From NCBI GenBank assembly GCA_963830365.1, contig CAWHMU010000034.1, positions 1 through 54,155 on the forward strand: DNA of 54,155 nt, read 5' to 3'. Within the stretch, counting starts at the first letter, position 1. Each line of letters starts with the position of its first letter. Under the pieces are notes generated by a model. The model was not told the origin of the DNA. It did not search any database and worked only from the letters and a program-made list of their open reading frames with translations. A program made the position numbers and the translations under genes. The DNA comes from an uncultured Chlamydiae bacterium. Its GTDB lineage: Bacteria > Chlamydiota > Chlamydiia > Chlamydiales > Parachlamydiaceae. Positions 1-54,155 of this stretch are shown here, piece after piece.

Positions 1-1206
1 TCATCCGGTTAATGAGTGCTTTTGCTCATGAAGATGGAGGAGTCTTAATTTAAAATATTCCATATCTCGAAATCCGTATGCTTGACGTGACATAGTCTTA
101 ATTTTGTTATTGATCCCTTCGATTTTTCCATTGCTTATCCGATGCTTGAAATAGTTGACTAAGCCCTTAGCATGTCCTAAAAGAGTCCTTCCAACCTTAA
201 TTAATGGCTCAAGACCGCTCTCAAATACATCCCAAAGCCAACGCAAAAGAAAACTCGAAGCATTCTGCTGAGAAGATTGTTCCCAGAAGAGTCGAAATTG
301 CTCCTTTAGCGTATGGGCAATAAGGAGAGGGGCATTGACATCGAGAAGAGCCTGCAATCCCTCTTGTGCTGACTTGTCAAGTGCATTGTAATTCCTGAGT
401 AGGAGAAATCGTTTCCCTTTCACAACCTTCCGCGATGTTTGATCAAGACTGTTCTGCTGCTGCCTTCGAATCTCATCTAAGGCTTTATTTATTAGAGCAT
501 CCACATGAAAGTGATCAAATACAATGTCTACTTTTGGCAGAATTGATGTTACGGCTGATGCATAAGGACCACTCATATCCATGGCGATCGCCTTAAGACT
601 TTTTGCTTTTGCAGCCAATTCTCTGAGGAATGGGGTCACATCATGTTTTGATCTACCCTCAATGGCATGAAGAATACGACCTGTTCGAATGTCGACAAAA
701 ATCGTCATATAGTTATGGCCTTTACGTATGCTAAATTCATCGATGCTTAAAAATTCCAGCTCACCAAAAGGGATCTCTTGATACTTTCTCTTCAGATGGT
801 CCTTATGGATGTTTTTAACTAGGTCCCAACCTACTCCGAGAAATCGTGCAACTCCTAAAATCGTGCCTATTGCAATAAGACAGAGGACGTACTCTACAAA
901 GGCTTGAACCATTCGTTGTTTTCCGGGAACAAAGTCCGGTACCGGCCAAGAACACTTACCGCAATCATGACAAGAAATTCTATTCAAAGTGAGATACAAA
1001 AAGCATGGCATTTTTCCCCAAGGAACCATGCGCAGTTTTCTACACTTTTGCCCACGAAAACATACATTGTTTCCCCCGCATTTTGGACAAGAGGGATTAT
1101 TTCGAGAGCTTTCGGCGTGAAAAATGATCTTCTCACCCGCGTACTCCGTTGAATGGCACTCGACATTTTTAATTCCGAACAGATACAATAAAGTTGCAGT
1201 AGACAT
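1..1206 (-). CDS. ISL3-family transposase
   Basis: 401 aa. CPKC...CHDC zinc finger, SIDEFSIRKGH, IAMDMS, IVFDHFHV and EGINNKIK..RQAYGFR motifs typical of ISL3. Confidence 0.95.
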   Translation of the reverse strand: MSTATLLYLFGIKNVECHSTEYAGEKIIFHAESSRNNPSCPKCGGNNVCFRGQKCRKLRMVPWGKMPCFLYLTLNRISCHDCGKCSWPVPDFVPGKQRMVQAFVEYVLCLIAIGTILGVARFLGVGWDLVKNIHKDHLKRKYQEIPFGELEFLSIDEFSIRKGHNYMTIFVDIRTGRILHAIEGRSKHDVTPFLRELAAKAKSLKAIAMDMSGPYASAVTSILPKVDIVFDHFHVDALINKALDEIRRQQQNSLDQTSRKVVKGKRFLLLRNYNALDKSAQEGLQALLDVNAPLLIAHTLKEQFRLFWEQSSQQNASSFLLRWLWDVFESGLEPLIKVGRTLLGHAKGLVNYFKHRISNGKIEGINNKIKTMSRQAYGFRDMEYFKLRLLHLHEQKHSLTG

Positions 1207-1299
1207 GATTTTCTCCCGGTGTGGTAACCAAGAGACAAATTATTGTTTACTGCATTTTATTATCTACCCTCTTTTATGTACCGATTTGCCGGATGAACC
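1..1299 (-). mobile_element. ISL3-family insertion sequence (first few bases of one end lie outside the window)
   Basis: Contains an ISL3 transposase. The end at 1279-1299 (..GATTTGCCGGATGAACC) is inverted to the window start TCATCCGG.., and the stop codon lies inside the TIR as in the copy at 25281. Confidence 0.9.
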
Positions 1300-1300
1300 A

Positions 1301-2263
1301 AAAATATTTTCGTTAATCGCATTGGGATCCATCTCACTAGTTTCTGCAGATCAATATGGTCAACCTTACGGTTACCAATCAGGCTCTTCCTGCACTAACG
1401 GTTCGTGCTCACAAGGCCAATACAATAGCGGCTATTACCAGGGACAACCAAGTAATAGCGGCTATTACCAGGGACAGCCATATAATAGCGGCTACTACCA
1501 GGGACAACCAAATAACAGTGGTTATTATCAGGGCCAATCCAATAATGCCGGAAATTATCAAGCCCAGCCAAATAATGCCGGCTATTACCAACAACCTAAT
1601 ACAGGAAATCCAAACAACGCGCAACCACAGGCACCTCGAAATCAATATAACCAAAATCAACCATCTGCCCAGCAGCAGAATTACCGTGCCTATAATCAAG
1701 GGCAACAAGCAAATGTAGACCACACTTATGCACCACAAGATGGCAACCAACCAAAAGTGGCTGCAGATCAGGAAATTGTTAAAAGCGTTCGCAATCTTCT
1801 GAGCGCAGGGGTGTTTTCGAATGGCTACCCAGATGTTACTTTTGAAGTCTATAATGGAAATGTCACCCTCAAAGGTTCTGTCGATACACTTGAGAACAAA
1901 AACACAATAGAAGCCGACGTCAAAAAAATTAACGGCGTCAATCAAGTCACTAATAAAATCACAATCGTCAAAACTAGTGCCAATGCCTATTCTGAGACGC
2001 AACTACAAGACTCAGAAAGAAAATATCCCTCTGACACTGCTGCTACGAGCAATGATAGACAGTTGAATGCTAAAATCCGCGACAAATTGAGCGGAGGTGT
2101 GTTTTCAAAAGGTTATGAATTCCTTGTGATTAAAACCACAAATGGTGTGGTTGTGATCAGCGGCACCGTTGCTAATTCTGATGATATTAAAAAAGTCACC
2201 GACAAGGTTAAAGAACTGGAAGGTGTAAAGTCAGTTAAAAACCAGTTAACGGTAAGAAAATAA
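1301..2263 (+). CDS. Exported double-BON-domain (OsmY-like) protein with Q/N/Y/G-rich linker; 5' end cut off by ISL3
   Basis: KIFSLIALGSISLVSA signal-peptide remnant starts right after the IS end. Two BON repeats (NGNVTLKGSV..INGVNQVTNKI; NGVVVISGTV..LEGVKSVKNQL). No native start codon after the IS. Confidence 0.85.
   Translation, partial: KIFSLIALGSISLVSADQYGQPYGYQSGSSCTNGSCSQGQYNSGYYQGQPSNSGYYQGQPYNSGYYQGQPNNSGYYQGQSNNAGNYQAQPNNAGYYQQPNTGNPNNAQPQAPRNQYNQNQPSAQQQNYRAYNQGQQANVDHTYAPQDGNQPKVAADQEIVKSVRNLLSAGVFSNGYPDVTFEVYNGNVTLKGSVDTLENKNTIEADVKKINGVNQVTNKITIVKTSANAYSETQLQDSERKYPSDTAATSNDRQLNAKIRDKLSGGVFSKGYEFLVIKTTNGVVVISGTVANSDDIKKVTDKVKELEGVKSVKNQLTVRK
1421..1597 (+). repeat. Intragenic 30-bp tandem repeat (~6 units) encoding xNSGYYQGQP
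   Basis: AATAGCGGCTATTACCAGGGACAACCA-like units at 30-bp period, degenerating toward the 3' end. Confidence 0.9.
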
Positions 2264-2273
2264 ACGTATTCTT

Positions 2274-2311
2274 AGGAGAAGCTGCTCTTGGCAGTTTCTC
2301 CTTTCTTTCTT
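2274..2311 (+). terminator. Intrinsic terminator of the BON gene
   Basis: AGGAGAAGCTGC-TCTTG-GCAGTTTCTCCT hairpin followed by a T-rich tract, 10 nt after the stop. Confidence 0.7.
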
Positions 2312-2336
2312 CAAAAATCATCCAAAAGAAAAAAAT

Positions 2337-2401
2337 GGCTCATCACACAAATGAGGGAGTTGCAAAAATACCGCCGATGATTCGTCAAAAAGCCTTAGTA
2401 A
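2337..2401. mobile_element. Remnant of ISL3-ended MITE-A with one MITE-D end inside its TIR
   Basis: GGCTCATCACACAAAT, then GAGGGAGTTGCAAAAA (same as 21655), then GATGATTCGTCAAAAAGCCTTAGTAA (same as ~3981-4006). Confidence 0.7.
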
Positions 2402-2635
2402 CAGTTCCGACCGGCCTCTACTGGGATACTGCCGACCATGGTTCACGCTTCAATGGATGCGGCAAGGTCATGAATGGAGCTGCCATCAGCCAGCTGGACA
2501 AGTACTCAAAAGATTAAACCGATAGCCAGTGCCAGCACATATAGCTTTTTTTTTACGCTGTTCCACATTGAATATCCAATCAATTTCTGTTATTGTCTTC
2601 TCCCACTACAACAAAAATAATTCCCTAGGACACTA

Positions 2636-3808
2636 ATGAATGACTTTTTTAGCATAATAATAGCTGCCATCTCTTTTTCCATTTTAAACTTCAATGCCAT
2701 TGAAGCCGCTGATCACAAGACTGCCACCCGCGCCGCCATCGACTTCGGTTCAGGTTCGGTTAAGATCCAGGTGAATGTTGTCGACCTCGATGACAACAGT
2801 CTCTCAGGGCAGCCGCTGCTGACCAAATACATTCCCCTCAACCTGACGGAAGATGTCGCCACGCATGGCGATTGCATCAGCCCAGCCATGCAACAACAGG
2901 CTTTCAGCATCCTCAGCAAACTTAAACAGGAGGCCCTTACGGCCTCAACGCAAACCGGAAATACCCCCTTGCATTTCGAAGGCATCGCCACCGCCGTCTT
3001 CCGCGATGCCAGAAACGGGACCGCCCTTATCAAAGACTTTGAAGAAAAACTCGGCATCCGCTTTCAAATCCTCTCCCAGGATGATGAAGGCATATTGGGG
3101 TTCATCACCGCCCACGCCCTCTTTGCCAATACTCCCCAAGAAAAACTTTTAGCCTGGGACAGCGGCAACGGCAGCTTCCAGATGACCGCTAAAAATAATG
3201 ACGCCTATCAAGTTTATCAAGGACCGGTCGGCTATGGTGTCGCACGCGTCTTCCTCTCCAAAGATATCCGCAAAGGCCCTGTCCTGCTGCCGCATCAGTC
3301 GGGCAATCCCGTCTTGCCGGCCGAAACCCTGGAACTGAAACGGCGCATCTGCCAAACCCTGCCGCCCACGCCGGCATGGCTTAAGGATATACTCGAGTCA
3401 AACGATGTCGTCATCGCCACCTTCGGTGATGGCGAATCCTTGGTCGGCATCGTCGCTAATGTCCTTTCAGCAGCCAAAAGAATTACCGATCCCGCCCACG
3501 ATGCCTTGATCTCGCTTGCCGACGTGCATTGGATGGCTGACAAGTATCAGGGATGCACCGACCAGGATTTCGACAGGATTGGCATCCACCGTGAAGCTTT
3601 CATGAGCGCCCTGCTGCTCTCGGCCTTTATGGAGCATTTCGGCATCACGAAAATCCACTATCAACACTCCGTCGGCAGCACCCCCGGCATGCTGCTGCTG
3701 CCGAAGCTGTGGCTGCTGTCGCTTTGGCAAACCCCCTCGAAATGGGTGTTGGCCTATAGCATAGGGCACAATCAAAATTCCATTAACCTAATGAAAAATA
3801 CAGCGTAG
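2636..3808 (+). CDS. Ppx/GppA-family (ASKHA fold) phosphatase-like protein with N-terminal signal
   Basis: RAAIDFGSGSVK, GIATAVFRDARNG, ILSQDDEGILGF and WDSGNGSFQ motifs; hydrophobic N-terminus. Confidence 0.75.
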   Translation: MNDFFSIIIAAISFSILNFNAIEAADHKTATRAAIDFGSGSVKIQVNVVDLDDNSLSGQPLLTKYIPLNLTEDVATHGDCISPAMQQQAFSILSKLKQEALTASTQTGNTPLHFEGIATAVFRDARNGTALIKDFEEKLGIRFQILSQDDEGILGFITAHALFANTPQEKLLAWDSGNGSFQMTAKNNDAYQVYQGPVGYGVARVFLSKDIRKGPVLLPHQSGNPVLPAETLELKRRICQTLPPTPAWLKDILESNDVVIATFGDGESLVGIVANVLSAAKRITDPAHDALISLADVHWMADKYQGCTDQDFDRIGIHREAFMSALLLSAFMEHFGITKIHYQHSVGSTPGMLLLPKLWLLSLWQTPSKWVLAYSIGHNQNSINLMKNTA

Positions 3809-3951
3809 GCATATGCATCAACCGAAATGATGAAATCCCCTGTGGTTGACCGGGAGAGCTTGTCAAAAAAATTCAACGCAAAGCGTGAAAGTACCTTCGC
3901 CCCCCTATCAGGAAATAACATGGAATGCAACACAGTGACACTAAAAGTTAT

Positions 3952-5086
3952 GGTTCATCGCACAAATGAATACCTGCCCATGATGATTCGTCAAAAAGCC
4001 TTAGTAATTGATGGTTGAAATATGAGAAGTAATGATCTATTTGTAATGTTCTCTTTGAAACAAATCGGCATTCTAGCACAGCAGGTCTAGTTAGCCTCGA
4101 TAGAGGCGGAAGCATGTAGCCATAGGTGTCAACCTATGGAATAAAATGTAGTATAAAGAGAGCCGTGAATACGGCGACAGCAATTTCGATGGAAGCTGAA
4201 TTAGATGCAATTATTATAGTATATACTATCCTTTAGTCATTGCTACCGCCGTATTCACGGCTTTGTTTCTAAACATGCGATTACCACACGCTGACGCATG
4301 TGGCTACATGCTTCAGCCTCTATCGAGACAATTGCATAAGTGACAATAAATTTGTTTATAACATAAATTTATTGCCTTTTCCCTAAAAAAACACGGATTT
4401 TTGGGAAAGGTTCAAAAGCAGGTAATACTCAAAAAATTTAAGATGATGGTAGGATGCCAGGAAACATCTTTTTTGCCCTTTTTCTCTCATTATGTAGCCC
4501 ACACCAAGGCGGAGGAACGGAGCCGCAGGTGTGGGAAAAAATTGTAAGTGATTAACCAGGGACTGGTTCTTCTTTTTATCTTTGGTCGAGATTAAACTTA
4601 AAGCCTTTTGAATCAAGGGCAAAAAAAAGAAGAACCAGTCCCTGGTTAGTTTATAATTCTCATTATACCCACACCTGCGGCTTCGTTCCTCCGCCTTGGT
4701 GTGGGCTACATAATGAGAGAAAAAGGGCAAAAAAGATGTTTCTTGGCCATTCTACAATCTTGTTTTTTCGTTAGTGTAACCGACATTTCTCTTTTTTTAA
4801 ACCATGCCGATTTTTGAGTATTTTGAGTGTTCTAGGATAGATTCTTTTCGATCCCGGATATGATTGGCTTCCAAAGAATCGCTGTATAACACACAAAACA
4901 CTTATGCAATTGCCTCTATCGAGGCTGTAAAAATGTTCTCATGGCTTGTGCCCTATCTCTTATATGGCAGTGCCAACTCAAATCCTTCCTTCACAGGATC
5001 GAACGTGCAATTTGCCATTATGTATGATTTATTTAACATCCTCCATTAGTTTACATATGGGGAGGTACGCGATTGTGCGATGAACC
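3952..5086. mobile_element. ISL3-ended MITE-A copy 1 (carries MITE-B insertion)
   Basis: Ends GGTTCATCGCACAAATGAATACCT / AGGTACGCGATTGTGCGATGAACC; 8-bp TSD AAAGTTAT at 3944-3951 and 5087-5094; interior homologous to 21899-22442. Confidence 0.9.
4325..4916. mobile_element. MITE-B (592 bp), non-autonomous partner of the IS at 50599
   Basis: TIRs GAGACAATTGCATAAGTG / CACTTATGCAATTGCCTC; TSD TATC at 4321-4324 and 4917-4920; internal ~290-bp palindrome 4456-4747; near-identical copy at 46226. Confidence 0.9.
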
Positions 5087-5140
5087 AAAGTTATTCGACA
5101 AGAGGGCTAGGGATGTGTAAGGCTATGGATAATTTCGTCC

Positions 5141-5392
5141 ATCAAAACATCCAGGATTTCGGAGCCTAAGTTAGCCGTGGCTACGGCGAAGGCATGTAGC
5201 CACAGGTGTAAACCCGTGGTAAACTCATCAGGAATATGAAGCCGTGGCTACGGCGATAGTTCGCTCGGAGACTCTGCCGCCTTAGCCCCGGCTTGAGGTC
5301 TTTAGCTCTCATTACCACAGGCTTACGCCATGTGCCTATATGCTTAAACCGTATTCACGGCTAATTCAAGCTTTTGTCCGGGATATTTCGAT
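5141..5392. repeat. REP-like multi-hairpin foldback repeat (family E, related to the MITE-A core)
   Basis: TTAGCCGTGGCTACGGCG..GCATGTAGCCACAGGTGTAAACCCGTGG ... CCACAGGCTTACGCCATGTG..CCGTATTCACGGCTAA; flanks match 26965-27125. Confidence 0.75.
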
Positions 5393-5469
5393 TAATGCCC
5401 TCATGTCGAAAAATAATGTGGAATGCAACGCAATGATAATATGCACCTTATAATTTGTTATTTATAAGA

Positions 5470-5585
5470 AACAGCCAAGAGGCGCAAAGGAACAAGCAGC
5501 AAATAACAGGATGCCAGGATAGTCAGGATAAACAGCCGCAAAGATAAAGACTAGCCTCCAATCATAAGACAGTGTCTTGGCTGTT
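5470..5585. repeat. Short inverted-repeat element (family G)
   Basis: AACAGCCAAGA..TCTTGGCTGTT arms; 5505-5576 is a reverse-complement match to ~10115-10182. Confidence 0.6.
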
Positions 5586-5667
5586 CCTTTGCATTGTTTT
5601 TTTGTGAACAAGCTCTTACTAACTACCACAAGATGTTTTATTTTTCAGATTGACGCATATGGAAAAT

Positions 5668-6189
5668 TTAGTCAGGACAGATCCCTAAGCCGCAATGCAG
5701 GAAGGTCGTCACGATATTTGCCAGGGCGATACAGAAAATTAGCCCGCAGGCAAACCTGCCAAAGCCGTTCGGCGGCGCAATCTCTGCCTGGCTATCTTTC
5801 GGATCATACAAGAAAAGCAATACCGCCACACCGAACACCACACACACGAAGACAAAAAACGACCAGGTATAAAGACTTAAGCCCAGCACAGGGATGCCAA
5901 AAGGCGGCGCAAAGCCCGGGCACACATGCAGGCTGATCTGCCGCAAGGCCACAAAGCCTCCGAAGATAGCACTAAGCAAACATAGACCGTAATGCGCCAT
6001 GCGCACGCCGAACCACACATTCAAAAGCGCCCCGCAAGCCACGCCCAGCATCCCCAGTCGCTGCAGCAGGCACAAAGGACAGGGCTGTTCATGGAAGATA
6101 AACTGCACGCCATAAGCGCTAAGCAAAACGCCGCCCAGCACCACGATCATCAAAGCATTCAAATCCCTTTGCCACACCGTCAGCATCAT
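5668..6189 (-). CDS. dsbB: Disulfide bond formation protein B family
   Basis: QPCPLCLLQR motif, RQISLHVCP, LGLSLYTWS; multiple TM helices. Confidence 0.85.
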   Translation of the reverse strand: MMLTVWQRDLNALMIVVLGGVLLSAYGVQFIFHEQPCPLCLLQRLGMLGVACGALLNVWFGVRMAHYGLCLLSAIFGGFVALRQISLHVCPGFAPPFGIPVLGLSLYTWSFFVFVCVVFGVAVLLFLYDPKDSQAEIAPPNGFGRFACGLIFCIALANIVTTFLHCGLGICPD

Positions 6190-6195
6190 CCATAC

Positions 6196-6351
6196 CTATA
6201 TGTTGATTTGCACAATATCTTTGGCATGCTGCCAAAACATCACCAGGCTGAGCACTAGACCAATAAAAACCAATGCCAGCGCCGCCAACCGCTGGCGCGC
6301 TAGCACCGCCGCTATCGCCAACGCAAATACCAGAAACAAACCCGCCATCAT
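6196..6351 (-). CDS. Small two-TM membrane protein upstream of dsbB (DUF5993-like)
   Basis: My translation (not in the ORF track): MMAGLFLVFALAIAAVLARQRLAALALVFIGLVLSLVMFWQHAKDIVQINI, 51 aa, ending 6 nt before the dsbB start. Confidence 0.7.
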   Translation of the reverse strand: MMAGLFLVFALAIAAVLARQRLAALALVFIGLVLSLVMFWQHAKDIVQINI

Positions 6352-6367
6352 AGAACATTCTCCTCTG

Positions 6368-7348
6368 CTATAACGACCACTTCATTTTTGATATTTCATC
6401 CCTCATCGCCTCATTATACTTTCCGGATTGCTCATCAAGCACTTGTTGTAGATATACCAAAGACGCGGTTTTGTTTGTTTCATTACCCGCCTGTTGCGCA
6501 CTAGCTATGCGGTCGATATTTTCAACAGTATGTTCGATATGCGTCCTCGTCCAGATTTTCTTTATTCTTTCAGATACCGGGGATATGGAATCAGGGACTT
6601 TGCGATCTTGAAGCACCTTCTCTAGGATACGCACGATCTTTCCGTCTTCAGCATTGCCTTCTGTGTGCACACGCTCTGTCAGTTTTTCAACTGTTTTCTT
6701 TAAAATCTCTACTGCCGAATTTGATAAACCATCGTCTTTTTTCTCTTCTGCCTCTTCACTTCCGCCATCCTGCTCTTGTGGTTGGTCAATCTTAAGGATA
6801 GCATCAACATCAGCCGTCAGCTCTTTAAAAAGGCTTAAGATTTCCTTATCATCGACATCCAGTTTGTAGGATGCCGCAACATTAGTTATCCCTTTTTTAA
6901 CATATTGCCATAAGTTTGTGATTGCTTTATCGTCCTGGCTAATAGGATACAATCTTGCAACATATGGAAGCGCGCGCTTATAATAATAAAGATCTTCTCG
7001 ACTATCACCACGCAGACGCCGCTCACTCCCCTCGGCAAATTTTTGCATAAACGTAGGTGTAATCGAAGACAAAACGCCAAAAATCGTTTTTACAGGCTCG
7101 AGCCAACCTATCCGCCTAGTCATTTTACATGGTTCTCCAATTGCACCAGCGGCACCTAACCCCATCACACAAGCTATCGGATCAAAGTGGGTATGCTTTC
7201 CCTCCTGCCCACTTTTATCAAGTAATTGCGATGGATTATGCGGAGAAGATATAACACCATAGGCTGCTTTTACAGTTTCCTTAACCACAAAACCTGCGGC
7301 CGCACTACCTGCAAGCTGCGCTGCACTCGCTGCTATACTCATTGACAT
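6368..7348 (-). CDS. Hypothetical protein (effector-like, helical C-terminal half)
   Basis: 326-aa ORF with GGAG RBS, AT-richer than its neighbours; no family recognised. Confidence 0.7.
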   Translation of the reverse strand: MSMSIAASAAQLAGSAAAGFVVKETVKAAYGVISSPHNPSQLLDKSGQEGKHTHFDPIACVMGLGAAGAIGEPCKMTRRIGWLEPVKTIFGVLSSITPTFMQKFAEGSERRLRGDSREDLYYYKRALPYVARLYPISQDDKAITNLWQYVKKGITNVAASYKLDVDDKEILSLFKELTADVDAILKIDQPQEQDGGSEEAEEKKDDGLSNSAVEILKKTVEKLTERVHTEGNAEDGKIVRILEKVLQDRKVPDSISPVSERIKKIWTRTHIEHTVENIDRIASAQQAGNETNKTASLVYLQQVLDEQSGKYNEAMRDEISKMKWSL

Positions 7349-7375
7349 AGCTAAACTCCTTAATCTGAATGATTT

Positions 7376-8173
7376 TCACCACTTAACGGTGGGAGGCATG
7401 GAACAAAGGATGGCTTCCGGATTGCCGCCAGACATAAAACCAAATTTCGTTCCTCTATCATAAAGCAAATTGAATTCCACATAATGGCCGCGCAATTGCA
7501 ACTGCCGTTCTTTATCTTCTGTATCATAGGATTGGATAACCCGTCGATGATAAATTGGCATGACTGCATTTAAAAATGTTTTGCCCACGGTCTGCCACAT
7601 TTTCAGGTCTGTCTCGAAAGCGCCTGTATTGTAATGATCGAAGAAAAGACCGCCGACCCCCCGCTCTTTTCCCCAATGCGGAATATAGAAGTATTCGCGC
7701 GCTTTCTTAGAAAACTCCTCATAGATATGCTCCCCAAAGGGCTGTAGTGAACTCTTGGCTACCTCATGGAAGTGCTGCGTGTCTTCGGCATAGGGGAAGC
7801 CCATGGGCGTTAAATCATACCCCCCGCCAAACCAGCTCTTCTCCTCCGTCTCGATATAGCGGATATTCATATGCACCGTCGGCGCATGCGGATTGGCCAT
7901 ATGCGTGATCAGACTAACGCCCGTGGCAAAAAATGGGCCTGACGCCTCCTGCATGGGGAAGGATGGGCCTGACACTCCCGACCAGTTGACGGCGGCCTTT
8001 TCAAAGATGTCGCCGCGCAATACGGCAATCTCGCCGCCACCGCCGCTATGGTGCTGCCAAGGCTTCTTTTGGAAGCGGTGCTGCGGTTCCAGTTTTTCAA
8101 AGCTATCGATTATCTCTAAGCGCAGTTCTTTTAAGAAAGCCACGATGGCGTCCCGTTTGGCTTGCGTTGTCAT
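7376..8173 (-). CDS. hemF: Oxygen-dependent coproporphyrinogen III oxidase
   Basis: FEKAAVNWS, HAPTVHMNIRY, WFGGGYDLTP, ERGVGGLFFD and YVEFNLLYDRGTKFG motifs. Confidence 0.95.
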   Translation of the reverse strand: MTTQAKRDAIVAFLKELRLEIIDSFEKLEPQHRFQKKPWQHHSGGGGEIAVLRGDIFEKAAVNWSGVSGPSFPMQEASGPFFATGVSLITHMANPHAPTVHMNIRYIETEEKSWFGGGYDLTPMGFPYAEDTQHFHEVAKSSLQPFGEHIYEEFSKKAREYFYIPHWGKERGVGGLFFDHYNTGAFETDLKMWQTVGKTFLNAVMPIYHRRVIQSYDTEDKERQLQLRGHYVEFNLLYDRGTKFGFMSGGNPEAILCSMPPTVKW

Positions 8174-8186
8174 CAATCATCCCCTA

Positions 8187-8657
8187 TTAAATGTGTACGC
8201 CCATATCAACAAATATCGGATTCACCAAGCGCAGATAGTCTTTGAATTTTATCCTTAGCATCTCTTGATGCGAACCGGCATTGAAAGCCACACTATCGTT
8301 TTCCTCCAAAATTTTGTCCACATACACTGTCAATGCTGCCAACTGACCAAACGGCGGCATGGCGCCGACTTCATACTCAGGAAATAGCTGCGCCACCTGT
8401 CCTTCAGGCACAAGATTGACAGCCTTTACCCCCAGCGCATGCCTTAACTTTTCAAAATCGATATGGTGGATGGCCGGCAGCACGCACATGGCCAATTTTT
8501 GATCGACTTTAACAATCACGGCTTTTATGACCTGCTGCCCGCTAATATGTTGCGCTTCAGCTACTTCCAGCGCCGTAAAAGCCTTGGGATGTTCCAATAG
8601 CTGATAGCTGATGCGTTCCTTATCCAAAAACTGCCTGATGTTTGCTGAAGCACTCAT
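8187..8657 (-). CDS. YbaK/EbsC aminoacyl-tRNA deacylase family protein
   Basis: VIKAVIV, EVGAMPPFG and FNAGSH motifs; 156 aa. Confidence 0.9.
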   Translation of the reverse strand: MSASANIRQFLDKERISYQLLEHPKAFTALEVAEAQHISGQQVIKAVIVKVDQKLAMCVLPAIHHIDFEKLRHALGVKAVNLVPEGQVAQLFPEYEVGAMPPFGQLAALTVYVDKILEENDSVAFNAGSHQEMLRIKFKDYLRLVNPIFVDMGVHI

Positions 8658-8744
8658 CTTTGCTCCTTAAAATATCTTTAATGTCTTTTAAATTTTACTC
8701 TATAAAAGTATACTATCGATTTTATAAGCAACGATAGATTTTTA

Positions 8745-9581
8745 ATGACCGCCTACGAAATAATGTTCATCACATTCTCCGGATCGCTCCTGGCCGGCTT
8801 CTTCGGGGCCCTGTCCGGCCTCGGCGGCGGCATGATCATCGTGCCTCTTTTAGTCCTTTTCATGCATGTCGACATCCATTACGCCATTGGCGCCAGCCTC
8901 ATCGCCGTCATCGCCACATCCACAGGGGCATCTTCAGCCTATGTCAAAGAAGGTTACACCAATATCCGCGCAGGCATCTTTTTAGAGACTGCCACCACCA
9001 TCGGAGCTGTCTTAGGTGTCGCCATCGGAAGCCTTTTACCTGCCGATACCCTATCCCTTATCTTTGGCCTTATTTTGCTATATTGCGCTTTTGCCTCTTT
9101 CTATGCCAATGGTACCGCCGATGACGCCCTGCCCCCCGATAGCTTAGCGACTTATTTTAAGCTGGATAGCTCCTATCCCACGGCCGCCGGCCAGCAAACT
9201 TACCGCGTGCACAATATTCCCTTTGGCTACGCCATCATGTTCATGGCCGGCGCGCTGTCCGGCATTTTGGGCATAGGGTCGGGCGCCCTCAAAGTGCTGG
9301 CCCTGGACCGGGTCATGGGTTTCCCATTTAAAGTCTCCACCACCACCAGCAATTTCATGATCGGCGTCACCGCCGCCGCCAGCGCCGGCCTTTACCTCAG
9401 GTTGGGCTATATCGACCCCATCCTTACCCTGCCGGTAATGCTCGGCGTTGTCATCGGCGCACTCATCGGCGCACGCCTGCTGCCGAAGGCCAAGACCAAG
9501 ACTCTGCGCACCATCTTCACAGGTCTGATCATTATCGTTGCCTCGCAGATGATCTATAAGGGATTTACAGGGATTTTATAG
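8745..9581 (+). CDS. Sulfite exporter TauE/SafE family protein
   Basis: GALSGLGGGMIIVP, SGILGIGSG, PFKVSTTTSNFMIGVTAA; ~8 TM. Confidence 0.9.
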   Translation: MTAYEIMFITFSGSLLAGFFGALSGLGGGMIIVPLLVLFMHVDIHYAIGASLIAVIATSTGASSAYVKEGYTNIRAGIFLETATTIGAVLGVAIGSLLPADTLSLIFGLILLYCAFASFYANGTADDALPPDSLATYFKLDSSYPTAAGQQTYRVHNIPFGYAIMFMAGALSGILGIGSGALKVLALDRVMGFPFKVSTTTSNFMIGVTAAASAGLYLRLGYIDPILTLPVMLGVVIGALIGARLLPKAKTKTLRTIFTGLIIIVASQMIYKGFTGIL

Positions 9582-9941
9582 ATGAAACAATACCTGCCAT
9601 CCCCCGAAAATATGCTAAGCAACATCCTGCGCGGCGGACTTATTCTGTCGCTGATCATCGTGATGTATGGCGCTGCGCTATTCCTCTTTCAAAGAGGCGA
9701 TCAAGTCATTGATTACAGTGTCTTTAAAGGCGTGCCGCCATCCCTTAAAGAGGTCTCCCTGATGCTGGACAGCGCTCGGCAGCACCGTAGCGAGGCCATC
9801 ATCCAGCTGGGGATTTTGATGCTGATAGCCACGCCTGGACTGCGGGTTTTGTCATGCCTCGTCATCTTCGCCTGGCAGCGCGATTACCTATATATATTCC
9901 TTGCCTCGATCGTCTTGCTGGTTTTGCTGTATAGCCTATAA
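9582..9941 (+). CDS. DUF1634 family membrane protein
   Basis: IIQLGILMLIATPGLRV motif; abuts the TauE gene, its usual partner. Confidence 0.85.
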   Translation: MKQYLPSPENMLSNILRGGLILSLIIVMYGAALFLFQRGDQVIDYSVFKGVPPSLKEVSLMLDSARQHRSEAIIQLGILMLIATPGLRVLSCLVIFAWQRDYLYIFLASIVLLVLLYSL

Positions 9942-9963
9942 GTTAAGCCAAAGCTAAAACTTC

Positions 9964-10311
9964 ACCACAGAGGCACCGAGACACAGAGAAACCATGCAAC
10001 CAAACAAAAGAACAGGATAGGCAAGATATTCAGGATAAACACAATAGAAGGAAATGGCAGCCCCGACCGGGACCAATATCTATCTCTCGGATTGCCTAAG
10101 CAATCCGAGGGCATGACGCTGTCATGTGATTGGAGCTAGTTTTCTTCTCTGCGGCTGTTTATCCTGACTATCCTGCCATCCTCTTCTTTTCGCCTCTTAC
10201 CTGCTTTCTCCTAAATAACAAATCTCAAGGAGTGAGGTCGAAGGAACTGTCACGCTTTGCGTTGAACTTTTTGTAGACCCCTACTTCTCTGTGTCTCTGT
10301 GCCTCTGTGGT
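9964..10311. repeat. Inverted-repeat-bounded intergenic element (family F) with nested family G repeat
   Basis: ACCACAGAGGCACCGAGACACAGAGAA ... TTCTCTGTGTCTCTGTGCCTCTGTGGT; inner CAGGATAAAC / GTTTATCCTG arms. Confidence 0.8.
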
Positions 10312-10341
10312 AACTATTTTATATTCCGCCTCGCAAACTTT

Positions 10342-10884
10342 TTACATGGGCATACGGTAGAGATAGATTTTGGTGCGGTAGAGATCGTCGACTTCATGCA
10401 TGGTGCAAGCCTGCCAGCCCGGCACGGCAAAGGTATGCGAAACCACCCAGCAGCCCGGCTTAAGCTCTCTTTCAAATTTATCTTTCAGCCGCTGCATCGC
10501 CCCGGGATACAAGTAGCACACCACAAGGCCTGCATCACGCATATCCACGGTGAAGAAATCCCGCCGCCGCAAGTTTCCATTGGGCAGTTCCGCCAGCCAC
10601 AAGCGTATCTTGGCCACCACATAGGGCACAGGCGAGGTCTCATAACCCGCCACCGTACAATTAGCATAGCGCCTTGCCAATGGCAGCAAAAGCGTCCCCC
10701 AGCCCACCCCTAGCTCATATACGCGGCCATCAACCTCCTGCGGCAGCACTGCCAGCAAAGCCTGCCTGACTTTGCCGCCAGTCGGCATCGGCGAGATGCC
10801 ATTGCGCAATGTCCAGACCACCACCGAAATGCTGATGACAGTCAGCGGCACAAGCACCAATAATATCGTCAGCCACTCTTGCAA
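10342..10884 (-). CDS. Membrane-anchored class I SAM-dependent methyltransferase
   Basis: N-terminal TM, GISPMPT, YELGVGWG (motif I), VVCYLYPGAM, VVSHTF. Confidence 0.85.
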   Translation of the reverse strand: MQEWLTILLVLVPLTVISISVVVWTLRNGISPMPTGGKVRQALLAVLPQEVDGRVYELGVGWGTLLLPLARRYANCTVAGYETSPVPYVVAKIRLWLAELPNGNLRRRDFFTVDMRDAGLVVCYLYPGAMQRLKDKFERELKPGCWVVSHTFAVPGWQACTMHEVDDLYRTKIYLYRMPM

Positions 10885-11008
10885 TGCTTCACCCTCGCCA
10901 TGCTACACTTATGAAAATTTGTGTTTACTTTTGTCTTAACTAAACGCCATTATCCGTATAAAAACCAATGCTTTTTCACCCCGCACTGCTTGCCATGGAG
11001 ATTTTATC

Positions 11009-12037
11009 ATGCCCGACGACCCCACCGCCTATGAAAAATTTATCGAACCCGCCATCGTCAACCTTATCGGCAGCTCCGGCGGCGATCCCGATAGCTACGA
11101 AGGCGAACTCGTCGCCCAAATCATAGAAACAGCCCTCAAACTGCTGACAGAAAAACACGACTTGGGCCAACTCAAAGTCATCAACCGTTCCATCAGGGAG
11201 ATGCGCTACGCCTACAATGTCTTTAATCAATATAAATCAGGACCGTGCATCAGTATCTTCGGTTCCGCCCGCACGCCGGAAGACCACCCCGATTACGCTG
11301 CCGCCAAGATCTTCAGCGCTGGCATGACCAATGAAGGCTGGATGAGCATCACCGGCGCTGCCAACGGCATTATGAAAGCCAGTGTGGAAGGCCACCAAAA
11401 AGAGCAAAGCTTCGGACTTTCCATCCGCCTTCCCTTTGAAACACCCACCAATACCGTCATCGAAGGGGATCCCAAGCTGATTTTCTTTCGCTTCTTCTTT
11501 ACCCGCAAATTGATGTTCATGAGCCATTCCAATGCCCTGGCCGCCTTTCCGGGGGGCTTCGGCACTCTCGATGAGCTTTTTGAAATGCTCACCCTTATCC
11601 AGACCGGCAAAGCCAATATTATCCCCATCGTCTTGATCGAAGGCGCCGGCGGCAACTATTGGCAGGAATGGCAGGAATATATGGCCGACCACCTATTGAA
11701 AAAGCATTGGATCAGCCCCGAAGACATCCACCTCTATTATATAGCCCCGTCACCCGAAGATGCCGTCCAGCATATCCTCAAATTCTATTCCCGCTACCAC
11801 TCCAGCCGCTACGTCAAAGACACCTTCGTCATGCGCCTGCTAAAGCCACTCACGCCGGCTCAAATCGGCATTTTAAATAAAAAATACCACGTCTTGCTTG
11901 CCAGCGGCTCGATGTCAGCCTCAGCCGCACTCTCCGGCGAGACCGACCACCTGGAACTGCCCCGCCTGATCTTCCACCACACCCGCAAAGACTTCGCCGT
12001 GCTGCGCCAGCTCATCGATGAAATCAATAACTTTTAA
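11009..12037 (+). CDS. LOG family (TIGR00730) nucleotide phosphoribohydrolase-like protein
   Basis: SIFGSART, ITGAANGIM, FFTRKLMF and PGGFGTLDE motifs. Confidence 0.9.
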   Translation: MPDDPTAYEKFIEPAIVNLIGSSGGDPDSYEGELVAQIIETALKLLTEKHDLGQLKVINRSIREMRYAYNVFNQYKSGPCISIFGSARTPEDHPDYAAAKIFSAGMTNEGWMSITGAANGIMKASVEGHQKEQSFGLSIRLPFETPTNTVIEGDPKLIFFRFFFTRKLMFMSHSNALAAFPGGFGTLDELFEMLTLIQTGKANIIPIVLIEGAGGNYWQEWQEYMADHLLKKHWISPEDIHLYYIAPSPEDAVQHILKFYSRYHSSRYVKDTFVMRLLKPLTPAQIGILNKKYHVLLASGSMSASAALSGETDHLELPRLIFHHTRKDFAVLRQLIDEINNF

Positions 12038-12137
12038 TATAACAATGCAAAATCATTAGCTAAAAAAAATGCATATAGGGCATGGTCGTGACTCTCTTTT
12101 GAAATCACCACACGCTAGCTAATCATGGATGTTCCCT

Positions 12138-12620
12138 ATGAAATGCCCCTACTGTCATCATGAAGAACTTAAAGTCATTGACTCCCGCAACGCCCCAGAA
12201 ATGAATGCCATCCGCCGCCGCCGCGAATGCTTGGAATGCCAAAAACGATTCACCACCTTCGAAACTGTCGAATTAACCATCGAAGTGAAAAAACGCGACG
12301 GCCGCTATGAAGATTTTCAAAAGCAAAAGCTCATTAACGGTCTGGAAGCGGCCTGCCGACATACCACCATCAGCCACGAACAACTCATCGTCATCGCCTC
12401 TCAAATCACCGGCGATGTGCTGCAACGGCAGGCGCGCGAAATCACAACCACCGAACTTGGCGATATCGTCATGAAACATCTGCAAGCCCTGGATCCTATC
12501 GCCTATATCCGCTTTGCCTGCGTATACCGGCGCTTTAAAGATGTCACCGAACTGATGGATGCCATCCAATCCATTAAACCAAAAGATGACACCCATTCCC
12601 AAAGAATGGTCAAGAAATAA
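12138..12620 (+). CDS. nrdR: Transcriptional repressor NrdR
   Basis: MKCPYC..VIDSR..IRRRRECLECQKRFTTFE zinc ribbon; ATP-cone; AYIRFACVYRRF. Confidence 0.97.
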   Translation: MKCPYCHHEELKVIDSRNAPEMNAIRRRRECLECQKRFTTFETVELTIEVKKRDGRYEDFQKQKLINGLEAACRHTTISHEQLIVIASQITGDVLQRQAREITTTELGDIVMKHLQALDPIAYIRFACVYRRFKDVTELMDAIQSIKPKDDTHSQRMVKK

Positions 12621-12872
12621 ACAACAGGGGAAGCCGCAAATCTAGCCTGGGTTGACTTGTGATTTGAAAGTCCTGCGCCACTCTCAGCTGTCCGGCACCT
12701 TTCAAAGCGCCAGCCAGACCCCAATGATGGCCCAATGAACCAATAAAAAAAGAAATTGCTTGCAGATTGGATTGCGATCGTAGTAAATAGCAATGTACAG
12801 ATTATTTTTTACCCTCATCAGCCAAGAAGCTGTATTTAATGACAATAAATGTGATCAATCAGGAGGATTGCA

Positions 12873-13238
12873 ATGGCGCTGAAAAAAACTGAAATTGCTA
12901 AATTTAAAAAGCGCTTACAAGATATGCAACGCCAGCTTATACACTCGCTCAAAGGTTCGACAGCCGAAGCAAAAAAGCCCGATGAAGGCACCGGCTATTC
13001 CCAGCATCAAGCCGACCAAGGCACCGATGATTTCGACCGCACCATCAGCCTGGAGGTTACCTCCCGCGAATACAGCATCCTACGCCAAATCGAACGCGCA
13101 CTGGAAAAAATCGATGAAAACACCTACGGCATCTGCGATATCACCAACGAGGAAATCCCCTTGCCACGCCTCGAAGCCGTCCCTTACGCCAATATGACCG
13201 TAAAAGCGCAAGAACAGCTGGAAAAGGGATTATTCTAA
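12873..13238 (+). CDS. dksA: DksA/TraR family transcription factor (Chlamydia type)
   Basis: HQADQGTD coiled-coil tip, IERALEKI, YGICD..EEIPLPRLEAVPYA; AGGAGG RBS; located between nrdR and lspA. Confidence 0.9.
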   Translation: MALKKTEIAKFKKRLQDMQRQLIHSLKGSTAEAKKPDEGTGYSQHQADQGTDDFDRTISLEVTSREYSILRQIERALEKIDENTYGICDITNEEIPLPRLEAVPYANMTVKAQEQLEKGLF

Positions 13239-13330
13239 AAAGAATCCGTCAGGTATAGTGATGGGGGCCATAGATGAATATCATCTTTGCCCCTTTACTT
13301 TGACTTTTCCCTCTTTCACCAAGATCTGCT

Positions 13331-13855
13331 ATGCATATATTCACCAAACGCCTCATTCCCTTCTATATCGCCCTCATCATATTCCTGGCCGACCTCATCT
13401 CCAAACATTTAACCCATGCCTACCTGCCCGTCATGCAGCGCGACTGGCTGTGGTACCCTTATGGCGGCATCGGTGTCTTCAAAGATTTTCTCGGCATCGA
13501 TTTCTCCATCAGCCACCAAATCAACCGCGGCGCGGCTTGGGGTATCCTCAGCGACTACCAGCTCCCCCTGCTCTATGCCCGCATCGCCCTCATCGGCGCA
13601 CTCCTGATCTATGCCGTTTTCTTCAATAAACACCCAAACCGCACCATCCCCTTCGCCCTGATCATCTCAGGCGCTATCAGCAATGTGCTGGATTACTTTA
13701 TCTATGGCCACGTGGTAGATATGCTGCATTTTGTGCTGTGGGGATATAACTTCCCCACCTTCAACCTGGCCGATAGCGCCATCTTCATCGGCATCTGCTG
13801 GCTGCTCATCGCTGCAAGCTTTGAAAAAAAAACACCCCCCAAACGCGCGCGATGA
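13331..13855 (+). CDS. lspA: Lipoprotein signal peptidase II
   Basis: NRGAAWG, GAISNVLD, GHVVDM and FNLADSAI motifs. Confidence 0.95.
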   Translation: MHIFTKRLIPFYIALIIFLADLISKHLTHAYLPVMQRDWLWYPYGGIGVFKDFLGIDFSISHQINRGAAWGILSDYQLPLLYARIALIGALLIYAVFFNKHPNRTIPFALIISGAISNVLDYFIYGHVVDMLHFVLWGYNFPTFNLADSAIFIGICWLLIAASFEKKTPPKRAR

Positions 13856-13859
13856 ATAC

Positions 13860-14573
13860 ATGATGAATATACAGCTACGACAAAGCACCGCCGCCGAAAC
13901 CCCCTTGCAGGCCTCGAAATGGCTCGATATCCCAGCCTTGCTGGATGGCGACGAGATGACAGCCCTTTTCCATAGCCTGCCGCCGTTCAGCCTGCACCTC
14001 TGCGGCAGCATCACCCTACGCAACCAGCCAGCCCTTTCCAAAGAAGAATTCCTTAAGCGTTACCATGCCTATATCTCCTGCCTTAAAGAGGGGCATCTGC
14101 CCAACCCGGCCGACTACCAACGCTGGTTCTCACCGGCCATGACGGCGACAAGTGACGCCCTATACGCCATCCCCGTAGCCGATGACAAACAGCTCATCCG
14201 CCTCGCCACACCCGTCGTCCAAATGCAGGCCCATAACATCAACTACTCGCCCGTCGACAAGAAATTCCGCTCCATGGTCTTCGGCTCCGATAATATTCCC
14301 TGGGGCGTCCAATTCTCCTACCCCCAGCAATATCTGGATAATGCCACCAAACAGGTAATCCAGCTGAAAAGCTCCGCCTCAGACCCAAATACGAAACTGT
14401 TTCATGCCCTGCAAAAATGGATCCGCCAACATACCATTCCCACCCCTTTCCACGTGGAAAATACCACCCAGAATGTCCCCATGCGCCTAGGCAAGCATTG
14501 CCTAAACTGGATCAACCGCCATCCCCAACTCATCAACAAAAATATCACCGTCAAAACCCATGCTCACGATTGA
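13860..14573 (+). CDS. Conserved hypothetical protein
   Basis: 237-aa ORF filling lspA-cinA with tight spacing; codon usage like neighbours. Confidence 0.75.
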   Translation: MMNIQLRQSTAAETPLQASKWLDIPALLDGDEMTALFHSLPPFSLHLCGSITLRNQPALSKEEFLKRYHAYISCLKEGHLPNPADYQRWFSPAMTATSDALYAIPVADDKQLIRLATPVVQMQAHNINYSPVDKKFRSMVFGSDNIPWGVQFSYPQQYLDNATKQVIQLKSSASDPNTKLFHALQKWIRQHTIPTPFHVENTTQNVPMRLGKHCLNWINRHPQLINKNITVKTHAHD

Positions 14574-15801
14574 AATTGTTGCCATCGGCAATGAGATACT
14601 TAAAGGCATCACCCTCAATACCAATGCCACCGAGATCAGTAAGGCCCTTTTCGATGCCGGCTACGCCCCCTGCCGCCACACCGCCCTGCCAGATGATCCC
14701 ATGAGCTTGAAAAGCGGCCTGCAGGAGTGCTTAAAAAGAAGTCGCATCGTCATCGCCACCGGCGGCCTCGGACCCACCTGCGATGACACCACCCGCCAGG
14801 CAGCCGCCGCACTGTTCGGCTCAAGCTTCCATCTGGATGAACAGGTGGCCAAGTCTTTGGCACAACGCTACGGCGCGGCCATCATCAGCCTGGAAAACCA
14901 GGCCACCGTGCCATCTAAAGCTACGGTGCTGGAAAATACCGTGGGCACCGCCCCGGGCCTGGCCTTCCATACTGAAACCTCCACCCTCATCCTTATGCCC
15001 GGCGTACCAAGAGAAATGCGCGCCATGCTGCATAGCCAGACCATCCCCTTCCTGCAAAAACACTTCCCGCACAAACAGCATCATATCAGCCAAAAGCTGC
15101 ATTTTTTCGACTTAAGCGAATCTGCCGTCGACCCCATCTTGCGCCGGCTGCAAAGCGACTTCCCGGAAATCGAATTTGGCATTTACCCCTCACATGGCAT
15201 CCTAACTGTCGTCGCCACCATCAAAGCCGCCGCAAAAGACGCCCCGGCGCCACGCCTCGATGCCGCCGCGCAGCTGCTCTTGCAACACTTCGCCGCCAAA
15301 AATTTTAAAGCGCCTTCCGGCAAGCTTGAAGAGGCCGTACAGGAACTCTTCATCCGCCGCGGCTGGACGCTGAGCCTGGCCGAATCATGCACCGGCGGCA
15401 GCGTCGCCGCCAAGCTGGTGCAGCTGCCCGGCGCCTCGGCCTATTTCCTCGGCGGCATCGTAGCCTACTCCTACGCCTTCAAAACAGGCCTGCTCGAGGT
15501 GCCAAACGAGCTGCTGCTTGAAAAAGGCGCCGTCAGCGAAGAAACTGTCGTCGCCATGGTAAGCGGCCTGCTAGCCCGAACGGGCAGCGACTTCGGCATC
15601 GCCATCTCAGGCATCGCCGGCCCGGACGGCGGCACCAAAGACAAACCCGTCGGTACCGTCTGGATTGCCGTCGCCGGCAAAGGGCAGATCCCGCAAACCC
15701 ACCGCCTGCTGGCCTACGGCAACCGGGACATGATCATAGAACGCAGCGTCAACGCAGCCTTAAGCGAACTCTTGCTATATTGTAAATCGTCTGAAAATTA
15801 A
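14560..15801 (+). CDS. cinA: CinA competence/damage-inducible protein (MoCF-like + NMN deamidase PncC domain)
   Basis: AIGNEILKG..NTN, TGGLGPTCDDTT, AESCTGG, GAVSEE, SGIAGPDGG..KPVGTV. Confidence 0.93.
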   Translation: MLTIEIVAIGNEILKGITLNTNATEISKALFDAGYAPCRHTALPDDPMSLKSGLQECLKRSRIVIATGGLGPTCDDTTRQAAAALFGSSFHLDEQVAKSLAQRYGAAIISLENQATVPSKATVLENTVGTAPGLAFHTETSTLILMPGVPREMRAMLHSQTIPFLQKHFPHKQHHISQKLHFFDLSESAVDPILRRLQSDFPEIEFGIYPSHGILTVVATIKAAAKDAPAPRLDAAAQLLLQHFAAKNFKAPSGKLEEAVQELFIRRGWTLSLAESCTGGSVAAKLVQLPGASAYFLGGIVAYSYAFKTGLLEVPNELLLEKGAVSEETVVAMVSGLLARTGSDFGIAISGIAGPDGGTKDKPVGTVWIAVAGKGQIPQTHRLLAYGNRDMIIERSVNAALSELLLYCKSSEN

Positions 15802-15825
15802 GTCTGGACATAGCTTCTGTATAAA

Positions 15826-16022
15826 TTTACCACAGAGGCACCGAGACACCGAGAAACTAAGGTGCATAATCTTCGACCTTGTTTCTGTGGACATTGCTTA
15901 CATTTGCAATGATGAACATAACAAGGAGTCAAACAACTTGCAGTTAATGAGCCTCCCTCTTTAATTTGAGATTCGTCCATACCGCCTGTTATTTCTCTGT
16001 ATCTCGGTGTCTCGGTGGTAAA
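15826..16022. repeat. Inverted-repeat-bounded intergenic element (family F)
   Basis: TTTACCACAGAGGCACCGAGACACCGAGAAA ... TTTCTCTGTATCTCGGTGTCTCGGTGGTAAA. Confidence 0.8.
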
Positions 16023-16090
16023 TATTTTCACAAATACAGAGAACACAGATCGGCAAACGAAAAATCTGAAATTATATTGGAGATGCACAG

Positions 16091-17509
16091 ATGGGTATGT
16101 GGACCAAGAAATCGCTGACGGAATTCACCTCCCATCAGGATAAGCTGCGCCGCACCCTGTCGACCCTAGATCTTATCCTGCTGGGCATCGGCTGCGTCAT
16201 CGGCGCCGGCCTCTTCTCCATCACCGGCATCGCCGCCGCCCAGAATGCCGGACCCGCCATCGTCATCGCCTTCGTGTTGGCGTCCATAGGCTGCGCCTTC
16301 GCCGGCCTATGCTATTGCGAACTTGCCACCATGATCCCCGTTTCCGGCAGCGCCTACTCCTATACCTACGCCTCCATGGGCGAACTGCCGGCCTGGCTCA
16401 TCGGCTGGAGCCTCGTGCTGGAATATGCCATCGGCGCCGGCGCTGTCGCCATCAGCTGGTCGGCCTATGCCCTCTCGCTGCTGGAAGAAATACACATCTA
16501 CCTCCCGCCCCAGATCATGGCTTCCCCCTGGCAGGCGCCCCTGCTAGCAAACGGCGGCGTGAACAGCGGCTACATCAACCTGCCAGCCATCTTGGTCATC
16601 GTGGCCATTTCCCTGTTGCTCATCAAAGGCATCCGCCAATCGGCAGCTTTCAATGCCGTCATCGTCAGCATCAAAGTCGCTATCGCCCTCGTCTTCATCG
16701 CTGTCGGCGCCTTCTATGTCGATCCCGCAAATTATGTCCCTTTCATCCCGGAAAATACCGGCACCTTCGGCGCTTTCGGCTGGAGCGGCATCTTGCGGGC
16801 TTCGGGGGTGTTGTTCTTTGCCTATATCGGCTTCGATGCCATCTCCACCACCGCTCTTGAAGCCAAAAATCCCCAACAGACCATCCCCCGTGGCATCTTA
16901 GGCGCCCTGGCCATTTGCACGGTGATCTATATCGCTTTTGGATTTGTGCTGACGGGCCTGGTCAATTACAAGGAATTGAATGTCGCCGCCCCCGTGGCCC
17001 TGGCCATCTCAAAGACACCCTTCCCCTGGCTGCAAATACTTGTCAAACTGGCGGTGCTGGCAGGGCTTACCTCGGTCATCTTGGTGCTGTTGCTCGGCCA
17101 GTCGCGCATCTTCTACGTCATGGCCAGCGACGGCCTGCTGCCGCCATATTTTGCCCGGCTGCATCCGGTATACCGTACGCCATGGATCTGCAATCTCATC
17201 CTGATGGTCCTTGTCAGCGCTCTTGCCGCCTTTGTGCCGATCGATGTGATCAGCCACATGACCAGCATCGGCACGCTGTTTGCCTTCGTGTTGGTGTGTG
17301 CAAGCGTCATGATCCTGCGCTACCGCCACCCCGAATACCCCCGTCCTTTCAAGACCCCCCTATTCCCTTGGGTGCCGCTGCTCGGCATCTTCACCTGCGC
17401 CGGCATGATGGCCTTCCTCGGCAGCGACTCGTGGCTGCGCCTCATCGCCTGGCTGCTCATCGGCCTGGCCATCTACTTCGGCTATGGCAGAAAGCACGCT
17501 CGTGCCTAA
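16091..17509 (+). CDS. APC-family (cationic amino acid-type) permease
   Basis: LGIGCVIGAGLF, YCELATMIPVSGSAYSY, FFAYIGFDAI, SIGTLFAF; ~12 TM. Confidence 0.93.
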   Translation: MGMWTKKSLTEFTSHQDKLRRTLSTLDLILLGIGCVIGAGLFSITGIAAAQNAGPAIVIAFVLASIGCAFAGLCYCELATMIPVSGSAYSYTYASMGELPAWLIGWSLVLEYAIGAGAVAISWSAYALSLLEEIHIYLPPQIMASPWQAPLLANGGVNSGYINLPAILVIVAISLLLIKGIRQSAAFNAVIVSIKVAIALVFIAVGAFYVDPANYVPFIPENTGTFGAFGWSGILRASGVLFFAYIGFDAISTTALEAKNPQQTIPRGILGALAICTVIYIAFGFVLTGLVNYKELNVAAPVALAISKTPFPWLQILVKLAVLAGLTSVILVLLLGQSRIFYVMASDGLLPPYFARLHPVYRTPWICNLILMVLVSALAAFVPIDVISHMTSIGTLFAFVLVCASVMILRYRHPEYPRPFKTPLFPWVPLLGIFTCAGMMAFLGSDSWLRLIAWLLIGLAIYFGYGRKHARA

Positions 17510-19296
17510 GAAGCTTCTTTCAAGAGCGTCTCGCGCGCTTGAATCAAGGCCGTCATGATTTGCGTACACTCCTCTTTCCTTGCCTGCCCGCATTTATCCG
17601 GATGATGGATCAGACCTAATTGGCGTATCAACCTGCCAAGATATACCTTGGCATTCTGGCTGTATTTGGCTTCATCGAAATCCCCATTGGGAGCCAATAT
17701 TTTTCTTGCCTCGGACGGGTTGTTTGGATTCAGATTCGAAAAATTAGCTTCCGCCTGTTTTGCTGCCGATGGACCCCATAACGACCAGCCCGAAAATAGG
17801 GATGTTTTCATGATTCTATCAATCTTCCAATCCATATTGTCTATGTTAGCTTTGTGATGCTTACAGGGATCTTTAGAACGGATACAAGGTTCTCTTTTCT
17901 CCCAAAACCATTTATCCTTTTCCCAAAACCACTTCGCCGACTCTTTCTTTAAACAGGCAGCAAATTCATCTCTTTCCGCCTTTAAACAGGCGGCAAGTTT
18001 TTTCTCTTCCCAAAGCTTTTCCTGCCTCAAATCTTTACTTTTGAAAAACCGATAACGAGCATCAATCGTGGAGATAAGTGATGATAAAACTCTGGCTGAC
18101 ATATGCGCCAGGTTGATGCCATAAACGACCACATTCCGAAAAGCCTTGAGCGGACTTAAGCTGCGGTTTTTCCAACTCTTTTTTATGCCATCAAATGCCT
18201 GCTTGGCAACCCCTGCTGTCGAAACTAGTGTGATAAATGGTAAAAATATATTAAAAAAAGCAGCCGTATTTTTTGCACTTTGCTTTTCTTCCATAATTCC
18301 GAAGAGAGCCACCATGGATATTGGCACAATCAAAGGCCAATGCGCAGTAACAGTGATAAATTCAGCAAATGTGGCTAGCTGTGATAGCGATGCCACTCCC
18401 CATAATGCATAATTTGCAGCCTTAGGATTTAAGGCATACTGTGCCACCCAATCGGCCGCAATCAGCGTAGCCAACAAAGCTTGTGTTTGGCTTATGTTCA
18501 AAGGATGTTTTCTCTGCGTACATGCTCCGATCAATGCCAACGGAGATATTCCATGCACATCGCTTTTGCTAACGTCCATCTTTCCTTCATTGACAAGTAG
18601 CTTAATGCATGGCGATTCCATGGCACAGGCGAAATGTAGGGGTGTTTGCCCGTCATTATTAGTAACTAGATTGAGATCAATCCCACACGCTAGAGCTTTT
18701 CTAAGAAGCTTTTCATTGCCTTGCGCTGCTGCAAAATGCAATAAGGTATTTCCTGCTCGATCTTGATGATAGATTTCCATAGATTGCCAATGCCCCGGCA
18801 AATACCCCAACATCATATCGCTGTGTAGTGTAATCCTGGTAGAAACCTCTTCAACCAGCTCGCAAATACGATTCAGCTGATTTATTTTCTCCGGATTTTG
18901 CAATACCGTCATGGAAACATCTACCTTTTGTCCAATCACGCAAGCCAGCAGCTCCGGCATCAGCGTATCGGGCCTTGACGATAGCATGGCATAGTCGTAG
19001 GCGGAAAGTTCTTGTCCGTCTTTTAGCTCTGGTTTTGCCCCCTGTGCTATCAAAAACTTAGCAATCGACATATGACCTTTGCTGACAGCCATGTGAAGCG
19101 GCAGGTCTCCATCGGACGGCGTATTGACCAAAGCTAACAGAGCATCGCCTACAGGAGTTTTGGCTACTAATGCCTGCAGCGCAGGAAGGTCGCCCTGGCG
19201 GCAAGCTTTTAGTACTAACGGGAGGGGGTTTTCAGCCACCGCACCCCCCCAGTTCCATGGCAGCAGGGACGGACAAGCAGCATCAATCGATGGCAT
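17506..19296 (-). CDS. Ankyrin-repeat membrane protein with C-terminal J-domain-like (HPD) module, paralog 1
   Basis: LPLHMAV, GNTLLHFAA and GQTPLHFAC ankyrin motifs; central hydrophobic segments; LIHHPDKC...LIQARETL. Confidence 0.85.
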   Translation of the reverse strand: MPSIDAACPSLLPWNWGGAVAENPLPLVLKACRQGDLPALQALVAKTPVGDALLALVNTPSDGDLPLHMAVSKGHMSIAKFLIAQGAKPELKDGQELSAYDYAMLSSRPDTLMPELLACVIGQKVDVSMTVLQNPEKINQLNRICELVEEVSTRITLHSDMMLGYLPGHWQSMEIYHQDRAGNTLLHFAAAQGNEKLLRKALACGIDLNLVTNNDGQTPLHFACAMESPCIKLLVNEGKMDVSKSDVHGISPLALIGACTQRKHPLNISQTQALLATLIAADWVAQYALNPKAANYALWGVASLSQLATFAEFITVTAHWPLIVPISMVALFGIMEEKQSAKNTAAFFNIFLPFITLVSTAGVAKQAFDGIKKSWKNRSLSPLKAFRNVVVYGINLAHMSARVLSSLISTIDARYRFFKSKDLRQEKLWEEKKLAACLKAERDEFAACLKKESAKWFWEKDKWFWEKREPCIRSKDPCKHHKANIDNMDWKIDRIMKTSLFSGWSLWGPSAAKQAEANFSNLNPNNPSEARKILAPNGDFDEAKYSQNAKVYLGRLIRQLGLIHHPDKCGQARKEECTQIMTALIQARETLLKEAS

Positions 19297-19391
19297 AGAA
19301 AGCCTCGTTTATTAAATTTTAAAGAAACATACTAATTTCAAACACATGTTAAAAGCAAGAATGATCCATTACGAAAGCAGGGCCTTTTCTT

Positions 19392-20963
19392 TCAATAAGG
19401 GCTCGCTGAAGGATGCAAGGTTGCCAGCATGTGATCGATTTTACGCTTGGCGGCGTTTATTTTATCTTTATGCTGCTGGCAGGCATCAGGATCTCTTTGC
19501 CAGAACCACTTGCCAGATTGCTGCTTTTCACAAGCTGCCAGCTTGGCTTCTTCCGAGTGCATTTCCTGACTGACACCCAGGCTATTGAAATGCCTATATC
19601 CCAAACCGATGGTCTTGAAGATTTTTGCAGATAGATGGGCCATATTGATGCCATAGACGACAGCATTCCTAAAGGCCTTAAGAGGATTGAGGTTTCTGTT
19701 CTTCCATGCCTTCTTTATCCCGCCAAACACCGATATGGCCACTGCCGCCGCCGCCAGACAGGCATGCGCATTTAAGAGCATGGCCTTAAAATCGCCCCAT
19801 GCCGGATCGGCTACATCGACGGCAATGCCAGAAATGCGTTTTAGCGCGGTTAAGGATGCCATCCACAACCCCGCGCATCCGGCGATAAGGCCCTTAGCCA
19901 ACACCGGACGATGGGCGCAAAGATGTACCAAGCCGGCCAACATAGGGCCATAACTGGCTAGCTGGGCGAGCGACGCCAAGCCCCATATGGCATAATTGCC
20001 CTTCTCGGCAGAAAGAGCATAATGCACTGCCCATTCGGCCGCAATCAATGTGGCCATTAGGGCTTGCGTACGGCTTAAATTTAAAGGATCGTGCTTGTGC
20101 GCACAGGCTCCAATCAGTGCCAACGGCGATATCCCATAGGCATCGCTTTTACTGATATCTATCTTGGCTTGGTTGATAAGCAGCTGGATACATGGCGATG
20201 CCATGGCACAGGCGAAATGCAAAGGGTTTTGTCCGTCTTTGTTGACGACTAGATTCAAATCAATGCCATGTGCTAACGCTATCACAAGGAGTTTCTCGTT
20301 GCCCTGTGTCGCAGCAAAATGCAGCAGGGTATTTCCCGCCGCATCGATTTGTTCATCGAGGCTTATGTATTTCTTATTAAACCCGTATCCAAAGACCACA
20401 TGGGGGGAAACCTGGCATGCCGAATCCAACGCCGGTGCTAACAGGGCTTTGGATGTCGCAAAAACAGGATATTGAATATCTTCCATCTGTTCGTCCGTGA
20501 CAGCTACCCCTTTACCAGCCATGCCTTTAATATACTCACAGACGAGTTCTAAGTGGCCAGGATTGTGCAATACCGTCGAGGCGGCATCCACCTTATGCCC
20601 GATCACATAAGCCAGCAGCTCGGGCATCAGCTGATCGCGCCTTATCGACATCATGGCATAATCGTAGGCGGTCAGCCTCTGTCCGTCTTTTAACTCAGGC
20701 TTAGCTCCCTGCTCGATCAAAAATTTGGCGATAGGCATATGTCCACTGCTGACCGCGAGATGCAAAGCCAAATCCCCGTCCAGCGGCAGATTGACCAAAG
20801 CCAATGGCGCTGCGGCTAATAGTTTCTGCACCGCGGGCAGGTCGCCCAAGCGGCAAGCTTTTAGCAATACATGCAGGGGATTTTCAGCGCTTTCACCCAC
20901 CCAGTTCCATGGCCATAGGCAGGCACAGACAGCAGTGATCGATGGCACAGGCATCTCCTCCAA
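19392..20963 (-). CDS. Ankyrin-repeat membrane protein, paralog 2 (no J-like tail); start may be ATG 20954
   Basis: Clearly homologous to 17506-19296 and 23377-25137 through the ankyrin and TM region; ends before the HPD module. Confidence 0.85.
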   Translation of the reverse strand: MEEMPVPSITAVCACLWPWNWVGESAENPLHVLLKACRLGDLPAVQKLLAAAPLALVNLPLDGDLALHLAVSSGHMPIAKFLIEQGAKPELKDGQRLTAYDYAMMSIRRDQLMPELLAYVIGHKVDAASTVLHNPGHLELVCEYIKGMAGKGVAVTDEQMEDIQYPVFATSKALLAPALDSACQVSPHVVFGYGFNKKYISLDEQIDAAGNTLLHFAATQGNEKLLVIALAHGIDLNLVVNKDGQNPLHFACAMASPCIQLLINQAKIDISKSDAYGISPLALIGACAHKHDPLNLSRTQALMATLIAAEWAVHYALSAEKGNYAIWGLASLAQLASYGPMLAGLVHLCAHRPVLAKGLIAGCAGLWMASLTALKRISGIAVDVADPAWGDFKAMLLNAHACLAAAAVAISVFGGIKKAWKNRNLNPLKAFRNAVVYGINMAHLSAKIFKTIGLGYRHFNSLGVSQEMHSEEAKLAACEKQQSGKWFWQRDPDACQQHKDKINAAKRKIDHMLATLHPSASPY

Positions 20964-21120
20964 TTGAATTTTGAAAGATACTTCCCGATACTAAACACAG
21001 ATCCGCATCAAACGCAATCGATTAGATGATATTTTAAACTTCTACAGCTAGGGAATCAGCCTTGCGCCACGGCCTTTTGATAATAGATTTGAACGACGCG
21101 CAGCAAAAATAACAGGATTT

Positions 21121-21847
21121 TATTCATCGCACCATCGCGTACCTATCTGAGAGGATTCGTCAAAAAGACTTAATAGTGGCTGGTTGGAAAGCGAGAATTA
21201 ACAATATATTTGTAAGATTCTCTTTGAAACAAATCGACATTCTAGCACAGAAGGTCTAGTTAGCCTCGATAGAGGCGGAAGCATGTAGCCATAGGTGTCA
21301 ACCTATGGAATGAAATGTAGCAAAAAGTGAGCCGTGAATACGGCGACAGCAACTTCGAGGGAAGTTTAATCCTATACAATTATGATAGCAGATAATATTC
21401 TTTAGTCGATGCTGTAGCCGTATTCACGGCTTTGTTTATAAACATGCGATGACCACACGCTGACGCATGTGGCTACATGCTTTCGCCTCTATCGAGGCTT
21501 TTAAAATGTTCTCATGGTTTGTGTGCCCTGTCGCTTATCTGGCAGCACTAGCTTAACTCCTACCTTCACAGGAGCGAACGCGCAACTTGCGGATTTTTAT
21601 GATGCATTATTTGCAACGACCTCGATTAATTTACATGGGGCAAGGTACTCATTTGAGGGAGTTGCAAAAAGATTTGGCATCTCTAGGATTGAAAGTTGCA
21701 TCGATGATTGTACCTGCATGGACCGTTTTTCAATTCTAGAAGAGCTAAAATCCCAAAAAAGCGTGTTTTTATCAGGAGTCGACGCCTAATTAAGGAGAAA
21801 TTAAAATCATTTATATTTTTGCAACGCCCTCATTTGTGTGGCGAGCC
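21121..21847. mobile_element. ISL3-ended MITE-A copy 2 (degenerate left end; MITE-D in right TIR)
   Basis: TTCATCGCACCATCGCGTACCT ... AGGTACTCATTT[D]GTGTGGCGAGCC; interior nearly identical to copy 3. Confidence 0.85.
21655..21831. mobile_element. MITE-D (177 bp)
   Basis: TIRs GAGGGAGTTGCAAAAA / TTTTTGCAACGCCCTC; TSD ATTT at 21651-21654 and 21832-21835. Confidence 0.85.
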
Positions 21848-21898
21848 ATTAAAAATTAGATTAGATGAATAGCATGACCCTAATATCCTGTTATTTTT

Positions 21899-22442
21899 GG
21901 TTCATCGCACAATCGCGTACCTGTCCTAGAGGATTCGTCAAAAAGACTTAATAGTGGCTGGTTGAAAAGCGAGAATTAACAATATATTTGTAAGGTTCTC
22001 TTTGAAACAAATCGACATTCTAGCACAGAAGGTCTAGTTAGCCTCGATAGAGGCGGAAGCATGTAGCCATAGGTGTCAACCTATGGAATGAAATGTAGCA
22101 AAAAGTGAGCCGTGAATACGGCGACAGCAACTTCGAGGGAAGTTGAATTAAATGCGATTATTACACCATATAATATCCTTTTGTCATTGCTGTCGCCGTA
22201 TTCACGGCTTTGTTTCTAAACATGCGATGACCACACGCTGACGCATGTGGCTACATGCTTCCGCCTCTAGCGAGGCTTTAAAAATGTTCTCATGGCTTGC
22301 GCCCTGTCGCTTATATGGCAGTACTGGCTCAACTCCTACCTTCACAGGAGCGAACATGCAATTTGCGGATTTTTATGATGCATTATTTGCAATGACCTCG
22401 ATTAATTTACATAAGGCGAGGTACTCATTTGTGTGATGAGCC
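21899..22442. mobile_element. ISL3-ended MITE-A copy 3 (intact, 544 bp)
   Basis: GGTTCATCGCACAATCGCGTACCT / AGGTACTCATTTGTGTGATGAGCC; 8-bp TSD TTATTTTT at 21891-21898 and 22443-22450. Confidence 0.92.
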
Positions 22443-22510
22443 TTATTTTTGCTCCGGTGTGTTACCTTCTATGCACCCTCTTCTAGGGTGTATCATTTAA
22501 CCATAGAATA

Positions 22511-22567
22511 CCCAGGGCTGCGCTAGCGCTTGCCCTGGGCTACATGCCCTCACTCCCTTTCTGGGGT
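22511..22567. repeat. REP-like hairpin unit
   Basis: CCCAGGGC..GCCCTGGGCTACATG, sharing the GGCTACAT tail with the MITE-A and MITE-B hairpins. Confidence 0.5.
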
Positions 22568-22655
22568 GGGTTGTCAATATAGCTAGATTTGACACTTATG
22601 TTTGCGGCGGCCGCGGCAAACTGCAGCCATGCAAAACCATGAAGGGATGAACAGT

Positions 22656-23375
22656 TCAACCATTTGCCCTTGCGGGGCGCACCGGGGCGTGCGTGCGCAC
22701 AAAAAGTGTGCCCTTGCCGCTGAATTCGCACACATAGCCTTCGCCGGAAGCAAAAAAACTGAACGCCTTCTTGCCCAGCAATCTGACCTTGCAATCCAAC
22801 CCTTCCGTAAAGGCCAGCACATGATTGTTGTCGACCACGACCGGCTTGGCAGGGTTCACTTCGATCGGCACAATGGCGCTGTTATCGGAATGGAAAAATA
22901 CTTTCCCCGGCAGCCCGTCCTTCAACGAGGCCTGGAATTTCATCAGGCCCGTACCCTTCCAATCGATCACTCTATCAAAGCGGCTGGTCAGCTCCACATT
23001 GGGCGATGAAGCCAAATAGCTGCCTGCAACCAGGTTGATCTTGTTCTGCGAAATGGGATCCAGATAATATTCAGCGATGTGTCCCGGCTTTGGAGTGGCC
23101 AAGCTAAGCCACGCCCCTGCCTCTTGCGCCTTAAAGGTATTGGTAAAAAGGCTTTCCCCGCTGAAAAACATCCTTTTGAATACGCTCCAGCAGCTCTTAC
23201 CGGACATCGCCGTTTCCATCGTCACGCCGCGGCCGGCTAAAAAAGCCCCCGGCTCGGCGTCGATCTTTTCGCCGGCCTTAAGCTGGACAGTGACCTGGCT
23301 CTCGTAGATAGGATGATGGAACTCTTGCCCAGGAATCCTGGCCTGCGGCAGCGGGCTGTTTATAACTGTTAACAT
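22656..23375 (-). CDS. AIM24 / TIGR00266 family protein
   Basis: AEPGAF, FKRMFFSGESLFTNTF, GSYLAS, VVDNNHVLAF and SGEGYVCEFSGKG motifs. Confidence 0.88.
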   Translation of the reverse strand: MLTVINSPLPQARIPGQEFHHPIYESQVTVQLKAGEKIDAEPGAFLAGRGVTMETAMSGKSCWSVFKRMFFSGESLFTNTFKAQEAGAWLSLATPKPGHIAEYYLDPISQNKINLVAGSYLASSPNVELTSRFDRVIDWKGTGLMKFQASLKDGLPGKVFFHSDNSAIVPIEVNPAKPVVVDNNHVLAFTEGLDCKVRLLGKKAFSFFASGEGYVCEFSGKGTLFVRTHAPVRPARANG

Positions 23376-23376
23376 C

Positions 23377-25137
23377 TTAAACTCCTAGGAGAAGTGTTTT
23401 TCTAGCTTCTGTTATAGTTCTAAATATGATTTCGCATTCATCCTTCTGCTCTTTTGGACATTTGTCAGGATGGAATCGCAGAACTAAAGGACGATACAAA
23501 TTGTTAATGTATTCTTTTTCATTTTCTTCGTAGCACTTGTCTTCAAAAACACCTCCGGCAGCCAGTATTTTTTTGGCATCGCCCAACTCGTTAGGGTTAA
23601 GATTAACATCCGGCTTTGCAGTATTGTTCGTAACTGCATTTGAACATGATTTTGCAGTGGATGATCCCCAAAGTGAAGACACCCATGAAAAGAGAGATTT
23701 GTTCATGATTCTTTCAATCTTGCTCTCAATGTTACTGTATTCCTTTTCAATTTGCCTACATTCTTCACTATGCCGCGACCTATATGTCGGGCAATTAAAA
23801 GCATAGTCGGCTGCACTTGCCGCCTTCTGAGCTTGCAAAGGGATCGTTCTAAAATACCTGAATCCCCAATCGATGGTGGAAGCAAGCTTTGGAGCCATTC
23901 CTGCAAAATTTATGCCATAAACGGCGACGTTCCTAAGGGCTTTAAGAGGATTTAAACTTTTGTTCTTCCATGCCTTTTGGACGCCTTCAAAGGCCGATTT
24001 GGCTATGCATACCGTCGATGCTATGTTGATGAAAGGCAAAACAGCACCTAAATGGTCTCGACCCGCTATCCATATTGCTGCAAAACTCAGATTGGCAGTA
24101 CCTGGCCAATGCACGGCCATGGTGAGAAATTCAGCAAAACGCGTTAGCTGAGATAAAGATGCCAAGCCCAATAAGGCATAGTTGGCAGCCGCCGGGTTCA
24201 GCGCATAATGCGCCACCCACTCGGCCGCAATCAGCGTCGCCAAAACAGCTTGCGTACGGCTCAAATTCAGCGGATTTTTCTTGTCGGCACAGGCGCCGAC
24301 CAAGGCTAATGGAGAGATGCCCTTACCATCGTTCTGGCTGATACCCATTTTGGCTTCATTGACCAGCATTTTGATACATGAAGATTCCATAGCACAAGCA
24401 AAATGCAGCGGGGTTTGTCCTTCTTTGTTTTTAAGCAGATTGAGGTCAATTCCATGCTCAAGCGCTATTTTAAGCAGCTTCTCGTTGCCTTGCGCCGCCG
24501 CGAAATGCAGCAGGGTGTTGCCTGCGGCATCCATATGCTCATCAATTCTTAGCAGTTTCTTGTCCAATCCGAAGCCGAACATAAAGTGCGGCAACACCTT
24601 GGCTGGTTGAAGTTCAATGCCTGCTTGGCCTGTCGCCACCGCGCCGGCAGGAAACTGCACATCTTTCATCTGTTCTTCGGTCACTTGCGCACCCTTGACA
24701 GCAATTTCTTTGATTTTTTCACAGAGACTATGTAGCTCTGCTAATTTCTGCGGATCCTGCAATACTGTCATGGAAGCTTCCACTTTCTGTCCAATCACGC
24801 AAGCCAGCAGCTCTGGCATCAGTTGATCGCGGCTTGACGATAGCATGACATAGTCGTAAGCGGATAACTCCTGTCCATCCTTTAACCCCGGCTTAGCTCC
24901 GTTTTCAATCAGCAGTTTTACAATTTCCATCTGCCCTTGGCCGATGGCGACATGCAACGGCAACTCGCCATTTAGCGGCGTATTGAGCAAATCTGCTGGC
25001 GCAGTGGCTAATAATTTCTGTAAAGCCGGCAGATCGCCCTGGCCACACGCCTTTAGTATTAAAGGCTGTGGATTTGCAGCACTTGTACCGCCCCAGTTCC
25101 AAGGCAGTATGGATGAAATTGAATTGATGGATGGCAT
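23377..25137 (-). CDS. Ankyrin-repeat membrane protein with C-terminal J-domain-like (HPD) module, paralog 3
   Basis: Ankyrin motifs LPLHVAI, GNTLLHFAA, GQTPLHFAC; TM region; YRPLVLRFHPDKC...ITEARKTL. Confidence 0.85.
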   Translation of the reverse strand: MPSINSISSILPWNWGGTSAANPQPLILKACGQGDLPALQKLLATAPADLLNTPLNGELPLHVAIGQGQMEIVKLLIENGAKPGLKDGQELSAYDYVMLSSSRDQLMPELLACVIGQKVEASMTVLQDPQKLAELHSLCEKIKEIAVKGAQVTEEQMKDVQFPAGAVATGQAGIELQPAKVLPHFMFGFGLDKKLLRIDEHMDAAGNTLLHFAAAQGNEKLLKIALEHGIDLNLLKNKEGQTPLHFACAMESSCIKMLVNEAKMGISQNDGKGISPLALVGACADKKNPLNLSRTQAVLATLIAAEWVAHYALNPAAANYALLGLASLSQLTRFAEFLTMAVHWPGTANLSFAAIWIAGRDHLGAVLPFINIASTVCIAKSAFEGVQKAWKNKSLNPLKALRNVAVYGINFAGMAPKLASTIDWGFRYFRTIPLQAQKAASAADYAFNCPTYRSRHSEECRQIEKEYSNIESKIERIMNKSLFSWVSSLWGSSTAKSCSNAVTNNTAKPDVNLNPNELGDAKKILAAGGVFEDKCYEENEKEYINNLYRPLVLRFHPDKCPKEQKDECEIIFRTITEARKTLLLGV

Positions 25138-25280
25138 AAAACCCCGAAAATTATTTTTAATAAGTTAAAATTTAATATATTAGACCGTTAAAAGCAAGCT
25201 AATATACAACTTGGCAAACGCTAGCCCACAACAACAATTTGCTTATAACGAGCTAGATTTACATTCAAATCAATTGTTAT

Positions 25281-26607
25281 GGCTCATCGTGCAAATGAGT
25301 ACCTAACTTTGTGTAAACTATAGAGACGTAATTTAAAATACTCCATATCTCGAAATCCGTAAGCTTGGCGCTTCATTGTTTTAATCTTGTTATTGATCCC
25401 CTCAGTCTTTGCATTGGTGATGGGATGTTTAAAATAGTTTACCAATCCTTGCCAATGCCTAAGCAGGGTTTTTCCTGCCTTCTCCAGCTCATGTATCCCT
25501 GACTCCATAGTATCCATTATCCACCAAGCAAGAAATCTAGCCCCCTCTTTCACCGTCTGTTTAGACCAAAATTGACGAATTTGCTCCTTCATTGCATGAG
25601 CCAAGGCTATCGGTTGATTTACTTCTAAAAGGCATTCCAAACTACTTTTTCTCTTAGAATCAAGTTTTTCATAGTTCCTTAAAAGTAAAAATCTCATTCC
25701 TTTAATGACTCTTAAGCCAACTTCATTGCATTTTGCCTGCTGATCTCTCCGGATTTCCTCGATTGCCGTATTCAATAATGCCACGACATGAAATCGATCA
25801 AATACTATGTCAACATCCGGTAAATGATTTTGTACAGCTGATGCATAGGCTGCATTCATGTCCATAGCCATCGCTTTGAGCTGTAAAGCCTTTTCCTTCA
25901 ACTCTAAGAGGAATGGGATTACGCTTCCCATGCTTTTACCTTCTACGGCGTGAATGATTTCTCCTGTCTCAAGGTTGATGAAAATCGTCATGTATTCATG
26001 CCCTTTTCGAATACTAAACTCATCGATGCCCACGTATCGAAGGGATGTAAAATCGAAACTCTTATACTCCCTCTGAAGATATGCTTTATGTATACCCTTC
26101 ACGAGACTCCAAGAAACCCCAAGGAATTTTGCCACATGTTCTATTGTTGCAAACCCCATAAGATTAATGACAAACTTCTCAAAGGAAGTGGTATAACGCT
26201 TTCTGGGCTTGACAAAGGGAATCGGGGGCCACCAAACGTGTAGGCAATTGACGCATTGAAGACGATGTAGCCGCAGGTTGAGAAAAGCCATTTTGTTCCC
26301 TAGAGGGGCCATGCGAAGCCTACGTAACTTCAGTCCCTTCGATATGGATTCACTGTTCCCACAGCAAGGACAAAGTGTTTTTTTGGGTTGAAGAAGCGCC
26401 TCGAAAAGTATTTTGTCTTCATGATATTCACGATTCAGGACTTGAACATCTTCGATCTGATTGGTATGGTAAAGCAGTGAAGCAGGCATATTAAATCTCC
26501 TTTTTTGTCGAAGGATTTAATAAATTGTCTGCTTCTCTTTTTCAACTAGTTAAACTAGCCCCATTTCTTCGTTCTCCTCGGCTAGGTACTCATTTGCGCG
26601 ATGAGCC
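25281..26607 (-). mobile_element. Complete ISL3-family IS (1327 bp)
   Basis: TIRs GGCTCATCGTGCAAATGAGTACCTA / TAGGTACTCATTTGCGCGATGAGCC; 8-bp TSD ATTGTTAT at 25273-25280 and 26608-26615. Confidence 0.96.
25284..26489 (-). CDS. ISL3-family transposase
   Basis: 401 aa; GIDEFSIRKGH, MAMDMN, IVFDRFHV, EGINNKIKTMKRQAYGFRD. Confidence 0.96.
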   Translation of the reverse strand: MPASLLYHTNQIEDVQVLNREYHEDKILFEALLQPKKTLCPCCGNSESISKGLKLRRLRMAPLGNKMAFLNLRLHRLQCVNCLHVWWPPIPFVKPRKRYTTSFEKFVINLMGFATIEHVAKFLGVSWSLVKGIHKAYLQREYKSFDFTSLRYVGIDEFSIRKGHEYMTIFINLETGEIIHAVEGKSMGSVIPFLLELKEKALQLKAMAMDMNAAYASAVQNHLPDVDIVFDRFHVVALLNTAIEEIRRDQQAKCNEVGLRVIKGMRFLLLRNYEKLDSKRKSSLECLLEVNQPIALAHAMKEQIRQFWSKQTVKEGARFLAWWIMDTMESGIHELEKAGKTLLRHWQGLVNYFKHPITNAKTEGINNKIKTMKRQAYGFRDMEYFKLRLYSLHKVRYSFAR

Positions 26608-26680
26608 ATTGTTATAACAAAAAATCATTAAGATTACATAAAGTTAAATGAAAAAGCTAGAATCAATGGCTGCTTAATGC

Positions 26681-26919
26681 GGTTCATCACACAAACGAGT
26701 GGTTGACAGAGATGACCGCTCAAGAACTCATGACGTGAAAGGACTTTGAGGATTGGGGTCTGGCTTGTGATTTGTGATTTGAAAGTCCTAAATGCATTAG
26801 AAAGCCCGACTCCTTTCAAATCGCAAATCGCAAGCCTGACCTCAATCCGTTCAGCCAAAGCCTACATGATGAGTTTTTGAGATGTTAGCTCTGTCAACCA
26901 CTCATTTGTGTGATGACCC
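26681..26919. mobile_element. ISL3-ended MITE-C (239 bp, whole-length foldback)
   Basis: GGTTCATCACACAAACGAGTGGTTGAC / GTCAACCACTCATTTGTGTGATGACCC; 8-bp TSD CTTAATGC at 26673-26680 and 26920-26927. Confidence 0.9.
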
Positions 26920-26964
26920 CTTAATGCAAGTTTTGGACACGGCGTTGGTTTTTCGGCTATTATC

Positions 26965-27125
26965 ATAATTTTGTCCCTCTAAACATCCAGGCCAAAAGCT
27001 TGCGTTAGCCGTGAATATGGCAGAAGCATGTAGCCACAAGTGGTGAGCCTGTGGCTACATGCTTCTGCCATATTCACGGCTAACTCAAGATTCTTGATGC
27101 TGGATGTTTAGAGGAACGAAATTAT
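26965..27125. repeat. Family E palindrome with a perfect 35-bp stem
   Basis: 27004-27038 is the exact reverse complement of 27050-27084 (11-nt loop); outer arms CCTCTAAACATCCAG / CTGGATGTTTAGAGG. Confidence 0.85.
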
Positions 27126-27268
27126 ACCACATATGGTTGAATTATCCAATTTTGCAAGGCTGCGCATCCTGCAAAACCGGATAACCCAAGATTGAGCCGT
27201 TGCTTTATCGTCCAGCAAACGAAAAGGACCTAAGGGACGCTTCTTTAGGTCTCATCGGTCCTTTTCCT

Positions 27269-28657
27269 TTATTTAACGACCACGGGATAGCCGGCTTTTA
27301 GCCAGGCCTGCATGCCGCCGCGCACATTGATCGACGCATAACCCGCCTGTCTATTAAGCAACGAGGCGATGACAGAAGCTCTGGTGCCGCTGCGGCAGAC
27401 GACGGCTATCGGCACGTCTTTGGGCAGCAGCTCAAGGCTCTGCGGAATGCGCGATAGCTCCACATGATGCGCGCCGGCGATGTGGCCGTCATGCCATTCG
27501 TGCGGCGCGCGCACATCCAGGATGAAAAAATCAGGCTGTTCCTTTTGCAACCTTTCCACATCGATCATCGGAGAGGTCGCTACCTCCTGCGCCTCCCACG
27601 GCCATTGGCTAGCCAGGCAGATGCCGCGCACACGGTCCATGCCAATGAGCCGCAGCGCCTGCAATACCGGCAGCGCGTCAGGGGCATGTTCGACCATCAA
27701 GATGATCTCTTTATCCTGCGGCAGCACGCTGCCGGCCCAGGTAGAGAAATGTGGCGCAAAGGGGATGTTAAGCGTTTCCTTGAGATGCCCGGCGGCAAAG
27801 GCTTCAGGTCCACGCGCATCCACCAATACAGCGTCAGGCAGATATGCCCTTAGCTGCTCCATAGTTAATATCGGCGGCAGCTCTTGCCCTGGCGGTTTGG
27901 CAAGGCCCGTGACATTGACGCGCTTCATCTGCCTGAAATAGGCCGGCGCTGCCGGGATGTCCTTCAACAGGTTGGCATGCCACTGCCCATAGCTCTGCGG
28001 CAAAAGCCACGGATTGCAATGCTTTTCATATCCCAGCGTAGAAGTGTCGGCCCCGCCGATCCCCTTGCCGCACAGCGACTCCGCCCCATGCCCGGGATAC
28101 ACCTGCAGGAATTCCGGCAAGGCATACAGCACATTAAATAGACTGCGATACAGCTGCTTCACCAAAATTTCTTCCAGCTCATGCCCCATCAGATCAGGCC
28201 TGCCGACACTGCCGACAAATAATAAGTCGCCGGTAAAAGCCACACAAGGGGTGCGCGGACTGCGTCGTTCGTCAAAAGCCAGCCAGATGAGGTGTTCCGG
28301 CGTATGTCCGGGTGTATGCAGCGCTTCAAGATGCACATTGCCAAGCGAAATGCTATCACGATCTTTCACAATGTGATCGGCATAATGCGGAATCCATTCC
28401 TCCCCTCCCATGCCCGAACAGTGGATCACGGGTTTGCCGCCAAGAGCGGCTTTCAGCTCCTTGGCCCCCGAGACAAAATCCGCATGCACATGCGTCTCTA
28501 AAATGTCCGTGATCGCCACCTTGTCCAGCAGAGCCTGCGCCAGATAGACTTCGATGTGGCGCGTCGGATCGATCAAAGCGCCGCGCCTAGTCTCCTCATC
28601 AAAGATTAGATAGGAATTTATCGATAGGCCCGGCGTGAAAAAACGTTTGATTTGCAT
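27269..28657 (-). CDS. MBL-fold hydrolase fused to two rhodanese domains (persulfide dioxygenase/sulfurtransferase-like)
   Basis: ETHVHADFVSG, HTPGHTPEH, FTGDLLFVG.VGRPDL, YPGHG; C-terminal DVR..EW..GHI and VCRSGTRA. Confidence 0.92.
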   Translation of the reverse strand: MQIKRFFTPGLSINSYLIFDEETRRGALIDPTRHIEVYLAQALLDKVAITDILETHVHADFVSGAKELKAALGGKPVIHCSGMGGEEWIPHYADHIVKDRDSISLGNVHLEALHTPGHTPEHLIWLAFDERRSPRTPCVAFTGDLLFVGSVGRPDLMGHELEEILVKQLYRSLFNVLYALPEFLQVYPGHGAESLCGKGIGGADTSTLGYEKHCNPWLLPQSYGQWHANLLKDIPAAPAYFRQMKRVNVTGLAKPPGQELPPILTMEQLRAYLPDAVLVDARGPEAFAAGHLKETLNIPFAPHFSTWAGSVLPQDKEIILMVEHAPDALPVLQALRLIGMDRVRGICLASQWPWEAQEVATSPMIDVERLQKEQPDFFILDVRAPHEWHDGHIAGAHHVELSRIPQSLELLPKDVPIAVVCRSGTRASVIASLLNRQAGYASINVRGGMQAWLKAGYPVVVK

Positions 28658-28754
28658 CTTTAATCATTTGGTATAAGTTAATCAGTCAATTGCTTATAAT
28701 AGCGATCAACTATCATAAAAGCGATATTTTTTAAAATTATTTTCTGGTAATCCA

Positions 28755-29594
28755 ATGCCTCAAGACACCGACACCATTCTCAGCAGCCTGCAAAACCCGC
28801 GCGTCAAACAGCTGGTCAAGCTGCGCGACCGCTCCACGCGCGAGCAGACAGCTCAATTCCTCATCGAAGGCTACCGCGAAGTGCTGCGCGCCATGGATGC
28901 CGCCTACCCCATCGATTCCCTGTTCATCTGCCCGGAGCTATTCCTCGGCAGCAACGAACAAACCCTCATCCAACGCCTGAAAGGCAAAGGCACAAAGATT
29001 TTCCACTGCAATGCCGCCGTCTTCCACAAAGTGTCCTACCGCGACCGCCCCGATGGCCTGCTGGCCCTAGCCCCGCAACGACACCTGCTGCTGACCGACC
29101 TCGACAAATCCCTCGCCCAGGTGAAAAATCCCTTCCTGGTCGTCGCCGAAGCCATCGAAAAACCGGGCAACCTCGGCACCATCCTGCGCTCCTCCGATGC
29201 CGTCGGCCTAAACGGCCTCATCGTCTGCGACCGATGCACCGACATCCACAACCCCAATGTCGTGCGCGCAAGCGTCGGCACCCTCTTCACCGTCCCCGTC
29301 GTCGAAGCCGGCGGCGAAGAAACCCTGCAATGGCTTAAAAACAAACAGATCGCCATCGTCGCCGCCACCCCGGCCGCCAAACTGGAATTCACCTCCGTCG
29401 ACCTTACCGGCCCTATCGCCATCGCCGTCGGCACCGAGCAGCTAGGCCTCTCCGAGCGCTGGATGTCGCAGGCCGACATCCAGGTGCGCATCCCCATGTG
29501 CGGCGTCGCCGACTCCCTCAACGTAGCGATGGCGACGACACTATTATTATATGAAGCTTTAAGGCAACGCCAAGGTAACAAAAGAACAGCATGA
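28755..29594 (+). CDS. TrmH/SpoU family RNA methyltransferase
   Basis: SLQNPRVK, EKPGNLGTILRS, VGTEQLGL, IPMCG.ADSLNVA. Confidence 0.93.
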   Translation: MPQDTDTILSSLQNPRVKQLVKLRDRSTREQTAQFLIEGYREVLRAMDAAYPIDSLFICPELFLGSNEQTLIQRLKGKGTKIFHCNAAVFHKVSYRDRPDGLLALAPQRHLLLTDLDKSLAQVKNPFLVVAEAIEKPGNLGTILRSSDAVGLNGLIVCDRCTDIHNPNVVRASVGTLFTVPVVEAGGEETLQWLKNKQIAIVAATPAAKLEFTSVDLTGPIAIAVGTEQLGLSERWMSQADIQVRIPMCGVADSLNVAMATTLLLYEALRQRQGNKRTA

Positions 29595-30253
29595 GCCGCC
29601 TGCCTTTTGACATCCTATACGAAGACAACCACCTGCTGGTAGTCAATAAACCCGCCGGCCTGCTCACGCAGCCGACGGACATCCAAGATGAAAGCCTGGA
29701 AGTACTCCTAAAAGCCTATCTCAAAGAGAAATACCAAAAGCCCGGCAACATCTTCCTCGGCGTCATCCACCGTCTCGACCGCCCCGTCAGCGGCATCGTG
29801 GTGTTTGCCAAGACCAGCAAGGCGCTTTCGCGCCTCAATGCCGCCATGCGCGCGCGCGAAATGCAGAAGACCTATTGCGCCCTGGTCGAAAACAGGCCGC
29901 CGGCCGAAAAAGGCACGCTTGAACACTTTCTAAGGCATGACGACTATCGCGCGCATATCTGCCAAGGCAAGGAACAAGATGCCAAGCTCGCCCGCCTGCA
30001 CTACGAGGTCCTCAAGCATCACCCGAAAACCACCCTGCTGCAAATCATTCTGGAAACAGGACGCTACCACCAGATCCGCGCCCAATGCGCCGCCATGGGA
30101 TGCCCGGTGGTGGGCGATGCAAAATATGGCAGCCGCCAGCCGCTTCCAGGCGGCGTCATTGCTCTCCACCATTTCCGCATGTTGCTGGAACATCCCGTCA
30201 CCCATGCCGCCATCTCCCTCGAAGCCCCCCTGCCGGCACGCCTAACAGGCTGA
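29591..30253 (+). CDS. RluA-family pseudouridine synthase
   Basis: VVNKPAGLL, IHRLDRPVSG, LETGRYHQIR, PVVGDAKYG. Confidence 0.93.
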   Translation: MSRLPFDILYEDNHLLVVNKPAGLLTQPTDIQDESLEVLLKAYLKEKYQKPGNIFLGVIHRLDRPVSGIVVFAKTSKALSRLNAAMRAREMQKTYCALVENRPPAEKGTLEHFLRHDDYRAHICQGKEQDAKLARLHYEVLKHHPKTTLLQIILETGRYHQIRAQCAAMGCPVVGDAKYGSRQPLPGGVIALHHFRMLLEHPVTHAAISLEAPLPARLTG

Positions 30254-30405
30254 AAAACACCCTTTCCGTACCCGTGCCTAATGCAAACTAATTTTATGTG
30301 CCCATGCCCGATATTTTCATTCAAAAACAAAACAGTCATAGACATTTTGGAATGCGGGCACGGGCAAGCACATAGGCACGAAAAAGACGCGGCTTAGAGC
30401 CTTAC

Positions 30406-31632
30406 TTAAGCTTTCGGCAAGTCCTCAGCATTGATATCCGGAATTTTCGGCATGGTATTCATCACCATCTGCAGCGCTTCGAATTCACCCATGACACGGT
30501 TGATATTCTGCACGATCAGCGGCGTGTCCTGATGCTCTTTAGCCTTGCCCTCTTCGAAAAGCGCCCTTAAATCCCTGAAAGGCTGGATCAGCAAAGTAAT
30601 ATTCATGCTTTTATCGCGCTGAAAAGCCCCTTTTGCCAAAGTCTCCATGCCGTTGATGATACTTAAAAACGGATCGGCAATTTCCAGATAGGTGATATCA
30701 ATCTCTGTCAACAGGGCTTTAGCGACTTCCAGAAAGACACAAGAAGCCGTCAATGGCGTCTCTTCAAGCCCTTCCTCCTGGGCCCTCCTGGCAGATTTTC
30801 CCATAAAGCGCAAAGGGGCGCTGGCCATGGAGATGTCGAATTTGGCGGCATCGATGGTGATTTTACCAAGCAGCGTGATGATCTGACTGCAAGTCATCTC
30901 CAACTTATTATTTAACGCCTTGCCAAAAATGACGTCGATGCGCTGGTAAAGATAGAACATCACATAGCTGACTTTGTCGGTAATCCCCAATGCATCGGTC
31001 TGCTTGTCATGTTCGGGATGTCCGATGGTTTTGGATACTTCAAGGAAAAGACGGACGATATTCTGCTCTTCAGCCAACGCCTGATGCGTCACCGATGTAC
31101 TATGCCGCTGGATGCCTTTGAGAGCAACTTCAGAAAGGCCATCTATCCATTGGCATAAATCGATCTCCTTGTCTTCCTGAATGCTTTTCTTGGCATTTGT
31201 GCCAAACATGCCGACGACAACAAAGGGATTGAAATACCCCATAATTCTCCTGACAAAATGCCGTGTGGCATCAATGGCAATCCCCAGCCAGACCAGCCAC
31301 ATAATGAACATCGCTGTCCTATCGACTCCATGCAGATTGGAAACAGCAATGACCAATAAGGTGATCAAAGCAAAGGCCACCAGGTAAGCACTCATCAATG
31401 CGATATGCCTATCTTTAGGAAACATCTCTAGAATATGCGGTGTCGCATTCTGCTCAGCATTCTGCATCGGCAGCCACGCCAGCATGATCCCCACCGGCAC
31501 AATGAATAGAAATAAAATGGCGGCAGCAATCATAAAACTCTCCACGCCCGCCACATCGACCCTCGTCTCGGCCCAAGACACCTGAAACCATAAAAATATT
31601 GCCATCAGCAGCGAAAATATCGTACCAATCAT
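30406..31632 (-). CDS. Hypothetical membrane protein (N-terminal TMs + helical cytoplasmic domain)
   Basis: 408-aa ORF with GGAG RBS; about 4 N-terminal hydrophobic segments. Confidence 0.75.
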   Translation of the reverse strand: MIGTIFSLLMAIFLWFQVSWAETRVDVAGVESFMIAAAILFLFIVPVGIMLAWLPMQNAEQNATPHILEMFPKDRHIALMSAYLVAFALITLLVIAVSNLHGVDRTAMFIMWLVWLGIAIDATRHFVRRIMGYFNPFVVVGMFGTNAKKSIQEDKEIDLCQWIDGLSEVALKGIQRHSTSVTHQALAEEQNIVRLFLEVSKTIGHPEHDKQTDALGITDKVSYVMFYLYQRIDVIFGKALNNKLEMTCSQIITLLGKITIDAAKFDISMASAPLRFMGKSARRAQEEGLEETPLTASCVFLEVAKALLTEIDITYLEIADPFLSIINGMETLAKGAFQRDKSMNITLLIQPFRDLRALFEEGKAKEHQDTPLIVQNINRVMGEFEALQMVMNTMPKIPDINAEDLPKA

Positions 31633-31760
31633 AGAGGAGCCTCCAACAGAATGTGTTTATTAAACGTATAAGCCATAGCGAATATATATTAAAATATATT
31701 TTTATATTTTCAATACTGCTAATTTCTCTTATAATGACCTATACATGATTAAGGTATGCC

Positions 31761-32885
31761 ATGTCTGCCATCACCCAGCCAAAACCCGCCGCCAAAGCTT
31801 CAAAAGTCAAAGCCTGGCTTGAACAGATCGAAGGCAAAATAGCCCTCAAAACGGCCATCGCCGCAGGCTTAAGCCTTATCCTCGGCATCGCCTTCAGCCA
31901 AATCTTTGACCGCCCCGAACATCTGGTCAATGGACTATGGAGCGTCGTCTCCGCCATTGTCGTCATGCAAGCACATCTGGGCGGCACCTACCAGGCGGCT
32001 TGGGTGCGCTTCCTCGGCGTGCTGGTAGGCTCCATCGCCGGCGGCGTCTTCGTCGTCTTCCTTGGCGATGACGCCTTAAGCCTTGGCATCGGCGTATTCT
32101 CCACCATCATCATATGCTCGATGCTCAACATCAAAGAAAGCTTCCGCATCGCCAGCATGTCCGCCGCCGTCATCATCATCCTGGTAGGGGCGAAACCCAC
32201 CGAAAGCCCCTGGCTGTTCAGCCTTTACCGCTTCCTAGACTCTTGCATCGGCATCCTGACCGCCGTCTTTGTCGCCCAGGTACTCTGGCCTGAAAAAGCT
32301 GTCGAAAAGCTGCGCCAAAGCCTCATCAAGGCCCTCGCTGCCATCGACAATTATTACCGTATGGCTATCATATTGGAACCTGAAAGCCAGTCCCATGCCC
32401 AAGTGGCCGAAACATTATATGCCGATATCCTGGAACGCTTGCAGAAAAACCGTGCCTATGGCGAAGAGATCGAAATCGAACTGCGCTATAAAGGGGCCCA
32501 ACGCCACACTTGGACATTGCTTACACAACAAATGGAAACGATTTTTGAGTTGGTGCTTAACTTGAAATCTGCCCATAAAGACTCCCTGTTGAAAATCTTC
32601 GATGACAGCCTGGCCAACCAGGTGACGCAAGTGATTGATCAGACGGATCTGGCTTTCCAAGCGCTACAAAAACGCATCGTCCTGGCAATTCCTGATATCG
32701 ACTTAGCAGGCCTGGATAATGCCCTGGCAGCCCTTAACAGCGAATTGCAGCGCTTCAGGGCCACACGCACAACGCGCATGTTCAATTTTGAAGATGTCGA
32801 AAATTTCTTCGTCTTTTTCTTCAGCCTGCGCTCCATCGGCGAGGCCATCAAGAAAATGGCCGAATATGCCAACGAGCTAACCTAG
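31761..32885 (+). CDS. FUSC / aromatic acid exporter family membrane protein
   Basis: ALKTAIAA, WSVVSAIVVMQ, RFLGVLVG and RFLDSCIGI pattern. Confidence 0.85.
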   Translation: MSAITQPKPAAKASKVKAWLEQIEGKIALKTAIAAGLSLILGIAFSQIFDRPEHLVNGLWSVVSAIVVMQAHLGGTYQAAWVRFLGVLVGSIAGGVFVVFLGDDALSLGIGVFSTIIICSMLNIKESFRIASMSAAVIIILVGAKPTESPWLFSLYRFLDSCIGILTAVFVAQVLWPEKAVEKLRQSLIKALAAIDNYYRMAIILEPESQSHAQVAETLYADILERLQKNRAYGEEIEIELRYKGAQRHTWTLLTQQMETIFELVLNLKSAHKDSLLKIFDDSLANQVTQVIDQTDLAFQALQKRIVLAIPDIDLAGLDNALAALNSELQRFRATRTTRMFNFEDVENFFVFFFSLRSIGEAIKKMAEYANELT

Positions 32886-32904
32886 GGCTACGAACGGAAT
32901 ATTT

Positions 32905-33224
32905 ACCACAGAGACACAGAGACACAGAGAAAAAAAGTGAAGTGAGTACACCTCCACTTTCAACGGGTGCTCGTAAAGTTGTCTCTGTACGCGGATCCAA
33001 TTACCATATGTCGTTATGGTCGCTTATGCCTGAACTCTCTCTAGGAGCGTTAATTTTTGCAGCCCAAGGTTTAACACCGAATGGGTAGACGACAAAAATA
33101 GACATCTTATCAGCCACCCCCGGATGACTGTCAAAGCGTCTAGATTTGACGCTTACATTAATTTTAACCTAAAAACAGAAGGATTAGCCCCTTTCGTTTC
33201 TCTGCGCCTCGGTGTCTCTGTGGT
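32905..33224. repeat. Inverted-repeat-bounded intergenic element (family F)
   Basis: ACCACAGAGACACAGAGACACAGAGAAA ... TTTCTCTGCGCCTCGGTGTCTCTGTGGT. Confidence 0.8.
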
Positions 33225-33257
33225 GAATTCCACCACAATAAGCCATCAACACCAAAG

Positions 33258-34481
33258 CTAGGCCCCTTCGGCCATGGCCTTACCCGCAAGCCACGCTGTC
33301 GTCCATGCATTCTGGAAATTGAAGCCTCCCGTGACGCCGTCAATATCGAGCACTTCGCCGGCAAAGTACAGGCCAGGGCAAAGGCGGCTTTCCATGGTCT
33401 TGAAGTTAACTTCCTGCAGCTTCACACCCCCGCAGGTGACGAACTCATCCTTATACGTGCTTTTGCCATCGATCTGAAAGGTGCAGGCGTGGAGTTTCTG
33501 CACGATCTGCTGCAGATGCAGCTTGGAAATTATCGCCCAGCGCAAATCAGGCGGAATGGCCGCCATATCCAGCAAGGCCTTCCATAGATTCTTCGGCAGC
33601 GCGCATGGCGCATCACTGCACACCAGACGACTGGGGTGCTGCTTGCGGTAATCCATCAGCTGCTGCTTGATCTCGTCCTCGCCAGCATCCGGCAGCCAGT
33701 TGACCTTCAAAACCGCCCGATAGTGTCTATCATGCAAAAAGCGAGCGCCCCAGGCCGACAGCTTCAGCACCGCCGGACCGCTAAATCCCCAATGCGTGAT
33801 GAGCAAAGGCCCTGTTTGCTGCAGGTCGCTGCCTTCGATGGTGACGTGGACTTTGGCTACTGAGATGCCTGCCAGCTCGTTCAAAGGCGAGTTTGGAATA
33901 TTAAAGGTAAATAGCGAAGGCACTGGCGGCAGCAGGCTGTGACCAAGCTTCTCCAGCCAGGACTGCACCTTGGACGCCCCTCCTGCCGCTACCAGCAGGC
34001 GATCACAGAATTGCGTCTCGCCATTGGATAATGTCAGCCTGAAATGCTCCTGTTCCTTTTCACAGGCTACGACAGCATGCTCAAGCCGTATCTCCACAGC
34101 ATGCGCCTTGGCCTGCTGCATCAGGCAATGCACTATTGTCTCCGACTGGTCCGTGATGGGGAACATGCGCCCATCGCTTTCTACTTTAAGCTCAACGCCG
34201 CGTGTTTCAAACCAATGGACAGTATCCCGCGGTTGAAATCGGGAAAAAGGGCCCCGCAATTCCTTGCCCCCGCGCGGGTAGTTCTGCACCAACTGCGCCG
34301 GTTCAAAACAAGCATGGGTGACATTACACCTGCCCCCGCCTGAAATCTTTACTTTGGTCAATAGCTGGCGGTTTTTTTCCAGCAGGACGACATGGCAATT
34401 CCTATTGGCCTCTGCACATGCGATGGCGCCAAAAAAGCCTGCCGCCCCTCCACCGATTACAACTACAGTTCGCTTATGCAT
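33258..34481 (-). CDS. HI0933/BaiN-family NAD(P)/FAD-dependent oxidoreductase
   Basis: IGGGAAG, KVKISGGGRCNVTH, GRMFP, ITHWGFSGP, VTCGGV, GEVLDIDGVTGGFNFQNAW. Confidence 0.95.
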   Translation of the reverse strand: MHKRTVVVIGGGAAGFFGAIACAEANRNCHVVLLEKNRQLLTKVKISGGGRCNVTHACFEPAQLVQNYPRGGKELRGPFSRFQPRDTVHWFETRGVELKVESDGRMFPITDQSETIVHCLMQQAKAHAVEIRLEHAVVACEKEQEHFRLTLSNGETQFCDRLLVAAGGASKVQSWLEKLGHSLLPPVPSLFTFNIPNSPLNELAGISVAKVHVTIEGSDLQQTGPLLITHWGFSGPAVLKLSAWGARFLHDRHYRAVLKVNWLPDAGEDEIKQQLMDYRKQHPSRLVCSDAPCALPKNLWKALLDMAAIPPDLRWAIISKLHLQQIVQKLHACTFQIDGKSTYKDEFVTCGGVKLQEVNFKTMESRLCPGLYFAGEVLDIDGVTGGFNFQNAWTTAWLAGKAMAEGA

Positions 34482-34516
34482 TTATACCACGCGAGGTACA
34501 TCTTGAAAGTAAGGGA

Positions 34517-36199
34517 TTAAGAATGATGAATCTGCTTTTCAAGCTGGTTATAGTATTTTTCATACACGCTCTCAACGTCCTCATCGATATTGTCCTTTTC
34601 GGGCACATCGCTGGCAGCAGGCTTCTCAACCCGACTGGGGGCGATAGGAGCCGGCGGCTCGGATGGGTGTTTGCCAACAGACGGCTCCTCCCGTGGATGA
34701 TCCGTGTCAGAACCATCTGCAGGCTCCCATTGATCGATAGCCTCAACGCTAATGCCGCCAGGTTCATGACCGGCCAATGGAACGCTTTGAGAACTATCCA
34801 CAGACGTATTCACAGTCTCTTCAAATGATGCAGGCGGCTCAATCTTATCATCTGAAACTGCAGGCGGCTGTGCCCTTTTCTCACTTTCGGCAGGGCTCTC
34901 GAAGCGGTAAAATGGCACCATCATGTTATGCTCATTTTTGTGGAATTTATCCAATTTGGCTTCATAGGGCGTATTGTTAAAGGCCTGGCTCAAATCACCC
35001 AGCAGAACTCCCAAATCGGCAAAGGTATCCGGCAGGCCGCAACTCTCCACCTTCTGATTCGATAAACGCACAGCCACAAGCTTACTATCCGGAATAATAA
35101 TCAACTGCTGTCCCATCATGCCACGCGCAGAAATGCCCCTGATAGCACCAGCCTCCCAACGCGCCAGTGGCAGTCCCTTGCTGGCAATAAGGGCAAAGAA
35201 ATCATAGACATCCTGCCGGCTGCCAAAATATCTCGCCAGATCGGCGGCGCACTGTTCGATATAGTTGTCATTGTTGATCTGGCCGTGCAGCGCAACGACA
35301 TAGCCATGCAGCGACTTTAAACTGCATATAAACTTGGCTGGCACACCAGCTGCCGCATAAATATCGATCAAGGCATCATCCCAATGCAGACTTAAGCCAT
35401 AATAATCCAGCCACCAAAGACCGCTGTAAAACGGCGTGAACAGCTGGCTCGGCTTCATCAGCTCATTGATCCAATCCTGAGAAATCAGCCTAATACCATT
35501 CCAACAGCCATTTTGGGCCACTAACATGCCAATTTTGGCAAGATCAACGCCATTGATTGTCAGATGCGACATGCCATAGTTGTTGCCTGCGGCGTCGCAA
35601 AGCCATGAATCGGAATTTATTCCCAACGGGAAAAATAGGCGGCTTTTCAGATACTGTTGTATGGTTACCCCTGCAGCCTTTTCAACAATGCCGCCCAAAA
35701 GATTTACGGCTTTGTTGTTGAGCTCAAAATGCGTGCCAGGTGTCGCGCTGAAATCGGTCGCCAATGCCATGCGCACAACATCGGGATATTCATAAATCAC
35801 GCAAGAACTATCATCAATGGCCATACCAGAGGTTTGCGTCAGCAGATGGCGCACCGTCACCGCCGCACGGCAGCCCTGCCGCCACTCTGGGAAAAAACAA
35901 GACACCGGCGTGTCAAGGGAGGCAATCTTGCCTTCCTGGATCAGGAGTCCGACTGCCAGGCTGACAAATGACTGTGTCACACCCCGCGCATCAACCGGTT
36001 TGTTTTGATTTGCCGAGCCATAGACCCCAAGCATTTTGCCATCATGGACAATGAGGACGACATCAGAATCCGTCAGATTGGCTCGGACGGAGATTTTCTC
36101 CAACACCTCGCAAACGCCACCTTCTGCCGTAGAGAAAAATACACCGGACATGACCAGACAAAGACTCATCGCTATTCTTACAGGGTGCCAATATCGCAT
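34517..36199 (-). CDS. Serine hydrolase (beta-lactamase class C-like fold) with acidic/Pro-rich C-terminal tail
   Basis: Signal peptide; VTVRHLLTQTSG, PGTHF, DLAKIGML and ARGMMGQ. The SxxK position reads GVTQS. Confidence 0.8.
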   Translation of the reverse strand: MRYWHPVRIAMSLCLVMSGVFFSTAEGGVCEVLEKISVRANLTDSDVVLIVHDGKMLGVYGSANQNKPVDARGVTQSFVSLAVGLLIQEGKIASLDTPVSCFFPEWRQGCRAAVTVRHLLTQTSGMAIDDSSCVIYEYPDVVRMALATDFSATPGTHFELNNKAVNLLGGIVEKAAGVTIQQYLKSRLFFPLGINSDSWLCDAAGNNYGMSHLTINGVDLAKIGMLVAQNGCWNGIRLISQDWINELMKPSQLFTPFYSGLWWLDYYGLSLHWDDALIDIYAAAGVPAKFICSLKSLHGYVVALHGQINNDNYIEQCAADLARYFGSRQDVYDFFALIASKGLPLARWEAGAIRGISARGMMGQQLIIIPDSKLVAVRLSNQKVESCGLPDTFADLGVLLGDLSQAFNNTPYEAKLDKFHKNEHNMMVPFYRFESPAESEKRAQPPAVSDDKIEPPASFEETVNTSVDSSQSVPLAGHEPGGISVEAIDQWEPADGSDTDHPREEPSVGKHPSEPPAPIAPSRVEKPAASDVPEKDNIDEDVESVYEKYYNQLEKQIHHS

Positions 36200-36336
36200 A
36201 CTTTTTGCCTCGCACATATTAAAGGATATTATGTAGCGCAATATATGGATTAAATCAAGGCGATAATAGAGTCATTGACGGATTATCGAATAAATGATTA
36301 TACCAATATCTCATCATCATCATAAAAAGGTCACCC

Positions 36337-37254
36337 ATGCGCGTTTTCATTACAGGAGCCTCAGGTTATATCGGCCAAGCCGTGGCTGAAGCGTTCCGAC
36401 AGGCCGGCCATGCCGTCTCTGGCATGGTACGCTCCCACAATAAAGCCCAACTGCTCTATCAACAGGAAATCACCCCCGTCATCGGCGATCTTGCCAAACC
36501 CGCCAGCTACCTGTCCGCAGTTCAGCAAGCTGAAGTCATCGTCCACTGCGCTTTCGACTATGCCGGCCATGGCGTAGACACCGAAAAAACGGCCATCGAC
36601 ACCCTCTTGCAGGGCGCTCATCACGCCGGCATCTCCACGCGCGCTATCCTCTACACGTCTGGCGTATGGTGCTACGGAAATACCGGCATAGCCATCGCCG
36701 ATGAAGCTTCCCACTGCCACCCCATCGATATTGTCAAATGGAGAAACCTACAGGAAGAACGCCTGCTAAAATTGGCTTCATCCCAGCTGCGCGTCGTCAT
36801 CATACGCCCAGGATGTGTCTATGGCGGCTCAGGCGGTCTGTCCGACTTTTGGTTTAGCTCCGCCAAAGCAGGCTCGTGCGAAATTGTCGGCCCGGGAAAC
36901 AACCGCTGGGCCATGATCCACTACCGCGATCTGGCAGAAGCCTATGTGCGGGCGGCTGAAAGGGAATTGAATCATGCGGTCATTAATGTCGTCGATAATA
37001 CCCGCTACACCGTCAAAGAGATGGCCTTAGGGGTAGCCGATGCCGCCGGCATCCCGGAAAAAATCCACTCCCTCTCGCCGGCCGAAGCCACGCAAAAATA
37101 CGGTATGCTTACACACGGACTGCTGATCGATCAGCAGATATCCAACGAAAGGGCCAAGCGCCTGCTCGACTGGCAGCCGCGCCACACCGGCTTTCTAAGC
37201 GATGTCGCCAGCTATTACGCCGCCTGGCAGGCCAGTCCAAAAAAAAATCCCTAA
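36337..37254 (+). CDS. NAD-dependent epimerase/dehydratase family protein
   Basis: VFITGASGYIG Rossmann motif, YTSGVWCYG, IRPGCVYG, IHYRDLAEAY. Confidence 0.9.
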   Translation: MRVFITGASGYIGQAVAEAFRQAGHAVSGMVRSHNKAQLLYQQEITPVIGDLAKPASYLSAVQQAEVIVHCAFDYAGHGVDTEKTAIDTLLQGAHHAGISTRAILYTSGVWCYGNTGIAIADEASHCHPIDIVKWRNLQEERLLKLASSQLRVVIIRPGCVYGGSGGLSDFWFSSAKAGSCEIVGPGNNRWAMIHYRDLAEAYVRAAERELNHAVINVVDNTRYTVKEMALGVADAAGIPEKIHSLSPAEATQKYGMLTHGLLIDQQISNERAKRLLDWQPRHTGFLSDVASYYAAWQASPKKNP

Positions 37255-37296
37255 GCGCAGCGTCACTATGGGAAATACAATGGCACATGTTTCAGA

Positions 37297-38142
37297 TTAA
37301 AAGTCCCATCTGACATCGAACGAGGCGCCGTAGGCATTCCATTTCTGTGGGGGCAGTCCAAGATAGGCCCCGGAGCTTGACTTTGCCAACGATCCGCCGT
37401 CATTATTCTGCTTCCAATAGGGCGTGAAAATCAACGTCAAGTTCTGGCATTGGCAGAAGTCGATATTATATTCAACCGGCAGCCTGACCATCCAGTCGGT
37501 GCGCTTTGACAAGTTCCAACGCGCACCCACCATCTCAGTCACTTTGACCGTCGCATCAAACTGCGGCAAAGCCGTCACATCCAGACCAACCTGCCACCCG
37601 GAGCAAAAGGAGAAGTCAAGGCGCACCCCCACCGGAATACGGTAGATGTGATAGCGGTATTTTACGCCAATTTCGCTCAACGATTCATTCTGGAATAGGT
37701 AGCTGACGCCTGCATAGGGCGTGGCCGACCACATCTCGGCACAGCTGCCGCCAAACCGGTAGCCAAGCACGCCTGAGACATCATACTCATGGATATAGCG
37801 GTCGTAAGAACCGCCATTCTTCAGCTTTCCCTGTCCATAGTTTGCTTCGACGTTGGCATAAAGCCCCCACGCCTGCTCGTAGCGATAGCCGCCATTCACA
37901 CCATAAAGCACGCCATTGAGGTGCGTGTCTTTATTCACCCCCAGCGATCCCGCCAGGGAGGAATCGGAATTCCTGACATGCAACTGGACATAGTAGGCTT
38001 GCGGTCCTAGGTAAAAACCTGATGTGCCGCACGTTGCCACTTCTTGGCAGCATTCTTCCATACGGCACACTTCGGCCTGCACAGCAACTGAAACTAAAAA
38101 CATGGCTGACAAGCATAGGAAAAGAGATTTTGTATATGTCAT
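37297..38142 (-). CDS. Outer-membrane beta-barrel protein (autotransporter-beta/porin-like)
   Basis: Signal peptide MTYTKSLFLCLSAMFLVSVAVQA, Cys-rich N-terminus, alternating aromatic beta-strands, C-terminal ..FDVRWDF with terminal Phe. Confidence 0.75.
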   Translation of the reverse strand: MTYTKSLFLCLSAMFLVSVAVQAEVCRMEECCQEVATCGTSGFYLGPQAYYVQLHVRNSDSSLAGSLGVNKDTHLNGVLYGVNGGYRYEQAWGLYANVEANYGQGKLKNGGSYDRYIHEYDVSGVLGYRFGGSCAEMWSATPYAGVSYLFQNESLSEIGVKYRYHIYRIPVGVRLDFSFCSGWQVGLDVTALPQFDATVKVTEMVGARWNLSKRTDWMVRLPVEYNIDFCQCQNLTLIFTPYWKQNNDGGSLAKSSSGAYLGLPPQKWNAYGASFDVRWDF

Positions 38143-38149
38143 ATAAACC

Positions 38150-40944
38150 TTAAAATTCAAAAAATGCTTCATAAAAATCTTCAAAACGATTTTCCTCATT
38201 GAGGATCGTCTGCGAATTACAATTACATGGCGGTGTGCCGGGCAGGAAAAATGTCTGCGTATCGACAAAATTGTCGAACTGCTGCCCTACGGCGGCATTG
38301 AAATTAAAACCGCTATTGGCATATGGCCAGTTGGGCGTGTTGTAGTAGAGATTGCCGGCCGTAGCTGTCATGGCCAGATTGGTGGAACAAAATTCGACTA
38401 GCGTTGAAAATCCCTGCGTATCTGATACACTGAGGGCACCGCTAAAACTTGCATTCGTGCTCAAAACGGCATTCGCATACGTCAGTGTGGCCAACCAGCC
38501 GTTGAAATCTTCGGCCAGGCTTTCCTGATTTCGTCCGGCGGCATAAGGCGCCAGCGCCAGGCCGTTGGCCGTGCTATGCCCTTCCCACATATTGCCGTGG
38601 CGGTTGTATGGAAGACTGCCATCATTAGGATCCGGATTACGCGTATCCCTCCACAATATATCGATGAATGACTTCAGCTTAAACGGCCCCATGCCGGAAC
38701 CGCTGGTAAATGTCGTCGCTATCCATGGCACGCTCTCGGCATTCGGTGCAATCGGACCGTAGATATTATCCCACTGCATCACCAGGGCCGCCGCCCCCAG
38801 CCAATAGCCGTAAGCGAAATGATGGTCGTTATAAAACGCATTGCCAAAATCCTGACCCGCAGCCACACTGTTAGAGCCGGCAAGCATCCCGCGGATCGAA
38901 TAGCACACGCCGCCACCGCCGACGGTATTATCCCCGATAAAGAAGTTCTGCACAAAAGGCGATGGAAATCCACCGCCCTGCTGCGCTCTAAGTGTAGTCT
39001 GGATATTGATCAGCCAGTCCTCAATAACCCCCTGAATGGCATTGATAGTGGGCTGCGTCGCCGTCTTGATCGCCGCCGGCGTCATCCCCTGCTGCTGCAT
39101 CAGTGCGGCGCCATAAAGTATCGTTTCGGCCGCCTGGTATAGCACCTTGCCATTGCCATACCCGTCCGGAATGGCTGAAATGGCGGTGATGTTGCCTGCC
39201 AAGGCCTGGTTGGCAAGAGCCTGATTTAAATACTTCACCAATATCGTCTGCTGGGCACGGCCGATGCGCGTCCAGAAATCGCTTGGAAAAAACTGCGTCG
39301 TCAGAAAACCAGGCAGCACCCCTTCTTGGAAAAATGCCTGGTTGCCGCTGGCAGCCGTGGCATAAAGAGGACCTTTAATCGGATCTTGCACCAGGAAACC
39401 TGCCACAGCCGTTGAAGGGCTCATCAAGGTCTTGTAGCCGGGGAAGATGATCAGCGGCTGTGCCTGCCCCGACCCCTGCCGGATGATCGTCGCATATGTC
39501 CAGTGATAGGTGTTGCTGCCGAAGGCAACCTCTGTACTGGTAGGCACCACATCGCGATAGCTGTCATAAGCGCTTTCAATCGTCTGGGCTGTGGCCGTGA
39601 TGCCATAACTTGGAAATTGACGCTGCGCCGACTGATACGTGGCTATATCGGTTTCATAATTGGTAGCCAGCAGCATGTACAGATAGGATAAAAATGGATT
39701 GGTGCCGCCGTCGAATGGATATGGATGATTTGCCGGCGGCGGAATATCAGCCATCAGATCATAGAAGTAGTTGGAGGCCGTGGCGAAATCGGTGCAGGCC
39801 ACCAAAGGCAGGTAGATGGACAGCCAGGGACACCATGGCAGATCGATCTGGTTAGTGAAATTGTATTCGATCTTCGTCTTGGCGCCAGCCGTAAAAGCCA
39901 CCGGCCACAACATAAACATCCCGGCCGGCGAAGTGGCTATCGTCTGGATGCCAAGCGCCGTCGACCAATCAGCCACCTCCGTCGCCACCTTAGCCGGCTG
40001 CGGGGAGAAGGGCACAGCCGAAGGCTGCACGATGCCAAGCCGCACAAAGCCATTGAAGGCGCTTTGCGCCGTCAGGATATTGGCGCCGGAACCGTTGTAA
40101 TTGGCCGAAAAGACAAGCTCCGGCAGCGTCGGCGTGACCGCATCCGGCGGCTGCAGGTAGATCAGCCAGGTTTGGGTCTGGTTGGTGGAAGTATTCAGCA
40201 CCGTCACCCGAAACTTATGCCCTGAAGGCAAGATGAATCCGTTCGGGGGAGTCTGGATAGGAGAGTCTGGCCGCCGGGATTTGCCGCACTGAAGACCGTC
40301 ACCTCAGTCAAATGCGTGAAGCCATCGGCCCAGATCACCGGCGTAAGGCCATTATATAAGATATCATGGAAGGCATTGCCGATGACATTGTAGTCTTTGA
40401 TGTACTGCCCTGCATTGGATGGATTGGCATACAGCAGCTGCGCCGTCTGCCTCGTTGCAGATTGCCCCATATCGGCGGTCAAAGTAAAGCTCGTCGTCTC
40501 ATTGGCCGTAAACACCAACAAGCTGGTGGTGTTGTTGGTGGTGATGTTTAGCGCCGGATTGGCCGGATTATTGACCGGATCGTTGCAGTATTGCAAGGCA
40601 GGGAATGTCACCCCCGGCCCGCCCGGCCATTCAGCCGATGCCGTGGCATTCTGGCTGATCAAAAATGCCCCCATGCGGGTGATTGATCTTGCCGTGGCAT
40701 AGTTCTGGTAGTTGAGCTGCAGATTTTGAAAGTCGTTGGTGCGCAAGGTGGACTGGGCAATATCCATGTTGGCGGACGGCTGCAACGAGGACACCGTATT
40801 GCTGACAGCCCCAAACTGGGCGAGCGTTAGCGTGTTATCAAACAGCGGCGGCACGCTTTCAATTTGCGCTTGCACGAGCAAAAGGCCCAACAGGCTCGCG
40901 ATCCCGCGAGAAAGGTTTTTGAAGCATATAAATCTGGCAGGCAT
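38150..40944 (-). pseudogene. Secreted GH81 endo-1,3-beta-glucanase-like gene split by one frameshift near 40260 (ORFs 40204-40944 and 38150-40231)
   Basis: DFGNAFYNDHHFAYGYWLGAAA and GHSTANGL..GRNQESLAED match GH81 catalytic motifs. The upstream ORF has the signal peptide, and the two frames overlap without stops over ~40204-40300. Confidence 0.75.
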
Positions 40945-41055
40945 ATCTTAACCGTCTGGTTGTGGATCTAGATTAGGAGAGAAATCAAAAATAAATGTTA
41001 ACTAAGATGTAACGTTTTATAAAATTTTGGTGAACATCTATTTTTAATATCTGAA

Positions 41056-41255
41056 CCGGTTGACGCTCAAAAATTGGTGGCGGCTTGCGTCATGGCGTTT
41101 CCTCCCCGTCTCGGCGTTTTAATCAGATTCACAAGGCAATTGACCAAGTACAATGAGGCAAGCTTTCTTGCAATGCCGCCTTCTAGAAAATCCAACGCAG
41201 AGACGAGGAGGAAACGCGACGATACATGGAACCATAATTTTTGGACGTCAGCCGG
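41056..41255. repeat. Imperfect 200-bp intergenic palindrome (family H)
   Basis: CCGGTTGACGCTCAAAAATT..GCGTTTCCTCCCCGTCTC versus GAGACGAGGAGGAAACGC..AATTTTTGGACGTCAGCCGG. Confidence 0.7.
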
Positions 41256-41495
41256 ATAGCCATGAAAAAACAACATGATGTTCAAGGATCGTGGTCGATC
41301 ATATCGATCCCAATCCTATGCCAAACTACGCCCTATGTGCCAGCCACAAAGGCAACACAGGAGACCTCAGCTTATCCATAAAGCGGCAATTTCGCCACTT
41401 GCATGACTTGACGAGCAGGTTTGACGACATGCGTAAATTTTTCAGCATAGACGCCGTTCATGCCTTTGAAATCCATGATATCTTTCAAATAGACT

Positions 41496-43241
41496 TCAGC
41501 CACCGCCGGCGGTGCGCCTGGAATCGGCATACCTCAACACCTTGTCGACAAATGCATCGCGGCTATTTTTCTCCGTACTGCGGCTTACTTGAACCGCGAT
41601 CGGACCGAATGAAACACCGCCTGAGCCAAGATGTGTGGTACAGCGCGCATTGTCCACCTTGCGCTGATTGCAATATAGCTGACCCAGCGTCGGGAAGCCG
41701 TCATACGCCACCGCACGCCTGCCTACCCAACGCTCTGCCAGCCCCTTATCTTCCAAAACCTTTAAGTCGGCCGTACCAAGCTCCTTGCCGGCGGTATTGT
41801 ATCCCAAGGCCCATGACATACATTCTGGCAATACATTGTTAACCATGTTAAGCTGTACCAGGTTTCTATTCCTGGCAAAAGTCTCATCTTTATTCGGCAG
41901 GCGGTCGCCATAAAAGGCTTTGGTCCCCGCCACACTGATATTGATTTCCCCTTCATTGAATCTGGCCTGCCAGGCAAGCACGATGCCTTCATTATGCACT
42001 TCCATGCAGTGTGAAAAGTTCTTATATTTGTCTGCCTGTGCGGCTGACATAGGGACATTCAGCAATAACGATGGGCCGGCAAAGGCCGCACAAGACGGTT
42101 CATCAAAGCTCAAAGCCTTGAGTGTCCCCACAGCTTCGCCTGGACAAAATATGTAGCGTGCATCTGCATACCCGTCGTCACCCTTGATAGAGCCATCGGC
42201 AAATTTCAAACCGCTGATACGCAAACTATCCGCTTTATCATTAAACTCTAAACCTGTCACCTCGCTATTGAAGTTTATGCTGAAGCAGTCTTCAGTATGG
42301 CCGGATGCACTTTTGTATTGCCCCATCACCTTCTTAAGGTAAGCATAAAGCTTGGGCAAGAACATCCGCGCATCGATGCAGCCGCCTGGCCGCCATAACG
42401 CCACGCTATCATCGTTCCAACGGCGTGTCATGGCGCTGTCAGCCACTGAATGGGCTTGGACAAAGTCTGCTAGATATGGATCGATACCCGTCACTTCAGC
42501 GGGGGACAAAATCTGGCAGTGTTTATAACCTAATTTTTCATAACTAGCCAGCATGCTGCCTGCATGCTTTTCAGCCTCAGGAATGCCATAGATCAAATCG
42601 ATGCGATATCCGTCATGCAAAGATCTAATTTCTCCATTTCTCGGCTCGCGGCAAGGGTTGAAATTCGAGGCCTCCAGAACACCTTTAAGTTCTGCATCGC
42701 CCTCATCATACATTTGCTGCCATGCTTCCATACTCATTTTGCCCATCGCCAACAGTGTTTGCACGCGGTCGCCGTGGTCTTTATCCCTTCCATAGATGAC
42801 GACGGCATCTTTAAAGCTGATAGCCGCCTCTGAATCATTAACCCCTGCCACATCGTCTACGCGTATGCCGCCCGGACTGCTAAATGGGATGGCTAGCTTG
42901 TCGACCATGGCAGAACCTAATGGCACCACACTTAATATCTCATCAATGGTTAGGCTGGGTGCGATATTGTACGCCGTATTGGTCGAAGGTATAACAGCAG
43001 CCGAGGGGGGTGTTGAAAACGGCTCGCCTTTCTCATACACCCTGATGCAGAGTTCCATGCCCTCTCTTTGAGCAGCGCGGTAAGCGTAATAAGATTCCAG
43101 CGCGCCGATAATGCCGCCGCCCACAATGCTTACTTTATGGCTCGGTGGAGAATCAGTTACTGGATTTGCCTGCGCCATTCCTGCCGAAATAAAACTCAAG
43201 CTAAGCAAGCTCATGAGCACCAAAGATATAAACTTGTTCAT
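41496..43241 (-). CDS. FAD-dependent oxidoreductase (DAO-like fold) with signal peptide
   Basis: MNKFISLVLMSLL..AQA signal; VSIVGGGIIG..VYEK; C-terminal VGRRAVAYDGFPTLG..THLGSGGVSFGP. Confidence 0.8.
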   Translation of the reverse strand: MNKFISLVLMSLLSLSFISAGMAQANPVTDSPPSHKVSIVGGGIIGALESYYAYRAAQREGMELCIRVYEKGEPFSTPPSAAVIPSTNTAYNIAPSLTIDEILSVVPLGSAMVDKLAIPFSSPGGIRVDDVAGVNDSEAAISFKDAVVIYGRDKDHGDRVQTLLAMGKMSMEAWQQMYDEGDAELKGVLEASNFNPCREPRNGEIRSLHDGYRIDLIYGIPEAEKHAGSMLASYEKLGYKHCQILSPAEVTGIDPYLADFVQAHSVADSAMTRRWNDDSVALWRPGGCIDARMFLPKLYAYLKKVMGQYKSASGHTEDCFSINFNSEVTGLEFNDKADSLRISGLKFADGSIKGDDGYADARYIFCPGEAVGTLKALSFDEPSCAAFAGPSLLLNVPMSAAQADKYKNFSHCMEVHNEGIVLAWQARFNEGEINISVAGTKAFYGDRLPNKDETFARNRNLVQLNMVNNVLPECMSWALGYNTAGKELGTADLKVLEDKGLAERWVGRRAVAYDGFPTLGQLYCNQRKVDNARCTTHLGSGGVSFGPIAVQVSRSTEKNSRDAFVDKVLRYADSRRTAGGG

Positions 43242-43823
43242 AATGTGTCCCATTTATATATGTCTTATGTATGTATGCCCTGCCGAGCTCTATTTATTTA
43301 CAGCCTACACAGGAGGCTAATTCCATAAATAGCTGATGAATATAACCAAAGCATTTCACTGCGAAAATCAGAAGAAAAATGTAGGCAATATTGCCTGGAC
43401 GAATATTAATGTCCTATGCTGCCGGGAAAACAAAAATCGTCTCAAGTGAATCAATCTAGAAAAAAAATTTAATTATACTGTATGAATTTTAACAAATCAA
43501 GAATTTTTGAATGAACGCAACGCATTTAGAGGGCAGTGACAACAGTCTCCAATCAAAGCGACAGCATCATGACCATACTGCAAGCTTCCATTTCCTTCAA
43601 TTTATTTTATCCTGACCATCCTGCCATATCCTGTTCTTTCATTTTGCTGCCAGTTCCCTTTGCGCCTTTTGGCTGTACTTTGCGTTTAATTTTACTCCAT
43701 TAACGGCACTTTGCCTAAAGCAACGAAAAACAAGCGATTGAAATTGGCATCCATATCCACATATATTTTTTCTATTTTGACGACATCGGGTTGATACCTG
43801 TGACGGCATGCTTAAGTAATTAC

Positions 43824-43850
43824 GATTGGGGTCGGATCCTGACCCCAATC
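43824..43850. terminator. Hairpin just downstream of the FkbM gene (terminator or REP-like)
   Basis: GATTGGGGTC-GGATCCT-GACCCCAATC, 9 nt past the stop; U-tract is weak. Confidence 0.4.
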
Positions 43851-43859
43851 TTCCATTTA

Positions 43860-44810
43860 TTATTGTTCCCAGTCAGCACCCATAGGCAGCGCTAAATAGT
43901 CATTAGGGGATGGCAGGGCATATAACTCATACCCCAAAGCATGCAGCCTGTCTATTGAGGCTTGCTGCATCTCTTTCGTATTTTCCGCCAGGCGTTCGGC
44001 GCGCAGCGAATTCCCCTGGATTTCAATGATGATGACCGGCCGGTTTCGCTTAATCGTCTCAAACGCACCATCGAGCACATCGGCTTCGACATTCTCAACA
44101 TCGATTTTTATAAGGGAAACATTATGCAACTCAAATAGATCCAATGGCAGGATCGGCACGAGATTTTCCTCGCCGGCACCGGGCATGACATAGGCCCCGC
44201 CCTCATTGTTGAACTGAGCCGGCACGACCTGCACCAGGCTTGATATTTTTCCCAAAGCACACTTTAAAGGGATGACGTTTTGACATCCGTTAAGGGCCAG
44301 ATTGAAGCAAAGCTCGCGAAAGATCTTTTTGTTCGGATCAAAGGCCAATACATGGCCGCCAGCCCCCACGCTATCAGACATGGTTAGCGTATGGGAACCG
44401 ATGTGGGCGCCGATATCCAAGGCCGTCGTGCCCGGCAGGGCATATTGCTTGATAAGTTCTGCGATATGGGGTTCCCAAGGTTTTTGGCATCTTAATTCAC
44501 TTTTAATCGTGTCGGGGATGTAATCGATAAAAAATCTACCCAGCACCGGCACATCCGTAATCGGGTAATTTGAAAATGGAAAGTCCAGCATGTATTGTCC
44601 ATCGCCATATGACCGAAACGGATTATTAGCACTCTCAAGCGTCGGCCTGAGCAATCGCAAACCTTTCCTATATAGTTTTAGGGCACTTTCAAGGACTGAC
44701 TCTTCCGATCCTAGAGCGGTGGCGGCCTCGGCCGAAAGTGTCGCCGGGCAGGCCATGATCAAGGCCACGAAAAGCACTGAAGATATAGCTGAAATGAGAT
44801 ATTTTATCAT
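43860..44810 (-). CDS. FkbM family methyltransferase
   Basis: ALDIGAHIGSHT, VLAFDPN, LIKIDVENVE..VLDGA..TIKRNRPVIIIE. Confidence 0.9.
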   Translation of the reverse strand: MIKYLISAISSVLFVALIMACPATLSAEAATALGSEESVLESALKLYRKGLRLLRPTLESANNPFRSYGDGQYMLDFPFSNYPITDVPVLGRFFIDYIPDTIKSELRCQKPWEPHIAELIKQYALPGTTALDIGAHIGSHTLTMSDSVGAGGHVLAFDPNKKIFRELCFNLALNGCQNVIPLKCALGKISSLVQVVPAQFNNEGGAYVMPGAGEENLVPILPLDLFELHNVSLIKIDVENVEADVLDGAFETIKRNRPVIIIEIQGNSLRAERLAENTKEMQQASIDRLHALGYELYALPSPNDYLALPMGADWEQ

Positions 44811-44980
44811 AATTCACCCCATAAATGATCGAGAGAATGCAGCTTTGCATACCGTTATTAATTTTTGCAAGGATCTTCCGGCGACGGCTTTTCTCCCTTG
44901 ATATTAATGAAAGAAGTTTATAGAACTGACTTCCCTTCAGGTTGCGACCTGGAAATTAAACACATTTTTTGGGGTGCGCC

Positions 44981-45724
44981 GTGAAATCACTGTTCTTTTT
45001 TTGCTGCTTTTCAGTCGTCTGTTTCTTGGCAGAAGGTCTGGAACAAAAGCCGGCCCACCAGCCTATGACCACAAGCATCATCGTGCCCTGCCATTACAAA
45101 CACTTTAAAATGATTCCCGACCTGCTAGGCTATTATGAAAAACAAAGCGTCCTGCCCGACGAAGTGGTGATAGCCCTTACCATGGACCAGACTGATATGA
45201 TCGCGCAGGAAGCTGTTAAAAACGTGTTGGACACAGATTGGCTGTTCAACGTAAAAATCGTCTACGATGACGGCGAATTCCCGGGCATTGCGCGCAATCG
45301 TGCTTGTGCCTGCAGCGTAGGAAATTTATTGATCTGCCAGGACGCCGACGATATCCCTCACCCTAGAAGGACGGAATTCATAAAGTCGGTTTTTGAAAAT
45401 TATGAAGCGGACCTGCTCATCCATCGCTGGTTGCAAAGGAGCCAAGATTTTGATGCCTATACCGATGTCGACGCCCCCCAAAGAGCGCAATACTTTAATG
45501 GCTATGATGACATCACGGCATGGGACTTCATCCACAATGGCAACATCGCCCTTACGCGGGAAGTCTTCGAGCAGGTAAAATGGCCCTCTATTTCTTTTTG
45601 CGAAGATGTCAGGTTTAACCAGGCGGTATTTGAAAAATTCAAATACAAGGTGGGATTGGATTTGTATTTAATGATTTATCAGTGGGAACTTTCCTCCTAT
45701 AAGGATCGCGACTTCCCCAGATAG
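44981..45724 (+). CDS. Glycosyltransferase family 2 / GT-A protein
   Basis: SIIVPC, PGIARNRAC, ICQDADD (DxD) and CEDVRF; probable GTG start. Confidence 0.85.
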   Translation: MKSLFFFCCFSVVCFLAEGLEQKPAHQPMTTSIIVPCHYKHFKMIPDLLGYYEKQSVLPDEVVIALTMDQTDMIAQEAVKNVLDTDWLFNVKIVYDDGEFPGIARNRACACSVGNLLICQDADDIPHPRRTEFIKSVFENYEADLLIHRWLQRSQDFDAYTDVDAPQRAQYFNGYDDITAWDFIHNGNIALTREVFEQVKWPSISFCEDVRFNQAVFEKFKYKVGLDLYLMIYQWELSSYKDRDFPR

Positions 45725-45852
45725 CACACCTCAAAACTGCATACATTTGGTCGCGACTTCGGACGGCCGCAAACAGCGGCGGCCGCATGAGCCACAGGCG
45801 TTAGCCTATGGCGTGAAGGATAGACCAATCCCTTTCACCCCCAAAATAATTA

Positions 45853-46225
45853 GGTTCATCGCACAATCGCGTACCTGTCTGAGAGGATTCGTTAAAAAGA
45901 CTTAATAATGGCTGGTTGGAAAACGAGAATTAACAATATATTTGTGTGGTTCTCTTTGAAACAAATCGACATTCTAGCACAGAAGATCTAGTTAGCCTCG
46001 ATAGAGGCGGAAGCATGTAGCCATAGGTGTCAACCTATGGAATGAAATGTAGCAAAAAGTGAGCCGTGAATACGGCGACAGCAACTTCGAGGGAGGTTGA
46101 ATTAAATGCGATTATTATACCATATAATATCCTTTAGTCATTGCTGTCGCCGTATTCACGGCTTTGTTTCTAAACATGTGATGACCACACGCTGACGCAT
46201 GTGGCTAGATGCTTCCGCCTCTATC
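45853..46225. mobile_element. ISL3-ended MITE-A copy 4 (left part, up to MITE-B)
   Basis: Starts GGTTCATCGCACAATCGCGTACCT; interior matches copy 3; right part absent. Confidence 0.85.
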
Positions 46226-46817
46226 GTGACAATTGCATAAGTGACAATAAATTTGTTTATAACATAAATTTATTGCCTTTTTCCTAAAAAAACACGGATT
46301 TTTGGGAAAGGTTCAAAAGCAGGTAATACTCAAAAAATTTAAGATGATGGTAGGATGCCAGGAAACATCTTTTTTGCCCTTTTTCTCTCATTATGTAGCC
46401 CACACCAAGGCGGAGGAACGGAGCCGCAGGTGTGGGAAAAAATTGTAAGTGATTAACCAGGGACTGGTTCTTCTTTTTATCTTTGGTCGAGATTAAACTT
46501 AAAGCCTTTTGAATCAAGGGCAAAAAAAAGAAGAACCAGTCCCTGGTTAGTTTATAATTCTCATTATACCCACACCTGCGGCTTCGTTCCTCCGCCTTGG
46601 TGTGGGCTACATAATGAGAGAAAAAGGGCAAAAAAGATGTTTCTTGGCCATTCTACAATCTTGTTTTTTCGTTAGTGTAACCGACATTTCTCTTTTTTTA
46701 AACCATGCCGATTTTTGAGTATTTTGAGTGTTCTAGGATAGATTCTTTTCGATCCCGGATATGATTGGCTTCCAAAGAATCGCTGTATAACACACAAAAC
46801 ACTTATGCAATTGCCTC
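46226..46817. mobile_element. MITE-B copy 2 (592 bp)
   Basis: Near-identical to 4325-4916; preceded by GCCTC-TATC; no right-hand TSD. Confidence 0.9.
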
Positions 46818-48608
46818 GTAGGGGTTCTTCTCTTTAGATACTTCCACCTTAATAGATTATAAAGAGAAGAACCCCTAGGGGGTAGAGCACTTTTCTTGCT
46901 GTCCCGTAGCTGCGGCTGCATTCGCTGCGCTCGCAAGCCTTAGCTGACGGGCTTCCGAGTAACAATAGGTTGAATGCTTACGAAACTTATGCCTGCGTTA
47001 TTGGTGGATATTTCATCATTTCTCCTGCTTTTGGAGTCGAAAGGCATTAATCATTAAAAAGGCGGAGGAAAGAACATAATGCCAGGCGATCTTCCGAACG
47101 GGATAGCTATGCTTCCCAATGATATTATCGCGATTCTTTCCGACCAAGCTACAAAACGGGCATTCAGCACCAGTGCTCGATGGGTCAATTTTTTCCACGA
47201 ATTTTTGATTACCGCTATTCAACCGGTCTTACTTTTTTTGTCTTTTTTACGCCGCTACGGCAACTAGTTTATAACCTAATTTTTCAGCTTTTTTATGCAA
47301 CCCAGCCAAGTTTTTCATTGCATGCATTTTTTCATTATATTCGGCTCCTTTTTCATAATATTGCCAGCCTTCCTTACACATGTGATATACCATTGTCGCT
47401 AGCTTATGCGCTCCAGCCTTAATCCCTTTAGAGTTGTCCGTTCGGCCGCATATGCGCCTGATATGTGCTCCCAATGCTGCATCTGATTTTTTAGCTGCCA
47501 CTGCAGACATTCTTAAAGCTTGTGAAATGTAATTGGCGCTTGGTTTTTGCCTTTTGCTTTTACGTCGTTTGCCTCCTGAAACATTGTTGCCGGGGGACAG
47601 TTTCAACCAGGAAGAAAATGCTTTTTCGCTATTCCATGCACTTACGTCAGTCCCTCCAAGTTCTGAATAAATGAGTAGAGCAGTACTATCTGCTATACCT
47701 GGCAGGGCAGTTAGGTCTATTCCCGTTTTTCTCCAGAGAGTGTCTCTGACACCAAAACAAAGATCATTTTTCTTAGGTTTTTTGAATTGAGAAAACTGAG
47801 GACGCTTTTTTTTATCCTTATGGTTCTCTGGTGGAGGCGTATTGACTACATCAGGAAATCGCTCAAGCTCCTTCTGAATGCATTCGTCACATGCGTCCAG
47901 CTGTTTATGTGCAAAATCGTATTGATCTAGGGCTTGCTTTAGCGAAAAAATATGTTCATCTTGATAATTCCCTGTCAGGGCTGCTACAAATAGGCTCTCT
48001 TCTTTTTTGCAAAGCTTATTCCTCATTGCAGCTAACTTATATGGATCTCTTTCACCGGCTGCTATTGCTCGTGTTATATTTAATCCGGAGACTCCCGCTA
48101 TATCGCTTACAGCGGTGCTCAGCTTGATATTCATTAACTGCAAGGCTTTTTCCATATGCAGAAGTGCATATTGCTTCGTTTTGATGACATTCATGCGCTG
48201 TCTTACATACGCCCGCAATTTTAAACGATCGCGTGGTGGGCGATAAGCAGCTCTTAATAGACCACTAGAATATAATGTTTGGATCCATTGAGCATCCACC
48301 ACATCAGTTTTTCTGCCTGGTGGATTTTTTACATTTTTAGCATCGACTAAGACAGGCATCAAGCCTGATTCTTCCATAATTTCATATAGGGGAATCCAAT
48401 AAACACCCGTAGCTTCCATAACACCAATTTCTACTTTAGCCTCTTTAAGAACTTTGACTATTTCACGGAGTTGAGGTGTCGTTGTACCAAATTCCCTCAC
48501 GTAAGAACCACCTTTACCATCAGGAATAGCTACATGGATTAGCTATAATGGTCCCGGAAATTTGGACAATGGTCTAAGCTAATACCCTCTTTAAGAAAAG
48601 AGGTGAAA

Positions 48609-48902
48609 ATGAGCCGAACAAGAAAAAAATATCCCCCAGAATTTAAAGTCAAAGCCGTGCTTGAGATTTTGAAGGGAGAAAAGACTGCAAGTCAATTATC
48701 CGGTGAACTGGGAGTGCATCCTATCGTGTTGTCGGAGTGGAAAAAACACTTTTTATCAACTGCCACAACTGTATTTGAAAAACCGAGCAAGATGACTGGG
48801 ACAGCACAGGAAGTTAAAGAAAAGGCAGAACTTTTCGAGCAAATCGGACGTCTTAAAATGGAGGTGGAGTGGCTTAAAAAAAAGTTAGGATGTTTGACTT
48901 AA
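48609..48902 (+). CDS. IS3 transposase OrfA (HTH)
   Basis: RKKYPPEFKVKAVLE..WKK..QIGRLKMEVEWLKKK; A8G slippery site at 48876-48884. Confidence 0.9.
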   Translation: MSRTRKKYPPEFKVKAVLEILKGEKTASQLSGELGVHPIVLSEWKKHFLSTATTVFEKPSKMTGTAQEVKEKAELFEQIGRLKMEVEWLKKKLGCLT

Positions 48903-49732
48903 ATTCTCGACGACTTCTAATAGAGCCAGATCATAAGAAGTTGTCGCTATCAAGTCAGTGTCATTTGCTTGGAATGTCACGATCTGGGTTGTATTATAAG
49001 GCCAAACAGCCCAACGAGGAAGATTTGGCACTCATGCGGGCTATTGATGAACAATATCTTCAAACTCCCTTCTATGGAAGAAGACGGATGACGATAGCAA
49101 TGAGAGCTCAAGGTTTTTTTGTAGGAGGAAAAAGGATTCGAACGGCGATGCAGACAATGGGTTTAGAAGCAATCTATCCCAAGCCCAATCTGAGTGCGGC
49201 AAATAAGGAGCATAAAAAGTTTCCTTACCTACTAAGAGGGATTGTAGTAGATAAACCCGACTTGGCATGGGCTGCAGATATCACCTACGTTCCTTTGTTG
49301 AAAGGATTTGGATACCTTTTTGCGATCATCGATTGGTTTAGCAGGTATGTGATCGAATGGGAACTTTCGAATCTGCTGGATGCGGAATTTTGCATTAATG
49401 CATTAGAAAGAGGGCTTTCTCGAGCTAGTCCTGAGATATTCAACACAGACCAAGGAGTTCAATTCACCTGCTGTTGGTTTGTAGAGAGATTAGAAGCAGG
49501 CGGAGTCAGAATCAGTATGGATGGAAAAGGCAGAGCCCTTGATAATGTGTTTATTGAAAGGCTCTGGAGAAGCGTGAAGTATGAAGAGATTTATCCAAAA
49601 GGGTATGAAAGCTTAAAAGATGTCCGTAATGGACTTAAGAGTTATTTTAAGTTTTACAACGAGAGCAGGCCACACCAAGGACTGGGTTATAAAACGCCTG
49701 CGGAGGTGTATTTTTCTAGGCAGAGCCTTTAG
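48890..49732 (+). CDS. IS3 transposase OrfB (DDE integrase core)
   Basis: WAADITY, IIDWFSRY, NTDQGVQF, DNVFIERLWRSVKYE, YN..RPHQGL. Confidence 0.93.
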   Translation: MFDLNSRRLLIEPDHKKLSLSSQCHLLGMSRSGLYYKAKQPNEEDLALMRAIDEQYLQTPFYGRRRMTIAMRAQGFFVGGKRIRTAMQTMGLEAIYPKPNLSAANKEHKKFPYLLRGIVVDKPDLAWAADITYVPLLKGFGYLFAIIDWFSRYVIEWELSNLLDAEFCINALERGLSRASPEIFNTDQGVQFTCCWFVERLEAGGVRISMDGKGRALDNVFIERLWRSVKYEEIYPKGYESLKDVRNGLKSYFKFYNESRPHQGLGYKTPAEVYFSRQSL

Positions 49733-50209
49733 GAAAAGGGGGCAAGCCCCCTTACCCCCCTTCCGCCTTCGTTGGACTTGGATTACCTTGATTTTTAAAG
49801 GAACTTGAGGGGGCAAGCCCCCTCAAACTCCCCCTTTAGCTGCAAGAACAACAAAAACTTGAGGTTATTAGCTTAACTTTTCCCATTTTTTGTCTAGACA
49901 AAGGGGACCACTTTAAGCTTATCTCCTATATCGATGCCAGCAACAGTAGGATCGATATATCCAAGCCTGTTTTTATGTTGTTGTTTTTTGAAATGATTGG
50001 AATTGCTATTATTAGACATGAACGATCTCCTTTTAGCTTTTTACTGTGAGAAAAAGAAAGCTATTATAAGAGATCGTTCTTTTTTTTTCGAATTATGACA
50101 ACCGTTACTTTCCAGATATCAGCGTTAAACCGCTTGGGCGCTACAAAGAGATGGGCTTCGCCTATGTCATGCTATGCATCTTTGTCCTGCATAACTGGAT
50201 GAACCCTAA

Positions 50210-50598
50210 GTCAACCACTCATTTGTGTGATGAGCCACAATCGCGTACCTGTCCGAGAGGATTCATTAAAAGACTTAATAATAGCTGGTTGAAAAACGAG
50301 AATTAACAATATATTTGCAAGGTTTTCTTTGAAACAAATCGTCATTCTAGCACAGAAGGTATAGTTAGCCTCGATAGAGGCGGAAGCAGGTAGCCATAGG
50401 TGTCAACCTATGGAATAAAATGTAGTATAAAGAGAGCCGTGAATACGGCGACAGCAATTTCTATGGAAGCTGAATTAGATGCAATTATTATAGTCTATAC
50501 TATCCTCTAGTCATTGCTGCCGCCGTATTCACGGCTTTGTTTCTAAACATGCGATGACCACCCGCTGACGCATGTGGCTACCTGCTTCCGCCTCTATC
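50210..50598. mobile_element. MITE-C end fused to MITE-A copy 5 (left part)
   Basis: GTCAACCACTCATTTGTGTGATGAGCC (50210-50236) abuts ACAATCGCGTACCT..; the interior runs to GCCTCTATC at 50598. Confidence 0.85.
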
Positions 50599-51229
50599 GA
50601 GGCAATTGCATAAGTGACAAAGAATTATTTTAAATAATTGTTGAATAAAAAAGGCTCCACAGGGTAATATGAAGCTTCTTAAAGAACCATTTACCGAGGG
50701 AGCCAAATGTCATTCAGAACAAATCTATCAAATTTCTGGAGTAATGTCCAATCAAGTCTTTTCCCTATGCTTGAAAATAACTTAGGGGAACTGTCTAAAA
50801 ATCACAAGAAGCTCGCTGCTATTTTGGAATTGGTAAGAATAGAAGAGTGGATTCCTTCGACTTACTGGAATTTCGGAAGACGAGCTCAAGATAAGCACTC
50901 CATAGCTAGAGCATTTATAGCAAAGATTGTTTTCAAATTACCCTATACTACTCAAATTATCGAACTTCTTAAAACAGATAAACAACTTCGAGTACTGTGT
51001 GGATGGAATGCATGGAGTAAGATACCCTCTGAATCAAAATTTTCAAGAGTTTTTAGTGAGTTTGCAAAATATTGTCTTCCAGAGAAGGTCCATCAAGCAT
51101 TAATCAAAGAGGTTTATAAAGATCAAATCGTAGGCCATGTCGTTAAAGACTCTGCACCTTTAAAAGCTCGAGAAAAAGCACTAAAAAAACCAAGCAAAGC
51201 AGTTCGTGTAAAATTAAAAAATCAAAGAC
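50599..51229 (+). mobile_element. IS5/IS1182-like IS, left part (interrupted by IS21)
   Basis: Left end GAGGCAATTGCATAAGTGACAA matches the MITE-B TIR; followed by a transposase 5' region. Confidence 0.8.
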
Positions 51230-51276
51230 TGGTAACAATCACTAAGAATGACCCACTTGTCGATCACTTAGAATGA
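50707..51276 (+). pseudogene. IS5/IS1182-like DDE transposase, N-terminal fragment
   Basis: LFPMLE..LELVRIEE, IARAFIAK, LRVLCGW..IPSESKFSRVF, GHVVKDS..ARE (first catalytic Asp region); reads into the IS21 end and stops. Confidence 0.8.
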
Positions 51277-51434
51277 CCCACCCTCGCGATCACTTAGAAC
51301 GACCCACTTGGCGGCAGCGCCTGATGAGGTCGTCTGTCGATCACTAAGAATGACCCACCTTCCAATCACTTAGAATGACCCACTTGGCGGTCGTGATCGG
51401 CAATACTCGTTCGCGATCACTTAGAATGACCCAC
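51238..51434 (+). repeat. IS21 left-end transposase-binding repeats (6 x 19 bp)
   Basis: ATCACT(T/A)AGAA(T/C)GACCCAC at 51238, 51263, 51289, 51340, 51365 and 51416. Confidence 0.9.
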
Positions 51435-51543
51435 TACTATTTTCAAATTAAGGGCTTAACTTCCTTCGATACTGATTTTTACTAACGCGTTTTGATGAAG
51501 CCACGACTAAACTCCAGGCCTCAACTTAACGCAAGGCATACAC

Positions 51544-53217
51544 ATGAAAGGAAAAGTAAAGACAATGACTCAAATTCGTAGCATCATTCAGCGCCTTAAG
51601 ATTGGTCAATCTCAAAGACAGATCCAACGAGAGCTCGGCATACATCGGACAATCATCAGAGCAGTACAGGAATTATCTCATATCCAGCATTGGCTAGACT
51701 CAGAGGCTCCTATGCCAAGCGATGAAGAAATCACAGATAAGTGGAATGTAAAGACAAAAGACCGATCTCATCCACTTGACGAGCATAAAGAGCAGCTAGA
51801 AGCCTGGAATAAGGATGGACTTTCCTCTATTGTTATCCATCAGTTGTTGAAGGACAAATGTATCTGTGATGTGCAGGCAATCAGACGATACCGAGCGAAG
51901 CATTTCCCCAATCCAATTGACCCTATTATGGTACGATCAACCACCCCTGGTAGTGATCTAGAACTTGATTTTGGTGAACTTGGACGTTTTCGCGATGACG
52001 CTGGAGTCATTAAAAGAGTTTGGCTATTTTCTCTTCGCCTTCGACATTCCAGGCAGGCACATCGAGAGATTGTTCTGGATCAAACGCTATCGACTTTTCT
52101 TAAAGGCCATATCAATGCCTTTGAATACTTTCATGGGGTGCCAAAGAAATGTATTCCAGACAATTTAAAGGCCGCTGTTATACGACCTACAACAGATAAT
52201 GACATGATTAACCGCAGCTATCAGGATTTTGCAGAACATTATGGCTTTGTCATAGCCCCCTGCGCACCACGAACTCCTGAGCACAAAGGTGGGGTTGAAG
52301 GAGATGTCAAGTACGTAAAAAGAAACTTTCTCGCTTATTTTCTTGCTAACCAAAAAATACTGGAAATCGAAACGTCTTCTATTAGTGATCTTAAAAATGC
52401 TCTTGAAAGTTGGTGTCGAGAGGTTGCTGATAAGAGAATTATCTATGGCGTAGGTCGAACTCCTTTAGAGATTTTTAATTCTGAGGAGAAAATTGCCTTA
52501 GGTCCTCTTCCTAAAACTCGCTGGGAACAAACTTCATGGAGACAATGCAATGTGCGAAGAGATTGGCGCATTATGGTTGACGGCGCATTTTACTCTGTTC
52601 CATATCAATTGATAGGAAAAACCGTTCAAGTATGTGTGACAGATTCATTGTTGCGAATCTTTTACGAAAGCAAAGAAGTGGCATTGCACGGCAGAACAAC
52701 CAAGAAGTGGGACTATAAACGTAAATCTGAGCATGCCCCTCCATTCAAAGAAGCTGTTTTGCAATGCACAAGGGAAGGATTGATTGATTTATCTGAAGCG
52801 ATTGGTCCATTTACCCATCAGATGGTTAAGGAGATCCTCAACCATCCGTTAGTAGACAAGCTGAAACCCGTTCGATGTCTCCTCAAATTAAAAGAAAATT
52901 ACTCCATAAGAGACCTGGAACTTGCTTGTGAGAGGGCACTAACTTGCAAGCTATTCTCATATGCCAGCGTCAAAAGTATTTTGGAAAAGAAATTGCAAAC
53001 AGAGGCTTTGGATAACTCAGTTGCAAAAGGAGCATCCTCCATAGAGCCTCTTCGATTTGCCAGAGATCCCGCTGATTACAAGACTACTTACTCATGTTCA
53101 GAGACGTTTGAAGAAAAGCTGGTGAGGCTCCATCCTATGTCGACCTCTGGAAACGCAATGATGGGGGCTTATGAAGCTCTACTGGCAGATCAGATCACAA
53201 AAGAGGTTGTCCTGTAA
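51544..53217 (+). CDS. istA: IS21 transposase IstA
   Basis: N-terminal HTH; ELDFG, LRHSR, PDNLKAAV, PEHKGGVEGDVKYV, FYSVPY. Confidence 0.93.
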   Translation: MKGKVKTMTQIRSIIQRLKIGQSQRQIQRELGIHRTIIRAVQELSHIQHWLDSEAPMPSDEEITDKWNVKTKDRSHPLDEHKEQLEAWNKDGLSSIVIHQLLKDKCICDVQAIRRYRAKHFPNPIDPIMVRSTTPGSDLELDFGELGRFRDDAGVIKRVWLFSLRLRHSRQAHREIVLDQTLSTFLKGHINAFEYFHGVPKKCIPDNLKAAVIRPTTDNDMINRSYQDFAEHYGFVIAPCAPRTPEHKGGVEGDVKYVKRNFLAYFLANQKILEIETSSISDLKNALESWCREVADKRIIYGVGRTPLEIFNSEEKIALGPLPKTRWEQTSWRQCNVRRDWRIMVDGAFYSVPYQLIGKTVQVCVTDSLLRIFYESKEVALHGRTTKKWDYKRKSEHAPPFKEAVLQCTREGLIDLSEAIGPFTHQMVKEILNHPLVDKLKPVRCLLKLKENYSIRDLELACERALTCKLFSYASVKSILEKKLQTEALDNSVAKGASSIEPLRFARDPADYKTTYSCSETFEEKLVRLHPMSTSGNAMMGAYEALLADQITKEVVL

Positions 53218-53282
53218 CAGAAAAAATAATTTTCAATAAAGTGGAGCCTGCCAAGCAGGTGTCATAAACCCAAGGAGAAAAA

Positions 53283-54050
53283 ATGGATTGCACCGAACTT
53301 ATCGCCAAAAAACTGAGCCGTTTGAAAATGACGGGAATATCAACAACGCTAGCACAACGGTTGGAAGAGGCTATGAAAGAAAAATGGGCCTACTCAACAT
53401 TTCTTGAGATACTGCTATCGGATGAGATCGAACGCAGAGAAAACAAGCAACTGCTTTTAAGGATGGCTAAGAGTCGATTAGACCCTGATAAGACCATCGA
53501 GACCTTCAACTTTGAATTCAATCCAAAGGCCCCTACCGCGATAATTCGGGAGTTATCTGCAGGAGGCTTCATTGAAAAAAAACAAAACATCTTCATCCTC
53601 GGCCCTAGCGGTGTAGGGAAAAGCCATTTAGCACAAGGGTTAGGGCATCAGATATGCCGTAGGGGATATGATGTGCTTTTTTACTGTACATACCAGCTCT
53701 TTGAGTGGATATATGCAGGGCGAGGTGATGGAACACATAAAAAGAGGCTTGCTCAGGTAATTAAAACGCCCCTGTTAATCCTAGATGATTTTGGCTTACA
53801 AGCCATTAACGAGGCACAGCAGCAGGATTTATATCAATTAATTGCCGAAAGGTATGAAAAGAACTCGATGATCATCACAAGTAACAGAGATTTCGATGAA
53901 TGGCCTAGCATTTTTGCTAATCCATTGATTGGAACAGCTGCTTTGGATAGACTGGTTCATAGAGGGGTACAGGTCATTGTGGAAGGTGACAGCTACCGAT
54001 TGGCCGAGTTCAAAAAAACTTGCGCGAAAGTAAAGAAAACGCAACAATAA
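53283..54050 (+). CDS. istB: IS21 helper ATPase IstB
   Basis: GPSGVGKSHLA Walker A, LLILDDFG Walker B, ITSN, AALDRLVH. Confidence 0.96.
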   Translation: MDCTELIAKKLSRLKMTGISTTLAQRLEEAMKEKWAYSTFLEILLSDEIERRENKQLLLRMAKSRLDPDKTIETFNFEFNPKAPTAIIRELSAGGFIEKKQNIFILGPSGVGKSHLAQGLGHQICRRGYDVLFYCTYQLFEWIYAGRGDGTHKKRLAQVIKTPLLILDDFGLQAINEAQQQDLYQLIAERYEKNSMIITSNRDFDEWPSIFANPLIGTAALDRLVHRGVQVIVEGDSYRLAEFKKTCAKVKKTQQ

Positions 54051-54155
54051 CAAACCAAATTGGACAACTAAGTAGTATTTAGGATTTTTCGTTAGTTTGA
54101 AGGACCCTTGAAGATAGAGGGTTGTTTTGCGTGTTTTTGGAGGTGGGTCATTCTA

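Follow-up and report, generated by a model that had tools for sequence, protein, structure and literature searches.

An IS1182-like element and its MITEs insert in a fixed register into REP-like palindromes carried by ISL3-type MITEs in a Chlamydiae genome

Results

Nested mobile elements in the window

The analysed window comprises 54,155 nucleotides from an uncultured Chlamydiae bacterium (genome G000, contig C34) and contains five forward-strand copies of a foldback element, MITE-A. Copy 1 (3952..5086) is an ISL3-type MITE which is flanked by the 8-bp duplication AAAGTTAT and holds a second element, MITE-B. The left arm of its REP-like foldback (4091..4139, forward strand) consists of TTAG with the hairpin GCCTC-GATA-GAGGC, an empty target, followed by GTAG and a further hairpin; this arm recurs at 21260, 22038, 45992 and 50365 and is empty in every copy of the window. 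The right site is empty in copy 2 (21123..21655; GCCTC-TATC-GAGGC at 21485-21498) and in copy 3 (21899..22442; GCCTC-TAGC-GAGGC at 22263-22276), the latter being complete with 544 bp and an 8-bp duplication, TTATTTTT. Only the left parts are present of copy 4 (45853..46225), which ends at TATC, and of copy 5 (50236..50598). Both empty sites and the strings that define two MITE-A subtypes agree with a preliminary description of this DNA.

A second ISL3-type host, MITE-D, is present from its first CCCC-N3-GGGG hairpin onwards (46818..46953, forward strand), is broken by IS110 and IS3, and has its right end at 50140..50236 (forward strand), where it adjoins copy 5 of MITE-A. Its second hairpin near 46870-46882 is empty. 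A 56-bp GGGGTTCTTC...GAAGAACCCC unit was rejected as a separate mini-element, as it represents the spacer between the two MITE-D hairpins. An intact ISL3 element of 1327 bp (25281..26607, reverse strand; 8-bp duplication ATTGTTAT) has the same terminal repeats as MITE-A and is likely the mobiliser of the host MITEs. The ends of MITE-A and MITE-D match five ISL3 copies of 1327-1328 bp, and 8-bp host duplications were found at C34:3952, C34:21899, C2:2443, C3:37326 and C42:17611. Ends in common with intact ISL3, 8-bp duplications and many copies characterise the group of MITE-A, MITE-D and MITE-E, the last of which has a related ISL3-like end for which no own transposase was found. Judged by its sequence, MITE-A is a true ISL3-type MITE, and the ISL3 transposase would mobilise these MITEs in trans.

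As the preliminary description had seen, three elements start directly after GCCTC-TATC of MITE-A, namely at 4325 (GAGAC-), 46226 (GTGAC-) and 50599 (GAGGC-). The first is a 592-bp MITE-B with IS1182-like ends (4325..4916, forward strand), which encloses a foldback with 85-nt arms (4456..4747, no strand assigned) and is bordered by TATC on both sides (4321-4324 and 4917-4920). The second MITE-B (46226..46817, forward strand) differs from it at two positions and has unlike flanks, TATC on the left and GTAG-GGGTTCTTC on the right. This right flank, overlooked earlier, is part of MITE-D; since the left one belongs to MITE-A, the copy is a hybrid without duplication. Such hybrids would arise by recombination between copies or by adjacent deletion, and the junction may also be a mis-assembly. 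The third element is the left part of an IS1182-like IS (50599..51229, forward strand) that retains only a 189-codon DUF772 frame (50707-51276), 67% identical to an intact transposase on contig C1 (230-1354). It is interrupted at 51229/51230 by an IS21 (istA, istB; 51230..54155, forward strand) which reaches the contig end.

An IS1182-like transposase

The intact relative on C1 encodes a 374-aa DDE transposase (P0002) with PF05598 (DUF772; 1.8e-9) and PF01609 (DDE_Tnp_1; 5.3e-12) domains, both above cut-off, and D148, D270 and E331 as candidate catalytic triad; the element measures 1463 bp and has inverted ends. Among five NCBIfam models, NF033551 (IS1182) scored best, with 73 bits against a cut-off of 270, and we therefore call the protein IS1182-like rather than a member of the family. 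The IS5 models also remained below cut-off (45.5/110, 35.7/140 and 32/140 bits). Eight of nine near-full-length plasmid matches are annotated as IS1182, at only 38-40% identity, and ISUnCu17 (38% identity to P0002) has flanks with a 4-bp duplication. The earlier proposal of a DDE element with its own MITEs is supported. From their shared ends, the MITEs are probably moved by this transposase.

Flanks and occupancy across the genome

Throughout G000, a CC[CT]C half-site lies 3-4 bases ahead of the end in 38 of 44 flanked element ends, not all of them independent, compared with 1% of random positions. This set leaves out ten "GAGAAAATTGC" matches inside another repeat as well as single weak matches without repeated interior, and the element end at C1:1 is without flank. 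GCCTC-N4 accounts for 11 of the 44 flanks, and [AT]CCCC-N3/4 for 27, mostly in two other ISL3-type MITEs. On one strand 39/44 duplications start with G, and of the 14 elements whose ends were paired automatically, 10 have a 4-bp duplication. By hand count, 10 MITE-A sites are filled and 104 empty (8.8%), compared with 19 filled and 26 empty in the other hosts (42%); MITE-A is therefore the least often filled host (Fisher p=4e-6 versus the other hosts) and holds 10/29 of the filled sites.

The claim that the elements always sit at one base of MITE-A hence fails genome-wide: other half-sites prevail, and both MITE-A hairpins are used, the left one being occupied at C42, C31, C41, C45 and C48. 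Of the counter-evidence the preliminary description had named, most copies lying in unrelated targets, half was found: most copies do lie in other hosts, but these have the same sequence pattern.

Nearly all filled sites can form a hairpin, with stems of 5-6 bp and loops of 3-4 bases, so that a cruciform may contribute to the choice of target. The hairpin type AGCCCC-AAG-GGGGCG folds equally well (-4.8 to -5.2 versus -4.4 to -5.4 kcal/mol) and is filled in 0/68 cases, so structure alone is insufficient. A one-sided rule finds 165 sites, of which 142 lie in the three hosts, and does not match any of the four most frequent types of unused hairpin, but it was derived from the same data and is not a test. 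Outside the hosts we found 23 consensus sites, of which three are junctions and none of the remaining about 20 is filled; this could be due to selection, to small numbers or to structure. Retained copies are all intergenic.

REP-like character of the targets

The repeats have the features that define REPs and REPINs (PMC8266576), i.e. GTAG ahead of a hairpin, inverted pairs and many extragenic copies (in the window at 4116-4139 and in the opposite arm), and 104 companion hairpins are empty. The GTAG hairpins of the MITE-B foldback match REPs that adjoin a RAYT-like Y1 transposase gene on C27, and the repeat of MITE-B and MITE-E flanks the RAYT-like locus L008 (89% over 47 nt). The repeats of MITE-A and MITE-D matched none of the four RAYT-like loci compared in this 82% complete assembly.

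Relatives in other genomes

In G006, whose transposase is 58% identical, 27 of 35 flanks lie in one repeat, AGCCCC-GYRY-GNAGC as read by eye, of which 33 empty copies exist; folding of one cleanly duplicated site places the duplication in a stem and not in a loop. A relative in G041 with GGGAC ends occupies the hairpin-forming target GTCCT-GAA-AGGAC in 11/11 copies, and this repeat flanks the RAYT-like loci L119 and L120. Among metagenome loci, 9/12 have an end with flank; a C run stands just before the end in 9/9, and most flanks are hairpin-capable. GAGAC-ended relatives use other half-sites, and a more distant group, at 42-48% identity and with GAGGG ends, is inserted at AT-rich sites that are unrelated.

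MITEs of G048, G004 and G056 share the 17-bp end motif and show 4-bp duplications in 22/25, 7/7 and 4/6 pairs. Their targets are 9-bp tandem arrays hit in a fixed register, with a G-W-C half-site unlike that of G000; 0/33 sites are perfectly palindromic and 2/33 fold below -2 kcal/mol. The interior of these MITEs scores no higher than shuffled sequence (120 against a shuffle maximum of 125), and searches of G048, G056, G062, G063 and G004 revealed no close transposase, with only weak, broken P0002 matches in G048. They are therefore tied to the IS1182-like clade by their ends only. Searches with P0002 and with DUF772 each gave no array-MITE transposase in 4/5 genomes, and a DUF772 match in G019 is without P0002 similarity.

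Discussion

Sequence or structure as the target

Our data document independent insertions of several passengers into three host families, in a fixed register and with a 4-bp duplication. We consider it probable that the transposase reads a roughly symmetric, double-stranded 14-bp site and duplicates its central 4 bp; such sites are concentrated in the REP-like palindromes of three ISL3-type MITEs. The IS1182-like DDE transposase would recognise R-C-C-Y-C, four bases and G-R-G-K-Y; its IS and MITE copies occupy this site and have the four middle bases duplicated. As most such sites of G000 lie in these ISL3-MITE palindromes, the nesting in mobile hosts would be a by-product.

For IS1272, which belongs to the IS1182 family, hairpin targeting has been reported, with duplication of the loop only drawn as a model pathway (PMC4923244; PMC5678879 for the pathway), and the stems and loops of the filled G000 sites, the G041 target and the C run before the metagenome ends would all suit a transposase that recognises an extruded cruciform and duplicates its 3-4 base loop, the sequence having no more than a modulating role. 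We regard this as unlikely, given the 68 equally stable hairpins left unused, the G006 target that is not a loop and the unstructured arrays used by elements with the same ends. Moreover, at 3-base loops the duplicated bases are those of the loop and a single one from the stem, with the same register throughout. It is thus apparently the sequence that is read and not an extruded hairpin. The preliminary description had instead seen a dedicated homing to MITE-A, whose palindrome mimics the ends of the element. GCCTC-N4-GAGGC indeed matches five terminal bases, GAGGC-ended insertions rebuild the palindrome at seven junctions, and the G041 ends resemble their target stem. The low fill rate of MITE-A, the predominance of [AT]CCCC flanks, the GAGAC-ended relatives on other half-sites and the finding of 0 end-to-end stacks nevertheless make mimicry very improbable as the cause, and the genome-wide flanks largely refute such homing.

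Near-random insertion with survival only in harmless repeats would fit the intergenic location of all retained copies and the AT-rich sites of the distant group. We give it hardly any credence, as selection cannot set a base-exact register, and in G000 the 68 other hairpins, 32 GTCC arrays and hundreds of further harmless repeat positions are unused. One insertion per host, followed by spread through ISL3 co-amplification or gene conversion, is conceivable for two cases: the E host with a 179-bp MITE on C7 and C42 (96.5% identity, with site and orientation shared) and a ten-copy repeat in which an old end follows CCCC-GTTT. The sister hosts C34:45853 and C42, too, carry identical B copies; these, however, sit in opposite MITE-A hairpins. 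The two MITE-B copies of the window differ at 2 of 592 bases, and their hosts far more so (87.7% identity); filled hosts are spread over different clades next to empty sisters, and a 99.8% identical sibling of MITE-A copy 5 on C28 has the same site empty. Passengers are diverse (MITEs of 592, 299, 179, 176 and 171 bp and two ISs) and lie in both orientations, both MITE-A hairpins are used, and the 8-bp host duplications differ. This incongruence of hosts and passengers refutes co-amplification as the main cause, and we see very little chance for it as a general account. The independent insertions at a fixed base, the mobile, multicopy, intergenic target and the three-tier nesting of ISL3, MITE and IS or MITE proposed earlier are, on the other hand, supported.

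Relation to known repeat-targeting systems

Insertion of ISs into REP palindromes, hybrid copies included, is already published, and the present case is a nested one of known repeat targeting. The "type 1 association" covers ISRm22, ISPsy8, ISPa11, ISPpu9/10, IS1397 and IS621 (Tobes and Pareja, 2006; PMC1525189), in which, as here, a multicopy extragenic palindrome is broken at one base, often the axis, with a short duplication; the hybrid ISRm22 copies with unlike repeats, comparable to the one at 46226, were attributed to recombination or adjacent deletion. In contrast, the type 1 ISs described there belong to the IS3, IS110, IS4, IS256 and IS5 families and not to IS1182, whereas here the insertions are spread over several repeat families and the G000 palindromes are carried by ISL3-type MITEs. 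Type 1 places every copy at one position of a single REP, which holds for the relative in G041 (11/11) but not for G000, where 19 of 29 filled sites lie outside MITE-A. With the IS1182 family the element shares the DUF772 and DDE architecture, short terminal repeats and the 4-bp duplication, which is also described for ISPse1 and ISCaa15 (PMC3281130; PMC3196728). That some IS1182 members target palindromes is attributed in both IS1272/TnSha1 papers to Siguier et al. (2015) (PMC4923244; PMC5678879); as they describe it, IS1272 deletes its hairpin target without sequence consensus, whereas the element here leaves a 4-bp duplication at a site with a strong consensus.

GTAG hairpins, inverted pairs, high copy number and Y1 genes flanked by repeats are likewise known from REP/BIME (REPIN) and TnpA-REP (RAYT) systems (PMC8266576; PMC3184786). 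In contrast to these, the doublets here lie between ISL3-type ends that have 8-bp duplications and are therefore, at least in part, disseminated as cargo of MITEs, and the MITE-A repeat lacks a matching RAYT among the four loci compared. We found no literature on nested MITEs with ISL3 or on ISUnCu17; subscription papers, ISfinder notes and supplements, which lay outside the scope of this search, may describe the subgroup. For insertion into another MITE only a Pithovirus paper matched, and the "IS5/IS1182" label in bioRxiv 2024.06.02.596822 appears there for an unrelated 1-kb element.

Implications

IS1182-like elements thereby join the ISs with a fixed insertion point in extragenic repeats, and since a different transposon spreads these target repeats, each of the two families promotes the nesting of the other. 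The flank data speak to sequence versus structure recognition in the IS1182-like family and point to test substrates. If active, the 374-aa transposase with its 14-bp target preference could serve as a small, site-selective integration tool. Tentatively, one may further imagine that a compact IS1182-like subclade of the Chlamydiae retunes its target in each genome to whichever non-coding repeat abounds (in G000 the ISL3-borne palindromes, in G041 free REP doublets, in G006 REP arms, and in G048, G004, G056, G019, G021 and G062 tandem arrays of 9 bp), with the 42-48% identical sister group being unspecific. If this holds true, the subclade would offer a natural series for mapping shifts of a DDE transposase in a 14-bp target code, and its targets in G000 would themselves be multiplied by another transposon.

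IS1182-like passengers in the window

Re-reading the sequence confirmed the three element/MITE-A junctions of the preliminary description. The MITE-B copy at 4325-4916 has TATC on either side, and the copy at 46226-46817 is flanked by TATC on the left and by GTAG-GGGTTCTTC, belonging to a second host, MITE-D, on the right. The IS at 50599 runs for 631 bp before an IS21, which extends to the contig end, interrupts it, and a search for its missing half found none in the source assembly (G000; 2.73 Mb, 48 contigs, 82% complete, the window being contig C34). IS110, IS3 and IS21 are piled up at 46954-54155 inside MITE-D and the IS1182-like IS, the IS110 breaking a REP-like arm of MITE-D near 46953; a comparable accumulation at C45:55368-59700 shares the IS3 and IS21 ends. 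MITE-A copies 2 and 3 lie among three genes (17506-25137) that are paralogues of 523-596 codons, at least one of which has ankyrin repeats.

An intact relative of the window IS (C1:1-1463) codes for a 374-aa protein, P0002, which is 67% identical to the window fragment and contains DUF772 and DDE_Tnp_1 domains. Of the NCBIfam models, IS1182 fits it best, with 73 bits where the cut-off is 270, IS5 models scoring below, and 8 of its 9 near-full-length plasmid matches (38-40% identity) are annotated as IS1182, including ISUnCu17; judged by sequence, we call the element IS1182-like. The nearest relatives of the transposase are in Chlamydiae records, two of them named Parachlamydiaceae, so that the window itself is probably chlamydial. 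In NZ_AP026405.1 (L057), a class 1 integron carries ISUnCu17, flanked by a 4-bp duplication, where qacEdelta1 begins. Non-coding elements of 592, 299, 179, 176 and 171 bp share the ends of the C1 element in G000, which suggests that P0002 mobilises them. The 592-bp MITE-B holds, at window 4456-4747, a REP doublet matching repeats beside a RAYT-like gene at C27, and a 299-bp variant (C41:52258-52556) is without it; this doublet is a fourth tier of nesting.

ISL3-type hosts

MITE-A, 539-544 bp long, shares its terminal repeats with the intact 1327-bp ISL3 at 25281-26607 and is bordered by 8-bp duplications, which upholds the first tier of the proposed hierarchy (ISL3 > MITE-A > IS/MITE-B). Inside it lie two arms in inverted orientation, both with one GCCTC-N4-GAGGC and one GTAG-led hairpin, which is the layout of REP doublets (PMC8266576). 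Two further ISL3-type elements, the 410-bp MITE-D and MITE-E with about 380 bp, also serve as hosts; they bear ACCCC-N3-GGGGT and ACCCC-N4-GGGGT hairpins. Y1 transposase genes are present in G000, at least two with REP-like flanks; repeats at one of them match a repeat in MITE-E and inside MITE-B, and none of the four Y1 loci compared matches a MITE-A or MITE-D repeat. The locus L011 (C45:169640-170425) encodes a 292-aa protein with two tandem Y1_Tnp domains, alongside GTAG and TTAG hairpin repeats.

Genome-wide, one kind of ISL3-type end occurs 282 times, with 8-bp duplications at 63 pairs; the elements fall into many size classes (201-1328 bp) and often lie one inside another. This MITE load is unusually rich for a chlamydia-like genome. 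At C16:73844-78902, up to the contig end, about 14 REP-doublet units follow one another in tandem at intervals of about 360-390 bp. Short repeats with varying flanks, spaced about 66-67 bp, at C40:87094-87710 and C18:13-1308 are putative CRISPR-like or REP arrays, the C40 array having ten copies of a CCCC-GCAC-GGGG palindrome.

Target sites across the genome

We kept 45 passenger ends with a family-type interior, 44 with an available flank, leaving out single weak matches and a repeat of ten copies that contains an old end in its interior. CC[CT]C lies 3 or 4 bases before 38 of the 44 ends, compared with 1% of random positions (p = 5e-70, an overstatement because the two ends of one element, both counted, are not independent). 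The flanks comprise GCCTC-N4 in 11 cases and [AT]CCCC-N3/4 in 27, and either MITE-A hairpin is occupied; insertion always at the same base of MITE-A thus describes the window junctions but not the genome. By hand count (C2/C38 merged as one site, C47 taken as one), the MITE-A hairpins divide into 10 filled and 104 empty, those of D/E type into 19 filled and 26 empty (Fisher p=4e-6), which makes MITE-A, per site, the least used of the three hosts. The degenerate IS1182-like end after CCCC-GTTT within the ten-copy repeat (C18:49989 and nine other places) is perhaps an old insertion, later co-amplified.

The independence of the insertions, also proposed initially, is borne out. There are 2 differences in 592 bases between the window MITE-B copies, against 87.7% identity between their hosts over 373 bp. 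A tree of 30 MITE-A rows has filled hosts in both main clades, with empty sisters next to them, and the C28 sibling of host 5 (the MITE-A at the 50599 IS), 99.8% identical, is empty. A MITE-B identical to the 46226 copy occupies the other MITE-A hairpin on C42, and the end variant of the 46226 copy recurs in a MITE-E on C45. Co-amplification may account for the C7 and C42 composites of MITE-E and the 179-bp MITE. Copies with unlike flanks (C34:46226, C3:23989, C45:55368-59054 and C47) are compatible with recombination between copies or with an adjacent deletion, as PMC1525189 explains the ISRm22 hybrids, with mis-assembly a possible alternative.

Target read-out in G000 and its relatives

The target duplication is 4 bp, and for 39 of 44 ends its first base on one strand is G; at 3-base-loop sites it consists of the loop and one stem base, in a single register. 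The rule RCCYC-GNNN-GRGKY, circular in being derived from the same data, finds 165 sites in G000, 142 within the three hosts, and shows only that a MITE-specific signal is unnecessary. Base-exact read-out by a transposase dimer, which would read the target sequence itself, is probably the simplest account. The hairpin targets could also point to a cruciform, but such a role in G000 is the less likely possibility: of the 68 G000 copies of a fourth type of hairpin (AGCCCC-AAG-GGGGCG and variants), which folds equally well, none is filled.

Target sites in related genomes served as an outside test of the read-out. In G041 (transposase 61% identical), all 11 copies lie within a single hairpin, and the 10 of them for which both ends were observed have a 5-bp duplication. 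This hairpin, with 254 empty copies, is located in REP doublets without clear ISL3 ends at their borders, and adjoins RAYT-like genes at 2 of 6 loci. In G006 (58% identity), AGCCCC-GYRY-GNAGC holds most ends, and this site is not a loop; a more distant group (42-48% identity) inserts in unrelated AT-rich sites.

Of 73 genomes of the family, 21 contain MITEs that bear the 17-bp end motif of the passengers. Such MITEs lie in 9-bp tandem arrays, in a fixed G-W-C register and with no hairpin, for all 25 pairs in G048, 7 pairs in G004 and 6 of the pairs in G056, and the same placement holds for 26 of 31 flanks sampled in three further genomes. The arrays in G048, G004, G056, G019, G021 and G062 (L161-L200, L205-L229) are of GTCC/GGAC type with 4-bp duplications, and these MITEs reach 129 ends per genome. 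Searches with P0002 and DUF772 found no transposase for them in their genomes, and their interiors have no significant similarity to the passengers, so it is the ends alone that would tie them to the IS1182-like clade. G000 has 32 such arrays, none beside a listed passenger end.

Relation to known systems

Five IS families are described as inserting at one base of REP palindromes (PMC1525189; PMC3184786), and palindrome targeting is reported for IS1272, of the IS1182 family, and credited more widely in that family to Siguier et al. 2015 (PMC4923244; PMC5678879). For REP-like targets borne by ISL3 MITEs, our search of mainly openly accessible literature returned no paper. IS insertion into REP palindromes is known; what is unusual here is that the target is spread by another transposon. 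Tentatively, the IS1182-like clade might even retune its target to local repeats, although we regard this as rather doubtful.
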